Source of the DNA: Mesotaenium endlicherianum
Taxonomy: Eukaryota
Direction: 5' to 3'
Length of the DNA stretch: 59,218 nucleotides
NCBI GenBank assembly: GCA_009602735.1
Contig: WELA01002483.1
Location: 165,003-224,220, forward strand
The translations under genes and the position numbers were made by a program. Shown in pieces: positions 1 through 59,218 of this stretch. How positions within the stretch are numbered: the first letter of the stretch is position 1; each line of letters starts with the position of its first letter. The notes under the pieces were generated by a model. That model did not search any database and was not told the DNA's origin. It was given only the letters and a program-made list of their open reading frames with translations.

Positions 1-254
1 TCCGTGGCCTGTTCATGTAGCTTATTGACTGCCAGGTACAGCAGCCATAGGAGCAATTGTGCGCAGGCTAGATACTCAACTCAACGTGCATTTACTATTG
101 CTACTTGGCTGTAGTAATCTAGCTGTGCCGAGTGTGAAGCTCAAGATGCTTTAAGCTTGTACTCTTGTACTTTTCTTCCCCTGAACATATTGTAGAAATA
201 TCCCCCCCTTATCCGGCATAGTCTCAGTCCATATAGGCAATAACTTTTTCCTTA

Positions 255-1454
255 CTAACTAGAATCATCTGTACCGAAGAGAGCAGCAAGATTCCTTTTG
301 CCTGCGGAAGGCGGGCTTCGAGCTGGAATAGCTTCTAAAAGTGCAGGGCCCCCGGAAATTTTACATGCTTCCTCCACAGGGCCTGGAAAGACTCGAGTCA
401 ATAACAGAACTCCCTCGGGCGTATTGATAGTGCTTAAGAGGTGTGCCACGATGGTGTCTGATGCAGCTTCCTGCAAGTGTAACCGCAACCTTTTCTGCTC
501 TTGTTTAAACTTGAAGTTATGAAGCGCCTCAAATGCTTCCAGCTTCTGAGCCTTCTGCACACTCTGGTGGGCAGACTTCAGCGCTGATGCTTGTGCTTCC
601 TCTTGCACCTTCTCAAGTTCTCTCAGTGCTGCCTGCTTTGCCTTCTTCTTGAGCTCCCTGGTTGTGCTTGTCGCTGAGCGGTCAACCACCTGCCACGATT
701 ATCAAGTAATTCAGGATGGAAGGCACCAGGTCACATTTGCATCAAGGCTGGAAGAATTAATGCTTCCCTTCTTACGTGCACATGTCTCCACAGCAATATA
801 TCCTAACGGTAGGAAAGCTGGATAGACTGCATGGGAAGAAGGGAGAAAGCGAGCATCATAACTTGCATTGCTCGAACAGGTCATCACATGCGCAAATGCT
901 GGGTTGAAACAAGATCGATGATGCTGACGGCACTAGTGCATCCATGACCAGCGTGCTAGTGGGGAATATCAAAGAAGATACAAGCAGAAGTTGGACCTCT
1001 GTGAGGTAATGTCATAATAAGTACACCGGGAGGAGCTGCACCGTGACCTTACCATGAGTAAAGCCGCAGCTGCATGCTTGCATACTACACCTGTAGCATC
1101 AGCGACCTTGCATTCGGCGCAGTTTGTCCTGCTCCACTGGCGACCATCTGGCTCTTCAGTTATCGTAACACTGGTCAGTTGGTTGATCCCCACCTCGTTT
1201 TCTTTGACAGACTGGTAGTCAGCGGTGACGCACCAATATTCTGGCTTTCCTGGCCCAAGGATGTGGTGATCCACCGCTGTCACTGAGTACTCAGTGACAG
1301 CTGGCAAATCATGAAGACTCTTGTCATATGGCCCTTCAACGATCTGGCTTCTGATGAAGTCTTTAGTCAGTCCCGGTATCTTGAGCGAGGGAGAAGAAGC
1401 TACGTAAGTGCTACCATTCTTTAGACGCTTGGCCGGAGTCTGTAATACCAGCAT
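255..1454 (-). CDS. Partial, spliced gene encoding a SWIM-type zinc-finger-like segment followed by a charged helical segment (function unknown; possibly transposon-derived)
   Basis: Exon-like 1053-1454 lies between ctgcag| and |gtaagg and encodes NCAECKVADATGVVCKHAAAALL (C..C...CxH, SWIM-like). Exon-like 255-689 starts after tggcag| and encodes a K/E/Q/A-rich helix. The 5' end and a possible small exon near 776-826 are unresolved. Confidence 0.4.
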
Positions 1455-3841
1455 CTGCAGAGCGAAAGGAAGGGTGTCAAGACATTTGCCAGTGAATCTG
1501 ACAAGTCATATACAGGCAAGAATGACTGATCAATTGCCTGCTCTGATCAGTTCGTCAGCTCTGAGATCATGTTGCAGGTCCCATTGACTATAGAGTGCAT
1601 GCACTTACCATAGAACAACAGTCTACATTCATCCACAGCTCGTACTTGAAAGAGCAAATTTACTTCTCCAAAAAGCTGCACATTTAGCAGCTAAAATACA
1701 CCGACAACCCCATCTTCCCCGCAGAGTGTTGCCTAGTACTACACTTGATACGACGGGATCTATTGGCAAATTGGCATGTGCACGCACCTTAGAAGTGCAC
1801 AACGCCATTGCAGAAACGTTCGATGACAAGTGGCAGAAGTTCTCAGACTTCGAGTATCCTAATGCTTTGAGCAACTCAACCAAGTTCCACCATTCAGCGA
1901 GTCCGCGAGCACAAGAATCCTCGTGTCTGATTCCTAATGGCAAGAAAAAAAGGTACAAACAGCCCGCACTCTCGCCGTTTATCAGCTTCTTTGAGCACTT
2001 CGCCTTAGAATGAACGTCCTGCCAACGATGCCACCAAGTTGTTCAGGACTGACATTGCTGAACCAACAAAATTAAAGAAAAGGAGCCAACGCAGAACGTA
2101 CGAGTGAGCAGGATTAGGCGCGAGATTGGATTGGGTCGGTAGTGTAACTTCTGCATAGTACCTTGAAGGAACACAGATTAGGTGACATCACAACTATTCG
2201 AAGGGGGTAAAATAGCATGAGCAATTCTCTCAAATTGCCAAATTTCGAACCTTAAGCCGTGACGGATCGAAATCATTGCGAGCCAAGTTCCAACACTTAA
2301 GCAAACTCATCACGCATGCGTCCCTCACACTGACCGTGATGATTCTGGATTCCTAATTCCCACTCTCAAACACTATGCGTTCAGTAATTGAAACCCACCT
2401 TTGGTCAGGGAGTGATAGGCTTCTTTAATCTGCTTGATAGCTAATGTAACAGTCACGAATATCTTCACGAATCAAAAGATTTCACCAAAAGGGCTTGTGC
2501 AGCAGTGCAAAGTGCGCTTCCGTTCAGCAATCAACTGCTGCCTTCTCGTGCTAACAATACAAATGCTTCTTGAAAGCTTTCCCAACTAACGGATCCGACT
2601 TCTTACATACAATGAAGCGCAGTTTTATTTACACTTACATGCCCAGACGGACTGTTCCAAATTGCTCCGAACGGACCAGCCATGATGAACCCGTAGTTAA
2701 CGGCAAAGGCCCTATTCGATCAACATGTGGCACATATAAATTGATTGAGCTTTTGACGTTGACGATCACTGAAAGGTGGTCGTGGTTACCGTCGGAACCA
2801 CGACGACAAAGACGTGCCACATATCTACTGGGTAGCTATCAGGTACTACCAGGTAGCTCAGCCCACACTCGCGGATCGTCGAAGGTGGATTTTTCGCAAA
2901 TTGCGCGTTCGGATCGGTCCGGAATTCGAAATCGGTGCGAATTCCGTCGAGTCCCGGAAGCGGCACCAGAAACAAATGCGATTCCCTCCTCCTTCCGGCG
3001 CGGCCCGGCGCCTCCCGACCCGCCGATTCGCGAAAGACGCGTCCTCCGACCCCCCCGGAACACGAAAACGTAATGTTTCCGAACTCGGCCACCTCTCAAA
3101 ACGTAATATTTTCAAACCGACCGAGATGGGTTTTTCGAAATTATTTCGTTTCGGAGCGCGAGTATATGTGGGTAGCTATCGCTGTTCTGCGTCAGTGGCG
3201 TTGACACTGACTGCCTGCGTTCACGAAGTCACCTAGAGAGAGCACCCATGCAGCACCTCGATGGAAGTATTGACGGGAGATGTGCACGGTTGGACAATCG
3301 ACAACGGTTCGTAATTTACAACGTTGACGGCTGACGGTGAGCTGCTTGCGGGCCGTTAACGCGTGTTAGTTTGGGTCTGATGCAAGTAGGCACGATCCGG
3401 TATGATTCGTCACGAGTGGGCATGGGCTCTTGGCATGGGCATGACAAGACATGACCTGACAAAGTGCGACGAACACTTCCGAACGAATTTGGCACTTTTG
3501 GCTGCTTTTGGCAATTATCTACATATTAACAAATCTGAACATATCAATTTCGTCTCAGCCTTGTACCTACAGGCTACACAACACAGTGGGAAGGGGCCAG
3601 GAAGGGCTAGCTTTCTGGTGGAGCTGCATGCCTTGCAACCTCCACGATGCGTCGTAGTGTACAAAGACTTTTTGTTAACATGCAGGAGAGGACCTTATGC
3701 TGGTGTAGCTTGATGTGAAGTAAAGGAGATGTCTGCTCCTAGTGTATTCTTGCCTTAAGTACTCCTTAAGGATTAGACGTTCAATCGAAAGTTGCTAAGT
3801 AGCATCGTCACTTTGGGCAGCTCATTATTTGTAGGGACGTT

Positions 3842-6800
3842 ATGGCTCCTATAGCTGCATGCAAACCTTGGAAGACAACTTCCAATGGAGCCTGGTCCGG
3901 GGATGTACCTGTGCACTTTTCTCTTCCGTTACTCATCGTACAGCTATGTTTAGTCCTTGTCATCTCCCGTGTGGCTGCTCTCATATTGAGGCCATTACGG
4001 CAACCCCGTGTCATTGGGGAAATCATTGTGAGTGTTTCTGAATGTCATGCTGCGTGTGGCGTAGGCTAGTCTACCAGAGCCTGTTTAACACTGAGCTTAT
4101 GGCTATCATTGCTTCTTGGAATGCCTGCTCTTTGTACAGACAACATCTCCGTTTCTGCGTTGATCTGGATTGACATCTAATGTTGCGTACAAGAGAGTCA
4201 GGTTGGCTTCCACAGGTTTCCTGACGGTAGTGTGGTATGATTGCAGGGAGGTCTGATTCTAGGCCCTACTGTCATGGGGTACATACCCGGTTTCACTGAG
4301 AACATCTTCCCCCCAGCAAGTCTCCCTGTCCTGGAGACCATTGCTAATATTGGGCTGATATACTTCTTATTCATGGTTGGTCTGGAGTTGGATCTCCAGG
4401 CTATAAAGAGAACTGGAAAGCCTGCCCTTGCCATAGCACTTGCAGGAGTCACATTGCCCTTCCTTATGGGCATAGGTGCAGCTTACGCATTTAGAGAAAT
4501 CCTTAACGTGAATTCTAAATTTGCCCCCTTTCTTGTTTTCATGGGAGTGGCTGTGTCAATCACAGCGTTCCCCGTCTTAGCTCGCATCCTTGCAGAGAGA
4601 AAGCTTCTCACGACAGACGTGGGGCAGATGGCCATGTCCGCAGCCGCAGTCAATGATGTAGCTGCTTGGATCTTACTGGCTCTTGCCGTGGCCCTTTCTA
4701 ATACGAACAGCAAAGCACAGATTGTCGTGTGGATTCTTCTTAGTGGTATAGCATTTCTCATAGTCATGTTTTTTGCGGTTCGCCCTTTTATGGCGTTCTT
4801 AGTGAGTAAGACGGTTGACAATGAGCCGATTCCAGAGACTCTCGTGGCGTTCACTCTAGTCGGAGTTTTGATAGCCAGTTTCGCCACTGACACTATAGGA
4901 ATTCATGGCATTTTTGGAGGCTTTGTGTTCGGCCTCATCATTCCCAAAAATGGTGCCTTTGGGAATGCCATATTAGAGAAAATAGAGGACTTTGTGAGCA
5001 TCATATTGTTACCCCTGTACTTTGCTAGCAGTGGGCTGAAGACGAAGCTGCAGAGCATCGACGGGGCAAAGTCTGTGGGCTTGGTGTTTCTCGTCATAGC
5101 CCTTGCATGCATTGGAAAGATCGGAGGCACGGTGATAGCGTCGCTCTGCTGCAAGATGCCGCTGCGGAAGTCGTTTGTGCTGGGGATCCTCATGAACACC
5201 AAAGGCCTGGTGGAGCTGATCGTTCTCAACATCGGCCTGCAGAAGGGGGTACGCAAGTCTCCACTCTCCTAAAGCATTCATGAATGCTGCTTCCAAGGTG
5301 GCATATGGACCTTGCTTGATGTCTGACATCATTCTGTTTGCAGGTTGGCCATCCTCATTGCATGTCTTCGAGACTTTGTTTGCATGCTTCACCTAGTAGA
5401 CTTGAGGTTTTTTTTGTGTTGTGCGTGTGGTTCTTGAAAGGAGAGACGGCTAGCATCTATTTGCATGCGTTTTTCTGAAATAATCAATAGATGAAACGGA
5501 GAGGCTTATCTTGCTTGCTGGCCATATGAGGCCAGGTAAGCAGGCCGGTAAGCCAGAATCACTGCTAGCTCTTTCATTCATGTACGTTTCTGAGTACTAT
5601 GAAGGTGTACACCCCTTAGCTCCTGGTCTTGTTGCAACTGGAAGGTGTGTAGAGTCCAGCGAGGATTCAAAGGCTGCTTATGCCTTATCGTAAGAGAGAC
5701 ATGGCTCTGAGCTCAATCTGCTGGTTCATATGGTAATCGCGGCTTTATGCATGAGCAGATATTGACGCAGGAGATCTTCTCCATCATGGTCCTCATGGCC
5801 TTGGTGACCACGTTCATGACAACTCCGCTGGTCATGTGGTTGTACGAGCCTGCGCGGGACAAGACGCCGTATGTGAAGCGCAAGGTGGAGGACTCGGACG
5901 ACGAGCTGCGCATGGTGGTGTGCGTGCACGGCATGCAGAACATGCCGGCCATGCTCAATTTCACCGAGTTCTCGCGCGGCTCCCGCAAGCATCCCCTCAA
6001 GGCCTTCATTCTCCATTGCATCGAGTTCTCGGAGCGATCGTCGGCCATCATGATGGTCAGTTGCGCCTACCCTCCGGCTGCTCCACCTGTTTACCCTCCA
6101 CATGTCAACAGTGATGGAGCAGCTGCTGATAGGATGGCTCTGCAGTTGGGCCCAGTCTCGTTTACTATTGTTGTTGTTTGTTCGTCTCTTGTATAGGATC
6201 TCTGTTTGATTGAAAAAATACCAATCTCTGGGTACGATCAAATATTGACACGCATGTGGATGCGTCACGCGTATACTTTGTGATTTCTTACTGGGAAGCG
6301 TGTGAAGAGGTGTTAATCTGAGAGGTAGTCTGTCCTAAAGTCTGCCCACTTATATATTCTCACACTTGTGCCCGGCTGTGAATCATCTTCCTCGGACTTG
6401 CAGCACCTGATGTGCACTGGGGCTCTCGTTTTCTCTAGTCGAGCTAAGTCCAGGATGGCCTTGGACAGGGTTGAGATCATCTCTTGCTAGTGTGTTTGTG
6501 GGTGCTTGTGCACATGCTTGCACGAGGAAGGACGAGAATGGTAGGCTAGTGTCAGGCAGGGCCCATATTCTTGTGGAGTCTCTGATGTGTCAAGACAGTC
6601 CAGCTTGCAATGCTGCTGGGAAGGGACTGTGGGGCCATGTTGAAGGTGAAAACATGGTGGGGGTGGGGTTGGGGTNNNNNNNNNNNNNNNNNNNNNNNNN
6701 NNNNNNNNNNNNNNNNNNNNNNNNNNNNNNNNNNNNNNNNNNNNNNNNNNNNNNNNNNNNNNNNNNNNNNNNNNNNNNNNNNNNNNNNNNNNNNNNNNNN

Positions 6801-9030
6801 NNNNNNNNNNNNNNNNNNNNNNNNNNNNNNNNNNNNNNNNNNNNNNNNNNNNNNNNNNNNNNNNNNNNNNNNNNNNNNNNNNNNNNNNNNNNNNNNNNNN
6901 NNNNNNNNNNNNNNNNNNNNNNNNNNNNNNNNNNNNNNNNNNNNNNNNNNNNNNNNNNNNNNNNNNNNNNNNNNNNNNNNNNNNNNNNNNNNNNNNNNNN
7001 NNNNNNNNNNNNNNNNNNNNNNNNNNNNNNNNNNNNNNNNNNNNNNNNNNNNNNNNNNNNNNNNNNNNNNNNNNNNNNNNNNNNNNNNNNNNNNNNNNNN
7101 NNNNNNNNNNNNNNNNNNNNNNNNNNNNNNNNNNNNNNNNNNNNNNNNNNNNNNNNNNNNNNNNNNNNNNNNNNNNNNNNNNNNNNNNNNNNNNNNNNNN
7201 NNNNNNNNNNNNNNNNNNNNNNNNNNNNNNNNNNNNNNNNNNNNNNNNNNNNNNNNNNNNNNNNNNNNNNNNNNNNNNNNNNNNNNGGGGGGGGAGGCGC
7301 GCAGGTGACGAGGGTGCGCAAGGACGGCAAGCCCTACTGGAGCAAGGAGGCGCAGCGCCGGGGGCAGGACCAGGTGGTGGTGGCGTTTGAGCAGTTTGGG
7401 CGCCTGAGCAAAGTGCATGTGCAGCCCATGACGGTGATCTCGTCCTTCTTCGACATGCACGACGACATCTGCTCCACGGCAGCCGGCAAGCGGGCCAACA
7501 TCATCGTCCTGCCGTTCCACAGGATACCCGTATGTCTCCCCCACCCACGAAATCCGTCACAGCGCTTGTCGGGTGTGCGCTGACGGGCGAAGGTTGACTC
7601 GTGTGTGTGAGCGTGACTGGAGACTGGCCTTTCATGCTTGCCAAGTATCGGTGTTGAGGCACCGTGCTGCTGCTATCTGCTGGGTTGCCGTGCTCTAGTC
7701 AGGAATGCGGGCTTCCTTCCGGTCTTCGGGTACGTCCCTGCCTCATATAGAGTTGGTGAGACTTGGTGGGAAAGATTGTGAAAGTGTTAGTCTACAAATG
7801 CATGACAAGTCGCTACGTATTCAGTGCCGTAATCGCAAGTGTGCTTCAAGATATCCGCCAAACACTCAACAGGCAGAGGAGGTTTACAAGACGCACCGTC
7901 AGGAAAAAGGCCCATTATCAGCCATTGTTGGGAGTGCGGCTGGAGCTTATGATGCGTCTGCAAGCTCTACTTAGTCTCGTCCCAGCAACAGCGATGTGTT
8001 CAGCTGCGCCTGCAGGCAGTAGCCTGCTGGAAGTGTGGTGCAGCCTCAATCTAGCATGCATGGAACCAGGGGGGGAGAAGGCAAAAGTGACACGCCTGCT
8101 TGGACGGATGCTGGCCTGCAGGGGGCGGATGGCAACCTGGACGTGGTGGTGGGCGGCTTCCAGCAGGTGAATCACAAAGTGCTGCGCCACGCCCCCTGCT
8201 CTGTGGCCATTCTCGTCGACCGCGGCTTGGGTGGGAACCGCCAGATGGAGAGCAGCAAGGTGGCCAACAACGTAGCCGTGCTCTTCTTTGGAGGCCCCGA
8301 CGACCGCGAAGCTCTCAGCGTTGCGAGGCGCATGGTGGAGCATCCAGGTGTCAGGCTCACGGTCATCCGCTTCGTCAGCCAGCCTGGCGCCGACGTTGCA
8401 TTCGAGGTGGCGGAACAGATGTCAGCAGCTCGAGGCGCAGGCGCGCCTGCTACGGGGGACACCTCGGAGATCCAGAGAAGCACGAGCCAGCCCACTATAT
8501 CGTCCTCACTGTCGTCCTTCCACATTCCCATTGACAAGATGGAGGTTGATAAGGAGCATGGGCTGGACAACTTGGCGGTGCTGTCTGTGGCCAAGATGGC
8601 CAGGCAGCAGCAGCCTGCAGCAGCAGAGCAGGAGGCGTCACCGAATACCCTTGAGGCTGCAGACTCCGTCGTGCTGTCGCAAATCAAGTATGAGGTTCGC
8701 GAAGTCGATGATGTGGCCTCGGCTGTTCTGCAAGTGGCCAAAGAGGGTGAGTTTGATCTGCTAGTGATTGGAAGAGGGAGGCGGCCGGGCCCGCTGATTG
8801 CGCGAATGACGTTGCAAATGTCAAGTCAGCACAACAGGCGCAGTGTAGATGACGGCGGGGCAGGGCTAGGGGCGCTGGGGCAGCTGCTGACTGAGAGAGA
8901 TAACGAGGTGCATGCCTCAGTGCTGGTGGTGCAGCAGCATGATCCCTCTTTTGTCAGGGTACGGGCCTCGAGCAGAGCTGAGCTGGCAACAGTGGCAGAT
9001 GAGCACACGGGCACGCCACATCCTCATTAG
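3842..9030 (+). CDS. CHX: Cation/H+ exchanger, plant CHX (CPA2) family, ~872 aa, 5 exons: 3842-4027, 4247-5248, 5759-6055, 7305-7529, 8122-9030
   Basis: Family motifs TSNG..G..P.HFSLPLLIVQ, LRPLRQPRVIGEII|GGLILGP, SITAFPVLARILAE, AAAVNDVAAWILLAL, LLPLYFASSGLKT, LMNTKGLVELIVLNIG, HAPCSVAILVDRG, FFGGPDDREAL, SVLVVQQ. All introns are GT-AG phase 0. Intron 3 contains an N gap. Confidence 0.95.
6676..7286. other. Assembly gap (N run); further gaps at 13181-13251 and 15205-15375, single Ns at 14041 and 43382
   Basis: Runs of n, each abutting a G-run or (GA)n tract inside an intron. Confidence 1.
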
Positions 9031-9911
9031 CTATTTCTGATGGTTGCAGCTCTCAAATATCTTCTATAATTGGCCTGCACAGGTGATCTTGGGCCCGTAT
9101 CGCAATCTATTTTGAGCAGTTGTTGCCTATGTGTGTATGGAGGTCTTGTATATATAGTTACACGGGTGACCCTTAGACTGGATTTCGCGATGTGACAGCT
9201 GCCGTTACTTGGCATAAGAATTGTTTTTTTGTGAGAATTCATTTATCATTCATGCAAACCCGTTAAAAAAGGGTTTTGACTTTAAGGATCTAGTCACTCT
9301 CATGGGCTTACTTCCCGATAATCTAGAAGGAAACTTACAAATTCATACCAAAGGCAACAGTGCGATTCAGAATATATCAGCATTATTGCTGTTGCTACTG
9401 AGCAACTATCTTCCTTATGCCAATTGACTCATCCTCAGCTCTTCCATTTGTTCTAGTTGAATCAAGAAGTCAAGATTAACCTTTTTTTTGGGGGGAGAAG
9501 TTGGATAGAACTGAGGGCTGTGACATGTCATGTAGCGTATCTCCGAGATGGCAGTAGACAGAGAGGGTGGACCGCATGTTACATACAGGCCTTCTAATAA
9601 CTTGTCCCACGACTTTCCAATTCACCACACCACATTGAGCTTATATATTGTAGCCAATACCCCAGCCTCTGTACATATTTCATCCCAGATGCCATGCTGG
9701 ATGCACCGGAACATTGCGACTCAAGCTCCTGGATGATGGAGACGCACCAAGGACTAAGTATTACTGATAATACGCCTACCTTCTAAACCTCTATGATACA
9801 ACCTTCATAGCCGTATTTGTGGAAAATCTGGGAACAAGATGAAACGTCGACCTAACTTGGATCCGGCTGCAGATACCAAATCCAAACCTGCACTAACAAG
9901 CAATATGCTTG

Positions 9912-12900
9912 CTAAGAAACTAACACTCTTCTGAGCTTCTCCACTGCGTCAGCTGGCACATTTCGTGAGGGAACATGAATCTGTAGCAGCATGGCATACC
10001 TGACCACAGAGCAAAAAGATTTACTAATATGTTAGCACATCAAATGAGGTATTGAGTGCCAGGAAGTACGCGTACGCCTCAATCAAAATCAAAATAGACC
10101 GCTCATGTTACTCAATCCAGTACACGGCACGTTCGGAGCGGCAAGAGGGTGCTTGGAAGCAGCGAGTAACGATAGAGAACAACTTCCACTTACTCTTCAA
10201 GGGTGAAATAGCGGTCGTGGTCACGCACATACGCCATCAGCGCCTGAAGCAGTCGCACCCGAGTACACACACATGCACAACACTCAAATTGCTGCATCAG
10301 CAGACAGGTATTGCTTCTTGTATCCACCCTTTCTATCCTTCTGCCTTTCAGCACGGCCTGGACATTTGTGTAAACTGGGCGCCTGAGAACAACGATAATA
10401 CTAAGCACGTGCGCTAAATATAATGCACCTCCAACCCCGGTACGCATGCATACAGCAGCTGCCTCCAATAATTAACTGATAGGGTCAATCTTCAGCGAGC
10501 CACCCTGGATGAAAGTACATGACCCCCTTAGAGGTACACATCGTACCATCGTGCCGCGGACCAGGTAAGGAGCAACAGCAACGCCTAGGAAGGCTGCACA
10601 CGAGCCAGCTGGAGGTGGAGAGGGGACCTCGTAGGGGCGGTTGAGGAGCTCGTAGTACTCGCCCACGCGGTCCAGGCTCTGCTGCACGCTGCTGCTGCTG
10701 TTGGCTCCCAGCGTTGCCAGCGTCTGCCCACTCACGCATCCGCTGAGTCCCACGCTCAAACATGCCGCAACAGAAAACTTGCAGCAGGTAACCCGGAGAA
10801 GTTTTTGGCACACAGGTCCATTCAGAAGGTAGCCCTCATCGGAGCCTACAAGTGTCAGCGATTGCATCACACCCTCTCTGAGCATTTGTCCCCACCAAGG
10901 TGCAAGCGGAGACGGACAACGGATGCACAGAGCAGAGCGTGGGGGCTATGCGTGCGCAGTCATACTCCGAGCAGGTAGTTGCTTCTAGCTCAGTGAGATT
11001 GCCAAACCTGTCTACAATTTACATGTGCCGGCAGGATGGCGGGTGTGAGGGACAGACCTGCTGGAGAGCGATGCAGTTGCGCTGCACCTGGCGCACACCC
11101 AGCGCGTTGATCCGCCTCTCCCTCTCCACAATCCTACCTAAGCTCTGCGACATATGGCATACACACAGAGAGAAGGCCGTACCAGCAGTGGGCCAGGAGG
11201 GCTCAGTGCCTGTGCGTGTGGACGGACAAGCATGCACAAAAGCCAGTGCTCCACACTAGCTGCTTGGCGTGAGGAACGCATGAGCGCCACGGTGTGGGGT
11301 GGGGTGGAGCGAGGGGGCGTACTCGAATGAGGGCGGTGGCAGCCAGGCCGCACACGCCGCCAAAGACGTAGCTCCTCTTGGGCGCCTGCAGATACAGCGC
11401 CATCTCCTCCTCCAGCCGCGTCATCTGCCACGCCATGCCACCCCTCCCTTCCCCACTTAGACCCCATCACCTATGCCTCTCTCCTGCTCGTAGATGCTCC
11501 CACCAGCGCCTCAGGGCTGCTCGCATTCTAGCGCTAGTGCGTCCTCGCAGTCGGACAGGGCGGCTGTTCTGACTGCAGCGCATCACTCACTTTGCGACCA
11601 GACTGAAGTCGCTCAAGGGTAGCACCCGCCACCGACACATGCACACACAAGTAGCGAAGCCGCGACAAGGGCGCACACACCTGGCTGGTGAGAGCGACGA
11701 TGAAGTCTTCGGGCTCCTCGGGGTCGGTCTCCAGCACGTACGACCTCTCCGCCATGCTCTGCCCCTCCCACCCTCCCTCCAGCACATCAGCCAGGGCCCA
11801 TTCGGACATACTCCACGCGCAGCCTCCACCAGCAGCAGGCACGCACTTAGCCGACCCTTCACATGCACACGTGCAGTGCCAGTGCCGGGTCGAGGAGCAG
11901 AGGGGGGCGTGGCCGCCACGGGCAGCTCACCTGGAGGTGGAAGATGCACTGCAGCTGCATCTCCAGCCTGAGAGTCATCAGGCACTCTCTCGACAGCTCC
12001 CTGTAGCTCTCTGACAGCCTGGCCAGCCCCCCAGTGAGGGCCAAGCCGCCACTTGGCGTCTTTCTGTGGGCCGGACCTGTGGGCAGCCGCCGCTTGGACT
12101 GGTTCTGCTGCACACCTGCTCCTTGCCCCAACCTGTGCAAGCATCCCCCAAGTCGCCAGACAACCACGATGATGAGCAGCGCCACTGCAGCTTGCATGCT
12201 GCACAGCACAGCCCAGCACACCAACATGGCACTGCCCCTCCCTCCAAGCTGGGTGGCGCCATCTCGTCCCTATGCACGTGCCACAGGGGCCGTCAGAACG
12301 GGGCGCGTCAGGCCATCGACAGGTAGTAGCAGGTCAGCACAGCGGTTCCATTTTCTCCAGCAGCAAAAAGTGATTGAAGCAGGGTCCCGTTATGTCCACA
12401 AACGCGTGAGCATGCAGCCGCCGCGGGCACGGGAGGGGGCCCACGAGGACCAGCTTTGGCCCGTTCATGCTTCTCACACAGCTCTGCCCACGATCTGCTA
12501 AGCGGAGACCGAAGGAAGGCGTGGCGTGGCGTGTCGAGACTCACGCAAAGATGGAGTCGGAGAGGTACAGCAGCGTGTCCGAGAGCGCCGCCAGCAGCAC
12601 CAGCTTGCTCCCCTCCGTTATCACTTGCCTCTGCATGCACGGCGGCACCAGGTCAGGGCCCGGGAGGGAGGCTAAGTGCCCTCTTTCCCAAAACCAATGC
12701 TGTCGCTCCAAACTTCCGTGGAGTGCTCAGCTCTCATCTGACTGACTGCAGCAGTAGCAGCAGCAGCATTGCATCCTGGATGGACCTGTGCGACAGAGAC
12801 GCGCATGCATTGCCAGCCTAGGCCAGATGCTAAGTGGAGGGCCCTGGTGGTGCACGTACAGCGTCGATGGGCATGTAGCCAAACAGCTCGTTGTAGAGCT

Positions 12901-13130
12901 CCATGTCAATCTCGTACGCCTCGCTGTCCACGGGCGGGTCCTCGCGCGCCGCCTCAAAGTCGGCGGGCAGGATGTCGTCGTCCTCCAGCAGCTGCGAGGC
13001 CGCCTGCTGCCGCATCAGGTGCTCCGTGTCCGCCCGCCCCACCAGCGCCCGGCTCAGGCTGCCCAGCACCGCCTGCACTCGTCTCCACACACCCCCGCAC
13101 ACATGAACTCTCATGAAAACACGCACACAA

Positions 13131-13180
<50 letters not shown>

Positions 13181-16037
13181 NNNNNNNNNNNNNNNNNNNN
13201 NNNNNNNNNNNNNNNNNNNNNNNNNNNNNNNNNNNNNNNNNNNNNNNNNNNNGGGGGGGGGGGGAGGAGACCTCAGTGAAGGCAGCGCGGCAGCGCTCCA
13301 GCGTGCGCTCCAGCAGCGTGTGCACCAGCGCCACAAAGTCCGCCGCGTACACGGGCATGGCCTGCGCCCAGCTCAGCACCTGCCCGCTCCACTCGTTTCC
13401 ACCCACCCCCGCACCATCCGAATATACACAGGCGTTGACGTCCTGGCAACATCACACCTGGTCTGGTGGGAAACTAAAGCGCGAGCATACACAGAGGCAT
13501 ACTCCGCGGAAAAAAGCCACGGAGCTCAGCACAGAGGCAACCACACATCTCTCATGGTCACGCCACGTGCTCTGGCAGGAGAGGGGCGAGCAGGCCCACC
13601 TCTTCCACGAGCGCCTCCACGGTGAGGGGCCCCTGCAGAATATGGCGGTGCTCATGGTTTGCCGCCTTGGCCCCATTCATGGCCCCGCTGTTGCGGGCCT
13701 TCGGCCGGAAGGCAGAGGGGCCTGAATGCACCAGCACAGCAATCCCGGGGCTTGCCCGTCAGTGGCAGCGTAAGGCAGGCAAGGAAGGCCTGGAAGGAAC
13801 AGAGGTGCAGCAGAGGCAGGCTACCAACTATTAACAACAGCCGGTGCAGAACAACAAGCAGGTAGGTGGGTGGGCGGGCGGAAGGGCGGGGATGAGCAGC
13901 GACAGCCTGACCCGAGAGAGCGTCGGCCACGCGGCTGCGGTAGTCGGCGCGGATGCTGGGCAGGAACTGGTCCTTGACAAAGTTGTCAATGAACGGCCGT
14001 AGCCCGTGCTTGCTGTTTACCCCCCCCCTCCCCCCCCCTCNAAGCAAGCAGACAAAGCGCCTCAGCAGTAGCCACAAGCGATGATGCCTGGGCTCCGCCC
14101 TTGCTCGAGCTTGGCATTCAAACGGCGGCCCCTGGTAGTGCGGCCACCTGGGTCCTGCGGTAGGCTGAGCTGGCTAGCCCCTGGTGCCCAAGTTCCGATA
14201 CTGGCACGGTGTGGTGCCAAGGTCAATCCTGCATTTCGTCCGTGAAGCAAAGCCCCGTAATCCGGAAACAAAAGAGGGGCTTTTCCACTTGCCCCTTGTC
14301 CTCGTGCTGCTGTTATTGCCTACACACGAGCAATAAGATCAGGTGTACTGCACAGCACTTCCATTCGTGTAGTGTCGCCGTGCGGCGTTCCAAGCACAAG
14401 CGTTTCACCCACTAGCACGGAAAGTGGTGGTGCGTGTGAGTCGGAGGGGGGCAGGAAAGCGACAGTACCCGAGCTCAGCATATGCAGGTGGCAGCAGCGC
14501 ACACACCCTCTCCGTGAACTGCATCCCCACAGAGAGCACCCGACGCTCGGCATGAGTGCGGCTGCCGACACTCGACACGCGCGTCAGCACATGCACCACA
14601 GGACCTCTTTGAGTACTGGAAGTGAGAAGCCGGGCAGCAGCACTGCCAGGGACAAGGGAGCATTGCCACCTGAAGCACGGGGCGGTAGCAGGCGGAGGTG
14701 AGGTAGATGCCGCGGTCGGGCAGCGCCGTGCTGGTGCCAAAGCCCTCCTGCCCCAGGACTGCGCCCCTCTTGGCGCGCGTGTGGAACAGCCCGTCCCCCC
14801 CCAGGGTGCCCCCTGCGCCCTCCCCTCCTGCACCCACCGACAAAATCCGTTGCCACAGATCAGCACCTGGGCAGTGTCTGCCACGTGCTCCGCCCTCAGG
14901 TTCATGGTTACACCTATCAGCTGCTAGTAGCCCGCCAGCCTGTCAATCGGCAACTGCACATGGTTGTCTCAGCGCAGCATCAGCTGCACGCAGATCGTTT
15001 GTTGATACGTGCCTGATTACAGGGCTGATGCAAGGCCAGAAAGCATGACAAAGCCATGCACGCGCTCAGATAGCAAGTCACAGAAGTAATGGCCGCGCCA
15101 ACGCCGGGGCTATGAAGACCTCCTGAGGGTGCACCATGGGGGTTGAATCGGTGGCCACATAGCAGCACGCTGCAAACAAGAGCAGGAGCGGGGGGGGGGG
15201 GGGGNNNNNNNNNNNNNNNNNNNNNNNNNNNNNNNNNNNNNNNNNNNNNNNNNNNNNNNNNNNNNNNNNNNNNNNNNNNNNNNNNNNNNNNNNNNNNNNN
15301 NNNNNNNNNNNNNNNNNNNNNNNNNNNNNNNNNNNNNNNNNNNNNNNNNNNNNNNNNNNNNNNNNNNNNNNNNNNGGGGGGGGGGGGGGGGGGGGGTGTA
15401 TGCAGCGGAAAGTACCGGCAGCCGCAAGCCCACTCTCTGCAAATCGGAAGCTGAAGGACAAGCTCTGGCCATTGCTGCACAGTTGCGCTTCCCCCAAGAA
15501 AACACGAGCAATGTTGGCATAGTCAGTGTCACAAGCAACTCCCAGCCCGAAGAGGTCCCTATGAGAGGAGAGCAAGCACGGGAAAGAGAGATCAGACGCA
15601 ATAAACGTCTCGTATCCAGAGCGTGTGTGCACGATGCTTACGCTCCTTCACAACTGCACGTTCCACAAACGGCCCCAAGGCACAAGGCACGGCACAAGAG
15701 GACCAGGGCCCCGCGTCATGCACGATGTTGCCACAGCAGCATACACACACAGGCGTGACACAGCTTGACCCCCAGGCGGCTTCAGGGGCACGACGGAAGA
15801 AGGGGCTGCAGCCAAAGACCTGCCGTCGTCCAGGACGCGCAGGTTGGCCAGCCTGGCGGTGGCCGCGTCGGCGGAGGCGCCGTCGGGCGTGGCCATGAGC
15901 ACGTCGCATATCAGCTGCTGCACCTCACTCTGCACCCCCCATAACGCACACCCACACACACAGCCTCAGTCGACAGCTCTACCACTTCTCCTCTATTCAC
16001 AAACCCCATCCCCTCTGTCTTTTCACGCGCACGCACA

Positions 16038-16068
<31 letters not shown>

Positions 16069-19000
16069 GTCCTAGCCCGCGCACGCGCCTCCGCACGAGC
16101 GCAGGTGCTAGGCAGACACGCGCACATGTACACACATGGAGTGCCACATGAGTGTTAGAGGCAGGCGGAAGACGGGAAGGCCTGACCAGCACCAGCAAGA
16201 GGCAAGGTAAGGGGGGTGAGGGAGAGGAGGAGGAGGCGGGGGCATGTGCCTGCATGCAGGACCAGGCAAAGGCAACGCTGTAGCCGCCCGTGGACTCGTT
16301 GTAGTTCTCCGGCTCCCCGCCGCCGCCCGGGCCGCCCCCTGTGGGCGACGGCACAGGGCTCATCTGCGCCATGTCCGCCGCCTTGGTGTCCATGATGGCG
16401 CTCGCCAGCACATGGTTTTCTGCCCACCACATTGACGTCCCGCCGCAGTCACTGTCAAGTAGCGCACGGCAGGTCGGTAGAGTCACACGCTAGGAGGGCC
16501 CATCTGTTTGCAGCCACAAGTGATGGCCCCGGAGTAAAGGGCCCTAATGACCAATCTGACATTCTGGAAGGCAGCGAGTAGGGCATGAAGACACCCATCG
16601 CCACGACAAAATGAGAAGTGCGACAGTCTCGCCGCACTGCATCCGGGCTCGATGACTACACCTACAACCTAAAAACACGTGCAGACACGGCACAAGACAC
16701 CTTCGTATCTGCTAGCAGCATGTCCTGCCAGCCTGTGCATCCATCTCGATCAAATGGACGACACACACGCCATAACAAAAAAACTCGTGAATCAGTCAGC
16801 ACGTCGGTGAAGGTCGGTCAGAGGCAAGGCAGGGGGGAGCAGGCGTCGTCCTCGAGGAGGCTGCTCCTCTCAGCAAGCGCGCATGCACGAGGCACCCAAA
16901 GAGGAGGAGGCCTCCCGCGCTCACCGAGCACGCGGATGAGCATGTCCATCACGGACTCCAGGAGCTCCTGGGCGGCGGTCTGGGCCACCCCTGTGGGGCC
17001 AGCTGGCGTGAACTTCCCGGCCTTCTGTGCGGCAGCCGCAGCGGCAGCGGCAGCGGCCCCCGCCTTTTGGGGCGTCTTCTGCGGCGCCTTCTTGCCAGGG
17101 GTCTTGGCGGGGGACCCGGCGGGCATCTGCATGGCCTTGGGCAGCGGCGACCCCGCGGCAGCGCTCGTCTTCGTCACCTGCTCCATTCTCGGCCTGCCCC
17201 GATTCGCCACCCCTCGCGGTTCAAAGGTCACAACCCGGATGCAACTTTGACGGCAGGCGAGGCACTTTGCCACTGAGGCATCTGAAGACAGACGTCCCAG
17301 GGATGCAGTCACGGGTTGTCTTGACGTCGTTGGATGTGAAAGACAAGGACATCAGCAGTTGAACCCCGGGATGCTCTCGATAATGCAAGATGCTCCTCCT
17401 CCTCCCCTAGTCGTCACTTGTCCTCCCTGCCGTGGTGCTCTTTCTCACTTTGAAGCAAGACAAAGGGAGCACAACATCATGCTCCATGTCACCACACATT
17501 CTCGTGGCAGAAAGAGCGCGGCAACACGCGACGAGGAGTGCTGGAACCAACTCCCACAAATGGATGCCCTCTGCACACAGATGCGCCTCCTTGGTGTACA
17601 TTTTTCACACCTACACACTGGGGAATATTAAGGCAGTGAGTAGTAACAGAAAGGTGCGCACCTGGCGGCTTCAGCGGCGATGGCCCGGGCTTTGATCTCG
17701 CTCATGATGAGCTCGCGCACGGTGCTCCGCAGCCGCTGGCTCAGGATGGCCCCGGCAGCCGCCACTTTGGAGAGCAGCGCCAGGCACTCCACCAGGGTCA
17801 GCAGGTACTTGACATGGTTGGGCGACTCGTTCTTCATCATCATTTCCTGCAGCCGCCGCGCAGCCACGCCGCCGCGCATGAGAGGGCCTCCAGGGCCTTG
17901 GAATCGAAGAGTACTTCCCTTGCCTGACCTGCCAGCTCCCCTGAGCTGCTGCCGGGTGTGCAGAAAGGCGAGCTGCACACCGGCTGACACTGGCGCTCCG
18001 GAAGGCATGACAGGAGAAGGCTTCCAGGGCCTCCCTGCCCTCATCCGTCCCACTGGCGGTGGTGTTGCCGCAGGACCCCCGGGAGATTGCGCATGTGTTC
18101 ATGAGGTCGCGTGCAGCGCACCAATTTATCCGGCGAACAAAAAGCGGCCGGTAATGCAATGGGTCCCAGAGCACTCTTGTGCTGCACAGGTGCAAAACTA
18201 CACTACAGCTGAGTGTGTAGCGCCGACTACCTTGGCCCTTCACAAACCCACGTTCTGCTACAGCTGGCATGTGAGGGAGCCTCCAGGAGCCCTGACGCAA
18301 CAAATCAGCACTCCATTCAGGGCCAAGCACAATGACAACCCATCCACGCGAGGGGGTGCACAGGGTTGCAAGAGCGAGCGGTCGTACGCATACATGCACC
18401 ACAGCTGACTGTGGCTGCGGGGGACTAGATGGCAAGGAGAAAGCTTTCCTTAAACCCCGAGATTTGTGTCACATGGGGTTTGGAAAGCGTACAGTGAAGT
18501 CGTTCACTTTTGCTTCCTTCAACCACGGAGGCAGAGACTGGAGATGCTTCCTCGTCAGCACTGAGGTGGCAGCCGATGAGGTGTCGTGCGTGTTGAAAGC
18601 TGGGGTGGAGGAAGAGCCCGACACCTCGCTGCTCGGCGTGGGGGGGTCCTCGTCCCGATCCTCCGAGTAGGACCTGCACGCATCACAAGATGCTCCAAGA
18701 CTCCGATGAGCCCTCTTCCGGGGCCGTGGGACCCCACCACATGCTGTCCACTCTCAAAGCCTTCTCCTTTCGACACAGGTCCACTTTAGGGTTCTTAAAC
18801 TCTAAACTGCGATGAAGACGAGCACTCTCCACCTGACCCACTCAGGACTTCAGAACCAGGCCAGGGACGTCAACCACCACTTATTTTAGGCTGGAGCAAA
18901 CAGTCAAGGAGAGAGCAAGAGGACCCTCGACAGGCGGAACCGGGCGCAGCGAATGCGTCCTCTCCATCCTCACCTCCTCAGGTGTCCTGCCACCTGTCCT

Positions 19001-22000
19001 TGCCTTCCTACAATCCCAGGCTACCTCCTCCCATTCACCAGCTCGTCTTTGGTTCCAAAGCACATCTGCTGGTGGATACTTCTTTTGTGCCACTCCAGGA
19101 CAAGGACACATCGATAAGTACTGAAACGCGTATTGGTACTGTAAACAACCTGTGCAAAGTGAAGTCTGAGGAAAGGAGAGAAAGCATCAAAGGAACGCAC
19201 CCAGTCGTATCGATGGACAGGCCTTTCAGCTCAGAGTTGCTTCGCCTCATGGACCTGCCGGCGCGCGCCTTCTTCTGTACCTGCGCTGCAGCAGCCTGCT
19301 GGCCTGCTAGCGACGGGTGCAAGGCCGCTGATGCGGGCACAGCCGCCACCACTATGCTGCTGATGTCATCGTCCTTGTCCTGTACCTCCTCTAGCTTCAC
19401 GCTGCATGCATCCACACCATTCCAGCGACCAGAGTGTATATGAGCACAGCAGCAGCTGCAGGCAGGCTGAGGTGCAGTGCAAGCACGCTGTTCACCAATC
19501 AGACTAGGAGCCCGGTGTGCAGCCATCATCTGCAGGCACCAACAAGCCCTCCAGTATGGCTGTTGCTTCTCTGTCAGTACAGGAGTCCAGCCAGCCCCTC
19601 CATCATCTTCCACGAAGACCGACACGACAAGCTTCTCCTAGAAGCACAGGCAGCACACCTGTAGTCGCCCTTGTTGTACAGGTGGGCATGCAGCTCATCC
19701 ACGACCTTGTAGAACAGCTGCCCCCTCAGCTTCGCCAGCTCGTTGCGCACCTCCCTCAGGCCTCCCACCTGCACGCCAGCACAGCAGCGAGCCAGCGAGC
19801 CCGTGCACACCTCAAGGTTGCGACGGGTGAAGGCCCTGACTGATGTATACGCAAGCAAGCGTGCAGCCTTGCACATGCAAGCCTACTTTGTAGTACTGCC
19901 CGCAGCTCACTGCAGATCTTTCTCGGCTGTAGGCCTGGGCTACTGTTAACATGTCTATGAGTCCAAATGCCCGGTTCAGCCCAGAAAGAGGTCGAAGGTA
20001 GTTAAATACATGCAGAGCAGGAACATGTGGTGGCATTCAGCCAGAGGTGTGGGTAGTTGTAACGAGGAGGAGGGGGCAAGAGGGTACCCCTTGAATGCCT
20101 TCCCGCTCCAGCATGGCAACCGAGTGGATGTGCAGCTGCACCGCCGTGTACAGCTGCTTGTCCACCATCAGCTTCTGTATCCTCTCTGGCACCTGCACCC
20201 CATGGACCTCGCTAAATGCCTGAACTACAAGCATCCTCGTACGCAAATTGCACCTTTTCTAGGGGGCGTTGCCTGACATACATGCGCCGCTTCACGCGTG
20301 TGCACGCGAGCTCCCCTCCAGACTCTCTTGTTCATTACCAGGACAGCTCACACAGCAACGTTCCTCACTCCGGGCCCGTTTTACATGACAAATGAGCATG
20401 CTGAGAGGGAGCTTGGCAAAAGAGCAGGGTGACTATAGGCGTATCTTTGACACATATCCCGACGCCATCATAGTAAGCCTGACACGCATGCCCCCCAAAT
20501 ACAGGCACAAGTCTTGTCACAAACTGGCTGCCTGCAGCTCAAGCCTCACCCTGGCCCTTCTCTTCAGCCTCAGCTTATACCACCCCCGGGCTTCATGCTT
20601 GCGGCAGGCTCACCTTGGCAACGTTGTCAATCTGGTCGATGAGCGACAGGACGTGCCGCATCGTGATCGATCGGTACCACAGCTGCTGCAAGTGCTTCTG
20701 CCGCGTGCTCAGTAAGCGGCGCGCGTCAGACAGGCTCTTTTTGAGACCGCTCATCTGCGACGCGCTCTCGCTGAACAGCTTCAAGATCTGCACTCACACG
20801 ATGACTTCACTTCGCTCACTCACACCACCCGATGCAATTGGCAACCTGCCATGGTGACAAGGGACGTGCAGAAGCCAGCTGCAACAGCAAGCTGCACTCG
20901 GGAGTGGAATTAAATTGGTCCACAGAATCAGGTGGACTAGTTGAATAGGGACAGTGTGCGGTCTACACGTTGCGCACAACGCTTTAAGTCGGCAAGTGAC
21001 GATGAAGGGGGTACCTGAGAGTAGTTGTGGATGGCCTTGTTGAAGCCGTTGTGGTAACCCTGGACAACTTCGTCCACGAGAAACTCCACGGCATCTCTTT
21101 GGTCGCTCAGTTTCTGCAGAGCTTGTTGGGGGTTTCGGGAGGTAAGCACCTCGACGACATGGGGAAGTGAATCGAAGCGCGGTTGCTTCCATATATCGTC
21201 CAGGGCCGACAACTCGTCCTCAATCATCTGCACATAGAGTAGCCAACCGCCAGGATTCACAAGTTACAAAGCCTGGGGGGCACGCACCCCATGCTTGTCT
21301 TGACTCAAAGAGCCATCCACCAGGACTACAAACGCTCGTTGGTGACCTGGCCCGTGGGAATGAGGATATGCATGTGGCTCAGTTAAGGCTTGAGTGCCAG
21401 TTACATTACATATGAGGACGTCTCCCATCTTCCATCTATGACTGCTAAAAACCGAATGATGATGCATTGCAACCTTTGAAGGGGAGGCCAGGCCAGGTCA
21501 GCACAATACGGCAAGCACGAGAATATGAGTGTTGTCGTACAGTTTGAGCCAAATCAGTATCCTAGCAAGGGATGAAGACTGCATGTGTACTTGGAAGCAC
21601 AAAGTACAAGCCACCTTGAAGCTGACGGCTTTAAACTGAGCCACCCATTTCTCATCAACTCTCTCGTCAATGCTTATGCCTGGTGCAGTCCTTTTCCTAT
21701 GATGCAAAAGCGTTAGGTAATAGAAACATCATATCTGACTCTCAGAAGAGGACTGCATTGCAACAGAGCAGCTGGTGTAACATGATATACTAGAAGACAC
21801 ATTTTTTGTTGCCAGGAATCACCAAAAAACTGAATGAACTCTTACTATAGAAAGGAAGGTACTACTTCATTCACAAGAGAAAGAAACGTATGTGTGCACG
21901 CGAGAACCAAGCTTAGCACGCCTACTCATTTTACCTCAGGACAGACTGGTACTAAAGCACCAGAACAATTTCAAGGGCATACGTTTTGATAGATATGGGA

Positions 22001-22043
22001 GACTTACTATCCAGTCAACCTCGGTGGCATCTGGATCGGCCAT
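9912..22043 (-). CDS. SEC8: Exocyst complex component SEC8/EXOC4, ~1117 aa, 26 exons (5'->3'): 22008-22043, 21015-21227, 20614-20787, 20088-20192, 19659-19768, 19201-19401, 18493-18673, 17662-17846, 16925-17193, 16250-16419, 15820-15929, 15416-15474, 14670-14827, 14469-14518, 13912-14012, 13600-13721, 13272-13379, 12860-13072, 12545-12630, 11931-12132, 11681-11758, 11323-11424, 11058-11144, 10628-10723, 10194-10243, 9912-9999
   Basis: The spliced translation follows plant SEC8 throughout: RFDSLPHVV, GFNKAIHNYSQILKLFSES, LWYRSITMRH, LHAHLYNKGDY, LPPWL, HVKYLLTLVECL, QQLICDVL.ATP, GIYL..YRPVLQF, WAQAMP..LERT.ERCR, PEEPEDFIVALTSQ, YYELLN.PYEAL. Exon phases are consistent and sum to 3354 nt. Confidence 0.95.
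13122..13180. repeat. Compound (CA)n(GA)n microsatellite in a SEC8 intron; similar tracts at 16035-16067, 25425-25448, 27269-27304, 29194-29217, 31968-31993, 40098-40142, 41227-41253, 43333-43374
   Basis: Directly visible dinucleotide repeats, all intronic. Confidence 0.95.
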
Positions 22044-22686
22044 TTTTCCACCCCCGCACTCTTAACTTAGTGAAGCAACAGGATGAAACATAAGAAGCAA
22101 CGTACTTCGTAATAATCGTTAATTAGGAACACTTGTGAACCTGTCAACTTCCCGAACAGCGACATGGCTGGTCGACCCCGGTTCGTGTCGCTGATGCTCT
22201 GTGAGCCCGCACGACGTTTCAACCAAGAGGTTGTCGCTAAGCTTCACAATGTGTCACTCTTTGAAAACGTCGTAGCCTCCACCTTTGGAAGGGACGAGTG
22301 ACGCGAGTTGACTTGTTGGACAAGCTTGACTTTTGAAAGAGTAAAGCTCGAGTCTGACCGAGTCTGACAGCTTGCCTGGAGGAGAGCTTCATGTCGTCCA
22401 TTTCAGACGCAGTTAAACTTTCAACTCTCTCTCTATATATATGCACTTCATTGAATAAAATGAAAAGTTATGAGGATTATTGAAAAGAAGAAAAGAATTG
22501 GTAGCACATGGTAGATCCTCCTTGTCTATTTAACTGCTGTTTGTCTCTTTGTCTACTTATTTTGATCTATTTATTTGACTATCTATTTCTTCAAACTGCT
22601 TCCTTAATGACTGACTTTTGGCGTTTGGTCCATCCTTCATATCTTGCTAATCCTTTGTTCTTAACTCTTGGGTGGTGGGTTGGATC

Positions 22687-22983
22687 CAGGCCCCAGGATT
22701 CGAGATAAATTTTATGTTATTTTCTTTTTTGGGTGTTTTAAAACCATGAAAAATCTTAGATTATGTCGAAAGAAATCCTGGTCATTGGGAGCGGATGTCG
22801 CGTAAAATCCCAAAATTTGCTATGTTCCTTTTAAAAATTGTCGTGGGATGTTATTAAGCCATCAAAAAAATCCTACCAAATATTGTCGGATGTTCTTGAA
22901 ACCCTGACCGTCGCCCAGAGCAGGCCAGAGGATGTTTCCAAAATTTTCCAAAATCCGCGACTTATGTCGAATCCTGGGGCCTG
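22687..22983. mobile_element. Non-autonomous hAT-type MITE, copy 1 (297 bp)
   Basis: 17-bp perfect TIR CAGGCCCCAGGATTCGA / TCGAATCCTGGGGCCTG; 8-bp TSD GTTGGATC at 22679-22686 and 22984-22991; AT-rich non-coding interior. Confidence 0.9.
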
Positions 22984-23981
22984 GTTGGATCTAGAGAGCA
23001 CTAATTGCTTCTTGTGCAATGAAGAACTGAATGACTTTTGCAAGTATAGTGCTATTTTGAGGTTGTCTTGAGATTTTGCACAGGTACTTTCATCTGTTGA
23101 TCTTTGAAACTTAATAACACTTGATGCATTTTCTGTCATGTATCACAAATCTTGATTTGAAACATGCCTTTGTTTCAAATCTTCAATTAGCACATGGGGC
23201 CCATGGCTTTTGTCTATAGATCCCCCCTTATTGTCGTATACTTCAAATGCTCTGGAGTTGTTATCGTCCTAGATGACCAATGCTACCAGGGGATGTGGGC
23301 ATATTATTGACCATAAACCAAGCTCTCCTCCATGTACCCAGAGAGGGCCAGATGAGACGTAAAACGACTCCTAACTTGATCCAAGTAGAAGTCTTCAATT
23401 GCTCTCATGCCCCCAATTGTGTAGAGCACAAATAAGCGGCAACATCTACATGTAAATGAATGAATTGTCACCTGAGATATCAACATGGAGACTGCAGTCC
23501 AAAGCAGGTCCCTTGGAGATTGTGCTTGAACCCACTGATCACAGCAGCAAGAGGCATGCCTCTCCTCGATATCAACATGGGATGCTTATATGTTGTGCTT
23601 TACGTGAATAATTATATGCCTCTAAGTTTACATCAACTACATTAACAGCTATACTGGAGCTATAAATTTGTATGGCATGTCATTATAGGGGTCAACACTA
23701 CTAAAGAAACCCAGTTTGAGGTCCTCTAAAAAACCCTAGTAGGGTGGACTAAATGAGGCAACTGTCTTAAACTCCTCCTGGCCAGCTCTATGCTGATTCT
23801 TGTTCTCTATATTTAACAACACTCATATATTGGTATTGTGTCTTTGCGAAGTTTGACACACTACTTACTAAAAGTCTACAGACTCGTATAAAGCTTAGAT
23901 AAGTAAAGATCGAACACAATGCACGTATACATCTTAATTGATTATATGCTAATGCTTACCAGTCAGCACTTATGGACAGTC

Positions 23982-26900
23982 CTAAAAGAATCCTCCTACG
24001 AAAGGCACACACAAGTTGAGGCCGATGTAAAGCGAGCCTGTCTGGCAGTTGAATCCGTTATTCATCGACCGAAACAGTGCTACGCTGCGGTGGAACTTGT
24101 AGTAAATAATGGAGGCACATGTGTCGCCCCTCCGAGTTGTGTAGTACTTCCGGCACGGGAGAGCAGTTTGGATGGTGCCCCCCACGCAGACCTGATGGCA
24201 GCAGCAGGGAGAGCAAATTTGAGTAAGGGTGTCATGGTGAGGAGGGTCAGAATGTCCACACAAAGAAGCAAGCAAACCTGACTATTTCTCTAGCTTCAGA
24301 CCAAGCTTACACTAAACCTACACATAACCTTGCTCCCCGCGGTGCATCCAGGACTGAAAACGGGCTGCCACTTGGAGACTCCCTGGAGCAGAGTGTTCTG
24401 AAAATCTTGCACACCACGTGAGGCATATGAGCAAATGGCACTACAAGATCACAAGAGACAACCTCCAGGGATCTTTCCCTCCCTAGACACCACTGACATG
24501 ACATTCCTCCAGCACGAGTGGGCCAGTGTCTCCTCTAGAAGATCCAAGCGACATTCCAGCACTCCCAGCTCGCAAAAGGACGTGTTGAGCCCCTTTTACA
24601 CCTCCACACGCACGCACACGCTCTCTGCCTACTCTCTGAGACGCCATCTGCACAGCTACAAAACATCCTCTGCACAGCCGATAACTTTGGACCCTAGTGA
24701 GCGAGCGTACCTCGCCGTCACCACAATGTGGAGATCACAGGACCATGCGAGACCGAGAGGCTACCAGAAACCGCAAAAAGCAACGCAGGAGCTTGTTGAG
24801 CTTGAGGTCCCAAGGGACGGTCAGCTCAACAAGCCAGCGCGTTGCGAGAAAGCAGAGCGCGAGAGCAGAACAGAGTGTGGCTGGCTGGTGGCTACACGCG
24901 GCGTGTCCGTTGACGCACCTGCTGGCCGGGCAGCGAGAGTCCCTCAGTGGGAATCAGATTGGAGCAGTAGATGCCGGGGTTCAACGCGTAGAATTGGGCA
25001 GGTGCCAGCCCGCGCTGGAGCCAGATCGACTGACAGGTGTCGTTTGCCTCCACAGGCGCGTACTCCACACACACGGGAGCTCCCAACTTCCCCGCGCCAG
25101 CTTGCACACAGACCTGCATGGGGCAAAAGGGTGCAAAGCGTACAAACATTCAGTTCCAGTCAATGTACGTACATCCGTACCTACATGCACACACTGCGAT
25201 ACACACTCGGATCAAGAGGGGCTACTCCTCCTCCAAATTGGAGCAGCTCCTGTCATCAGGCCTCAAGAGGTGGCGACGTCAAAGCCGGCAAGTACGAAGG
25301 GGGAGGTCACTGTACACCATCGTAAGCAGGCCTGTGTTGGAGTCGATCTTGCAGATGCCTGCCTGGCAAGAGGTGCGAACATGATTGTGCGCCTATGCGT
25401 CATGAGGTTCTTTCCTATCCCGTATGTGTGTGTGTGTGTGTGTGTGTGTTTGTGTGTGAATCTCTGCAATGTTGCCCCGTATATTAATGAACAGAAAGAC
25501 AAACACAAGTGCACAGAATGAGCAGGGTGAGGGGGGAAATTGATCTTCCAAGTATCGTAAGCCTTCCAGGAAGGACCCCCGGGTATGATATTGCGATCGC
25601 CATCCACGGGAAGCACGAGCAGCAGCACCCACATTGGGGCTTCTGTGTTTCAGCCCAGTCCAGACGGAGAGAATGGAGTGCATGCCAGCATAGAAGAGAC
25701 ACGACAGCAACCCCTAAGGGTGTCCAGCAGCAGGGGACAGGTTCAGCCAACAAGCCCTTCTACTTTTGACGCCGACCTTCCTTGAACCTGCCGTGGACGT
25801 AACTTGTGACGCGTCTGCCTCTGCAAAGCCTCCCCACCGGAAATGGGCTCAGCCCCCAACAAAAGCCACCAGCAGACAAGATGCAAGCGAACGAAGCTAA
25901 CCTCTTCTTCATAGCACGGTGGGACAGGAGGCACTCGCCAGCAGGGGCAGCTGTATTGTGGGCAGCTAGCTCCAGCCACGCAGAAAAATGAGGCGAGAAG
26001 CCGGAGGAAGAAGGGGAGGGGCCAGCTCGCAGGGCAGGGCAGGGCGCCCTGGAGAGAGGTGCAGACCAAGGGCGTCCAGCATGGTCAGGAAGGGAAGGGG
26101 CTCACCTGCTGCCCCGGCAGCAGCTGTGCGCAGTCCAGGCCGGGATTCAGGTCTGGCAAGAGCTCTATTGAGAACGTCGCTGCGATCGACTGACACGTGT
26201 CGCCCTGCAAGCAAGGTACGAAACGCAGGGCTCCGCTGGGGAGGGTCACATCCAGAGGGAGCACGCAGAGCCACAGCCGCGTCGGTCGCACTCAAATGCA
26301 CACTTTGCCACACAGGCTGTGCACAGCACTTTCTAAAAGACTGCATACACGCGCTGCGGGCTAGTGTCTACAGTGCCAAGAACACGTGAATTGCATGCGA
26401 GCGCGTGCGTGCGTGTGCGTGCGTGAGTGTATTCGTGTGTGATTTGGGGGGACTGAGTTCAAGCTTGCAAATGACAGGCTCTGCATTCTGGCTGCAGCAG
26501 TGCAGAGGCCAGCAGGGTGGGGGAGCGGTGCTGAGCTCACAGGCGCAACGGAGTAGGTGGCATTGCAGCCACTGGTGTCATTCCCGTTGTCCACGGCCAA
26601 AAGTACTCCCGGCGTTAGAGGAGGCGTACAATCCAGGCCCTGTCACAAGAGGGAGCAAGAGGGGGGGGGCATCAGACTGCCTGGAGTCAGCTGTCCCTGC
26701 GCCTATATGCAAGGGGGAGACGCACAGAGGGTGCAACTGATGGCTCCCGGATTTCAAGTCCTGTTCATCAAATCCACGGCATCGCGCGGGCGCAGTGGCA
26801 CTGCCACGTGGAAGCAGTGCTAGAGCTCACAGTCCCGAGGCAGAGATCCACGAACCCCAGCTGTCTGCAGATTGACGAGGATTGCCATCATCCAAAGGTG

Positions 26901-27266
26901 CAGGGAAGAGGCTTGCGCTGATTCGAGGGGAGGGGGGGAACAGACAACTCCAGAGGTGGACAGACATGCGTTCAGACATACAACACACACGTGACCCTTC
27001 CCTACTCGTACAAACCACGTGCAGGCCCCCCTGCATTTGCACACTGTCAGGAAGACGGGGTTGTGCATATGACGGAGGCGGAGGCTCCAGACAAGATGGC
27101 GCGAGGAGCCAGCTGGCAACGAGGTTGCTGGAGAGGGGCTGCCACTCACGGGATTCAGTGCCAGGAGCTGGTCCAGGGTGATGCGGAACATGGTGTGGAT
27201 GAGGTAGCAGGTGTCGTTCTTCTGCACCTCGTAGCTGCCGCTGTCCACGTAGCTCAGCGCTGAGAG

Positions 27267-27308
<42 letters not shown>

Positions 27309-30300
27309 CTCACCCGCGAGTGTGAGGACATGATATCAGCAAGCGCAGGCTCGTGCTCATGCTCATGCGCATGCACTACAGCATTTCCCAGAAAGGTGCC
27401 TCTCACGCCAAATTTTGATACTACTTTACATTCCCATGGAAAGGTTACTGGCCAGATATGCACGGACGCATGCACGCCAGAAGCAAGACATAAAATTGCG
27501 CAGCTGGTCTTTGCCCCGCCTCCGCCAGAGTCATGGCAAAGTTTGGCAACTGAAGGAACCGGGCCGCCCGCACCCTCGAGGTGAAGAGGTGTGAAGAGGG
27601 GCTGAGGGGTACGCTCACCGGTAGCACACGTGGGCTGCTGGTTCATGAGCTCTGCCACAAAATACCCGAAGGGGCAGATGCACGTGTAGCTGCCCACCCC
27701 GTCGTCGATGCAAGTCCCCGTCTGGCACGGGTTGGACGCCGCGAAGGTGCATGGCCGCGCTGCACAGCCCCGCCCCCTCCCCATATGCGCCAGGTGGCAG
27801 CAGGGGGGAGGGCCACGTGTCAATAATCTCTTGTGGGCACAGAGCTGCATGAGCAGTTGCGCGCACACCCAGCGCGGAGGACCCTCAGCCCCCCAGCACT
27901 TCTCATAGGGCCCTGCAAACCCCCTCGAGAGAGCCTAGCAGCTGAAACACTAGATGAGAATTCTGAACAGCCTGGAACTTAGCATTTCACAGATGGGATC
28001 ACACCCATCTGCAGCACGAGGAACTCGGTGGGGCTGGCAGAGTCACACTGCTGTGGCGGCAACGAGGGAAGAGGCCATAGGGCAGGGCTTGACAGGCAGG
28101 TGAAGGCGCGTGGAGACGAGGAAAGGCTGGAAGGGTGGCGCGGCACGCCACGCCCCCCCATGCTGGCACCGAGCACAGGAGGGCTCACTAGTCAGCTGGG
28201 CAAGCCACACCAGGCCCCCAGCAGGTCAGCACAGCTTACCGGGAGCGCAGGACTGGGAGCCGTCGACGTTGCTGACGGCCACGAACTGGTCGGGGCACAC
28301 GCACTCGTAGCTACTTCCCGCAGGAATGCAGGTCCCGCCCCCGCAGGGGTTGATGCCCCCGCACGGGCTGCTGGCTGCGCATCACCAGAGGAACAGAGTG
28401 AATAGGACCAGACATACGTATTATGTGGGCCTATATGTAAACGGGTGGTTTGATGTCGCGGGAGAGAGAGAGTGCTTGGGTGTGCTTGACACAATGTGAT
28501 CATTGATCTGCACGGGGGGGGAGCGGCGCAAGCGCGCGAGCACCCACCCGCGAGGACGGGGTAGGAGGCGGGCGTGGCGGCGACGCCGCAGATGCCGGGG
28601 CCGCCCGCGATGGCCAGGCGCATGTACCCGCCCTCGCCCCAGCTGGCGCCCCACGAGTTGCGGATGATGAGGTAGGGGCGTTCGGTGTCGAGCACGTAGC
28701 CCACAAGCAGCACCGCGTGGTCCACCACCTGGTTGGCGTAGCAGTCGGGGTCCTCAAACAGGCCCTGGTGGAATAGAGCAATGAGAGGGAGAGGCGGGGG
28801 CCACGTGTCAACCACTTAGCGTTTGTTGCACGTAGTGGGCACGCAACAGACCCATGCTGATGCTCCCCTCGTCGCTCTCACAAGCTCTGGGTGCACGTGC
28901 ATCAGCAGGCCTGCTCCATTCCGCCAGTAGAGCCCCCAGGGAGCAGGGCCTGCCTCTAGTGGGTGCTCCGCTGCCAACCGCCCTCGTCCGGGAGGGAGAG
29001 TTGTGGCGGCAAACGAGAGGGATGGAGGGTGGGGTCAGAGGCGATACCCCCAGGTAGTTCTTGAACGAGTCCTGGCTGCCTTCCACGTTCACAATGACGG
29101 GCTGCCTCTGCACGGCCAGCAGGAGGCCGAGCAAGCCATAGAAATCAACCTGCTCCCACAGGGTGATTCCGTACTGGCCTTGTTCCTCCTGCAGACACAC
29201 ACACACACACACACACATACACGAGACACCCAAGCGTGATAAGCAGGTCGGTCCAGTCCCGTTTGTATAGTAGGGTGTGGAGCTTCCCAAGAGGCATAGT
29301 GCGTTCATGCAAACGTATATGTCATCGCATACAAAGGCATGAATGAACATTCATATAACAAACTGCTTCTGATGATTCCAGTCGTGCAGTTGGTTTCAGT
29401 CGAACGACTGAAATGACTGCCAATTGGGAGTCGCAGTATTTCAGCCTTCCGTTTTCAACTGTCAGCCGACGCATAACTATTGACTGAAATGAATGCCGCC
29501 AATCTCCGCCACTCCCTCTTGGCTGTCGGGCGGTGTTGCAGCCAATGAGTCAGAGAGATTTGAGGCGGAGTCACAGTCGTTCACCCATGCAGGCACCTCA
29601 TTCTCTTTAGTCACGTGGCCATTTTCAGTCGCTTCTCCAATCAGTCACTCGTGAGTCCCCGTTGTGTGTGCGTCACATTTCAAGGCAAGGCAAGGCGAGG
29701 CATTATCCCACACACCAAAGCAGCACGCGACTTCAAAGAAGAAATATACACCGATATATTTGACTACACTTGTGGATCTGTGCTTTCTGGCCGCCTGCTT
29801 ACACAACAACAGATGCTTGCATCTGACACGGCAACACACACTCGCCTTATGGATGGCAAAGTACCGTCACTAGATCTCGATCCAGGGTTGGTGCACACAC
29901 ACAGACAGGCAGGCGAACCAGCTCACGACAAATGAACTCCAGGACCACCCACGTCACAAGTGCTTGTTCGTCTTACAAGATTGGCAGCACATTCAAACGG
30001 CTCGACCCCCCGGTAGGGGTACACAGCGCTGGTGGCGAGGGCCTTCCCGGCCGCCACGTAGTTGAAAGCGTCGCCCGGCCACCCCCCCTCGCACGCGCCG
30101 CTGCCCGCCTGGCAGTCCAGCACCTGCTGCTCGCTGGCCGACACCGCGCCCGCCCCCGGGTTGCTGATGGAGAACGCGCCCTCAATGGCGCCCACCGCCG
30201 CAAACGCCCAGCTGGCACCTGGCAGACGAGGCCACGCGCAGCCAGCCAGCCAGCCAGCCCAGTCAGCCAACCGAGGAGAGCACGTTTCAGGTGAAAAGGC

Positions 30301-33300
30301 CGGTCGAAAAGCTCGGTTCTCGAGATGGGAGAGACTCTACAGGATGCAACGCCTTGGCGAGGATAAGGTCAGGACCAAGCACAATGACACCAGCCAGCTC
30401 ATGACGTTCGCCACATTTGCGGACTCACGGATGCAGACCGTGCTGGCGTTAAAACAAGAGGGAGTACCAAGAAGCGGAACACAAACACACACACTCACAC
30501 GCACACGCTGACAGGGGATAGAGCACTCCCGTGAAGGAGCTCAGCCAAGCACTCGAATGGCATCAACACTCCACTCTTCGTTGCTGCACACCTACATCCT
30601 AGACCTGGTTTTAGCCGTCCCCTGTGCAAAAGCCAACACGCGCCAGGTAAAAGAACGCAGCACCTATGCGACCTCTCGGGGCTGTTCCACGTCACACAGC
30701 AGCAGCCCGTCGGAATCAGGAGGGTAGGGCTCTAGTGTGGTGTTGTAGGCCGCTCACCGCACTGCAGCTGGTCCTTGACGGGGGGCAGCACGTTCTGCTG
30801 GGACCAGTCCACGCTGCTCGCGATGCTCCAGTTCACACTGCTGCCGTCGGCGGCGCCGGTGAACCCGTAGCTGGCGTGGCGGAACCCCGGGTTGAGGTAC
30901 GGCGACGCCTTTGTCTCCTCGTGAAACACGAGGCCCGTCACGCGCGCCAGCAGCGTCTGCGGAGGGCGTGGCGGAGGGGGGGCTGCAAGGGGGCAACAGA
31001 CAGACATATTACATCATCTAAGAAGTTAATATCATTGGAGAGCAAGCGGAGTTCGAGACGACACCAAGCGGGAACAGACTCTACCTCCCCCTTGCTGGTG
31101 CAGGTGGGCCACTTGCAAGCGCTGCTCCAGACAGGAGCCTCGGGAAGGAGCGAGTTTGAGACAGGAGGGTCCTCCCAGAAGAGTGCATACCCATGTGCCC
31201 TTACGCATAGCAGCAAGCACACTTGTCATGTGGCAAGCTGCAAGGGGCGACAAATTTCTTGACGCGCAGCCATGAATTGGCCCTTAGAGGCGACGCTGGC
31301 TGCTGTAAAGATCTGCTCTTGGCAGACGGCGCACTCGTCTCTCTGACGTCAACCACTAAGGCTGCGACGAGCGACTGCAGCACCGCACCGCCAGCCTCAC
31401 CAAGACCAACCTCACGAGTTGCAAAGGGAGCGTGGAGACGCCAAATCCTCTGCCAGACTGGATCCAAAACTGCAGATGCCTGGCAGCACACAGCACCCGC
31501 CTCTATGCACTCTGCTAATAGAGGAGGGACAGCCCGAGGGTTGGAGCGCGGGCACCCTACCAGGAATTTCCGTGCAGGAGTTGACTTGCGGCCCTATAGT
31601 GAAGCCGGCGAAGCAGAGGCAGGTGGGCGTGGTGCCGTTGAGGTAGCACTCGCCGCCCGCCTGGTACTCGCTGCCCATCCCGCAGATGGTGTAGGTGTCG
31701 GCCCCGCAGAAGGCCGCGCACTCCGCCTTTGTGCGCTGGCGGGTGGTGGGGCACGAGCCGCGGTCCGTGAAGCAGTTGTCGGCCACGCAGGACTTGGAGC
31801 CGCCGGGGTATCGTATGTACGGTGCGCCGCTCATGTAGTTGTCGCTTGCACGGACGACAACTGTCTCCGTCTGAACGATCGGCAGATCGCCCGCCAGCTG
31901 GTTCGACGATACATCTCTGACAGGTACACGCACAAAACCAAGCACATACCCAGGCGGGCTCACCCAGACACACACACACACACACACACACACATGTGTA
32001 AGTAACAGCTTACTAACAAGGCCTGGCCAGCGTGCCGGTTCTGTTGCTTCTTGAAGCAAAGGGCGCACAAAGGGACTGACACCACTCAAGTCGTGATTGC
32101 TTCCTCTAAGTTTTGGAGCATGCACACATGGCGCCTTCACATGCAAAGCCCAGAGCGCACGAGAGTGAGCAAGATCTGTCCAGACTTGCCGGAGCAAGTC
32201 ATCGCAGACCAATGAACCCAGCCACCGGAAGCAGCGTGAGGCCAGAAGTCGACAACGCAGCCGGGAGGCTGACATGCCAACCCTCGCACAGCGCCCACAG
32301 CAGTGCTGCAGCCCGTAGCTGCGCCGACACGCAGCGGCCCTCAAGACTAGGTCTGCATCCATGGCAGACGTTTTGTACGCTTGGAGACGGAGCAGGGACG
32401 AAGCTGAATAAGTGCCGTGCTGCCAACATCAGAGAACGTACGCTCCATGCTCCTCTCGACACCCGATACGTCGGCCGACTACGTCGCAGCGGTGGGCAGG
32501 GTGCGGGAGGAGGACAGGCAGCTTGCTCACTCACAGAAGTTTCAGGCGGGTCAAAGTCTTCATGCAGTAAGGCAGGATGCCGTAGAACCGGTTGCGCTGC
32601 AGCTGCCTGCAACCCCCCCAGCCCCGGGGCACTCAGCGTCACATATGCCAGATGGGGGAGCCAGCACCTGGACTTGGCAGTCAGCAATTTTCCGAACAAG
32701 CAGTCACCATATCACACCCAGCAGCCTTCAAACCGCGCGCTACGGTTGATGAACACCAGAAGCACGTCGCGCGCCTGCGCGCCATACGGCCTGCATGATT
32801 TTCGAGACGCAGTGGCTCTGCTCCGTCCAGCCGGACACAGTATGTGCGCAACCCTTAGACTTGGGGGCCGTATGCATCGTGAGCCCACTGTCAGCGGTGG
32901 GCTCCTCTTGGTTCCCGCTGGAATCACGCACGCCGACATGGATCAAGGGACGCGATGGAGTGCCAGGAGCTGAACAACGAGGAGGGAGGAGAAGACTGTG
33001 GAGAAACGAGCGATGCAGATGCAACCAGACGGGCTGCGGTGCTCGCTCTTACAGGGTGGTGATTCTGGCGAGTCTGCACAGACCATCGGGGATGTGGCCC
33101 GTCAGCCTGTTGCTCTGCAGGTGCCTGCACCACCACCCCCACCGGTCACCGTCGCACGTGTTAGAAAATCTCCCCTCCTCGAGCCTCAAATCCCACTTGC
33201 TTCTGGCGCTGGCGTTGGCCCCGACGCCGTGAGCGAGGCCCAGAGCTTCAGAGGCGCCGATGCCAGCAGGGAGCCCGGCCGAGTCTCCTGCGACCAGAGG

Positions 33301-35998
33301 GCCAATATATGCTGTAGAAAGACTTCAGAACCACTGCACTTGCACTCCATATCTGCAGCCACAGGCACCCTCCAGCTGGCGTCCCCGCACAGCTGGCGGG
33401 TGCACAATCGTGTCCAGCCCTCCCCCTCTCAAAGCCAGACTCTATATCCCAAAGAATAGGCCCATCTTGGGGGGGGGGCATTCATCCAGCCTCCGTATCT
33501 CCGGGGTGTCCCAGCACTTACGGCACATGCGACAGGGGACTCACGAGACATAGCTGCCAGGTCAAGCAGGTGAGGGGGGCCAGAGCCTTGGCTGCAGGCA
33601 GCTTAAGATGGGGTTGGGACTGCTGCCACGTGGCGCTGTGTCTTTGAGAGCAAGCCCGCCAACTGGACAGCATCTTTCATCTGACAACCGGTGCATGCGC
33701 TGACTGCCAGCAAACATCCGGCTCCAAATTTCTACGTGGACACAGAGGGGGAGGGAGGGGGCGTGGCGCCTCTCACAGCTGGGTGAGGCGGGTGAGGTTG
33801 CCGAGGCACTCGGGGATGCCGCCCGTGAGCTGATTCTGCGCCAGCTCCCTGCCGCCCCCGCCCCTCTCCCCCCGCCCGGAGCTGCTATCAGCCACCCTCA
33901 TGGCTGCTTTCAACTCGGTTCACTCGGAGGCGAGTGCACGAATGTAAGGTATCACCAGCAGCCGCTCAGGCACTGCTCCCTGGCTGCACTAGGGTTCATA
34001 GAGTCGGCAGCGCATCCAACGTCAGGGTGCATGTAGTGAAGGCACCACTTGCAGGGCCAAGTGGAGGGCGGGCTGCCGGCCATTACAGGAAGGTAAGTGC
34101 TCTGATGCGGCATACTTCTGGCGGGATGCTGCCACCCAGCTTCGTCTTGCTCAGCCGCCTGCGCCCGCACATGAACCCCCGCATGGCACCCGGCTCCATC
34201 ACTCCTGCTAAGCACGCGTACACACGTTCAGAGGCATGGGCTCAACTGCAAGCGGGGGCGCGCGTGTGCGCGCGCAGGATGGCGTCATGTGTGGACATCC
34301 GCAAAGACGTGTGCAAGAACGTGGTGCTACTTCTTGTGGCCCTACATTGACCTACACGAGGTGGTCATGGTTTTGCACGGAACAGATACGGGAGTATCAC
34401 AAACTTCTCGAGCGTACGCAACACTTGCTCCCCTCAGGCAGCCTCCAGTCCATCCACGTCAGAGACATTCGGCTGGCTATGCTGCTGAGTATGAAGGCAC
34501 ACTTGCTTCTCTCACGAGGAGGAACACGGAACTGGAGGTAGTGGAAAAGCATAGGGAGAGGAGTGATCAAAACCTGAAGCCTGCAGTGCGATTCTGCTGT
34601 GCCCTGTCTGATATCAAGAGACCCCACGGGGCACAGACAAGAGCGGCAAAGCGTCTGACTCCTTTCTCCTCCAACGTGCACGGGTCTCTGCTGCATGCAT
34701 GACGCGGGACAGCCACCTAGGAGAGTGCATACAGCAGAGTGAGTGTGACGGCTCTTTTGCAAGTGCCAAGTGGCACGTAGCAGCATCTCCATCATCAATT
34801 TGAACGGTAGCGCTGCCTGCAAGCAATGTGTCCGAAACTTACAACAGCGCCAGGCTCTGCAGGAGCTGGACGGCAGGCCCTAGGGTCCCGCGCAGTCCCC
34901 GGCCCACCACGTCGCTGCCATCCATTCATCGCAGCAGCAGCGCAGCAACGTCATCCAAAAGCGTCAGAATTCGGATTTGATTGAAAAATTCAAAGGGGCC
35001 ATCAGAAATGCTCCATGGGCCTGTGCCTTCCTGCCCCCTGCCAGGATCTCTGGCATGGCTCAGCAGAAATCCGATCCCTTCTTAAGTGCTAGCTCCTACT
35101 TCATCATGTACTCTGCCTGGGGAAGCTTCTACTCTCACCTACAGCAGCACCAGGTGAAGCTACTTGGAAGGACAAGGCGTAGGACAAAGCTGACTATGTG
35201 GCTAGGGCGGCTGAGCGCACACGGCCACACATACATGGCAGTGACATGGCCGGCCTTGTTGCAGCGGACACCGGAGTACTTGCCGCAGTAGGCTCCCTTC
35301 CACGTGGCAGTTGGCCCCGAGCTCAGAAAGTCAACCCGCAAGCTCTGCAGCGCAGCCCCTGACATAGCCAGAGAAACAAGAAAACCCTTATGGCTGAGGC
35401 GTAGAGATGTAGGGTACAGTCATGCATGAGATAGCTGCAAACTGACCTACTCCATGCTATCAAAGCCAGGAATACCTTGTATAACTGAAAAAAAGGGGGA
35501 CCATCAATACAGTACTTCCACATTGTCGCTTGTACAAGTCTCTTGACTAGGTTGCCATGTCCCGTCTGACACGACCAGTGCTCCCTTATTATTCAAATAC
35601 AAGATGGTGAGACAACCCCTATTGCTCAGCTGCACGCGTATGCCGTCGTCAAATCTCCAACTGCGGAGTAAGAGAAACAGCCAATATCCAATGATATTCT
35701 TGCGAGAACCTGAAATCTATTTCTTCTCGCATAGCTTAATAAATAAGAGGCTTCTTGTTTTGACAGAGTCAAGATTGGCAATCATACAGCTGCAAGTCTT
35801 AAGGTCAATGTGTCACCAAAGATCAGGGGAGATTAAAGCCATCACAATTTCCTGTGCAAAAGGTTTTCAGACGAAGTGCTGAAGTCCTACAAGCGAGCAT
35901 GGGAGTGAAAACGCACCGTCAGTTTTGTGAATCAATATAGCCGAAACATGCGTAAGGTAGAATATCAGCAGAAGCATTGCTGGAAAAAGCCGCCCCAT
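23982..35998 (-). CDS. Secreted mosaic protein, copy A (~911 aa): signal peptide, LRRNT + LRRs, EGF, Pro hinge, papain-like C1A domain (catalytic Cys->Ser), 2 EGF, 4 LysM. 19 exons (5'->3'): 35917-35998, 35235-35358, 34843-34914, 34087-34158, 33777-33848, 33053-33124, 32535-32606, 31561-31916, 30758-30982, 29977-30218, 29048-29188, 28548-28764, 28240-28374, 27619-27759, 27150-27259, 26541-26639, 26106-26204, 24919-25113, 23982-24191
   Basis: Signal peptide MGRLFPAMLLLIFYLTHVSA; LRR cap WKGAYCGKYSGVRCNKAGHV; plant LRRs such as LELAQNQLTGGIPECLGNLTRLTQL; C1A motifs VDWS..LPPVKDQLQC|GASWAFA, SEQQVLDC, CEGGWP, DHAVLLVGY, IIRNSWGASWGEGGYMRL, GICG; EGFs NPCGGGTC..YECVCP and NPCQTGTC..YTCICP; LysMs such as YSVAPGDTCQSIA..LNPGLDCAQLLPGQQVCV. 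All introns are GT-AG, phases are continuous (2736 nt), and every exon has a counterpart in copy B. Confidence 0.9.
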
Positions 35999-36782
35999 AT
36001 TAGCTTTTCTCTCGCCAGCAACTGGAAATCACATACAAGGTTAGAGCAGAAATGATTGTACAATATGTCGCGTAAGCTAAGAGATGGGAACGACGTCTGC
36101 CGGTTGAGTCCAATGCTGAGTTGTAGTACTTTCATCAATCATTCACTTCATGCAATAACAAGGTACACCCAGTCTCATGCAGACACGCACTCCTTGTAAC
36201 AACTGGAAGATAGCACAAGCTAACTTGTGCTCCAGATCGAGTCCTATCACCGGGGTATTGCATGCTCATTAGCGCGTTATTCTGCAAATTGAAGATAGAC
36301 ACGGACTGTATGCGAATCCGGAGGGTCGCAGTTGGTCGCAGTACGCGAGACCGAGAGTAGGGCCCCGCTTGGTCCCGCCTCCCAATTGTCTTCCCGAGAA
36401 ACTGCAGGGCCCACGGGTCCAGGGCTAAGAGCATGCGGTCGGTTGAGGTCTGTACAGTTTCAAGCAGTTTTAGGTACGTAGATTGGTTGTGACATGTGCT
36501 TGACGCTGCTATTTGCTCATCGTTGCCGCGGGAGAACATGTTAGAGGCGAGGCAAATATGAGGCTGGAACATCGGAGTCCGCCAGAGTCCGCACACAATT
36601 GTATCTCCCCCGAATGTGGTTAAACATAGTGTTTTTCCAGACAAGAACTGTTATCTTGGAGGTCAAGATACCATCGACAACAGTCGTCACCCATCAACTT
36701 GTACCAACGGAAGCCGAGTCCCGACACGGTGAAAAGTCAGGGCTCACTTCACGAGTTACAACTTACAAGTTTCAAGTTACGA

Positions 36783-36906
36783 CTACGAGTCTGAGAGTCG
36801 AGAGTTGAGACTCGAGACCTGGTTGAGACTCGAGAGTCGAGCAGAATCAAGACTCGAGATTCCAGATTCGAGAATCGAGAGTTGAGACTCGTGAGTCGTC
36901 ACTCGA
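36783..36906. repeat. Degenerate ~7-bp tandem repeat (GACTCGA/GAGTCGA/GAGTTGA)
   Basis: Visible array gagagtcgagagttgagactcgag...gagactcgagagtcgag...gactcgagattccagattcgagaatcgagagttgagactcg. Confidence 0.75.
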
Positions 36907-37080
36907 AAGTGGCAGATGTATGTAAGCGACAAGTAAGCAGCCGGCTGTCGAACTTGTATTGAGATATTGTCACTGTCAGTCCGCAGATTTGGCTGTCAAG
37001 AAAACAACCAGGGTATACAACAACCGTGCACACGACTGTCACACTCGACGCCAAACGCGCTCTCAGTGCTTTGTTGTGCT

Positions 37081-37133
37081 CTAGCCAGGCTCTAGCATGG
37101 CTCTAGCCTGCTCTAGCCCAGCTCTAGCCTCTA
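37081..37133. repeat. Short ~10-bp tandem repeat (GCTCTAGCC core)
   Basis: ctagccaggc tctagcatgg ctctagcctg ctctagccca gctctagcct. Confidence 0.75.
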
Positions 37134-37270
37134 TCCAGTTAGACGCCGCGGCCAGCCAGCCCTGGACCATACTGACTACCGTCCCGCCTCTCAACTTTGG
37201 GGACAGGAGGACGCCAGCTGATCTGACGTATGCAGGACGATGGCTGCTGAAGCTTTTAATTCCTGTCGAG

Positions 37271-37562
37271 CAGGCCCCAGGATTCGACAATAGTCGCGGA
37301 TTTCGGAAAATTTCGGAACATCCTCTGGCCTGCTCTGGGAGACGGTCAGGGTTTCGAGAACATCCGACAAAATTTGGTAGGATTTCTAATGACGTAATAA
37401 CATCCCACGACAATTTTTAAAGAAAAATAGGAAATTTTGGGATTTTACGCGACATCCGCTCCCAAGGACCAGGATTTTTTCCGACATAATCTAAGATTCT
37501 TCATGCTTTTAAAACATCCAAAAACCCGAATAACATAAATTTAATTCGAATCCTGGGGCCTG
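37271..37562. mobile_element. Non-autonomous hAT-type MITE, copy 2 (292 bp), inverted relative to copy 1
   Basis: Same 17-bp TIR; 8-bp TSD CTGTCGAG at 37263-37270 and 37563-37570; interior is a diverged reverse complement of 22687-22983. Confidence 0.9.
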
Positions 37563-37570
37563 CTGTCGAG

Positions 37571-37634
37571 CCTAAACACCCTAAACCTGCCTAAACAAGC
37601 CTAAACCAGCCTAAACCAGCCTAAATCAACCTAG
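37571..37634. repeat. ~10-bp tandem repeat CCTAAACCAG-like (telomere-like CCTAAA core)
   Basis: cctaaacacc ctaaacctgc ctaaacaagc ctaaaccagc ctaaaccagc ctaaatcaac ctag. Confidence 0.75.
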
Positions 37635-38841
37635 AGGCGTCTTCTGGTATCTTGCACCTCGTGCGGTCGTGCCACTTGGCGGGACTCGTTTTGCCGTATT
37701 GCATGTATATGCCTGTCCAAGTCAGTCCAAGTCTGCGTTCTGGCCAGTGGTCAGACGTGGCAGATAGCTTTCACATGACCCCCAAACTTTTCTCAAGGTG
37801 GCACACTGTGGCACACCTCTTTAAAGAAGAGCAAAAGCTTGCACTGATTCATCTAGCTTCACACTATCATCGAGGGTGTGGCGAACAAAGTATCTGAACA
37901 GATGTACTTGCATTTCTGAATTGTAAAATGCAAAAACGGTGTCTTTACCATGCCTGCCAAGCTTTTAAAGAGGCGAAGTTAATCACATCTTTAACAACCT
38001 CACTCGATCCTCAAAGAGAGACATCTTGCTGTGCAAAAAATATTTTCGTATAACTATAGTTGCTATACTTCTAGATTCTCCTGCCCTGAGTTTGTAAATT
38101 ACCATGTTGCAACAATCACAAGCAATGAATGCCACTTTGTCAAACTACTATATATTTGTTGTCGGACCGTGGAGCCGATAAAATATACAAGCGTTTTTCA
38201 GACGTGATACATGAGATGTCAAATGCTGACAATTTATATCAGATTGGCTGTCAAGCGGCTTCACGTTATGTGAACAGGTTGCACGTTGCATATTCATTAA
38301 GTTCCTTGTGGATCATGTTCCTTGTGGAGCACATTGATAGCAGCAGAAGAAGCAGCAAACTTAGGAGTTCACGCACAGCAAGTTAGGCATGAGTACAAGC
38401 CTACCGCCAACGTGGGAAGCTGGAAGTTTCACATCTTTGACGCTGCAAAGCCAGGGCTACCAAAAAAGCTCTAAGAGCTTAGCTGGAGCTGCAAACTGGT
38501 ACAGCCGGAGTGTCGAGTAAGACGAGCTACTAAAGGGGCAATGCAGTTGATCCTCTCAAAAAACCCTACTAGGGTGGACTGAACGAGGCAACTTTTCATC
38601 GACTCCCCCTGGCCAGCGTTATGTCCATTGTTGCTCTCTTAAGTTACAGCAGAATACTGGCATGTACATTTCGTCGATATGCCAGTACTCTGTTGTAACA
38701 CTGCACCTCACTGACATTCTCTTGCAGGACCTTGGCTGACTTAAGATCAAACACACAGGCGCGGGTCATCGTCTCCACGACATGCTTCCTCTCACCATTC
38801 ACCACTCACAGACGGTGCCAAAATTATGCTGTTGAGAACGC

Positions 38842-40094
38842 TTACGGCAGACACACATTGAGGCCGATGTACAGCGAGCCTGTCCGGCAGTTGACCCCGT
38901 TATTTAACGACCGAAAGAGTGCCACGTTGCGGTTGAACCTATGGTAAATGACGGAGGCACACGTGTCGCCCCTGTGGATTGTATAATACTTGCGGCATGT
39001 GGCGGCGCCTTGTTGGACAAACCCCCCCAGGCAGACCTGATGGCGGCAGCAGCAGAAAGGGCAGATGTCAGCGACGGCATCAGGGTCTAAAGAGTCAGGA
39101 CGTCCGTGCGCACGAAAAAAAATCTCGTCAAAATTTCATGCTTCATGCGTCCATAGCCCTGCTCCTGCGGTGCATTTACCGGGTGCCAATCGGCTGTTCA
39201 TTGATGAGCTCAGTGGAGCAAAAACACATGCCCTCTCCTGAGCCCCTCTCGAGGGTGGTCTCTAAGGGGCTCTCCAAACTGTCACAGGCGCGAGTTGTTA
39301 AATCAAAACGGAAAGACAAGATTGCAAGAGACCAATCTCCACGGGTCTTTGTCGTACGCGGCAACTACAAGGTGGAACTCCATCCCACATTGGTAGACCA
39401 CTGTGGACTCCATAGTGCCCGAGGGGCATGTCACCGCTGCAAGTATGCAAAGCAGACGCGTTCAGTCCTTTCCGGACACCCATATGCGCACACACGCTAT
39501 GCCTCCACTCTCGAGTGCCAATAGCACAGCGACAGCATTCTGGGACAGGCATTTGTCGGACAGTGCAATTAGTGACCCTGGGCCATAGCACGCAAGCATT
39601 TTCCGCCGGCACTGCGCAGGGAGGTCACCAGCCAGAGGACACCTGCTGGGCTACAGAAACCGCAGGGAGCAGCACAGGAGCTTGTCAAGCTCAAGGTCTT
39701 TGAAGCGAGCGAGCTCTCGTCAGTCACCGCCGGCGTTGCAAACGAGTAGAGCGCAAGAGTCAGAACGCGTGTGGGCTGGAGAGTGCATGTATGTGCTTGC
39801 GGCGTGTGTGTCGACGTACCTGCTGGCCGGGCAGCGAGAGTCCCTTGGTGGGAATCAGATTGGAGCAGTAGATGCCGGGGTTTAAATAGTAGAATCGTGC
39901 AGGTCCCAGCCTGTACTGGGTCCAGATTGACTGACAGGTATCGCCGGCCTCCACTGCCATGTAGTCCACACACTCGGGAGCTTCCAACATCCTATCGCCA
40001 GCTTGCACACAGATCTGCAGTCACACATTGAGGGCAACACATAGAAACATTCAGCTCCAGTCGGCATACGCACACCCATATATCACCCATACAG

Positions 40095-40147
<53 letters not shown>

Positions 40148-41222
40148 CTTGAACTAAAAGGAGCAGCTCCTTGGAACTGGAGCAGCTAATGGCTTGGAGA
40201 AGCCGGCACATCGGCAGGTACCATGTCGTCACACACTGCAAGCAAAAGGAAGTGCTTACTGCACATCTCAACAACCATGCCAGTGTTTAGGTCACTCGGG
40301 CCTCCTCCTGTTCAGCAGACAGTACAAATATATGTGTGCCTTTTCATGTCACAAGGTTCTTCTCTATGCCACATGTGTGTGTGTATCTGCATGCATATAT
40401 CTTTGCGTGTGCTGCATGTAGTTTGGACACAAGTACACGCGTGTGCGCAAGGAATAAGCAGGGTACGAGGCAAGCTTGCTCTTCCAGCCACAGCATCCTT
40501 CTCGAAAGGTGCACTAGCACATCAGAAGTTACACTACGACCACGAGCAGCAGCAGTGCTTCTCACGACGTGCCGCACTTCAGCGCAATCGTCTGCCCTCT
40601 GAAAGCTTCTCCGTCCCAGATGGGCTCGCCCCAGCAACAGAAGACCTCCAACAGAAGAAACCGCACGAGTTACCACCAGAATGAGCTACCCTGGCCCTCA
40701 GAGAACATCATGGCAACGTGACAGAGAGACAGGTGCTTTCCAGCAGGAGCAGCTGTAATGTCGGGCAGCTAGCTCCAGCCACACAGAACATGAGGCGACA
40801 GGGCACTGACTTGGTTTCAGAGGAGGGGAGAGAGGGGCCAGCTGGCGGTGAAGAACACCTTGGGAGAGGGAGTGGAGCTGAGGGCGCTATGCAAAGGAAG
40901 GAGGGGCTCACCTGCTGCCCCGGTTGTAACTGCTGGCAGTTGAGGCCGGGATTCAGCTCCAAGAGCTCCACATTGTCAAACACCCCGGCGATTGACCGAC
41001 ACGTGTCGCCCTGCAAGCAACGCACACCACCCGCGATTTCGTAGGGCAAAGTCACACCCGGAGGGAGAAGGCACAGCCGCGGCCGCATAGCTTAGACGCG
41101 CCCATCACCAAATTGGCTCCGGACGGTACTTTCTGGAAGACCACATGCAGCTCGCCAGTGCGGGCTCATGCCTCTACGGATTGCGAGCGCGCGTGCACAT
41201 GCACACGCGCCCACGCGCGTGT

Positions 41223-41254
<32 letters not shown>

Positions 41255-43329
41255 ACCTCGTGGCACTGCATCTAGCTTGCCATGGAGCCTTGCTCTCTAA
41301 GTTTCATGATTCAAAGGCCAGGGTAGTGCTGAGCTCACAGGCGCAACGGAGTAGGTGACGCCGCAGCCCTCACTGTTGTTCCTGTAGACCACCGCCAGGA
41401 CGACTCCTGGCGTCGGATGGGGCGTGCACCTCAGGTTCTGTCACAGAAGAATGGGAGAGCATGAAGCTGACTGAAACCAGCTGTCCTTGTGCCTACGAGA
41501 GGAAGAGGCAAGCCTGCGCAATTGATAGCTTCTAGATCTGAATGCTCGTTAATCAGAACCACTGCAGTGCGGAGGCTCTGTTGCGAGTATGGGAACGTGA
41601 AAGTGCTGCGACAGCGTCAATCTCGCGGCAGAGACTGCAGTCCCCATCTGTTTGCAGATTGACAGAGATGGAGAGCATTATCCAGACGCAGACATCATTG
41701 AGCACCGAGAGAAACTGGTGGGCGGAGACAGAATGCGTGAGAACTGGACAGTCAGGCATACAGAGATGTGCGCCAAAAATCAGAGTCCCTGAACACACGT
41801 GCATGTGCAGCAGCCCCCACGTCTGCACAATGTCGGGGCGTCGCAGTCAAGCTTAGAGCGGCGGCGGAGTCTTCAGACACAGTGGTGCGACATGCCAGCT
41901 GGCAACGAGGGTGCGGCGGGGGTGGCACTCACGGGATTCAAGCTCAGGAGCTGGTCCAGGGTGATGCGGAACATGGTGTGGATGAGGTAGCACGTGTCGT
42001 TCTTCTGCACCTTGTAGGTGCCGCTGTCAACGTAGCCCGGGTCTGCAGGAGGCGGCACGCACACACACGCAAAACGCACACACACGCACGCGCGCGTGCG
42101 CGCGCGCCCGTCTGGATGCTTGAGAACAAAGCGTCAGCAGGCGCATGCTCGTGCGCCACAACCCGGGCCACATGCAATGACATGCCGCATCGCAGCTCCA
42201 GCTTGCGCCCAGTCAGGCAGCACAGCAGGGGCACTTGCACGGCTTTTCCACTGTTGCGCATCTCACGAACAAACTCTCTGCTTCTCATTCTGCCCCCTTC
42301 GGGACGGGTCTCTGGCCAAGGGCACGACAAACACATGCACACAAGAAAGGCCAGAGATCGACGAACCGCTGCTCGCTGGCCCGCCTGCACCGCCTCGTGG
42401 CAGATGTACGCGATGAAGAACCCAAATCCGACCACGCCCCTAACGTCTTGTACTCCAGACAGAGGTCGGGTGGTGCGAGCGAGGGGTGGAGGGCCGCACT
42501 CACAGGTGGCACACGTCGGCTGCAGGTTCAAGAGCTGCGTAACAAAATACCCAAAGGGGCAGATGCACGTGTAGCTGCCCCGCCCGTCGTCAATGCACGT
42601 CCCCACCTTGCACGGGTTGAACGTCGAGAAGGTGCACGGCCGCGCTGCACATACCCGCCCACCACGTACGTGCCAGGTGGCAGCAACGGTTAGAGGGTCA
42701 CATGTGACCAGAGAGCAGCATAAGCGATTGCTGGTGTCGGCGCGCCCAACGCTGAGGACCCTCAGTAGGCTCAGACAGTGAATCAAACGTCAGACAAACA
42801 ATACGCAGAGGCTGGATGATCACGTATAGCACGTTCACTCACATCTACACGCCGCACCAGGAGCCGATTGGCGGCGCTGGAGTCAGAGGTCAGCGGCGAC
42901 ACAAAGCGAGGGGTAACAGGGCAGGCCTGACTTCCCGTAAGGAGCACCGAAAAGTGCAATGGCAGGGGAACTGGCGCGTCAGACCACACCTTCCGGTGCA
43001 GGTACCAAGCATGGGGGGGCTTAACAAATTAAGCCGGGCCAAGCGACGTCAGGCCCCCAGCAGGTGAGGTCGCACGCTTCACAGGGCTGACGTCAGCACA
43101 GCTTACCAGGAGCGCAGGACTGGGAGCCGTCGACGTTGCTGACGGCCACGAACTGGTCGGGGCACATGCACTCGTAGCTACTTCCCGCAGGAATGCAGGT
43201 CCCGCCCCCGCAGGGGTTGATGCCCCCGCACGGGCTGCTGGCTGCACACCACCAGAAGAATGGAGCAAATAGGACCAGACATACGTATGTGGGCCTATAT
43301 GTAAATGCGTGGTTTGATGTCGCGGGAGA

Positions 43330-43380
<51 letters not shown>

Positions 43381-46300
43381 TNGCGAGCACCGACCCGCGA
43401 GGACGGGGTAGGAGGCGGGCGTGGCGGCGACGCCACAGATGCCGGGGCCGCCCGCGATGGCCAGGCGCATGTACCCGCCCTCGCCCCAGCTGGCGCCCCA
43501 CGAGTTGCGGATGATGAGGTAGGGGCGCGGCGTGTTGAGCACGTAGCCCACAAGCAGCACCGCGTGGTCCACCATCTCGTCGGCATAGCACCCGGGGTCC
43601 GCAAACAGGCCCTGGCGGGAGACACCAAGGCGAGAGTGAGAGAGAGTGTGAGTGGTAAAGAGAGTGAACGGGAAGGGCGGGGGAGGGACAGACAGAGAGA
43701 GGCAGAGGGAGGTGGGATAGGGCGCAGACGACTCACTCCTTTGTAATTCACGAACGAGTCCTGGCTGCCTTCCACGTGGACTACAACAGGCTGCCGCTGC
43801 ACTGCCAGCAGGAGACCGAACCAGCCGTAGAAGTCGACCTGCTCCCACTGGGCAATCCCGTACTTGCCCAGCTTCTCCTGCAGGCACACGCAAGCTATCC
43901 AAGTGTGAACACCAAATGTTTAAGATCACTTTCATTGGGTTGGTAAGCTTCCCATAAGTGAAGACTTGCGTGCAGACAGACATGCACATGCCATGAGTAG
44001 ACACACGTACCGGGGCAGATGTGTACATTCACGCCAGAGCAGCACACAAGGATATAAAGAATAATGCAGTTATGCTCCGTTTGCAACTACTTATGTTTGT
44101 TCAAGTCATGCACTAAGTTTTAGGGGAGGTTTAATCACTGGCATTCAGATGTTTCAGGCGTTCAACAAAGCGACTCATGAAATCCACTCCAAATTTCAGT
44201 CAATAAATAAATGTGACTGAACGACTGTCGTGCATGCCATCACTTTCAGCTGTTACTTCACGCGTGTTGCTGTCGTAAATGCAGGCATTCAGTAATGCAG
44301 ACGGTCCAGTCATGACTGCCTATACAACCAACGCAATTGTTCTACAATCGTTCATTCACTAACGCCAAACAGTCGGTTTCGACCACTCCTCCAGACCTGT
44401 CTCAGAAGTCCTTATTGTTCATCTCACGCCAACTTCTTCAAGCAGGCAAAGGCATAATTGCTCTCATCAAATTAGCACACACAGCTCAAAAAGATCAGAG
44501 CGACATCTATTTGCCTTTATTCACGGACATGCGAATGTATGTTACTCTACTCCACTGCAACCTATGTTTGCATCGGCATTGCTTTCAAAAGTTGCAACAC
44601 ACCGTTGCTGCATCTCCACGACATGCAAAGATATGTACGCATGCACACATAGACAGGCAGCCAGGCAAAAACTGCATCCCAGAAACAAACTGCGAGACCA
44701 CGCATATCACACGTCCTTCTTTCTCTTACTTTGTCGGCCGCACATTTGGACAGCTCGGTCCCCCGGTAGGGGTAGGCGGCGCTCGTGGTGAGGCCTTTCC
44801 CGCCCGCCGCATAATCAAACGCTTCGCCCGGCCACCCCCCCGCGCACGCGCCGCTGCCCGCCTGGCAGTCCAGCACCTGCTGCTCGCTGGCCGACACCGC
44901 GCCCGCCCCCGGGTTGGTGATGGAGAACGCGCTCTCGATGGCGCCCACCGCCGCAAACGCCCAGCTGGCACCTGGCAGAGGTGGCATACCCAGCAAGCCA
45001 AGGTCAGCATGGTCCAGGCTGAGAAGACGGGGATGAAATAACGCCACACGAGATCACAGTGGCATTCTAGGACGCGGAGAAAGTCGGTCTAGTACACTGG
45101 CACCAGCCAGCTCCTGATGTTTGCCGCACGCGCGCAAACACGCATGCAGAGCGTATAGTATCTACATGTATATAAAAGTTGTAGAAAAATACATGGAGGG
45201 GCCACAAGAATTACACACACACAAACACACAGACACACACACACAGGCGTGCACGAGCAGTCAGGAGGCAAATGCACTTCCGCTGATGGAGCACGGGCCA
45301 AGGATACGTGGAAGGCCTGATAAACGACACGTGGTTGCTGCTCTGATCGCAGAAGCATGAGGACCCGCCCAGCTTGAGGCCCCACCCGAGACCTCAGGCC
45401 CTCCGCCCGCCCCCCCCCCCAAGCCCAGCACGTCCCTACAGCAACAAAAGTAGCTCTCCTGAGCAAACCCTCCAATCATGGTAGGTGCTCTGCGTCACAC
45501 AGGTGTCGCATTTGTAGCGTGCCAGATACAGGAGCTCAGGCTCATGGCTCTGCAGTTTGGGCCAGGGGCCAATGATCGGGAACTGGGCCAAGTCTGGGCC
45601 AGGGTGTGTGCGCAAGTTCCAGTGGGGGGCCTTACCGCAGCGCAGCTGGTCCTTGACGGGGGGCAGCACGGCCTTGCCCTTTGGCTGGCGCCAGTCCACG
45701 CTGCTCTGGATGCTCCAGTCCACACCGCTGCTGTTGGTGCCGCCCGAGAACCCGTAGCTGGCGTGGCGGAACCCCGGGTTGAAGTGGCGTGAGGGCGCAG
45801 CCTCTTCAGGAAACACGAGGCCTGTCACGTGCTGCAGCAGCGCGGGGGGGGCTTGCGGCGGAGGGGGGGCTGCAGGGCCACAAACAAGCAAAGACAAACA
45901 ACCCAAGTACTATGTGTGTGTGTGTGTGTGATTATTGTACGAGGGAACCGGAGAGGCGGATGATAGGACGGCGCAAGAAGGAGCCGCGCCGCCCTTATCG
46001 GTGCAGGTGGTGCACACGCAAACGCTGCTCAAGATAAGAGCCCAAGGGAGGAGCGGATGTGAGACAAGAGGGTCCTCCCAGGAGGGTGGTCCTCCCACAG
46101 GAGCGCATCTTGATTGCCCCAACACCTGGCATCAAGCAGCGGAACCCCTAGAGCCCTCAACTCTCGCCATGTGGCAAAATTTACAGGGCTTCCCAGAGTG
46201 CAAGGTATCGATCCCTTCTGTGCCTTCATAAATTTGCGCAGAGGGGTGGCGCTGGCTGCTATGAATATCTGCTCTTTTGACCGGCTGCGCACTCGTTTCT

Positions 46301-49300
46301 CTCATGCCTAAGAATGATGCTGCGGTGGACGACTTCTTTCCTGCGACACCACCATCGCTCACCAAGCCGAGCTCACAAACTGTGCAACATAGAGTGCGAG
46401 AAGCCGCGCCCAGAGCATGACCAAATATAAAGTGACACCCTCCTCTGTGCCTCCACTCAGAGGAAAGAAAACTGATTTGGAGCAAGGGATTCCCCAGAAG
46501 CACAAGCCCACGAAGAAGTGCCCACCAGTAATTTCCATGCAGGAGTTGACTTGCGGTCCTATAGTGAAGCCGGCGAAGCAGAGGCAGGTGGGCGTGGTGC
46601 TGTTGAGGTAGCACTCGCCGCCCGACTGGTTCTCACTGCCCGTCCCGCAGATGGAGTAGGTGTCGGCCCCACAGAAGGCCGCGCACGCCGCCGTCGTGCG
46701 CTGGCGGGTGGCGGGGCACGAGCCGCGGTTTGTGAAGCAGTTGTCGGAAGCGCATGCGATGGACCCGTTAAGAAACTCCACATGGGCGCTGCCTATCAGG
46801 TAGTTTTTGTCTGCGCGGACGACACCTGTCCGCGTCTGGAAGCGTGGGAACTCGCCCGTCAACTGGTTCGACGAGAAGTCCCTGACACACACAGGAGACA
46901 CATGCGCGCACATGTGCACAGGCACACAGGGGACGCATCACACACAGAGACACAGACAATCCACATAAGGAACACGTGGGCACACACAAGAACGCGTGTG
47001 AGCGATAACCACATCGACAAAGACAAGTCATGGCAAGCGTGCGAGTCCTCCTCTCTTCTGACAGTAGGATCAGGGCCATCGAGATGCACACGAGTGGACT
47101 GACCCTTCACAGAATGCAACCTCTTCCTTCAAGTACCGAAGCTCCTGAAGGTGGTGCCGTCCCACGCGAAGCCGAGCACGACCTTGCCGGAACAAGAGGA
47201 GAGGATCAGAGGGGCCAAACTCTGGCAGCGTCAGTCCCCTCCTTCCACCAGACCGGGAGTCAACAACACAGCCCAGACACCGATGCCTCGGTCCTAGCAC
47301 ACTTCTCACGGCAGCTCCGCAGCATGCAGCCACGCTGGCAAGCAGCAAGCCTTTAAGGGGGGGGGCTGAGCCCCCGGCACACGGTACCCGCTCCGCGCAA
47401 GGTGCGGCGAGAGACGGCCCAAAAAACAAAGCTGCATGACGGTGCCGTTCTACCAGCACCAGAGGCTTCAGAAAGCGTGTGCTCCTCGTGTTCCTCGTAA
47501 GGCAACACGCTGCCCAACTGGAAGATGTGACGGGAGGCAGGGTGCGGGCGGGGAATAGGCAGCTAGCTCGCTCACTCACAGTAGTCTCAGGCGATCCAAG
47601 CTCCCCACGCAGAAAGGGAAGCTTCCATAAAACAGGTTTCCCTGCAGCTGCCTGCCCCCCCCCCCCGCCCCCCCCGCCAAACAAAACGCGCACACACACA
47701 CACACAGACATATAACGTTACATCATGCTAGATGACAACGCCTCAGGTATAGAGGCAGCATCTAAAGAAGCAGTGGCGTACGCAGGATGTGCCCAGCACT
47801 GAACATCAGCAGAAGGAGAGGCCGCATGGAGGGGACCCTAGGAGATATTAAATAGCTGTGGACCCGGAACGGCAACCCATGCGGACGTCCAGGTTCCAGG
47901 TGGGCAGTGGTGCCGCTTCTTACAGGCTGGTAATTCTGACGAGTTTGCACAGTTCAGTGCGGATGTGGCCGGTCAGCTGGTTCTTCTGCAGGTGCCTGCA
48001 TCAAACACCCCCCCGCCCCCCACCCTCCCCAACAAAAAACCCAATGCCGGACATGTTCAGACCCCTTCTGCAGCCTTAGGACGCACTGGCTCTTGAATCT
48101 GACGCCTGACGCGCTGACCCAGCTCCGGAGCTTCAGCGGCGCCAATGCAAGCAAGCACTCTGGCCGCCTTTCCGGCGAGTAGGAGGCAAACAAGTAGCAG
48201 TCAGAAGAAGCAAGAGAGGACTGCGCCCAAACCCACACCCACATCCACCGTCTCCCCTCAGCTGCCGGCACCGCCTCTGAGTGAGCCCCTCCACTTCACC
48301 AAACCCCTAAACCCTCGACTCTACGACTGAAGGAGTAGGCCCATCTCCAGGGGCAGGCAGATGGGCCCGACGCGTGGCATTAATCCAGCCCCGGATTTCG
48401 CACATGGCAGGCACTTGAACATATTTGAAGCACGCACATGATGGGTTGTGAGATAGACAGAGCTGGTAGGTTCAGCCAGTGAGGGGTCTCGAGCGTCAGC
48501 TTCAAGACAGCCTAATGTGGTTGAAGAGGCTGCCACTTGGCCTTTGTCTCCAATTCTTGACAGTCAAACCCCCGGCGCAATCTAATGCGTAATGAATAAG
48601 CCTGTCGTGAAGAGCGTTGCACTTGCCCCTTCACCTCTTCATTGCCCCCGCGGGTGACGCAATAAGGCCCCTTAGCCAAGGGACGGGCGAAGATGAGAGC
48701 CGCGGCGGATAGACATATGGGGAGGAAGCACGCAAAAACCCTGGCGGGGTTTGGGCTTGGACGAAGGTGGAGAGGGAGAGGAGACACCTATCTCAGATGC
48801 ACTCCAAGAAGGCACTCATTTTCTTGTCCCAGAAACTAATGAAGGGGCCGCAGGCTGGCCCCAAACTTACGCAGGGGAACAACTCGTCCAAGAAGTCACG
48901 ACACTCGGTGCACACAAACATGTCCCAAACCCCCTTGCCGTACCTAGCGCCACCATATGCAAAAACACAACGTCGACCGGAAGTCGCATGCGTTCAAAGG
49001 AGGAGGGGGGGTGAAAACCCTGCCATCCCTACAGTACAGTTCCTGGTGCTCTGGTGCACTTGACAGCGAGCCCGCCCACTTGGCCACTGCATGTGCAGAG
49101 AGGGGGAGGAAGAGTGCTGGGCCTCACAGCTGGGTGAGGTGGGTGAGGTTGCCCAGACACTCGGGGATGCCGCCTGTGAGCTGATTCTGCGCCAGCTCCC
49201 TGCCGCCCCCGCCCTCCCCACCCCGTTTGAAAATGCTGTCAGGATACCAGCTACTTCGAGCCCCTTTCAATATGAGGCTGCTATAGGCTTTTGAGGTCTC

Positions 49301-51440
49301 TGGCAGAGCGTACGAGTAAGAGTTGCTGGAAGTTGACTAAACACTGCCACACATCGCGCGTTGCACCAATCGTTCGGCAAGCTGAGCTAGTATACTCTCA
49401 TCCTGCAAGTCTCCTCACACCCCTGTTGACGAGTCCGTTGGCAAGGGCACCTGAGAGCATCCTGGAGCGCTGATGCGGGCCATCTGTGGCTGTCAGTCCC
49501 TCGCACTGCGCATGCAGCCTCTCATGCTTGGAGCCCGGTCATACAGATGCACTCGGGGCCTCTATAAGATAGTTATATGTTTTGTGTCTCAAGTTGGAGT
49601 GGGGGAATCTTAGACGACAGACTGCAAGTACTCAAGTACTCAGGGTCTCTTGTTGGGCAAGGTTTATGCGGTAGGAGCTGCTGGGCATTTACAGGGAGGT
49701 GAGTGCGCTGAGGCGGCATATTCCTGGGGGTATGCTTCCTCTCAGCTTCGCCTTGCTCAATTGCCTGCAAAACACGCATGACCCCAAAGACACCAGGCCC
49801 CATCAGACGCCCCTCTCCCTAACAAATACGCATGTCAACACACGCTCAAGTGCTTGCAAACGGGCGCGCGCACATACGCGCCCACACAGATACACACAGA
49901 CACACACACGCGCTACATCATTTGGATGCACACGCGTGGCCTTGACCAAGAAAGCCATGCGTGTGTTTGTAGGCACAGACGCGCCTACACATGGTGCTTA
50001 TGGTCTTGTATGTCCACAGTCTGGAGTGCCGCAACTTCTCGTGTGCGAGATACACCCCCTCTGGTCCACATTCAGAGCCCTTCTGCGAGCTACCCTACTG
50101 CACTAGAGAACAGGCTATGCTTCTTGCGTGGGCGGATACAGCCTCGATGAAATCATAGGGGAACTGTGAGGCAAGGAGTCATGTCAACGCAAAGCTCGAA
50201 ATGTGAACAATCGAACAATGGCCTGCCTCGTGCGAGGCGCTCTGAGGCATAACATCTAGGGTTCACAGAAGATGTCCGACCCCCTCCTATGATGTGTGTG
50301 ATGTTTTGCTTGAGAGGGAAGGGACAGCTCTAGGGAGAGGACTGCCAGTGAAAGTGACGGTTAGTCTCTGAGTGCGAAATGGGATGCAGCAGCATGTCCA
50401 CCCCTCACGCTAAAGTGTTTAATGGTGAGTGTAAGCGGCACGTCCAAACTCACAGCAGCGTCAGGCTGCGCAGGAACTCGATGGCGGGGGAGATGGTCCC
50501 GCGCAGTCCTTGGCCCACCACATCGCTGCCCCCAATGCATCGTGCACGCAGTGTCATCATTGAGTGAGAATGATTAAGAAATTTTGAGAAGGCATCAAGA
50601 TTCAGGTGCAGGGGGCGTCAGACATGTCCAAGCACCAGATGCATGTTGCTGTCAGGTAAAGGAGTGGGAGAAAGCTCAGAAAGTTTGACGCTTCTTCGGG
50701 CACATGCCCACACATACATGGTGACAACATGACCGGCCTTGTTGCAGCGAACACCGGAGTACTTGCCGCAGTAAGCTCCCTTCCATGTGACAGTTGGCCC
50801 TGAGTTGTTGAAGTCATGCCGCAAGCGCTGTAGCGCAGCCACTGACATCCCAAGGAAAACAAATATTTCAGGCTCAGTTGTAGAAATGTATGGTATGCTT
50901 CTACATGATTTCAATACATATATATATACATATATACATATATATGTATATATGTATATAAATATATATTTATAAATGCATACATTGACCTGATGCATGC
51001 CCACAAACACATGACTACCCTATGAAGCTGGAGAGCTAGGGGCTTCATGGCTAACTCTTCATTCAACAACAAGATGGTGAAATATTCAACTCCCTCAAGT
51101 GTTCGGCTTCACAAGTGCACTTCTTTCACCTACTGAGAAACGAGGTCATTAAACACTGTCGCTAACGAATTAATTTCAGTACCTAGTCGCGACTTTTTCT
51201 TTCACAAAAGCACAATACAGCTGACTCGGGGACTGACAAACCTAAAAGCAGCTATTGCAGGGAGCTGCCAGTGTGAGTTTGCGGTTCCACCCAAAGTGAC
51301 CGAACAATACTACTCAGAGGAAGTGGTGCTATCAAAGAGAGTGGGTCTGAAAACGCACGGTCGGTTTTGTGAAGCAAAACAGCAGAAGCATATGCCACGT
51401 GGAAAATTAGCAGAAGAACTGCTGAAAATGGTTGCACCAT
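38842..51440 (-). CDS. Secreted mosaic protein, copy B (~909 aa), tandem paralog of copy A with the same architecture. 19 exons (5'->3'): 51359-51440, 50718-50841, 50454-50525, 49693-49764, 49128-49199, 47924-47995, 47580-47651, 46526-46881, 45636-45869, 44730-44971, 43737-43877, 43395-43611, 43107-43241, 42504-42644, 41933-42042, 41339-41437, 40912-41010, 39820-40014, 38842-39036
   Basis: Signal peptide MVQPFSAVLLLIFHVAYASA. Exon sizes are identical to copy A except exon 9 (+9 nt) and the last exon (-15 nt). C1A motifs VKDQLRC|GASWAFA, DHAVLLVGY, IIRNSWG. No in-frame stops found (2730 nt). Confidence 0.9.
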
Positions 51441-52122
51441 GGTAAATAACTCTTCAGCCACCCCACATATAGAACAGAGCAGATGCAACTATATCAATGC
51501 CTGGCGCGAGGTGAAAAGCTTGTTACTAGATGTGAAGGTCAAGTCCAATGCTTTCTCATGCTCGCATCTAAGACCTTACTTCAAACTTCAAAGGCTTGTG
51601 CTACACGAATGTAATGTATGTATTTCGTCTGCATCATCAGAGCACGTCGCGGAAATCCTATGTCGGCCATGTCTTGCTATGAACAAGCCTTGGAAGTAGG
51701 CACTGAGCCCAAGACTGAGCCGATCAACACGTCACTGAGGCATGCTCACAATACGACGCATTTTTACAACCGTGAACGTCATTTGAAGTGAATTGAAGCG
51801 AGCACATGAAACTCGCATCGAACTGTATGGAACGGCAGAGAACTCGATACTGTCCCATGTGAACATACACAGGAACTGTAAGAAACAAGCCCTTCTAGAA
51901 GTCAAGAACGATAATGAGATCTTGACTTCTCTCGACCAGCTGTGACCTGTCGTCACGACTCACGAGAAGTCAAGGCGCACGAGACTCGAGTGTAATTCAC
52001 ACAAATCACCTGCCTCTGCCAAATTTCACCGACCAGCACCGACTCAGTCGGTGGGGTATGCCTCATTTTAGATAGTTGATTCCAGTTGATTTACTTCCTT
52101 TTGTCTTCTAAAGGTTAATTCT

Positions 52123-52364
52123 TGTCGTGCCTAAAAGCGTCGAACCTCTGGCACGTGTCTGGCTTTCGAGCACGTGTGATTTCGTCCTGGTTGATGAGTC
52201 AATGGTCCTTCTCACGTGTGGTCTTTCCTTGGTCGACCAATTGGTGCGTCTCGGCACGTGGGAGATTTCCCTGGTCAGTCGCCTTTGGCACGTGTGTCGG
52301 TGCGGACCTGCCCATGGGTGACACAATGTCGGACCGAATTGACGTCCACATACATGCATCGACA
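52123..52364. mobile_element. Possible solo LTR / small insertion (242 bp) containing five CACGTG boxes
   Basis: Bounded by inverted TGTCG...CGACA and directly abuts the decayed pol. Flanks ATTCT and TTACT match at only 3/5, so no clean TSD. Confidence 0.35.
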
Positions 52365-52379
52365 TTACTAGAATATTCT

Positions 52380-53890
52380 ATCTTCCCCAGTAAATCACCT
52401 TATGGCGCACCAACCTCTTTGTTAAGAAAAGGGATGGGAGTATGCGGATGTGCGTAGATTACATGGCTCTTGACAAAATCACAATAAAGAACAACTATGC
52501 TTTACCCAGAACTGAGGACTTGCTTGATACCCTGTCTGGTGCTAAAGTGTTCAGTAAGATAGATCTGAAGAGTGGTTACCATCAAATCAGAATTGCTGAG
52601 GGGGATGAACACAAGACAGCCTTCCGCACACATTATGAACACTATGAGTTCAACGTGATGCCATTTGGACTGCCTAATGCTCCTGCAACCTTCATGGGTG
52701 CTATGAACAACATTTTCAGATCTTCCTTGGATAAGTTTGTGCAAGTTTTCCTGTATGATATTTTAATTTTCTCTAAAGGTGAAGCTCAGCAGCTGAACAT
52801 TTAAAGACAGTAATGGACATTCTGAGAAGAAACCAGTTGTATGCTAAAATGAGCAAGTGCGACTTCTTCAAAGAAAGTAATGAATTTTTAGGCCAATTTG
52901 TTGCAGCCTTCTGACAAAATCCCAAAGGTTGGTAAGATAAAGCAGGAGTGGCATCCTGTGTTGTATGAGTCTATGAAATTTAATCCAGCGGAGATTAATT
53001 ATTCAGTGCATGATAAAGAGCTGCTAGCTATCATTCATGTGCTCAAACAGTGGAGAGCATACTTACATGGTAAAGCTTTTAAGGTAATTACAAATCATCT
53101 AGCTCTGACTCACTTTCAGAAAAAGTCCAAGCTGTTAAGGAGGGAGAACCGCTGGAGCCAGATGCTGGAGCAGTTTCAAGTCCAGATCGACTACAAACCA
53201 GGGAAGTTGAATCCTGCTGATACACTCTCTAGAAGACCTGACTTGCAAGAAAGGAACTTTAGTCAGCATGCTGTAGATAAAGTCCTTTGCGCACTCACTT
53301 CACTAAAGGTGAAAAAGTCCTTCCTTGAACAACTTAGGAAAGCCTACCTTTCTGACCCAACATATGAGCCCAACTCCACTAATGGTGTGTGTCTTGCTAC
53401 TGCACTTGGGTATAAGCTTAAGGGAGGGGTCTGGGTAACTGAAACCACTTCAGGCAGACTGAAGCTGGTCATTCCTAATAACTTGGAAATAAGGTCCCTT
53501 TAGTGAGTCAAGCACATGACAGTCTATTGGGTGGGCATTTGGGGCAGGCCAAAACTGTTGGCAAACTGGCAAAGCGTTATCATTGGGAGGGATTACCTCG
53601 GGAGGTCTTGAATTATGTTAAGTCCTGTGACCAGTGTCAAAGGAATAAGTCAAGGCACACACCACCGGGGGGCCTCTTACAACCGCTGCCCATCCCAGCT
53701 GGCCGCTGGGAAACAATATCAATGGACTGGGTGGTCACACTGCCACGAGTTGCCAATAGGCATGATTCGATATTGGTAGTCGTGAATAAATTAACAAAAA
53801 TGATCATTTTCTTCCCCACAATTGTCAAAGTAACTGCACTCGAAACAGTGAGCCAGTTCTACAGCCATGTAGTACGCCAACATAGGCTAC
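52380..53890 (+). pseudogene. Decayed Ty3/gypsy pol fragment (RT - RNase H - integrase N-part), same family as the minus-strand element
   Basis: Motifs [50 protein letters not shown]...GHLG...CDQCQRNK. Defects: catalytic FLDD changed to FLYD, frameshifts/stop near 52800 and 53500, ~325-bp deletion at ~52895 relative to 58589-58914, truncation at 53890 by an LTR. Confidence 0.9.
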
Positions 53891-54606
53891 TGAAATGAAT
53901 CGACTTACCAAATAAGCGATTAATAATTAAATAAAGATCTTTATATCAGCAAGTAATCTTGATGGCAATTTCCGTTAACTGGTTAAACGGCAAAGGACAA
54001 TACACTAGCAGTATACTCATAAGTCAAATGCGAGTAAACTAGCATCAATAATGCAAATCAGTAAACTCATACATAAGCAAGGTTAGAAGACAATGCGTAT
54101 CAATGGCTTCTCGCCTTGGATTCAGATCACTCTCAGTAAGCTGTACAAGAGAGTTGGCCTCGTTTTCGAATGCCGAACTCGAGAGCAATGCCTAGCATAT
54201 GTACATGGAATGAGTTTACTGTTCAACGGTCAGTGCGATGGCACCGCCTACCCGGGAGTTAACCACGTTGGTAGGACCTCGGTTAACCAAATCCACCGCC
54301 ATCTCCCATCATCCCGAATAGCCATCCATCATGGGGATGTCATCTGGCCATTCATCTAGCATGTCGTACTTAGATGCATATCAAGGCAGTACGCTGCTAC
54401 CGAGCACGGAAGTCAGCTGGCTGTCAAAGAATGTGTCAGCAAGCTGACTTAAGTTTACTTCAGCCTGCTGCTTTCGGCCGAGTCATTAAATTGATAATTA
54501 TGTAAAGTCCAGCAGACTGACTATTCACTAAAGTTTAGCAGGCTGAACTTAATTAACTATTAGATTTAAATGAATATTATATCCACTAATATACTGATTC
54601 ATTACA
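53891..54606 (-). repeat. 3' LTR (716 bp)
   Basis: Minus-strand start TGTAATGAATC right after the PPT. The other end reads TGAAATGAATC on + (11-bp terminal inverted repeat, 1 mismatch) exactly where the old pol homology stops. The partner LTR is outside the window. Confidence 0.8.
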
Positions 54607-54621
54607 ATCCCTCCAACTTAA
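54607..54621 (-). other. Polypurine tract (TTAAGTTGGAGGGAT) preceded by an 8-bp hairpin (54624-54642)
   Basis: Purine-rich tract immediately 5' of the LTR TG on the minus strand; hairpin TGTTGTCG-cct-CGACAACA. Confidence 0.7.
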
Positions 54622-54719
54622 CTTGTTGTCGCCTCGACAACATTAAACTGCAAAAGCTTTAAATAAAGAAACTGACCCTGACCAGCCTCCCTTACTGACT
54701 ATCTTTTCAGCCTGTCACC

Positions 54720-56396
54720 TTAAGGGGTGGTTCCTGGGGCTTCAGGATCAGGGGACGGAGATCTGGACCTAGATCTGGACAGCCCTCTAGGTCTGTCAGC
54801 TGGCCTTCTAAAGAACCCTGTTTGCTCTAAAGTTGGCCCTCGGGGAGAACGGAGGATGGTGGCCTGCTCTTCAACTATTTGGGTGTTGATTCCCACATAG
54901 ACAGGCATTCCAGTAGGATGCTGAAATACATTGGCTAGAGGTACATGCCCCTGAGCGGAGGGGGAGGCTGGCATACCTCTGGCCCACCCGCGTGTCCCTC
55001 TTCTGGCACCCCTGTCCTCTGGGGATTTCTGTCTGTGTCTGCTGCCCAGTACAGTCAGATCAGCTTCTTCCCCTGCTTGGGCAGGTGGGCTGGGGGAGCG
55101 AGCGCGGGGTCCAGTTGTCGCCATAACGGGGATCACATTCCACACACCTGATCGTGGTTCTTTAGGAAGTGCCACTGCCTGTCCCTGGGTATCCTGAGTA
55201 CCTGCTGCTGATGCTTCTCCTCTGCCTTGTTCTTCTTCCTCATCCTCCTCATCCTCCTCCTCGGAGAGAGTAGGGGTCTCGTCCACTAAGTCGTCCTGCT
55301 CCCTAGTAGACATGGAGTAGTCTACCGACCTCCCTTTCTTAGGGCGCGCTGGAGGTTGCTTGGCCTTCAGCCTACTGATATCTATCCGGCCTGCATTCTT
55401 TGCCCATTTGACAAAGGCATGCTTTCCCTTAGAGAAGTAGTCTCTTCCCCTCCTCCTATGTTCCTTGGTCTCTGCATTCATATTGCTCAGGCATCCATTC
55501 AGCCTGGGGTCCCAAGGGGCAATGTGAGGTGGTAGGATGAGATAGCCGTCTAGGCCATAGTGGAAGTCATCCGGTTGGGCTCGGTCACACTCCTGCTTCT
55601 TATTTGTGACGGTCATCCACCTCCAGTCTGTTGGCTGCTGGTAGTACTGGGGTCCGTGCTCAGCCTTCCTCAGTTTACACGGGAACCAGTGGGGAGAGAA
55701 CATCTGCTGTCCTGCTTCCCTGGCCAAGTACTCCCAGCTCCTTCTCTCAACTTCATTGTAAGCTGGCAGGAGTGTGAGGTAGAATACCGTATCCTTAAAG
55801 CTATCGGGCCGCATGCTCACCATCCGGATGAGTCTCTGATCTCCCACTATTCCCGGTATGGGGACCGGCTTGTCCTCTGAATCATCTGCGAGATACCGGG
55901 CCTGCTCTGCTGTATAGCCCACCATCTTAGCATAATCTTCGTAAAGGACCACGCCGGTGTGTGTCTCGATGTACCTGTCCAGTGCTGTAGCTCCTTCCTT
56001 CTGTAGCAGTGTTGTCTGTTCCAGCCTGTTGATCTCCTGGGCTGCCAGCAATGCTTCCTTCAGGTTATCGAAGTTTTGGCCACCCACCACAGTATACCTG
56101 TAAGTGGCCAAGCTCTTCTGTCTGTCCGCTTCAATCTTTTTTCTTTTCTCCTCTTCTGCCGCTGCCGCTTCTTCTTGCTGTTTCTTCTGTCTCTCCTCCT
56201 CAGCCTTCCTGAGGTTTTCCGCTTCCTGATCCTTCTTCCTCTGTGCCTCTTCTGCCGCCTCTTGTTGTTTGCGGACCCTTTCTTGTTCTCTCCTGGTGAG
56301 GGACGTCGCCGCCAGCTCCTTCTGGTATTGCTCCATTGTCCTCCTGGCTTCTTCTGCCTTGCGCTTTCTGTCCTCCTTTTGTGTGGTGGGCGCCAT
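54720..56396 (-). CDS. Retrotransposon extra ORF, 558 aa from ATG 56396, unknown function (coiled-coil N-terminus, aromatic-rich core, acidic/RS-rich disordered tail)
   Basis: Uninterrupted 1.68-kb ORF between the pol stop and the PPT, co-oriented with pol; no signal peptide or TM segment visible. Confidence 0.8.
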   Translation of the reverse strand: MAPTTQKEDRKRKAEEARRTMEQYQKELAATSLTRREQERVRKQQEAAEEAQRKKDQEAENLRKAEEERQKKQQEEAAAAEEEKRKKIEADRQKSLATYRYTVVGGQNFDNLKEALLAAQEINRLEQTTLLQKEGATALDRYIETHTGVVLYEDYAKMVGYTAEQARYLADDSEDKPVPIPGIVGDQRLIRMVSMRPDSFKDTVFYLTLLPAYNEVERRSWEYLAREAGQQMFSPHWFPCKLRKAEHGPQYYQQPTDWRWMTVTNKKQECDRAQPDDFHYGLDGYLILPPHIAPWDPRLNGCLSNMNAETKEHRRRGRDYFSKGKHAFVKWAKNAGRIDISRLKAKQPPARPKKGRSVDYSMSTREQDDLVDETPTLSEEEDEEDEEEEQGRGEASAAGTQDTQGQAVALPKEPRSGVWNVIPVMATTGPRARSPSPPAQAGEEADLTVLGSRHRQKSPEDRGARRGTRGWARGMPASPSAQGHVPLANVFQHPTGMPVYVGINTQIVEEQATILRSPRGPTLEQTGFFRRPADRPRGLSRSRSRSPSPDPEAPGTTP

Positions 56397-56663
56397 CCTG
56401 CACATGTAACCAGGGCACAAGTTAGTAGGATATGGACCTTTGTCATAGGGATTGCAGGAAGTATGTTAGTATTTAGTATAGTGGCTTCGCTGCTGTTTAC
56501 CTTACAGGATGATTGCTAAAAGTTGACGTAGTTGCGATGCGCTACACATAAACGTATGAGTGTGTTTTTATCGCTCTCGCTCACTAACTGTCATATATTT
56601 TCCCCTCCAACTTAAATGGAGACAGGACCGCCTGTCACCTTCCCGTGTCAACTGAAATGACAG

Positions 56664-59218
56664 TTATGGAGGGACGCTAGCGGCCCAAAGGTGGAACCGT
56701 GTCAACGCCCCTTTGGCATTGGGCAAGTGGTCCTTAAACTCCCAAGTGTCCCCAGAGGCATCGTAACCCTTCCATCGAATGAGGTATTTCATGACATATT
56801 TAGACGATCGACGGACCGAGCGAGCGTCTAAAATCTCATCGACCTCATATTCCTCAGGGTCGCCGTCCCGGACAGCGGGGACCGGTCCCGGTTGGACAGG
56901 GAACCGACCTGTGAACAGTGTATCACCTTTGATGTACGGTTCCAGGAAGGAGACATTAAAGACCGGGTGCCCCTTGTATTCAGCTGACATGTTCAGTTTG
57001 TAAGCATTCTGACCGACACGACGGACCACCGAATATGGACCGACCCAGACAGGGCCAAGCTTTTTCTTGACCACACCAGGGAGGTACAGGTGCTGAGAAT
57101 GCAGTTTGACTAAATCCCCCTTGGAAAATGTCAGTTCCCGACGGTGTTGATTAGCGTATTTTTGTTGGTTTTCTTGGGCCGTGTGCAAGTTTCGTTGGAC
57201 TTCTGACAGGGTGTCAGCAAACTCCTGAGTTAACTGGAGGGAGACCGGGTTGTCAATCCCTTCAGGGTGAGTTAAAGATTCCCCTAGCACATCTAGAGGA
57301 GACTTAGGGACTCTACCCAGGCTGAGTTCAAAAGGAGTTTTGCCCGTTGACGCGTGCACCGCACTGTTGACCGCAAACTGAATTTGAGGCAACAGGTCAT
57401 CCCAATTATCTTGTTTTTGGTTAATATATGCTCTCAGCACCTCCTGCAGAACTCGGTTAGTTCTTTCAGTCTGCCCATCAGTCTGAGGGTGGTTTGCTGT
57501 GCTGAGCAGCTGTTTGACTCCCATTAACCCCATTAAAGCTCTCCAGAACTTAGAGGTGAATTTTGAGTCTCTGTCTGAGATGATATTAGAAGGGAGCCCA
57601 TGTTGGCATACTACATGGTTGTAAAACTGTCTCGCTGTTTCGAGTGCAGTCACTTTGACAGTTGTGGGGATAAAAATGACCATTTTTGTCAGTTTATCCA
57701 CGACTACCAGTATTGAATCATGCCCGTTGGCAGTTCTTGGTAGTGAGACCACCCAGTCCATGGATATAGTTTCCCAGCGTCCCGCTGGGATGGGTAGCGG
57801 TTGCAAGAGACCTCCGGGTGGTGTGTGCCGAGACTTATTTCTCTGACACTGGTCACAGGACTTGACATATTTCAAGACCTCCCGGGGTAACCCCTCCCAA
57901 TGATAATGTTTTGCCAGTTTGCCAACAGTTTTGGCCTGCCCCAAATGTCCACCCAGGAGACTGTCATAAGCTTGACTCAGTAAGAGAGACCTTATTTCCA
58001 AATTATCAGGAATGACCAGCTTCAGCCTGCCTGAAGTGGTTTCAGTCACCCAGACCACTCCCTTGAGCTTATACCCGAGTGCGGTAGCACGACACATACC
58101 AGTAGTGGGACTGGGCTCAAATGTTGGGTCAGAAAGGTAGGCTTTCCTAAGTTGCTCAAGGAAGGACTTTTTCACCTTTAGTGAAGTGAGTGCACACAGG
58201 ACTTTATCTACAGCATGCTGACTAAAGTTCCTTTCTTGCAAGTCAGGTCTTCTAGAGAGTGCATCAGCAGGATTCAACTTCCCTGGTTTGTAGTCGATCT
58301 GGACTTGGAACTGCTCCAGCATCTGGCTCCAGCGGTTCTCCCTCCTCGACAGCTTGGACTTCTTCTGAAAGTGGGTCAGAGCTAGATGATCTGTAATCAC
58401 CTTAAAAGCTTTACCATGTAAGTATGCTCTCCACTGTTTGAGTACATGAATGATAGCTAGCAGCTCTTTATCATGCACTGAGTAATTAATCTCCGCTGGA
58501 TTAAATTTCATAGACTCATACAACACAGGATGCCACTCCTGCCGTACCTTACCATCCTTTGTGGTTTTGTCAGCAGGCTGCAACAAAATAGCACCCATGG
58601 CAAAATCAGAGGCATCAGTAACCACCTGCACCGGTTTGCTGGGGTCATACACGGCTAGCACTGGGGCAGAACAAAGGGCATCTTTAAGGGTCTGGAAGGC
58701 AGCCTGCTGCTCTTCCCCCCACACATACCCGATGTCTTTCTTAGTAAGGTCAGTCAGTTTACTGGCCTTTGTGGAATAATTCTCAATAAATCTCCAATAG
58801 TAGTTAGCCAACCCGAGGAAGGATCTAACTTCAGAGACGGACTGTGGTACTAGCCAGTCCCTTATGGTCTGGACTTTCTTAGGATCCATACTGATGCCCT
58901 CCTTACTGACTACGTGGCCTAAGAATTCAATACTTATCTTAAAGAAATCACACTTGCTCATTTTAGCAAATAAGTTATTTTTCTGTAGAGTGTCCAGGAC
59001 TGTTTTTAAGTGTTCAGTGTGCTGAGCTTCATCTTTAGAGAAAATTAAAATATCATCCAGGAAAACTTGCACAAACTTATCCAAATAAGATCTGAAAATG
59101 TCATTCATAGCCCCCATGAAGGTAGCAGGAGCATTAGTCATTCCAAATGGCATCACGTTGAACTCATAGTGTCCATAACGTGTGCGGAAAGCAGTCTTGT
59201 GTTCATCCCCCTCAGCAA
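56664..59218 (-). CDS. pol: Pol polyprotein (5'-truncated by window): RT, RNase H, integrase, chromodomain
   Basis: [55 protein letters not shown] (DDE), GPY module ([17 protein letters not shown]), chromodomain [19 protein letters not shown]. Confidence 0.97.

Follow-up and report, generated by a model that had tools for sequence, protein, structure and literature searches.

Gene structures and transcription

The window analysed here, a stretch of 59,218 nt from contig WELA01002483.1 of Mesotaenium endlicherianum, a green alga closely allied to land plants, contains two neighbouring minus-strand genes of 19 exons apiece; all coordinates below are positions in this window, and the gene ends are those of an earlier, sequence-only reading. 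Copy A (coding span 23982-35998; public model P0001) encodes a protein of 911 aa, and copy B (38842-51440; public model P0002) one of 909 aa once its exon 17 is corrected. When the exons are spliced by coordinates, both frames are free of stops and all introns are of the GT-AG type, as expected from the initial proposal of two intact proteins of about 910 aa. The two proteins are 75% identical (681 of 904 aligned residues) and have their architecture and intron phases in common. The public gene models are thereby corrected: P0001 (901 aa) is missing 10 aa where exons 14 and 15 meet, and the shortened P0002 (529 aa) begins only at exon 10.

Both genes are transcribed and spliced. For copy A, 15 of the 18 predicted splice joints are among those listed from RNA reads, including the joint between the first EGF-like module and the papain fold (30982/31561); of the remaining three, exon 9/10 is backed by loose-end reads, and 10/11 and 14/15 by the lengths of contig records. 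RNA contig records also show that transcription of copy A takes in untranslated stretches on either side of the coding span, one at the 5' end (35999-36268, minus strand) and one, seen in read depth as well, at the 3' end (23619-23981, minus strand). For copy B at least 14 of the 18 joints occur in RNA reads; missing from the joints listed are the four that span LRR exon 6 to papain exon 10, and the exons concerned have read depth. The spliced models thus withstood comparison with RNA reads. The possibility, raised with the original models, that the LRR, protease and LysM parts are separate genes is rejected for copy A on the RNA data, and is no more than unlikely for copy B, in which four central joints are unlisted. 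An extra exon in a conserved intronic stretch (31089-31185) was likewise considered and rejected, as in each copy exon 8 runs in phase into exon 9, and copy-A reads skip the stretch. Reads were found in all four raw-read RNA runs examined, which come from three studies with no known microbial challenge; in the two runs covering both genes, copy B yielded 543 reads versus 1645 for copy A, and 372 versus 737.

Domain architecture

Local profiles recover the order LRR-EGF-papain-EGF2-LysM4 in both copies; in full, each protein consists of a signal peptide, an LRR N-cap, six LRRs, an EGF-like module, a papain fold, two further EGF modules and four LysM domains. Pfam detects Peptidase_C1 (E 1.1e-49), LysM, LRR and EGF in P0001, in agreement with the local profiles and with the mosaic originally read from the sequence; the weaker Pfam matches are those of the N-cap (LRRNT_2, E 0.022) and of the EGF-like module in exon 8 of copy B (E 0.18). 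Exon 1 (A 35917-35998; B 51359-51440) encodes a signal-peptide-like hydrophobic stretch (aa 4-25), recognized by hydropathy only. In a hydropathy scan, as opposed to a trained predictor, the only hydrophobic 19-mer stretch is that at residues 4-26, and no TM segment was found beyond it in either copy. Pfam revealed no kinase domain in P0001 or P0002, and none is among the Pfam domains recorded for the 120 listed relatives. These results uphold the claim of a signal peptide without a TM segment or kinase, and both proteins are likely to be secreted and soluble. A signal peptide alone does not distinguish the wall from the vacuole.

The N-cap (exon 2) and the five 72-nt exons that follow it (A 32535-35358; B 47580-50841) form the bulk of the LRR region, with each 72-nt exon encoding a single 24-aa repeat of the plant extracellular type, for which FLS2, GSO1 and MIK2 are the best sequence matches. 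Exon 8 (A 31561-31916; B 46526-46881) supplies the last LRR, a Cys-rich cap and the first EGF-like module, and exon 9 (A 30758-30982; B 45636-45869) a Pro-rich hinge, a conserved remnant and the start of the mature papain fold. This fold continues through exons 10-12 (A 28548-30218; B 43395-44971), as indicated by Pfam, alignment and a predicted model, and is followed by two EGF modules, one per exon, in exons 13-14 (A 27619-28374; B 42504-43241). Exons 15-19 (A 23982-27259; B 38842-42042) encode four Cys-flanked LysM domains recognized by Pfam and profiles, with a Pfam LysM match in each of the four LysM-bearing copy-A exons tested. The best solved matches of the LysM profile are the LysMs of Chitinase A (5bum and 4pxv; E 1e-11 and 3e-9), whereas receptor LysMs match it far less well (E 0.04-0.5). 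Judged by these similarities, the LysMs could dock on GlcNAc polymers. Each copy retains 48 Cys. A search of the ESM Atlas with the whole protein gave no usable match.

A predicted papain fold with serine at the nucleophile position

Alignment places a Ser, encoded by AGC, at the position of papain Cys25 in both copies (Ser385, 30211-30213, in copy A; Ser388, 44964-44966, in copy B; both minus strand). The oxyanion Gln19, His159 and Asn175 are retained, as Gln379, His526 (28717-28719) and Asn546 (28657-28659) in copy A, and likewise in copy B. At the Ser385 codon no other letter is listed in the RNA reads, and restoration of the Cys by alternative splicing or editing is rejected for copy A from these reads. 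Reads of a Cys-bearing paralog turn up as loose ends on copy B; the Cys-type reads at 44965 were rejected as copy B transcripts, because the sequence upstream differs and marks them as the paralog's.

A predicted model of the papain region, built on a 107-row alignment, reached a pLDDT of 85.5 (single-sequence folding, with a pLDDT of 35, was discarded), and superimposes on 1cqd with a VIA Z of 32.1 and an rmsd of 1.5 A over 214 residues. The papain fold is accordingly predicted to be intact. With Ser in place of Cys25, the pair likely represents pseudo-proteases that have lost catalysis.

The I29 inhibitor prodomain has no Pfam match in P0001 or in exon 9, and a sequence search of the PDB found no propeptide match to exon 9. 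The conserved remnant in this exon is marked by Gly324, an F-R-x-A-S motif and W359. In the model about 30 exon-9 residues are predicted to follow the tail of the propeptide, lying where zymogen propeptides lie. Four proenzyme chains align with 245-247 residues of the model, compared with about 214 for mature chains, and one proenzyme alignment covers the model range 313-582, figures in which the predictor may be copying zymogen shapes.

The algal family and its evolution

By sequence, the pair forms a single Ser-type branch within a large family of algal proteins, whose members were counted from protein records only. A papain-EGF-LysM core occurs in 113 of the 121 relatives examined, and all named relatives belong to Mesotaenium, Closterium, Netrium or Spirogloea, which are conjugating algae. 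The N-terminal module varies among them, being an LRR, an L-lectin, or a hevein region accompanied by a weak I29; the Netrium relative has three hevein domains and an I29 match (E 1e-4) below the cut-off. LRR numbers also vary across the family, and the presence of the LRR form in Spirogloea suggests that this form probably arose early in the class (Zygnematophyceae). The full LRR-EGF-papain-EGF2-LysM4 architecture had been put forward as undescribed, and no description was found in the literature searched (mostly titles and abstract openings, outside subscription papers); it is not unique to the pair, however, which belongs to this large family. The Ser nucleophile, the absence of I29 and the family membership had all escaped the sequence-only reading.

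In both trees the closest relatives of the pair are mostly Cys-bearing paralogs from the same species (support 96 and 95); the larger is a FastTree tree with long-branch warnings, and neither includes a silicatein. The Ser predates the duplication that gave rise to copies A and B. Across 195 family units, the nucleophile column contains Cys in 121, Ser in 47, a gap in 26 and Gly in one, and the His is retained in 45 of the 47 Ser units. There is also an old Ser clade of 12 rows that retains the His, and the oxyanion Gln is replaced by Glu in six Ser units. At least 15 changes between Cys and Ser are needed, 11 of them forced by starred branches, and they are almost always to Ser. As only two of the seven amino-acid-changing single-base neighbours of a Cys codon encode Ser, this bias makes random decay unlikely. 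Reversion, gene conversion or faulty gene models could account for some of the changes. Synonymous divergence between the two copies is about 0.3, and dN/dS is about 0.48 (0.37-0.65 by region), a value that is distorted by a near-identical tract and indicates moderate constraint.

Functional interpretation

The reading that we favour, with a probability of roughly one half, is that the pair functions in defence as secreted, non-catalytic decoys or traps, which are anchored by their LysMs and work together with Cys-bearing siblings. The LysMs would anchor the proteins to the chitin or peptidoglycan of microbes, the LRR would serve as a protein-binding surface, and the dead papain fold would bind, but not cut, the inhibitors or substrates aimed at the siblings, which with their Cys are predicted to be active proteases. 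C25S serves as an inactive form of cathepsins. The PDB contains C25S cathepsins in complex with either a peptide or an effector (7q8g and 5ja7). PMC4671257 describes Plasmodium SERA5, with its Ser-type papain fold, as essential and non-enzymatic. The L-lectin and hevein modules swapped into the family count for the decoy reading alongside the chitinase-like LysMs. The soluble mosaic first envisaged, docking via LysM and trapping via its protease fold, therefore survives in its docking part, given the chitinase-like LysMs and the lack of a TM segment, but its central domain has probably ceased to be a protease, as Cys25 is replaced by Ser. Against decoys, the His and Asn still present would suit an active Ser-His-Asn enzyme just as well, Ser may be the sole residue tolerated by the papain fold at the nucleophile position, and the propeptide remnant, if it stays in the cleft, may never free it for trapping.

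A less probable but still serious alternative is that these are structural, adhesion or mating proteins of the wall or mucilage, with the LysMs on the alga's own GlcNAc glycans, the LRR and EGF modules on partners and the papain fold as a dead scaffold. A combination of LRR and EGF modules is characteristic of adhesion proteins, and both the expression in every run examined, with no known microbial challenge, and the restriction of named family members to conjugating algae agree with such a role. A passage on the Penium secretome (PMC6027541) also mentions an LRR extensin-like protein and cysteine proteases, family membership not being implied. What counts against it is that the LysMs match those of chitinases best and that the Netrium member adds its hevein domains; moreover, the large expansions, the variable LRR numbers and the repeated switches between enzyme and pseudo-enzyme resemble conflict-driven evolution.

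A broader and decidedly tentative proposal treats the whole family as a kinase-free soluble recognition system, in which a papain-EGF2-LysM tether to microbial walls carries an exchangeable sensor module (LRR, L-lectin or hevein) and Ser-type decoys act against pathogen inhibitors. The sensor would have replaced the inhibitory prodomain and would gate the propeptide tail, such that the protease is activated when a ligand binds; Ser-type copies, the pair among them, would have evolved repeatedly as decoys. If true, this would amount to an extracellular arms race of sensor-proteases and decoys in the algal sister group of land plants, with no described land-plant counterpart.

It is rather improbable that the pair relies on a catalytic Ser-His-Asn triad of the silicatein kind, which would make it a polysaccharide-tethered hydrolase, acyl-transferase or mineralising enzyme. 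The near-universal retention of the His in Ser units, the old His-retaining clade and the Gln to Glu changes would suit such an enzyme, and the C-G-A-S-W motif of the pair resembles that of silicateins. Yet Cys-bearing paralogs already carry an Ala in front of the nucleophile (C-G-A-C-W), which suggests that the likeness is convergent, and the silicatein hallmark, a run of residues rich in Ser immediately ahead of the catalytic His, has no equivalent in the 25 residues preceding the His here. SERA5 (PMC4671257) likewise retains the fold with a Ser and is not an enzyme. Very improbable, finally, is that the copies are redundant duplicates drifting since catalysis was lost, without a role of their own: the moderate dN/dS, the many paralogs and the fewer reads for copy B would fit, but the frames are intact over 19 exons despite the synonymous divergence, each copy keeps its 48 Cys, both are spliced, and the Ser is older than the duplication.

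Irrespective of the reading, the family arranges LRR, LysM, L-lectin and hevein, which are the principal recognition modules of plants, around a papain fold in a soluble chain, and it has grown to many copies. Cys-type and Ser-type proteins occur in it as naturally matched sets, in an alga that is kept in culture and for which RNA data exist, so that the idea of apoplastic-protease decoys becomes directly testable outside land plants.

Comparison with known systems

The pair has in common with the C1A papain-like proteases (actinidin, triticain and the RD21 type) the fold, the Gln, His and Asn and a signal peptide; a propeptide tail is suggested by the model. The granulin tail of land-plant C1A enzymes (title of 8zlq) is absent. 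The pair further differs in having Ser for Cys, in lacking I29, and in placing LRR-EGF before and EGF2-LysM4 behind the protease fold.

Silicateins, which derive from sponge cathepsin L, and testin also have Ser at the nucleophile position of a papain fold, and the Ser-His-Asn triad of silicatein is present in the pair. SERA5 (PMC4671257) likewise combines Ser at the nucleophile position with an intact papain fold. In contrast to these proteins, the pair nests among Cys-bearing algal paralogs, probably as an independent origin, and adds LysM, LRR and EGF modules, and the change of nucleophile recurs many times within one algal family.

With plant LRR and LysM receptors and the ectodomain-only proteins treated in a passage of PMC10834447, the pair has the 24-aa LRRs and the LysMs in common; its relatives add L-lectin, with which the family unites several of the kinds of ectodomain covered by that survey. 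Unlike the receptors, the pair lacks a TM segment and kinase, its modules flank a papain fold in a soluble chain, and its LysMs are chitinase-like.

Volvox reportedly possesses a wound- and pheromone-induced extracellular cysteine protease with chitin-binding repeats, said to have been proposed for defence and to lack LRR, EGF and LysM modules; our literature search did not find it. It would resemble the pair in joining a papain-type domain to chitin-binding modules, and the Netrium relative has hevein repeats.

Bacterial LysM-NlpC/P60 wall endopeptidases belong to a different peptidase family and cut peptidoglycan. Their LysMs (4uz2, 4xcm and 8i2e) fasten a papain-like fold onto a GlcNAc polymer, as those of the pair may do; by sequence only the LysMs matched, and the likeness is one of convergent design.

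Architecture and predicted fold of the tandem pair

The two tandem genes considered here, copy A and copy B, are real and expressed, and they represent a modular variant of the C1A peptidases, in likely pseudo-enzyme form, that has apparently not been described before. The main addition to the sequence-only reading of these genes is a Ser at the papain Cys25 position, encoded by AGC in both copies, with Gln19, His159 and Asn175 (papain numbering) retained; RNA reads over the copy-A codon list no alternative letter. Pfam matches to Peptidase_C1, LysM, LRR and EGF in the protein record P0001 and the order LRR-EGF-papain-EGF2-LysM4 recovered in both copies by local profiles sustain the earlier proposal that these modules are joined in single proteins. 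The LRR region comprises an N-cap and six 24-residue units, five of them each on its own 72-base exon, which are closest to the ectodomains of FLS2, GSO1 and MIK2. The sole hydrophobic stretch in both copies spans residues 4-26.

An AlphaFold2 model of the papain domain, built from a 107-row alignment (mean pLDDT 85.5), matched mature papains with a Z-score of 32 and an rmsd of 1.5 Å. The I29 domain, the inhibitor prodomain of C1A papain-like proteases, is absent from the pair's proteins, and a sequence search found no match to a propeptide tail. When the predicted model was used as the query for structure comparison, four proenzymes aligned over 245-247 residues, versus about 214 for mature structures; one proenzyme alignment covered model range 313-582, and a separate structural comparison gave a similar result. 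As these proenzymes align longer and Gly324 is invariant across the 85 of 107 alignment rows filled at that position, a propeptide tail may, on prediction only, have been retained despite the missing I29.

Gene structure, transcription and genomic context

Self-comparison of the window revealed a tandem duplication as exon-sized similar blocks at 23.7-36.0 kb and 38.5-51.4 kb. Splicing by coordinates yields a pair of genes on the minus strand, copy A (35998-23982; 911 residues) and copy B (51440-38842; 909 residues), both divided into 19 exons, with GT-AG introns throughout, identical intron phases and zero internal stops, in agreement with the intact proteins of about 910 residues first proposed. 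The copies share 681 of 904 aligned residues, and a simple counting estimate of dN/dS, made with copy-B exon 17 short by six codons, comes to 0.48 for the whole and to values from 0.37 to 0.65 among regions. A query with exon 10 retrieved four proteins with source names jgi/Mesen1, a code that we take to denote Mesotaenium endlicherianum; the public model for copy A is P0001, and copy B is represented by the truncated model P0002.

RNA evidence for copy A came from raw reads of three studies and one contig set. At least 15 of its 18 predicted introns are backed by RNA joints, and every listed joint fits a predicted intron. The joint between the LRR-EGF exon and the papain exon (30982/31561) was found in 21+22 reads of X9 and 22 reads of X12, both mapped raw-read runs, and in X12, which is stranded, every first mate on copy A maps to the plus strand, as expected for minus-strand RNA. 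The exon 9/10 joint is represented by loose-end reads bearing the end of exon 9. A 1381-base contig record contains exons 18, 17, 14 and 13 at offsets that require a 110-base exon 15 and do not fit the shorter exon 15 of the public model; judging from lengths, it would have room for exons 12, 11 and 10. Copy A drew 55 reads in 1036 million letters, 1645 in 1388 and 737 in 1225, an approximately twentyfold spread between runs in reads per million letters. For copy B, at least 14 of 18 joints are among those listed, and one listed joint was rejected as a cross-mapping artefact. Neither gene is spanned by any single read or contig. The predicted splicing stands for copy A, including the LRR-EGF-to-papain connection; in copy B, exons 6 to 10 have read depth, but the four joints between them are not among the joints listed.

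Exons 12-13 and their intervening intron (28225-28793 versus 43092-43642) are far closer between the copies than the remainder, exon 13 showing 99% nucleotide identity and four-fold sites over both exons differing at 2 of 52, which suggests recent gene conversion. A single N lies at 43382 within the copy-B tract, and LRR exon 5 also reaches 94% identity. An intronic stretch (31089-31185 versus 45992-46088) is 78% conserved and is skipped by copy-A reads. An inverted 297-base repeat of 90% identity on either side of copy A (22687-22983 and 37271-37562) is possibly a small mobile element.

Elsewhere in the window lie a plant CHX-type cation/H+ antiporter gene (4241-9030, plus strand; Na_H_Exchanger and CHX17 domains), with an assembly gap at 6676-7286, and a minus-strand multi-exon gene seen as translated pieces at about 10500-21500, by eye a candidate for exocyst subunit SEC8, three tested pieces of which gave no Pfam match. 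A chromodomain Ty3/gypsy-type retrotransposon pol (52394-59218, minus strand; RT, RNase H, integrase, chromo) is accompanied by a broken inverted copy (52593-53888) and a 581-residue ORF (54720-56465) with no Pfam match. A SWIM zinc-finger-like fragment (255-1505, minus strand; E 0.004, below cut-off) is possibly a Mutator-type transposase remnant.

Family membership and recurrent change of the nucleophile

Query residues 215-680 retrieved 184 proteins of 495-1577 residues; the 120 listed comprise 108 from Closterium (eight strains), nine from Mesen1, two Logan proteins and a transcriptome ORF from Netrium digitus. The papain-EGF-LysM core is present in 113 of 121 proteins profiled, 64 of which have the LRR and 60 both the LRR and the first EGF (nucleophile Cys in 44, Ser in 14, unclear in two). 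Many Closterium relatives have an L-lectin domain inserted ahead of the papain fold; a weak I29 together with three hevein domains takes its place in the Netrium ORF. No kinase occurs in the domain lists of the 120 relatives, and models of three relatives have paired C-terminal hydrophobic stretches. Four LRR-less members encoded outside the window (P0152, P0153, P0154, P0121) have an R-R/K-x-L motif before a conserved R/S-L-G-L remnant; it resembles subtilase processing sites and may point to the way in which family members mature.

When 1.84 billion representatives were searched with a profile, 125 of the best 150 proteins were new to the set. An organism look-up of 25 proteins (20 of those added and five earlier) named 12: three from Spirogloea, two from Netrium, four from Closterium and three from Mesen1. 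The Spirogloea proteins include one LRR-papain-EGF-LysM relative with a Cys nucleophile. All members with a named organism are zygnematophytes, Closterium and Netrium belonging to Zygnematophyceae, and the family may be confined to this class.

The first set of 124 papain units has triads C/H/N in 80, S/H/N in 35 and others in nine. A quick IQ-TREE search on 114 units (10 duplicate, short or uncalled units left out) requires at least 10 Cys/Ser changes, seven forced by starred branches. In a larger set, EGF follows papain in 195 of 265 units, whose nucleophile column reads Cys 121, Ser 47, gap 26 and Gly 1. A FastTree analysis of 166 of these with 12 outgroup units, for which the nucleophile column was marked for removal, requires 15 changes, 11 of them forced, each of which may have run in either direction, on a tree with long-branch warnings and an outgroup that is not one clade. 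Copies A and B group in a single Ser clade (support 100) whose nearest rows are Cys-bearing Mesen1 paralogs, and therefore the change is older than their duplication. An old Ser-type clade outside the window (P0005, P0017, P0021, P0024, P0028) has Glu for the oxyanion Gln with His and Asn retained; judged by sequence, its members are the best candidates for new catalytic chemistry.

Functional implications

Pathogen inhibitors target apoplastic papain-like proteases. Our preferred reading, to which we assign a probability of about 0.5, is that the Ser-type pair is a secreted, LysM-anchored decoy or trap that binds without cutting beside protease siblings; support for this mechanism extends as far as sequence, splicing and predicted fold. 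The proteins would enter the secretory path and reach the wall or mucilage, where the four LysMs might dock onto chitin or peptidoglycan. At the same place, Cys-type siblings would be tethered proteases, the Ser-type pair could bind the siblings' inhibitors or substrates, and the LRR might offer an additional binding surface.

That the pair is instead a wall, adhesion or mating scaffold is a tentative second choice, and that it is an enzyme using Ser as nucleophile is unlikely. Almost only Ser replaces Cys though just two of the seven amino-acid-changing single-base neighbours of the Cys codon give Ser, which indicates that the site stays constrained, whether by binding, catalysis or folding. 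Drifting duplicates are very improbable.

Full-text literature searches found no paper on this architecture, and the main text of PMC10505561 contains no LysM, papain, cysteine prote-, peptidase or chitin. PMC11096116 gives 209 as the number of domain combinations found only in Zygnematophyceae and also reports 26 Lectin_legB architectures; neither papain nor LysM occurs in its main text, and its supplementary tables may list this combination. PMC10834447 deals at a general level with LRR and LysM proteins that have an ectodomain only, and PMC6027541 describes cysteine proteases in the Penium secretome with no link there to the present family.

Among known systems, the pair's LysMs are nearer those of Chitinase A, the best matches of an eight-piece LysM exon profile (E 1e-11 and 3e-9), than receptor LysMs, which reached E 0.04-0.5 only. 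Volvox reportedly has a wound- and pheromone-induced cysteine protease with chitin-binding repeats. Precedents for a non-cutting papain fold with Ser are provided by the C25S cathepsin complexes in the PDB, recovered as structure comparison matches, and by SERA5, described in PMC4671257 as essential yet non-enzymatic.

Follow-up and report, generated by a model that had tools for sequence, protein, structure and literature searches.

Serine in place of the catalytic cysteine in two papain-EGF-LysM genes of Mesotaenium endlicherianum: an apparently recurrent replacement and a putative binding module

Why should two neighbouring genes of Mesotaenium endlicherianum, a zygnematophycean green alga from the neighbourhood of the land plants, keep a papain domain in which Ser occupies the place of the catalytic Cys? 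The question is raised by a stretch of 59,218 nucleotides (GenBank assembly GCA_009602735.1, contig WELA01002483.1, positions 165,003 to 224,220), hereafter called the window, to which all coordinates refer and in which two paralogs, genes A and B, lie on the minus strand. A single swap of Cys for Ser is in itself unsurprising, since Ser-type papains are already known from SERA5, silicatein and testin.

Gene A, a papain-LysM gene (23982..35998, minus strand), consists of 19 coding exons encoding 911 amino acids, as established by RNA joints and an open spliced frame, and 15 of its 18 introns are seen as RNA joints. Gene B (38842..51440, minus strand) has the same architecture, with 19 coding exons for 909 amino acids; 10 of its 18 introns are seen as RNA joints and the eight others were placed by homology to A. 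The spliced frames of both genes are open, and expression and splicing of each were found in all four RNA runs. The two products are 75% identical; their dN/dS is 0.47 overall, against 0.42 for the papain domain alone. Among the public JGI Mesen1 models, ME000065S09001 (P0001) is 100% identical to gene A over exon 10 and lacks 10 amino acids at the exon 14/15 joint, while ME000065S09004 (P0002) covers only the 3' part of gene B (exons 10-19), the RNA joints supporting a full-length gene with the nine first exons that are missing from this model. A joint at 45782/46526 with AG..AC ends was rejected as an isoform of gene B and read as cross-mapped reads of gene A.

The order of the domains is common to A and B: a signal peptide, LRR, an EGF-like domain, a Pro-rich linker with a short pro-like segment, the Ser-type papain domain, two EGF domains and four LysM-type repeats, and Pfam matches LRR, Peptidase_C1, EGF and LysM on A. 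In this gene, the plant-type extracellular LRR region (31883..35358, minus strand) is composed of a cap and five 72-base exons, the two EGF-like domains C-terminal to the papain domain occupy 27619..28374 (minus strand), and the four LysM-type repeats (23982..27259, minus strand; Pfam LysM E 2e-26, with three stretches passing alone) display, in the predicted model of this part, four repeated strand-helix-helix-strand units. The N-terminus of both products is hydrophobic, no membrane segment was found after it (the top 19-residue hydropathy past residue 30 is 1.37 for A and 1.29 for B), neither protein contains a kinase domain, and the sequences point to proteins that are likely secreted.

Elsewhere in the window, a gene for a plant cation/H+ exchanger (CHX) lies at 4241-9027 on the plus strand, with Pfam CHX17 domains in 8023-9027 and an N gap at 6676-7286 inside it, and a multi-exon exocyst SEC8 gene with several N gaps is found directly downstream of gene A, at about 10500-21263 on the minus strand (Sec8_N match at 20940-21263). 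Upstream of gene B stand two Ty3/gypsy-like retrotransposon pieces of opposite orientation, recognised by eye from RT, RNase H and integrase-like motifs: the plus-strand copy (52394-53895) is broken into several frames, and in the minus-strand copy (54723-59216) frames of 850 and 581 codons are open. An open reading frame at 972-1505 on the minus strand, with a weak SWIM zinc finger match (E 0.004), is possibly a Mutator-like transposon remnant, and an element some 280 bases long, seen by eye in related copies of opposite orientation downstream of both genes (22690-22975 for A, 37270-37560 for B), may possibly be a small inverted-repeat transposon.

The first step of the answer concerns whether the Ser is real. 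Where the catalytic residue belongs, at Cys25 in papain numbering, the genomic codon is AGC at 30211..30213 (minus strand, amino acid 385) in gene A and at 44964..44966 (minus strand) in gene B, and the RNA of both genes gives the same reading. Intron 9 splits the codon of Gly23 in both genes. It spans 30219..30757 (minus strand) in A, from the end of coding exon 9 at 30758 (GT donor) to the start of exon 10 at 30218 (AG acceptor), and 44972..45635 (minus strand) in B, from 45636 to 44971, so that the spliced motifs read VKDQLQC-G-ASWAF and VKDQLRC-G-ASWAF, respectively. The joint 44971/45636 of gene B is present in all four RNA runs (16, 23 and 7 reads, and one contig), and no alternative letter is listed at 44964-44966 in the RNA of this gene. 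The RNA support for the joint of gene A is indirect: in X1, contig 3 has a length of 1451, which leaves, after subtraction of 1192 and 225, 34 letters, as many as in 30218-30185, with a 30-letter overlap with contig 2, and eight X14 reads run from the shared start of exon 10 into the end of exon 9 of A. No variant is listed at 30211-30213 in the RNA of gene A, for which X10 provides about 50 reads at neighbouring positions. Since exon 10 itself contains the Ser codon, immediately ahead of that of Trp, no nearby splice site can supply a Cys; an alternative splicing that restores Cys, which the initial annotation had named as a finding that would overturn its claim, is ruled out by this position.

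The rest of the active site is present in both genes. In gene A, the oxyanion-hole Gln19 is encoded at 30768..30770, His159 (in DHAV) at 28717..28719 and Asn175 (in RNSWG) at 28657..28659, all on the minus strand; in gene B, the codons of His159 and Asn175 are at 43564-43566 and 43504-43506. A and B both keep Gln19, His159, Asn175, Trp177 and the six Cys of three disulfide pairs (Cys22, 56, 63, 95, 153 and 200), and the Cys25 nucleophile required of an active C1A cysteine peptidase is Ser in each of them. The replacement of Cys by Ser in the two paralogs is confirmed, as is the retention of the Gln, His, Asn and six structural Cys that had been described with it.

The fold, in turn, is predicted to be intact. 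The papain domain of A (amino acids 362-582, exons 9-12; 28548..30821, minus strand) matches Pfam PF00112 with an E of 1e-49 over positions 2-216 of the 220 of the profile, and that of B lies likewise on exons 9-12 (43395..45708, minus strand). A first structure model, built on 14 sequences (mean pLDDT 55), was too weak and was set aside; the model used here derives from an alignment of 58 sequences, reaches a pLDDT of about 90 over the papain domain of A and superimposes on actinidin with a Z of 32.8 and an rmsd of 1.5 for 217 aligned residues. By its domain and its fold, A belongs to the papain family C1A, and a domain predicted to be intact with its catalytic residue replaced fits a C1A non-peptidase homologue.

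A segment conserved in the family, in Ser and Cys members alike, precedes the papain domain (amino acids 313-360, motif FRHASYGF; 30825..30968, minus strand, in A and about 45712-45855 in B). In the model, whose alignment included true proenzymes, residues 314-581 align to procathepsin K 64P-215 (247 residues, rmsd 2.5) and also to procaricain and propapain, and the segment overlies the last third of the procathepsin K propeptide with a pLDDT of 66-76. The last part of a papain-type propeptide runs through the active-site cleft, and the model offers as a lead that segment 313-360 would take the route of such a propeptide's C-terminal part. No PF08246 match to an I29 prodomain was found in A or in the 39 relatives scanned (37 family rows and two outsiders), and a GNFD-like motif is present in none of 133 family proteins. 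A PDB search of exon 9 for a propeptide remnant gave a spurious match as its best (E 0.056), and the profile comparison of the segment with 19 typical prosegments by hhalign returned a probability of 0.1.

The relatives of A and B, taken from protein collections only, were gathered by three homology searches and from the best 150 matches of a profile search against 1.84 billion representatives, and they form a family of papain-EGF-LysM proteins, many with N-terminal LRR or legume-lectin modules and one with hevein modules. Named members among the 30 clusters looked up come from Mesotaenium, Closterium, Spirogloea and Netrium, the others being unlabelled transcriptome models. In the proteins P0016, P0018, P0049, P0113, P0123, P0147 and P0124, the papain domain is preceded by an added legume-lectin domain or by hevein repeats, and the N-terminal recognition module thus appears interchangeable in the family. 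We found no description of this family in the literature listings covered, nor any mention of it in the main texts of four papers, on the genome of Zygnema (PMC11096116), RNA-seq in Mesotaenium (PMC10505561), the secretome of Penium (PMC6027541) and PRR evolution (PMC10834447), whose supplements may list the domain combination. The ESM Atlas returned only generic Peptidase_C1 clusters, all below 0.9.

Among the matches listed were 135 family rows, of which 46 were removed as redundant, broken, devoid of position 25 or with fewer than 150 filled columns; in the 89 remaining ones, position 25 is Cys in 58, Ser in 30 and Gly in one. Random residues at this site, which had been named as the mark of neutral decay, were therefore not found in the homologs. 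A quick LG+G4 tree of 97 rows, with typical Cys papains as outgroup and 26 of its 93 forks unsupported, gives at least 11 Cys/Ser changes at position 25 and 12 separate non-Cys clades, and more careful trees of 43 and 25 rows give a family minimum of five changes. On the 97-row tree, position 25 changed 12 times, His159 and Asn175 once each and Gln19 three times, for a median of 22 per column. A single origin of all the non-Cys core rows was rejected on the 25-row tree (p-AU 9e-81). Nor is the Ser of A and B one that related algae hold by common descent, the grouping of A and B with the Closterium Ser clade being rejected (p-AU 0.021), and one clade of the Mesotaenium Ser genes is compatible with the data (p-AU 0.09). 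Some of the changes may be reversions to Cys, and we infer from the sequences that the Cys to Ser swap happened about ten times in this algal family.

A and B themselves, whose place is among algal Cys paralogs, come out as sisters in every tree (support 99-100). The retention of Ser in two diverged copies, invoked by the initial annotation against decay, consequently carries little weight: the sister relation implies one inherited Ser and one event, and excludes two independent retentions. Around this Ser the two genes are nearly identical, with one synonymous difference in the 47 synonymous-capable codons of the stretch 375-425 for 16% overall, and a run of 56 codons without synonymous difference (permutation p 0.004), which could result from gene conversion or strong codon bias. 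Their nearest relative, P0010 (ME000110S_11032), reads G-G-G-W at positions 23-26; the Gly comes from a public gene model, which begins the papain exon at the intron position common to P0087 and P0094. Gln19 is Glu or Asp in 8 of the 28 called Ser rows and in 1 of the 57 called Cys rows. All eight belong to a Closterium-rich Ser clade of 12 rows (inner tree length 3.0), in one row of which (P0093) His159 is Asn; since this loss of Gln19 amounts to two changes inside a single clade, with A and B outside it, it does not represent many independent events.

Outside the family, the 101 called papain rows from the searches include 12 without Cys, 10 of them Ser and 2 Ala. In P0153, P0162, P0177, P0185, P0186, P0191 and P0218, two or more papain domains stand in tandem, at least one of them having Ser or Ala at the catalytic site, in some cases beside a Cys domain. 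P0026 and P0037 are Ser-type papains, one with WSC domains and one joined to a NOG1 GTPase, the latter possibly a fused gene model.

We propose, as the probable explanation of these observations, that A and B, which are spliced, expressed and likely secreted, contain a Ser-type papain of predicted intact fold that would work as a pseudoprotease and bind without cutting; the decoy or ligand-binding pseudoenzyme suggested earlier is, in our opinion, the best reading. Indeed, the repeated swap to Ser in the family makes it likely that the papain part binds proteins rather than cleaves them, and Ser would be favoured because the change is isosteric, removing the nucleophile and keeping the shape of the cleft. 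Signs against catalysis are, in our reading of the alignment, the Gly of P0010 and the losses of Gln19 and His in a Ser clade. After secretion of the proteins, the LysM repeats would tether them to polymers of N-acetylglucosamine, such as chitin or peptidoglycan. The pro-like segment would cover the cleft until it is cut away by another protease, which would be needed because the Ser form cannot activate itself, and which might be a co-expressed Cys paralog. The organism also has Cys paralogs (P0003-P0006), and reads with the Cys motif occur as loose ends in the same RNA runs as gene B (47, 63 and 17 reads). The open cleft would then hold, uncut, whatever the active paralogs encounter, with microbial papain inhibitors or substrates as the most plausible candidates. 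A role of A and B in defence may be suggested from their domain content.

Several known systems help to evaluate this proposal. An association of papain and chitin-binding modules has a precedent in Volvox, for which Amon, Haas and Sumper reportedly described in 1998 a wound- and pheromone-induced secreted cysteine protease with a papain-type domain and chitin-binding modules. Testin, TINAG and soybean P34 are C1A non-peptidase homologues with a papain fold, a catalytic Cys changed to Ser or Gly and a binding role; unlike the algal proteins, they are single-lineage losses with other architectures, and TINAG clusters in the ESM Atlas are low-score leads only (at most 0.84). The Ser-type SERAs of Plasmodium, such as SERA5, are pseudoproteases of clan CA family C1 and combine, as the present family does, a papain domain in which Ser stands at the catalytic Cys, a mixed Cys/Ser multigene family and secretion, and for SERA5 itself a non-enzymatic role is reported as demonstrated (PMC4671257). 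According to the same text, native Ser-type SERA5 has no detectable activity, its Ser-to-Cys form is active, its Ser-to-Ala form is without phenotype, the change of Cys to Ser abolishes the activity of papain and of cathepsins L and S, and earlier reports of a weak activity of SERA5 are cited (PMC4671257). The SERAs differ from A and B by an unrelated lineage and other flanking domains, whereas the algal swap recurs at least 11 times, in a domain joined to LRR, EGF and LysM. In tomato, catalytically dead Rcr3 is reported to be processed in trans, to bind a fungal inhibitor and to be sensed by an LRR receptor (PMC7382257, PMC11371160). By analogy, A and B may resemble the pair Rcr3/Cf-2 in offering a secreted papain-like bait for microbial inhibitors, independent of catalysis, together with an extracellular LRR protein. 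By nature, however, Rcr3 is a catalytically active Cys protease that has a complete prodomain, and the membrane receptor Cf-2 is a protein apart from it, whereas A and B join LRR and papain in one soluble chain; devoid of membrane anchor and kinase, they cannot signal alone as Cf-2 does.

A rather unlikely alternative to binding without cutting is that the proteins are of an extracellular-matrix or lectin-like kind, in which the papain domain serves as structural spacer or scaffold; the pro-like segment would keep its cleft plugged, and only LRR, EGF and LysM would do the work. The conservation of that segment in Ser and Cys members and its modelled course along the propeptide path would suit such a plug, as would the inability of the Ser form to process itself, the lack of a membrane anchor and the alterations of Gly65/Gly66 and Trp26 in some Ser rows. 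Against such a spacer speak the cleft-lining residues His159, Asp158, Asn175 and Trp177, which underwent 0-1 changes inside the non-Cys clades for a median of 4 per column, and the processing in trans reported for dead Rcr3 (PMC7382257).

It is unlikely, in our estimation, that Ser-His-Asn forms a working serine triad, selected repeatedly for a non-peptide chemistry such as esterase activity, acyl transfer or deacylation on LysM-bound glycans. The near-invariance of His159 and Asn175, next to a position 25 that changed 12 times, would likewise suit a catalytic role that was kept, Gln19 is kept in A and B, Ser is the replacement in 30 of the 31 non-Cys family rows while random single-base loss of Cys would yield it with a chance of 0.15-0.29, and silicateins are a natural Ser-type precedent, as stated in PMC4671257. 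Ser is nevertheless usual outside the family too and is maybe simply the tolerated residue, so that the preference for it is no proof of a new catalysis; moreover, Gly occupies the site in the sister gene, one Ser clade shows losses of Gln19 and a single loss of His, SERA5 is described as inactive (PMC4671257), and the silicatein precedent is weakened by triad mutants that are reported to be still active, from which the role of the triad in silicatein has been questioned (PMC6233156).

A relaxed selection, by which redundant copies of the family would lose their Cys and drift toward pseudogenes, is largely refuted and very improbable. The family is indeed large and redundant, a dN/dS of 0.42-0.47 is not very low and several Ser rows stand on long branches, but the frames are intact, spliced and expressed, and the 12-row Ser clade keeps its fold residues in spite of its inner tree length. 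The chance calculated above for Ser does not fit neutral decay, since the replacement is almost only Ser in the family. The fold close to actinidin, the open frames, the expression in the four runs and the dN/dS of the papain domain argue against decay, as does the presence of Cys or Ser in 88 of the 89 rows, so that the initial conclusion stands on grounds other than the two copies.

Silicateins have a cluster of Ser before the catalytic His and a Tyr after the catalytic Ser, and silica skeletons are not known in these algae. A silicatein is defined, in the text of PMC6233156, by its descent from sponge cathepsin L and by more than 50% identity to cathepsin L. The papain domain of A is 34-35% identical to cathepsin L and cathsilicatein chains, and a membership of A and B was rejected: these multi-domain algal proteins nest among algal Cys paralogs, in trees without sponge silicatein, from which their Ser would have arisen independently. 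The term silicatein-like, applied to them initially, holds for the three letters Ser-His-Asn in a cathepsin L-like fold (PMC6233156), and fails for the Ser cluster, whose absence had been noted and is borne out (YANQVVDH in A, YADEMVDH in B), for the I29 prodomain and for any closer structural match. A condensation of silica, for which these shared letters would speak, is thus extremely improbable, with Trp instead of Tyr after Ser and with cathsilicatein 2vhs in the 43rd rank (Z 31.0), amid ordinary papains, in the structure search with the model.

In conclusion, what is new here is not the existence of Ser-type C1A proteins, which were known, but a papain-EGF-LysM family that has modules of receptor type and in which the swap would have occurred separately about ten times. 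The setting is unusual: an expanded family, often equipped with LRR, legume-lectin or hevein modules, in which the residue has changed at least 11 times. The close Cys/Ser sister pairs present in this family supply natural matched pairs with which to ask if a papain of the Ser type can act as an enzyme or solely as a binder. Should the decoy reading be true, secreted protease decoys and LRR modules would have come together already in the algae that are sister to land plants.

Follow-up and report, generated by a model that had tools for sequence, protein, structure and literature searches.

A 558-codon sense open reading frame between pol and the 3' LTR of an algal chromovirus: a possible spliced accessory gene with a predicted nuclear product

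Extra open reading frames (ORFs) have been described in 3372 Ty3/gypsy elements, where they form 314 unrelated groups in the portion of the survey drawn on here (Neumann et al., 2019; PMC6317226). In the excerpts concerned, just 21% of the additional-ORF proteins match a known domain (PMC7264820; PMC6317226), the function of the 3' extra ORFs in plant-lineage retrotransposons is treated as an open question, and the sense 3' ORF of Bagy2 is reported to be spliced (PMC7264820). Among the chromoviruses, 18% of 782 Tekay elements bear a 3' ORF in sense orientation, and the same portion of the survey lists none for Chlamyvir (44 elements), Tcn1 (1500 elements), Galadriel, Reina, or CRM (PMC6317226). 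An earlier note on this DNA had held that chromoviruses typically encode gag and pol only; given the Tekay figures, this was overstated for chromoviruses in general, and it agrees with the listing for Chlamyvir and Tcn1. Two further kinds of retroelement-borne accessory protein invite comparison: CERV of the Caenorhabditis elegans element Cer1, a lineage-restricted protein of 517 aa made from a spliced RNA, according to the excerpted text (PMC10309623), and the proteins of Tekay 5' additional ORFs from sunflower and grasses, which in the passages concerned are of about 400 aa, with a few helices and long disordered proline-rich parts (PMC11728184).

The window, i.e., the whole 59,218-nt stretch of Mesotaenium endlicherianum DNA analysed here, contains a Ty3/gypsy element with the hallmarks of a chromovirus: RT, RNase H, and integrase in that order with a C-terminal chromodomain, followed by a polypurine tract (PPT) and an LTR with TG...CA ends (Table 1). 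The LTR limits at 53891 and 54606 are confirmed by piled-up read ends in the mapped sequencing runs, and reads from related copies have a primer site starting with TGG, one base past the LTR, which presumably corresponds to the initiator-Met tRNA. The chromodomain (YEV ... RWKGY) seems, as judged by eye, to retain all three positions of the aromatic cage, following the definition given in the excerpt of PMC3350952. In domain order, cage residues, and LTR termini, the element thus resembles Chlamyvir, Tcn1, and some Galadriel; however, set against the chromoviruses with group I chromodomains, its closest pol relatives are just 37–49% identical and bear no clade names. Closterium proteins, at 37–49% identity and with repeated domains, occupy all five leading places in the pol search; when the relatives are ranked by BLAST score, it is other proteins, at 47% identity, that lead. 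A literature search with subscription journals mostly outside its coverage returned nothing about extra ORFs in elements of the Closterium type.

The element has inserted into, and split the integrase of, an older copy of the same pol family, which begins within the RT and is not preceded by a gag. As separate observations on the surroundings, the last 437 nt of the intact pol (56664–57100) have a CpG observed/expected ratio of 0.86 against 0.34 in the remaining pol, a possible CpG-rich patch upstream of the spacer. The non-coding segment 51700–52380, between a host gene and the older pol copy, holds several CACGTG motifs. Further away, two tandem paralogs of a many-intron host gene lie on the minus strand about 14.8 kb apart (23700–36000 and 38500–51500); their translations were judged by eye to contain papain-like protease, EGF-like, and LysM-like segments. 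Protease-plus-EGF genes would also be in keeping with an alga of the Closterium type. An inverted pair of about 280 nt (22705–22983 and 37271–37545; 75–92% complementary) flanks the first paralog and, lying at the ends of the duplication, is possibly a small mobile element.

Table 1. Features of the element and its surroundings (window positions), and of antisense ORFs in related metagenome loci (positions within each locus)
Feature	Position	Strand	Remarks
Older broken copy of the same pol family	52380..53890	+	88-91% identical; integrase split by this element
3' LTR, 716 bp	53891..54606	-	TG...CA ends and 11-nt inverted repeat, 10/11 matching
Terminal PPT	54607..54621	-	directly adjoins the LTR
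12-nt direct repeat, copy 2	54710..54721	-	overlaps the ORF stop codon
Extra ORF, 558 aa	54720..56396	-	no homolog detected
ORF residues 351-558	54723..55346	-	acidic tract, then P/R/G/S-rich low-complexity tail
ORF residues ~100-345, aromatic-rich core	55362..56099	-	presumably folded; fold unpredictable without an alignment
ORF residues 5-101, E/K/R-rich long helix	56094..56384	-	likely charged single alpha-helix
Predicted 103-nt intron	56398..56500	-	donor AAG/GTAAAC, acceptor TGTGCAG/G, one base upstream of the ATG
13-nt stretch	56581..56593	-	possible LTR relic or internal promoter, suggested by one variant contig, by eye
Internal PPT copy	56603..56615	-	13 nt identical to the terminal PPT
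12-nt direct repeat, copy 1 (AAGGTGACAGGC)	56630..56641	-	just past the pol stop
pol	56664..59216	-	RT, RNase H, integrase, SH3, chromodomain; 850 codons open; 5' part beyond the window
Group I chromodomain	56694..56849	-	Pfam Chromo, E=2e-8
Antisense ORFs, metagenome loci	L015:6641-7171, L020:302-892, L053:5671-6156, L058:2839-3336, L063:2556-3017, L064:5273-5836	-	six-cysteine pattern

Between pol and the LTR, the minus-strand frame 56465–54720 runs for 581 codons without a stop, and the ATG at 56396 yields the 558-aa product (an alternative in-frame ATG three codons upstream, at 56405, would give 561 aa). This verifies the frame, start codon, and position of the intact, pol-sense ORF that the earlier note had pointed out. 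The remaining five frames over the same stretch contain 9–30 stops each, and when the pol-to-LTR region was simulated 2000 times from its dinucleotides, no run attained 558 codons (mean 131, maximum 372). The ORF is thereby a sense 3' additional ORF (eORF-3'F) in the established usage, whose size definition is at least 250 codons: it is sense-oriented, lies between pol and the 3' LTR, and is not a tandem repeat. It shares its position, orientation, length above 250 codons, and lack of homologs with the sense 3' ORFs of Athila, Bagy2, SIRE, and Tekay.

Extra genes of this sort have been described before; the protein itself is new. Word-based homolog searches with its core found nothing among 1348 candidates of lengths 319–1017 or among 1155 candidates of lengths 1018–2905; phmmer recovered no sequence at E <= 0.001 from 1.84 billion representatives, and the ESM Atlas was blank for both the core and the full protein as queries. 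None of 69 pattern matches in metagenome contigs, and none of three in viral contigs, proved related to the ORF, which also had no match among 121 pol-type proteins (120 of them the listed relatives) and 79 related loci. In domain libraries, the NCBIfam scan gave no match and PHROGs gave three matches, all at E >= 0.2. PDB sequence matches to ARL13B and ATP synthase b (E 0.2–0.35), and a Pfam match to Borrelia_P83 below the cutoff, all lie over the charged helix and were dismissed as effects of composition.

The same searches bear on the origin of the ORF. The locus is a nest of elements, with a possible LTR relic following the internal PPT, so the ORF might be conceived as the gag of a separately nested element or, alternatively, as a recently captured host gene. 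Against the former, neither a Gag capsid domain nor a CCHC zinc knuckle was detected at E up to 1, whereas nine of 15 downstream ORFs of related loci, used as controls, clearly matched the Ty3-type Gag in the same library; nor was a second LTR pair or primer site seen around the ORF. The nested gag that the earlier note had named as its own refutation was accordingly not found. Against the latter, the ORF resembles pol and not the host exons in fourfold-site GC (0.46 in the ORF, 0.48 in pol, and 0.77 in host exons, a host GC3 that is inflated because the host frames were picked by highest GC3, with two of the 16 blocks looking misframed), CpG observed/expected (0.39, 0.46, and 0.86), and NCG use (0.12, 0.10, and 0.37), even if the codon-preference correlations are weak (ORF-pol 0.37, ORF-host 0.25). 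Because its silent-site and CpG profile follows that of pol, the ORF is not a recent host capture, and the captured gene entertained by the earlier note falls away in this form; it has either long been resident in the element or was derived from another mobile element. Both the nested gag and the recent capture are largely refuted and highly improbable. Moreover, CpG and silent sites as depleted as those of pol, combined with a frame free of stops, argue for long residence under selection, and we consider it quite probable that the ORF is maintained by selection.

The region around the ORF has a composite anatomy. The 267-nt spacer between pol and the ORF contains a copy of the PPT, and a 12-nt direct repeat, of a kind not produced by chance in 500 shuffles, brackets the cassette; both features are new and set it apart from the plant sense 3' ORFs. 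Of the 24 sequencing runs listed, four were mapped, namely three polyA RNA runs and the contig set X9. The RNA label of X9 is a guess, and one record of 28.6 kb points to DNA. One X9 contig departs from our sequence at 56602, where, after the internal PPT, the contig goes on with TG and a 13-nt stretch that our spacer also contains, like an LTR start; judging from this single contig end, the spacer may begin with an LTR relic. The spacer has no similarity to the element's own LTR. A second X9 contig departs at 54646 into sequence that by eye resembles the post-pol segment, and overlapping X9 records at 54623–54746 differ by 1 and 11 letters, so that the 3' end comes in two or more versions. 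The RNA runs likewise have loose ends at 56679. Single contig ends of this kind suggest that members of the family differ in their 3' modules, one of which probably lacks the ORF; and because the loose ends at 54646 (X9) and 56679 (RNA runs) point to relatives with another 3' region, the gene may be dispensable.

Within X9, a 1475-nt contig spans 55185–56660 with two differing letters and with the ORF free of indels, its sole gap falling in the spacer. The ORF contig has a depth of 28.9, against 32 at the pol 3' end and 44 elsewhere on the pol contigs (the LTR has a summed depth of 110–270). This depth near that of the pol 3' end, and the lack of a Gag domain and of a membrane segment, support the non-env extra gene belonging to the element that had been supposed. 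These contigs also bear on another explanation, namely that the cassette is a passenger: a coding segment that recombination at the 12-nt repeat and the duplicated PPT brought in from another mobile element, and that is still open merely because the subfamily is young. A repeat-bracketed cassette with two PPTs, variant contigs that join other sequence at 54646 and 56602, and a near-identity in X9 that leaves little time for decay would all be expected of it, as would a mobile-element-like composition, which another element would equally confer, and the want of RNA reads over the ORF. Yet the ORF is complete: its ATG is well placed, the predicted acceptor lies at -2, and its stop codon falls 100 nt short of the terminal PPT; it bears no likeness to any known transposon protein; and the single pol-to-LTR indel in X9 lies in the spacer, outside the ORF. 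On balance, we regard a mere passenger as rather unlikely.

The ORF itself recurs in other sequencing runs: 20 of the 24 listed share at least half of the words of 53900–57200, and 14 have word shares of 0.66–0.86 (from five studies and five organism codes; the best may be the source sample). As the 31-mers of this interval that lie outside the ORF amount to 0.48, which is the share attainable without it, those 14 runs must contain ORF sequence. No RNA run appears among the holders in this word-share listing. Over 54745–56534, all three mapped polyA RNA runs have zero depth while the LTR and pol are covered, with 199, 246, and 166 mapped reads in samples of 6–12% of each run. As their LTR and pol reads are mostly 90–95% alike to our copy, they stem from diverged copies, perhaps without the cassette. 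The zero depth fits a silent gene and a strain with ORF-less copies equally, and lends no support to expression. Separately, RNA reads of the integrase region (56535–57966 and 58417–58577) mostly point to antisense transcription, provided that the libraries have the customary strandedness. Within 58417–58577, three X23 reads leave out 159 nt that are bounded by GT..AG on the plus strand; this spliced joint, being on the opposite strand and inside pol, was set aside.

The predicted protein divides into three parts. Its N-terminal helix (residues 5–101; pLDDT 70–90 in a single-sequence AlphaFold model) is 51% E/K/R, no more than 14% of its heptad a/d positions are hydrophobic, and opposite-charge pairs number 26 at i+3 and 25 at i+4, against about 13.5 expected from 5000 shuffles. 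Because hydrophobic heptad positions are so few and potential salt-bridge pairs are about twice as frequent as in shuffled sequences, a charged single alpha-helix is more likely than a coiled coil; thus, of the E/K/Q coiled coil of about 95 aa proposed earlier, the long helix stands and the coiled coil does not. Two basic clusters within it, RKRK (10–13) and KRKK (84–87), look like nuclear localisation signals. Beyond the helix, single-sequence AlphaFold gave no usable fold (mean pLDDT 45 and 34, the core at 34). The core has three cysteines in total and no clear metal motif, and is separated by a basic stretch from an acidic run (residues 351–400; net charge -12), after which the tail carries eight SP or RS clusters and terminates in RSRSRSPSP. 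The W/Y/P-rich motifs, acidic run, and RS tail quoted in the earlier note are all present in the translation. So is the reported want of a transmembrane segment: the maximal hydropathy in 19-residue windows is 0.73, and no signal peptide is found.

These features bear on the possible sites of action. The env-like position and orientation, together with the predicted splice acceptor, and a long rigid helix that could serve as a spacer, are compatible with a cytoplasmic protein that works with the virus-like particle as a chaperone, scaffold, or transport factor, i.e., a non-membrane analogue of env-like proteins. However, the protein has neither membrane segment nor signal peptide, and both its basic clusters and its RS/SP tail suggest a nuclear location, which makes a particle-associated role quite unlikely in our estimation. 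A nuclear location is, by the same localisation-like signals, somewhat favoured. Were it nuclear, the protein could act on chromatin, attaching to the DNA or nucleosomes of the element to counter silencing or to guide targeting, with the gene being real and spliced; the VANC proteins of Vandal transposons provide the precedent for anti-silencing in the excerpted source (PMC11728184). The combination of an acidic tract with basic clusters, the CpG depletion of the element, which is thus probably methylated, and the cage-intact chromodomain on its integrase are in keeping with such a role. In opposition to it, no DNA-binding, zinc-finger, or histone-reader domain was found in the protein; the three cysteines of the core form no clear metal motif; and no recurring target motif was evident in the LTR. 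A chromatin-level function thus falls on the unlikely side.

The sequence immediately upstream of the ATG suggests how the gene might be expressed. A predicted acceptor with a TACTAAC branch point lies directly before it, an arrangement that is new. The predicted intron holds two TACTAAC motifs (at 56471 and 56427, the nearer one 30 nt upstream of the acceptor), which are the only two on the minus strand of the entire window. Of 20000 simulations, 0.4% had such a motif between -45 and -15, a test made after the motif had been noticed. In the 4612-nt internal region, two [CT]AG sites have CTAA[CT] at that distance, one of them the acceptor of the ORF. The acceptor's form, TGCAG/G, is that of several host acceptors in the window; the host introns in the window do not use TACTAAC, and the motif therefore carries less weight. 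A junction at 56398–56500 is not among the joints in the four mapped runs. We nevertheless think it fairly likely that the ORF is expressed through this acceptor.

Our preferred, if tentative, reading is of a spliced, nuclear accessory factor that acts on the element's own unspliced RNA and promotes its export. The ORF would be translated from a spliced RNA that uses the acceptor just upstream of its ATG, joined to a donor either at 56500, behind a promoter in the LTR relic, or in a leader outside the window; the Bagy2 ORF offers a similar splice route. A strong acceptor within the genomic RNA would create a need to export the unspliced form, and a nuclear helper could meet it by binding that RNA and helping it out of the nucleus, the part that CERV plays for Cer1 of nematodes in the excerpted account (PMC10309623). 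A nuclear environment of RNA processing would suit the basic clusters and the RS/SP tail. Of the steps proposed, export has the least support, as it draws on this logic and on the anatomy of the protein, its rigid charged helix included, and not on homology. The searches also returned no recognised RNA-binding domain, which counts against this reading.

The comparison with known accessory proteins delimits this proposal further. As far as the excerpts on CERV go, it is like our protein in its similar length, helical N-terminal part, and KRKK signal, but differs in sharing exons with gag and in possessing a leucine zipper, a cysteine loop, and a G-protein-like domain; the analogy drawn here is one of function (PMC10309623). 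The Tekay 5' additional ORFs, on the corresponding portion of their description, are similarly borne by chromoviruses, combine helices with disordered parts, and are predicted to be nuclear; in contrast, they lie upstream of gag in elements with group II chromodomains, and no search returned any similarity (PMC11728184). Unlike the plant sense 3' ORFs, ours has no membrane segment, Athila ORF-1, Transposase_28, or plant mobile domain. Finally, the chromodomain of the element is of group I, a type whose clades (Chlamyvir and Tcn1) are without a listed extra ORF in the portion of the survey drawn on.

The distant relatives of the element in metagenomes, which come from mixed hosts, present a comparable picture. 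Fifty of 79 loci reach the end of pol, and 21 of these continue for at least 1.7 kb downstream: in nine, nothing but gag or pol belonging to a following or wrapped element is present (seven identified by Pfam and two by eye), 11 have no sense ORF of at least 250 aa within 4 kb, and one (L062) has repeat-like frames. An extra ORF between pol and the LTR is hence an uncommon arrangement, but of a described kind. In six metagenome elements, an antisense ORF of 154–197 aa directly follows pol, with a shared six-cysteine pattern and then a charged helix. It resembles a zinc-cluster protein and may, we assume, be equivalent to the antisense ORF of fungal elements such as Boty.

With neither relatives nor RNA reads nor a predicted fold to its name, the ORF joins the several hundred groups of extra ORFs already on record as a further orphan. 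Its significance lies in being intact, in a young element, without a membrane segment, and with a candidate junction, a combination that makes the env-like and the nuclear regulatory readings separable. The duplicated PPT and the flanking repeat, for their part, hint at how extra genes are gained and swapped. At its most far-reaching, and with decided doubt on our part, an algal chromovirus lineage could have independently evolved a retrovirus-like design with two tiers of genes and a swappable 3' module, in which an old PPT with an LTR-relic promoter, an intron, an orphan gene, and a new PPT would succeed one another. The product would then be a nuclear factor with a novel fold, governing the splicing or export of the element's own genomic RNA, i.e., an analogue of Rev in the green lineage.
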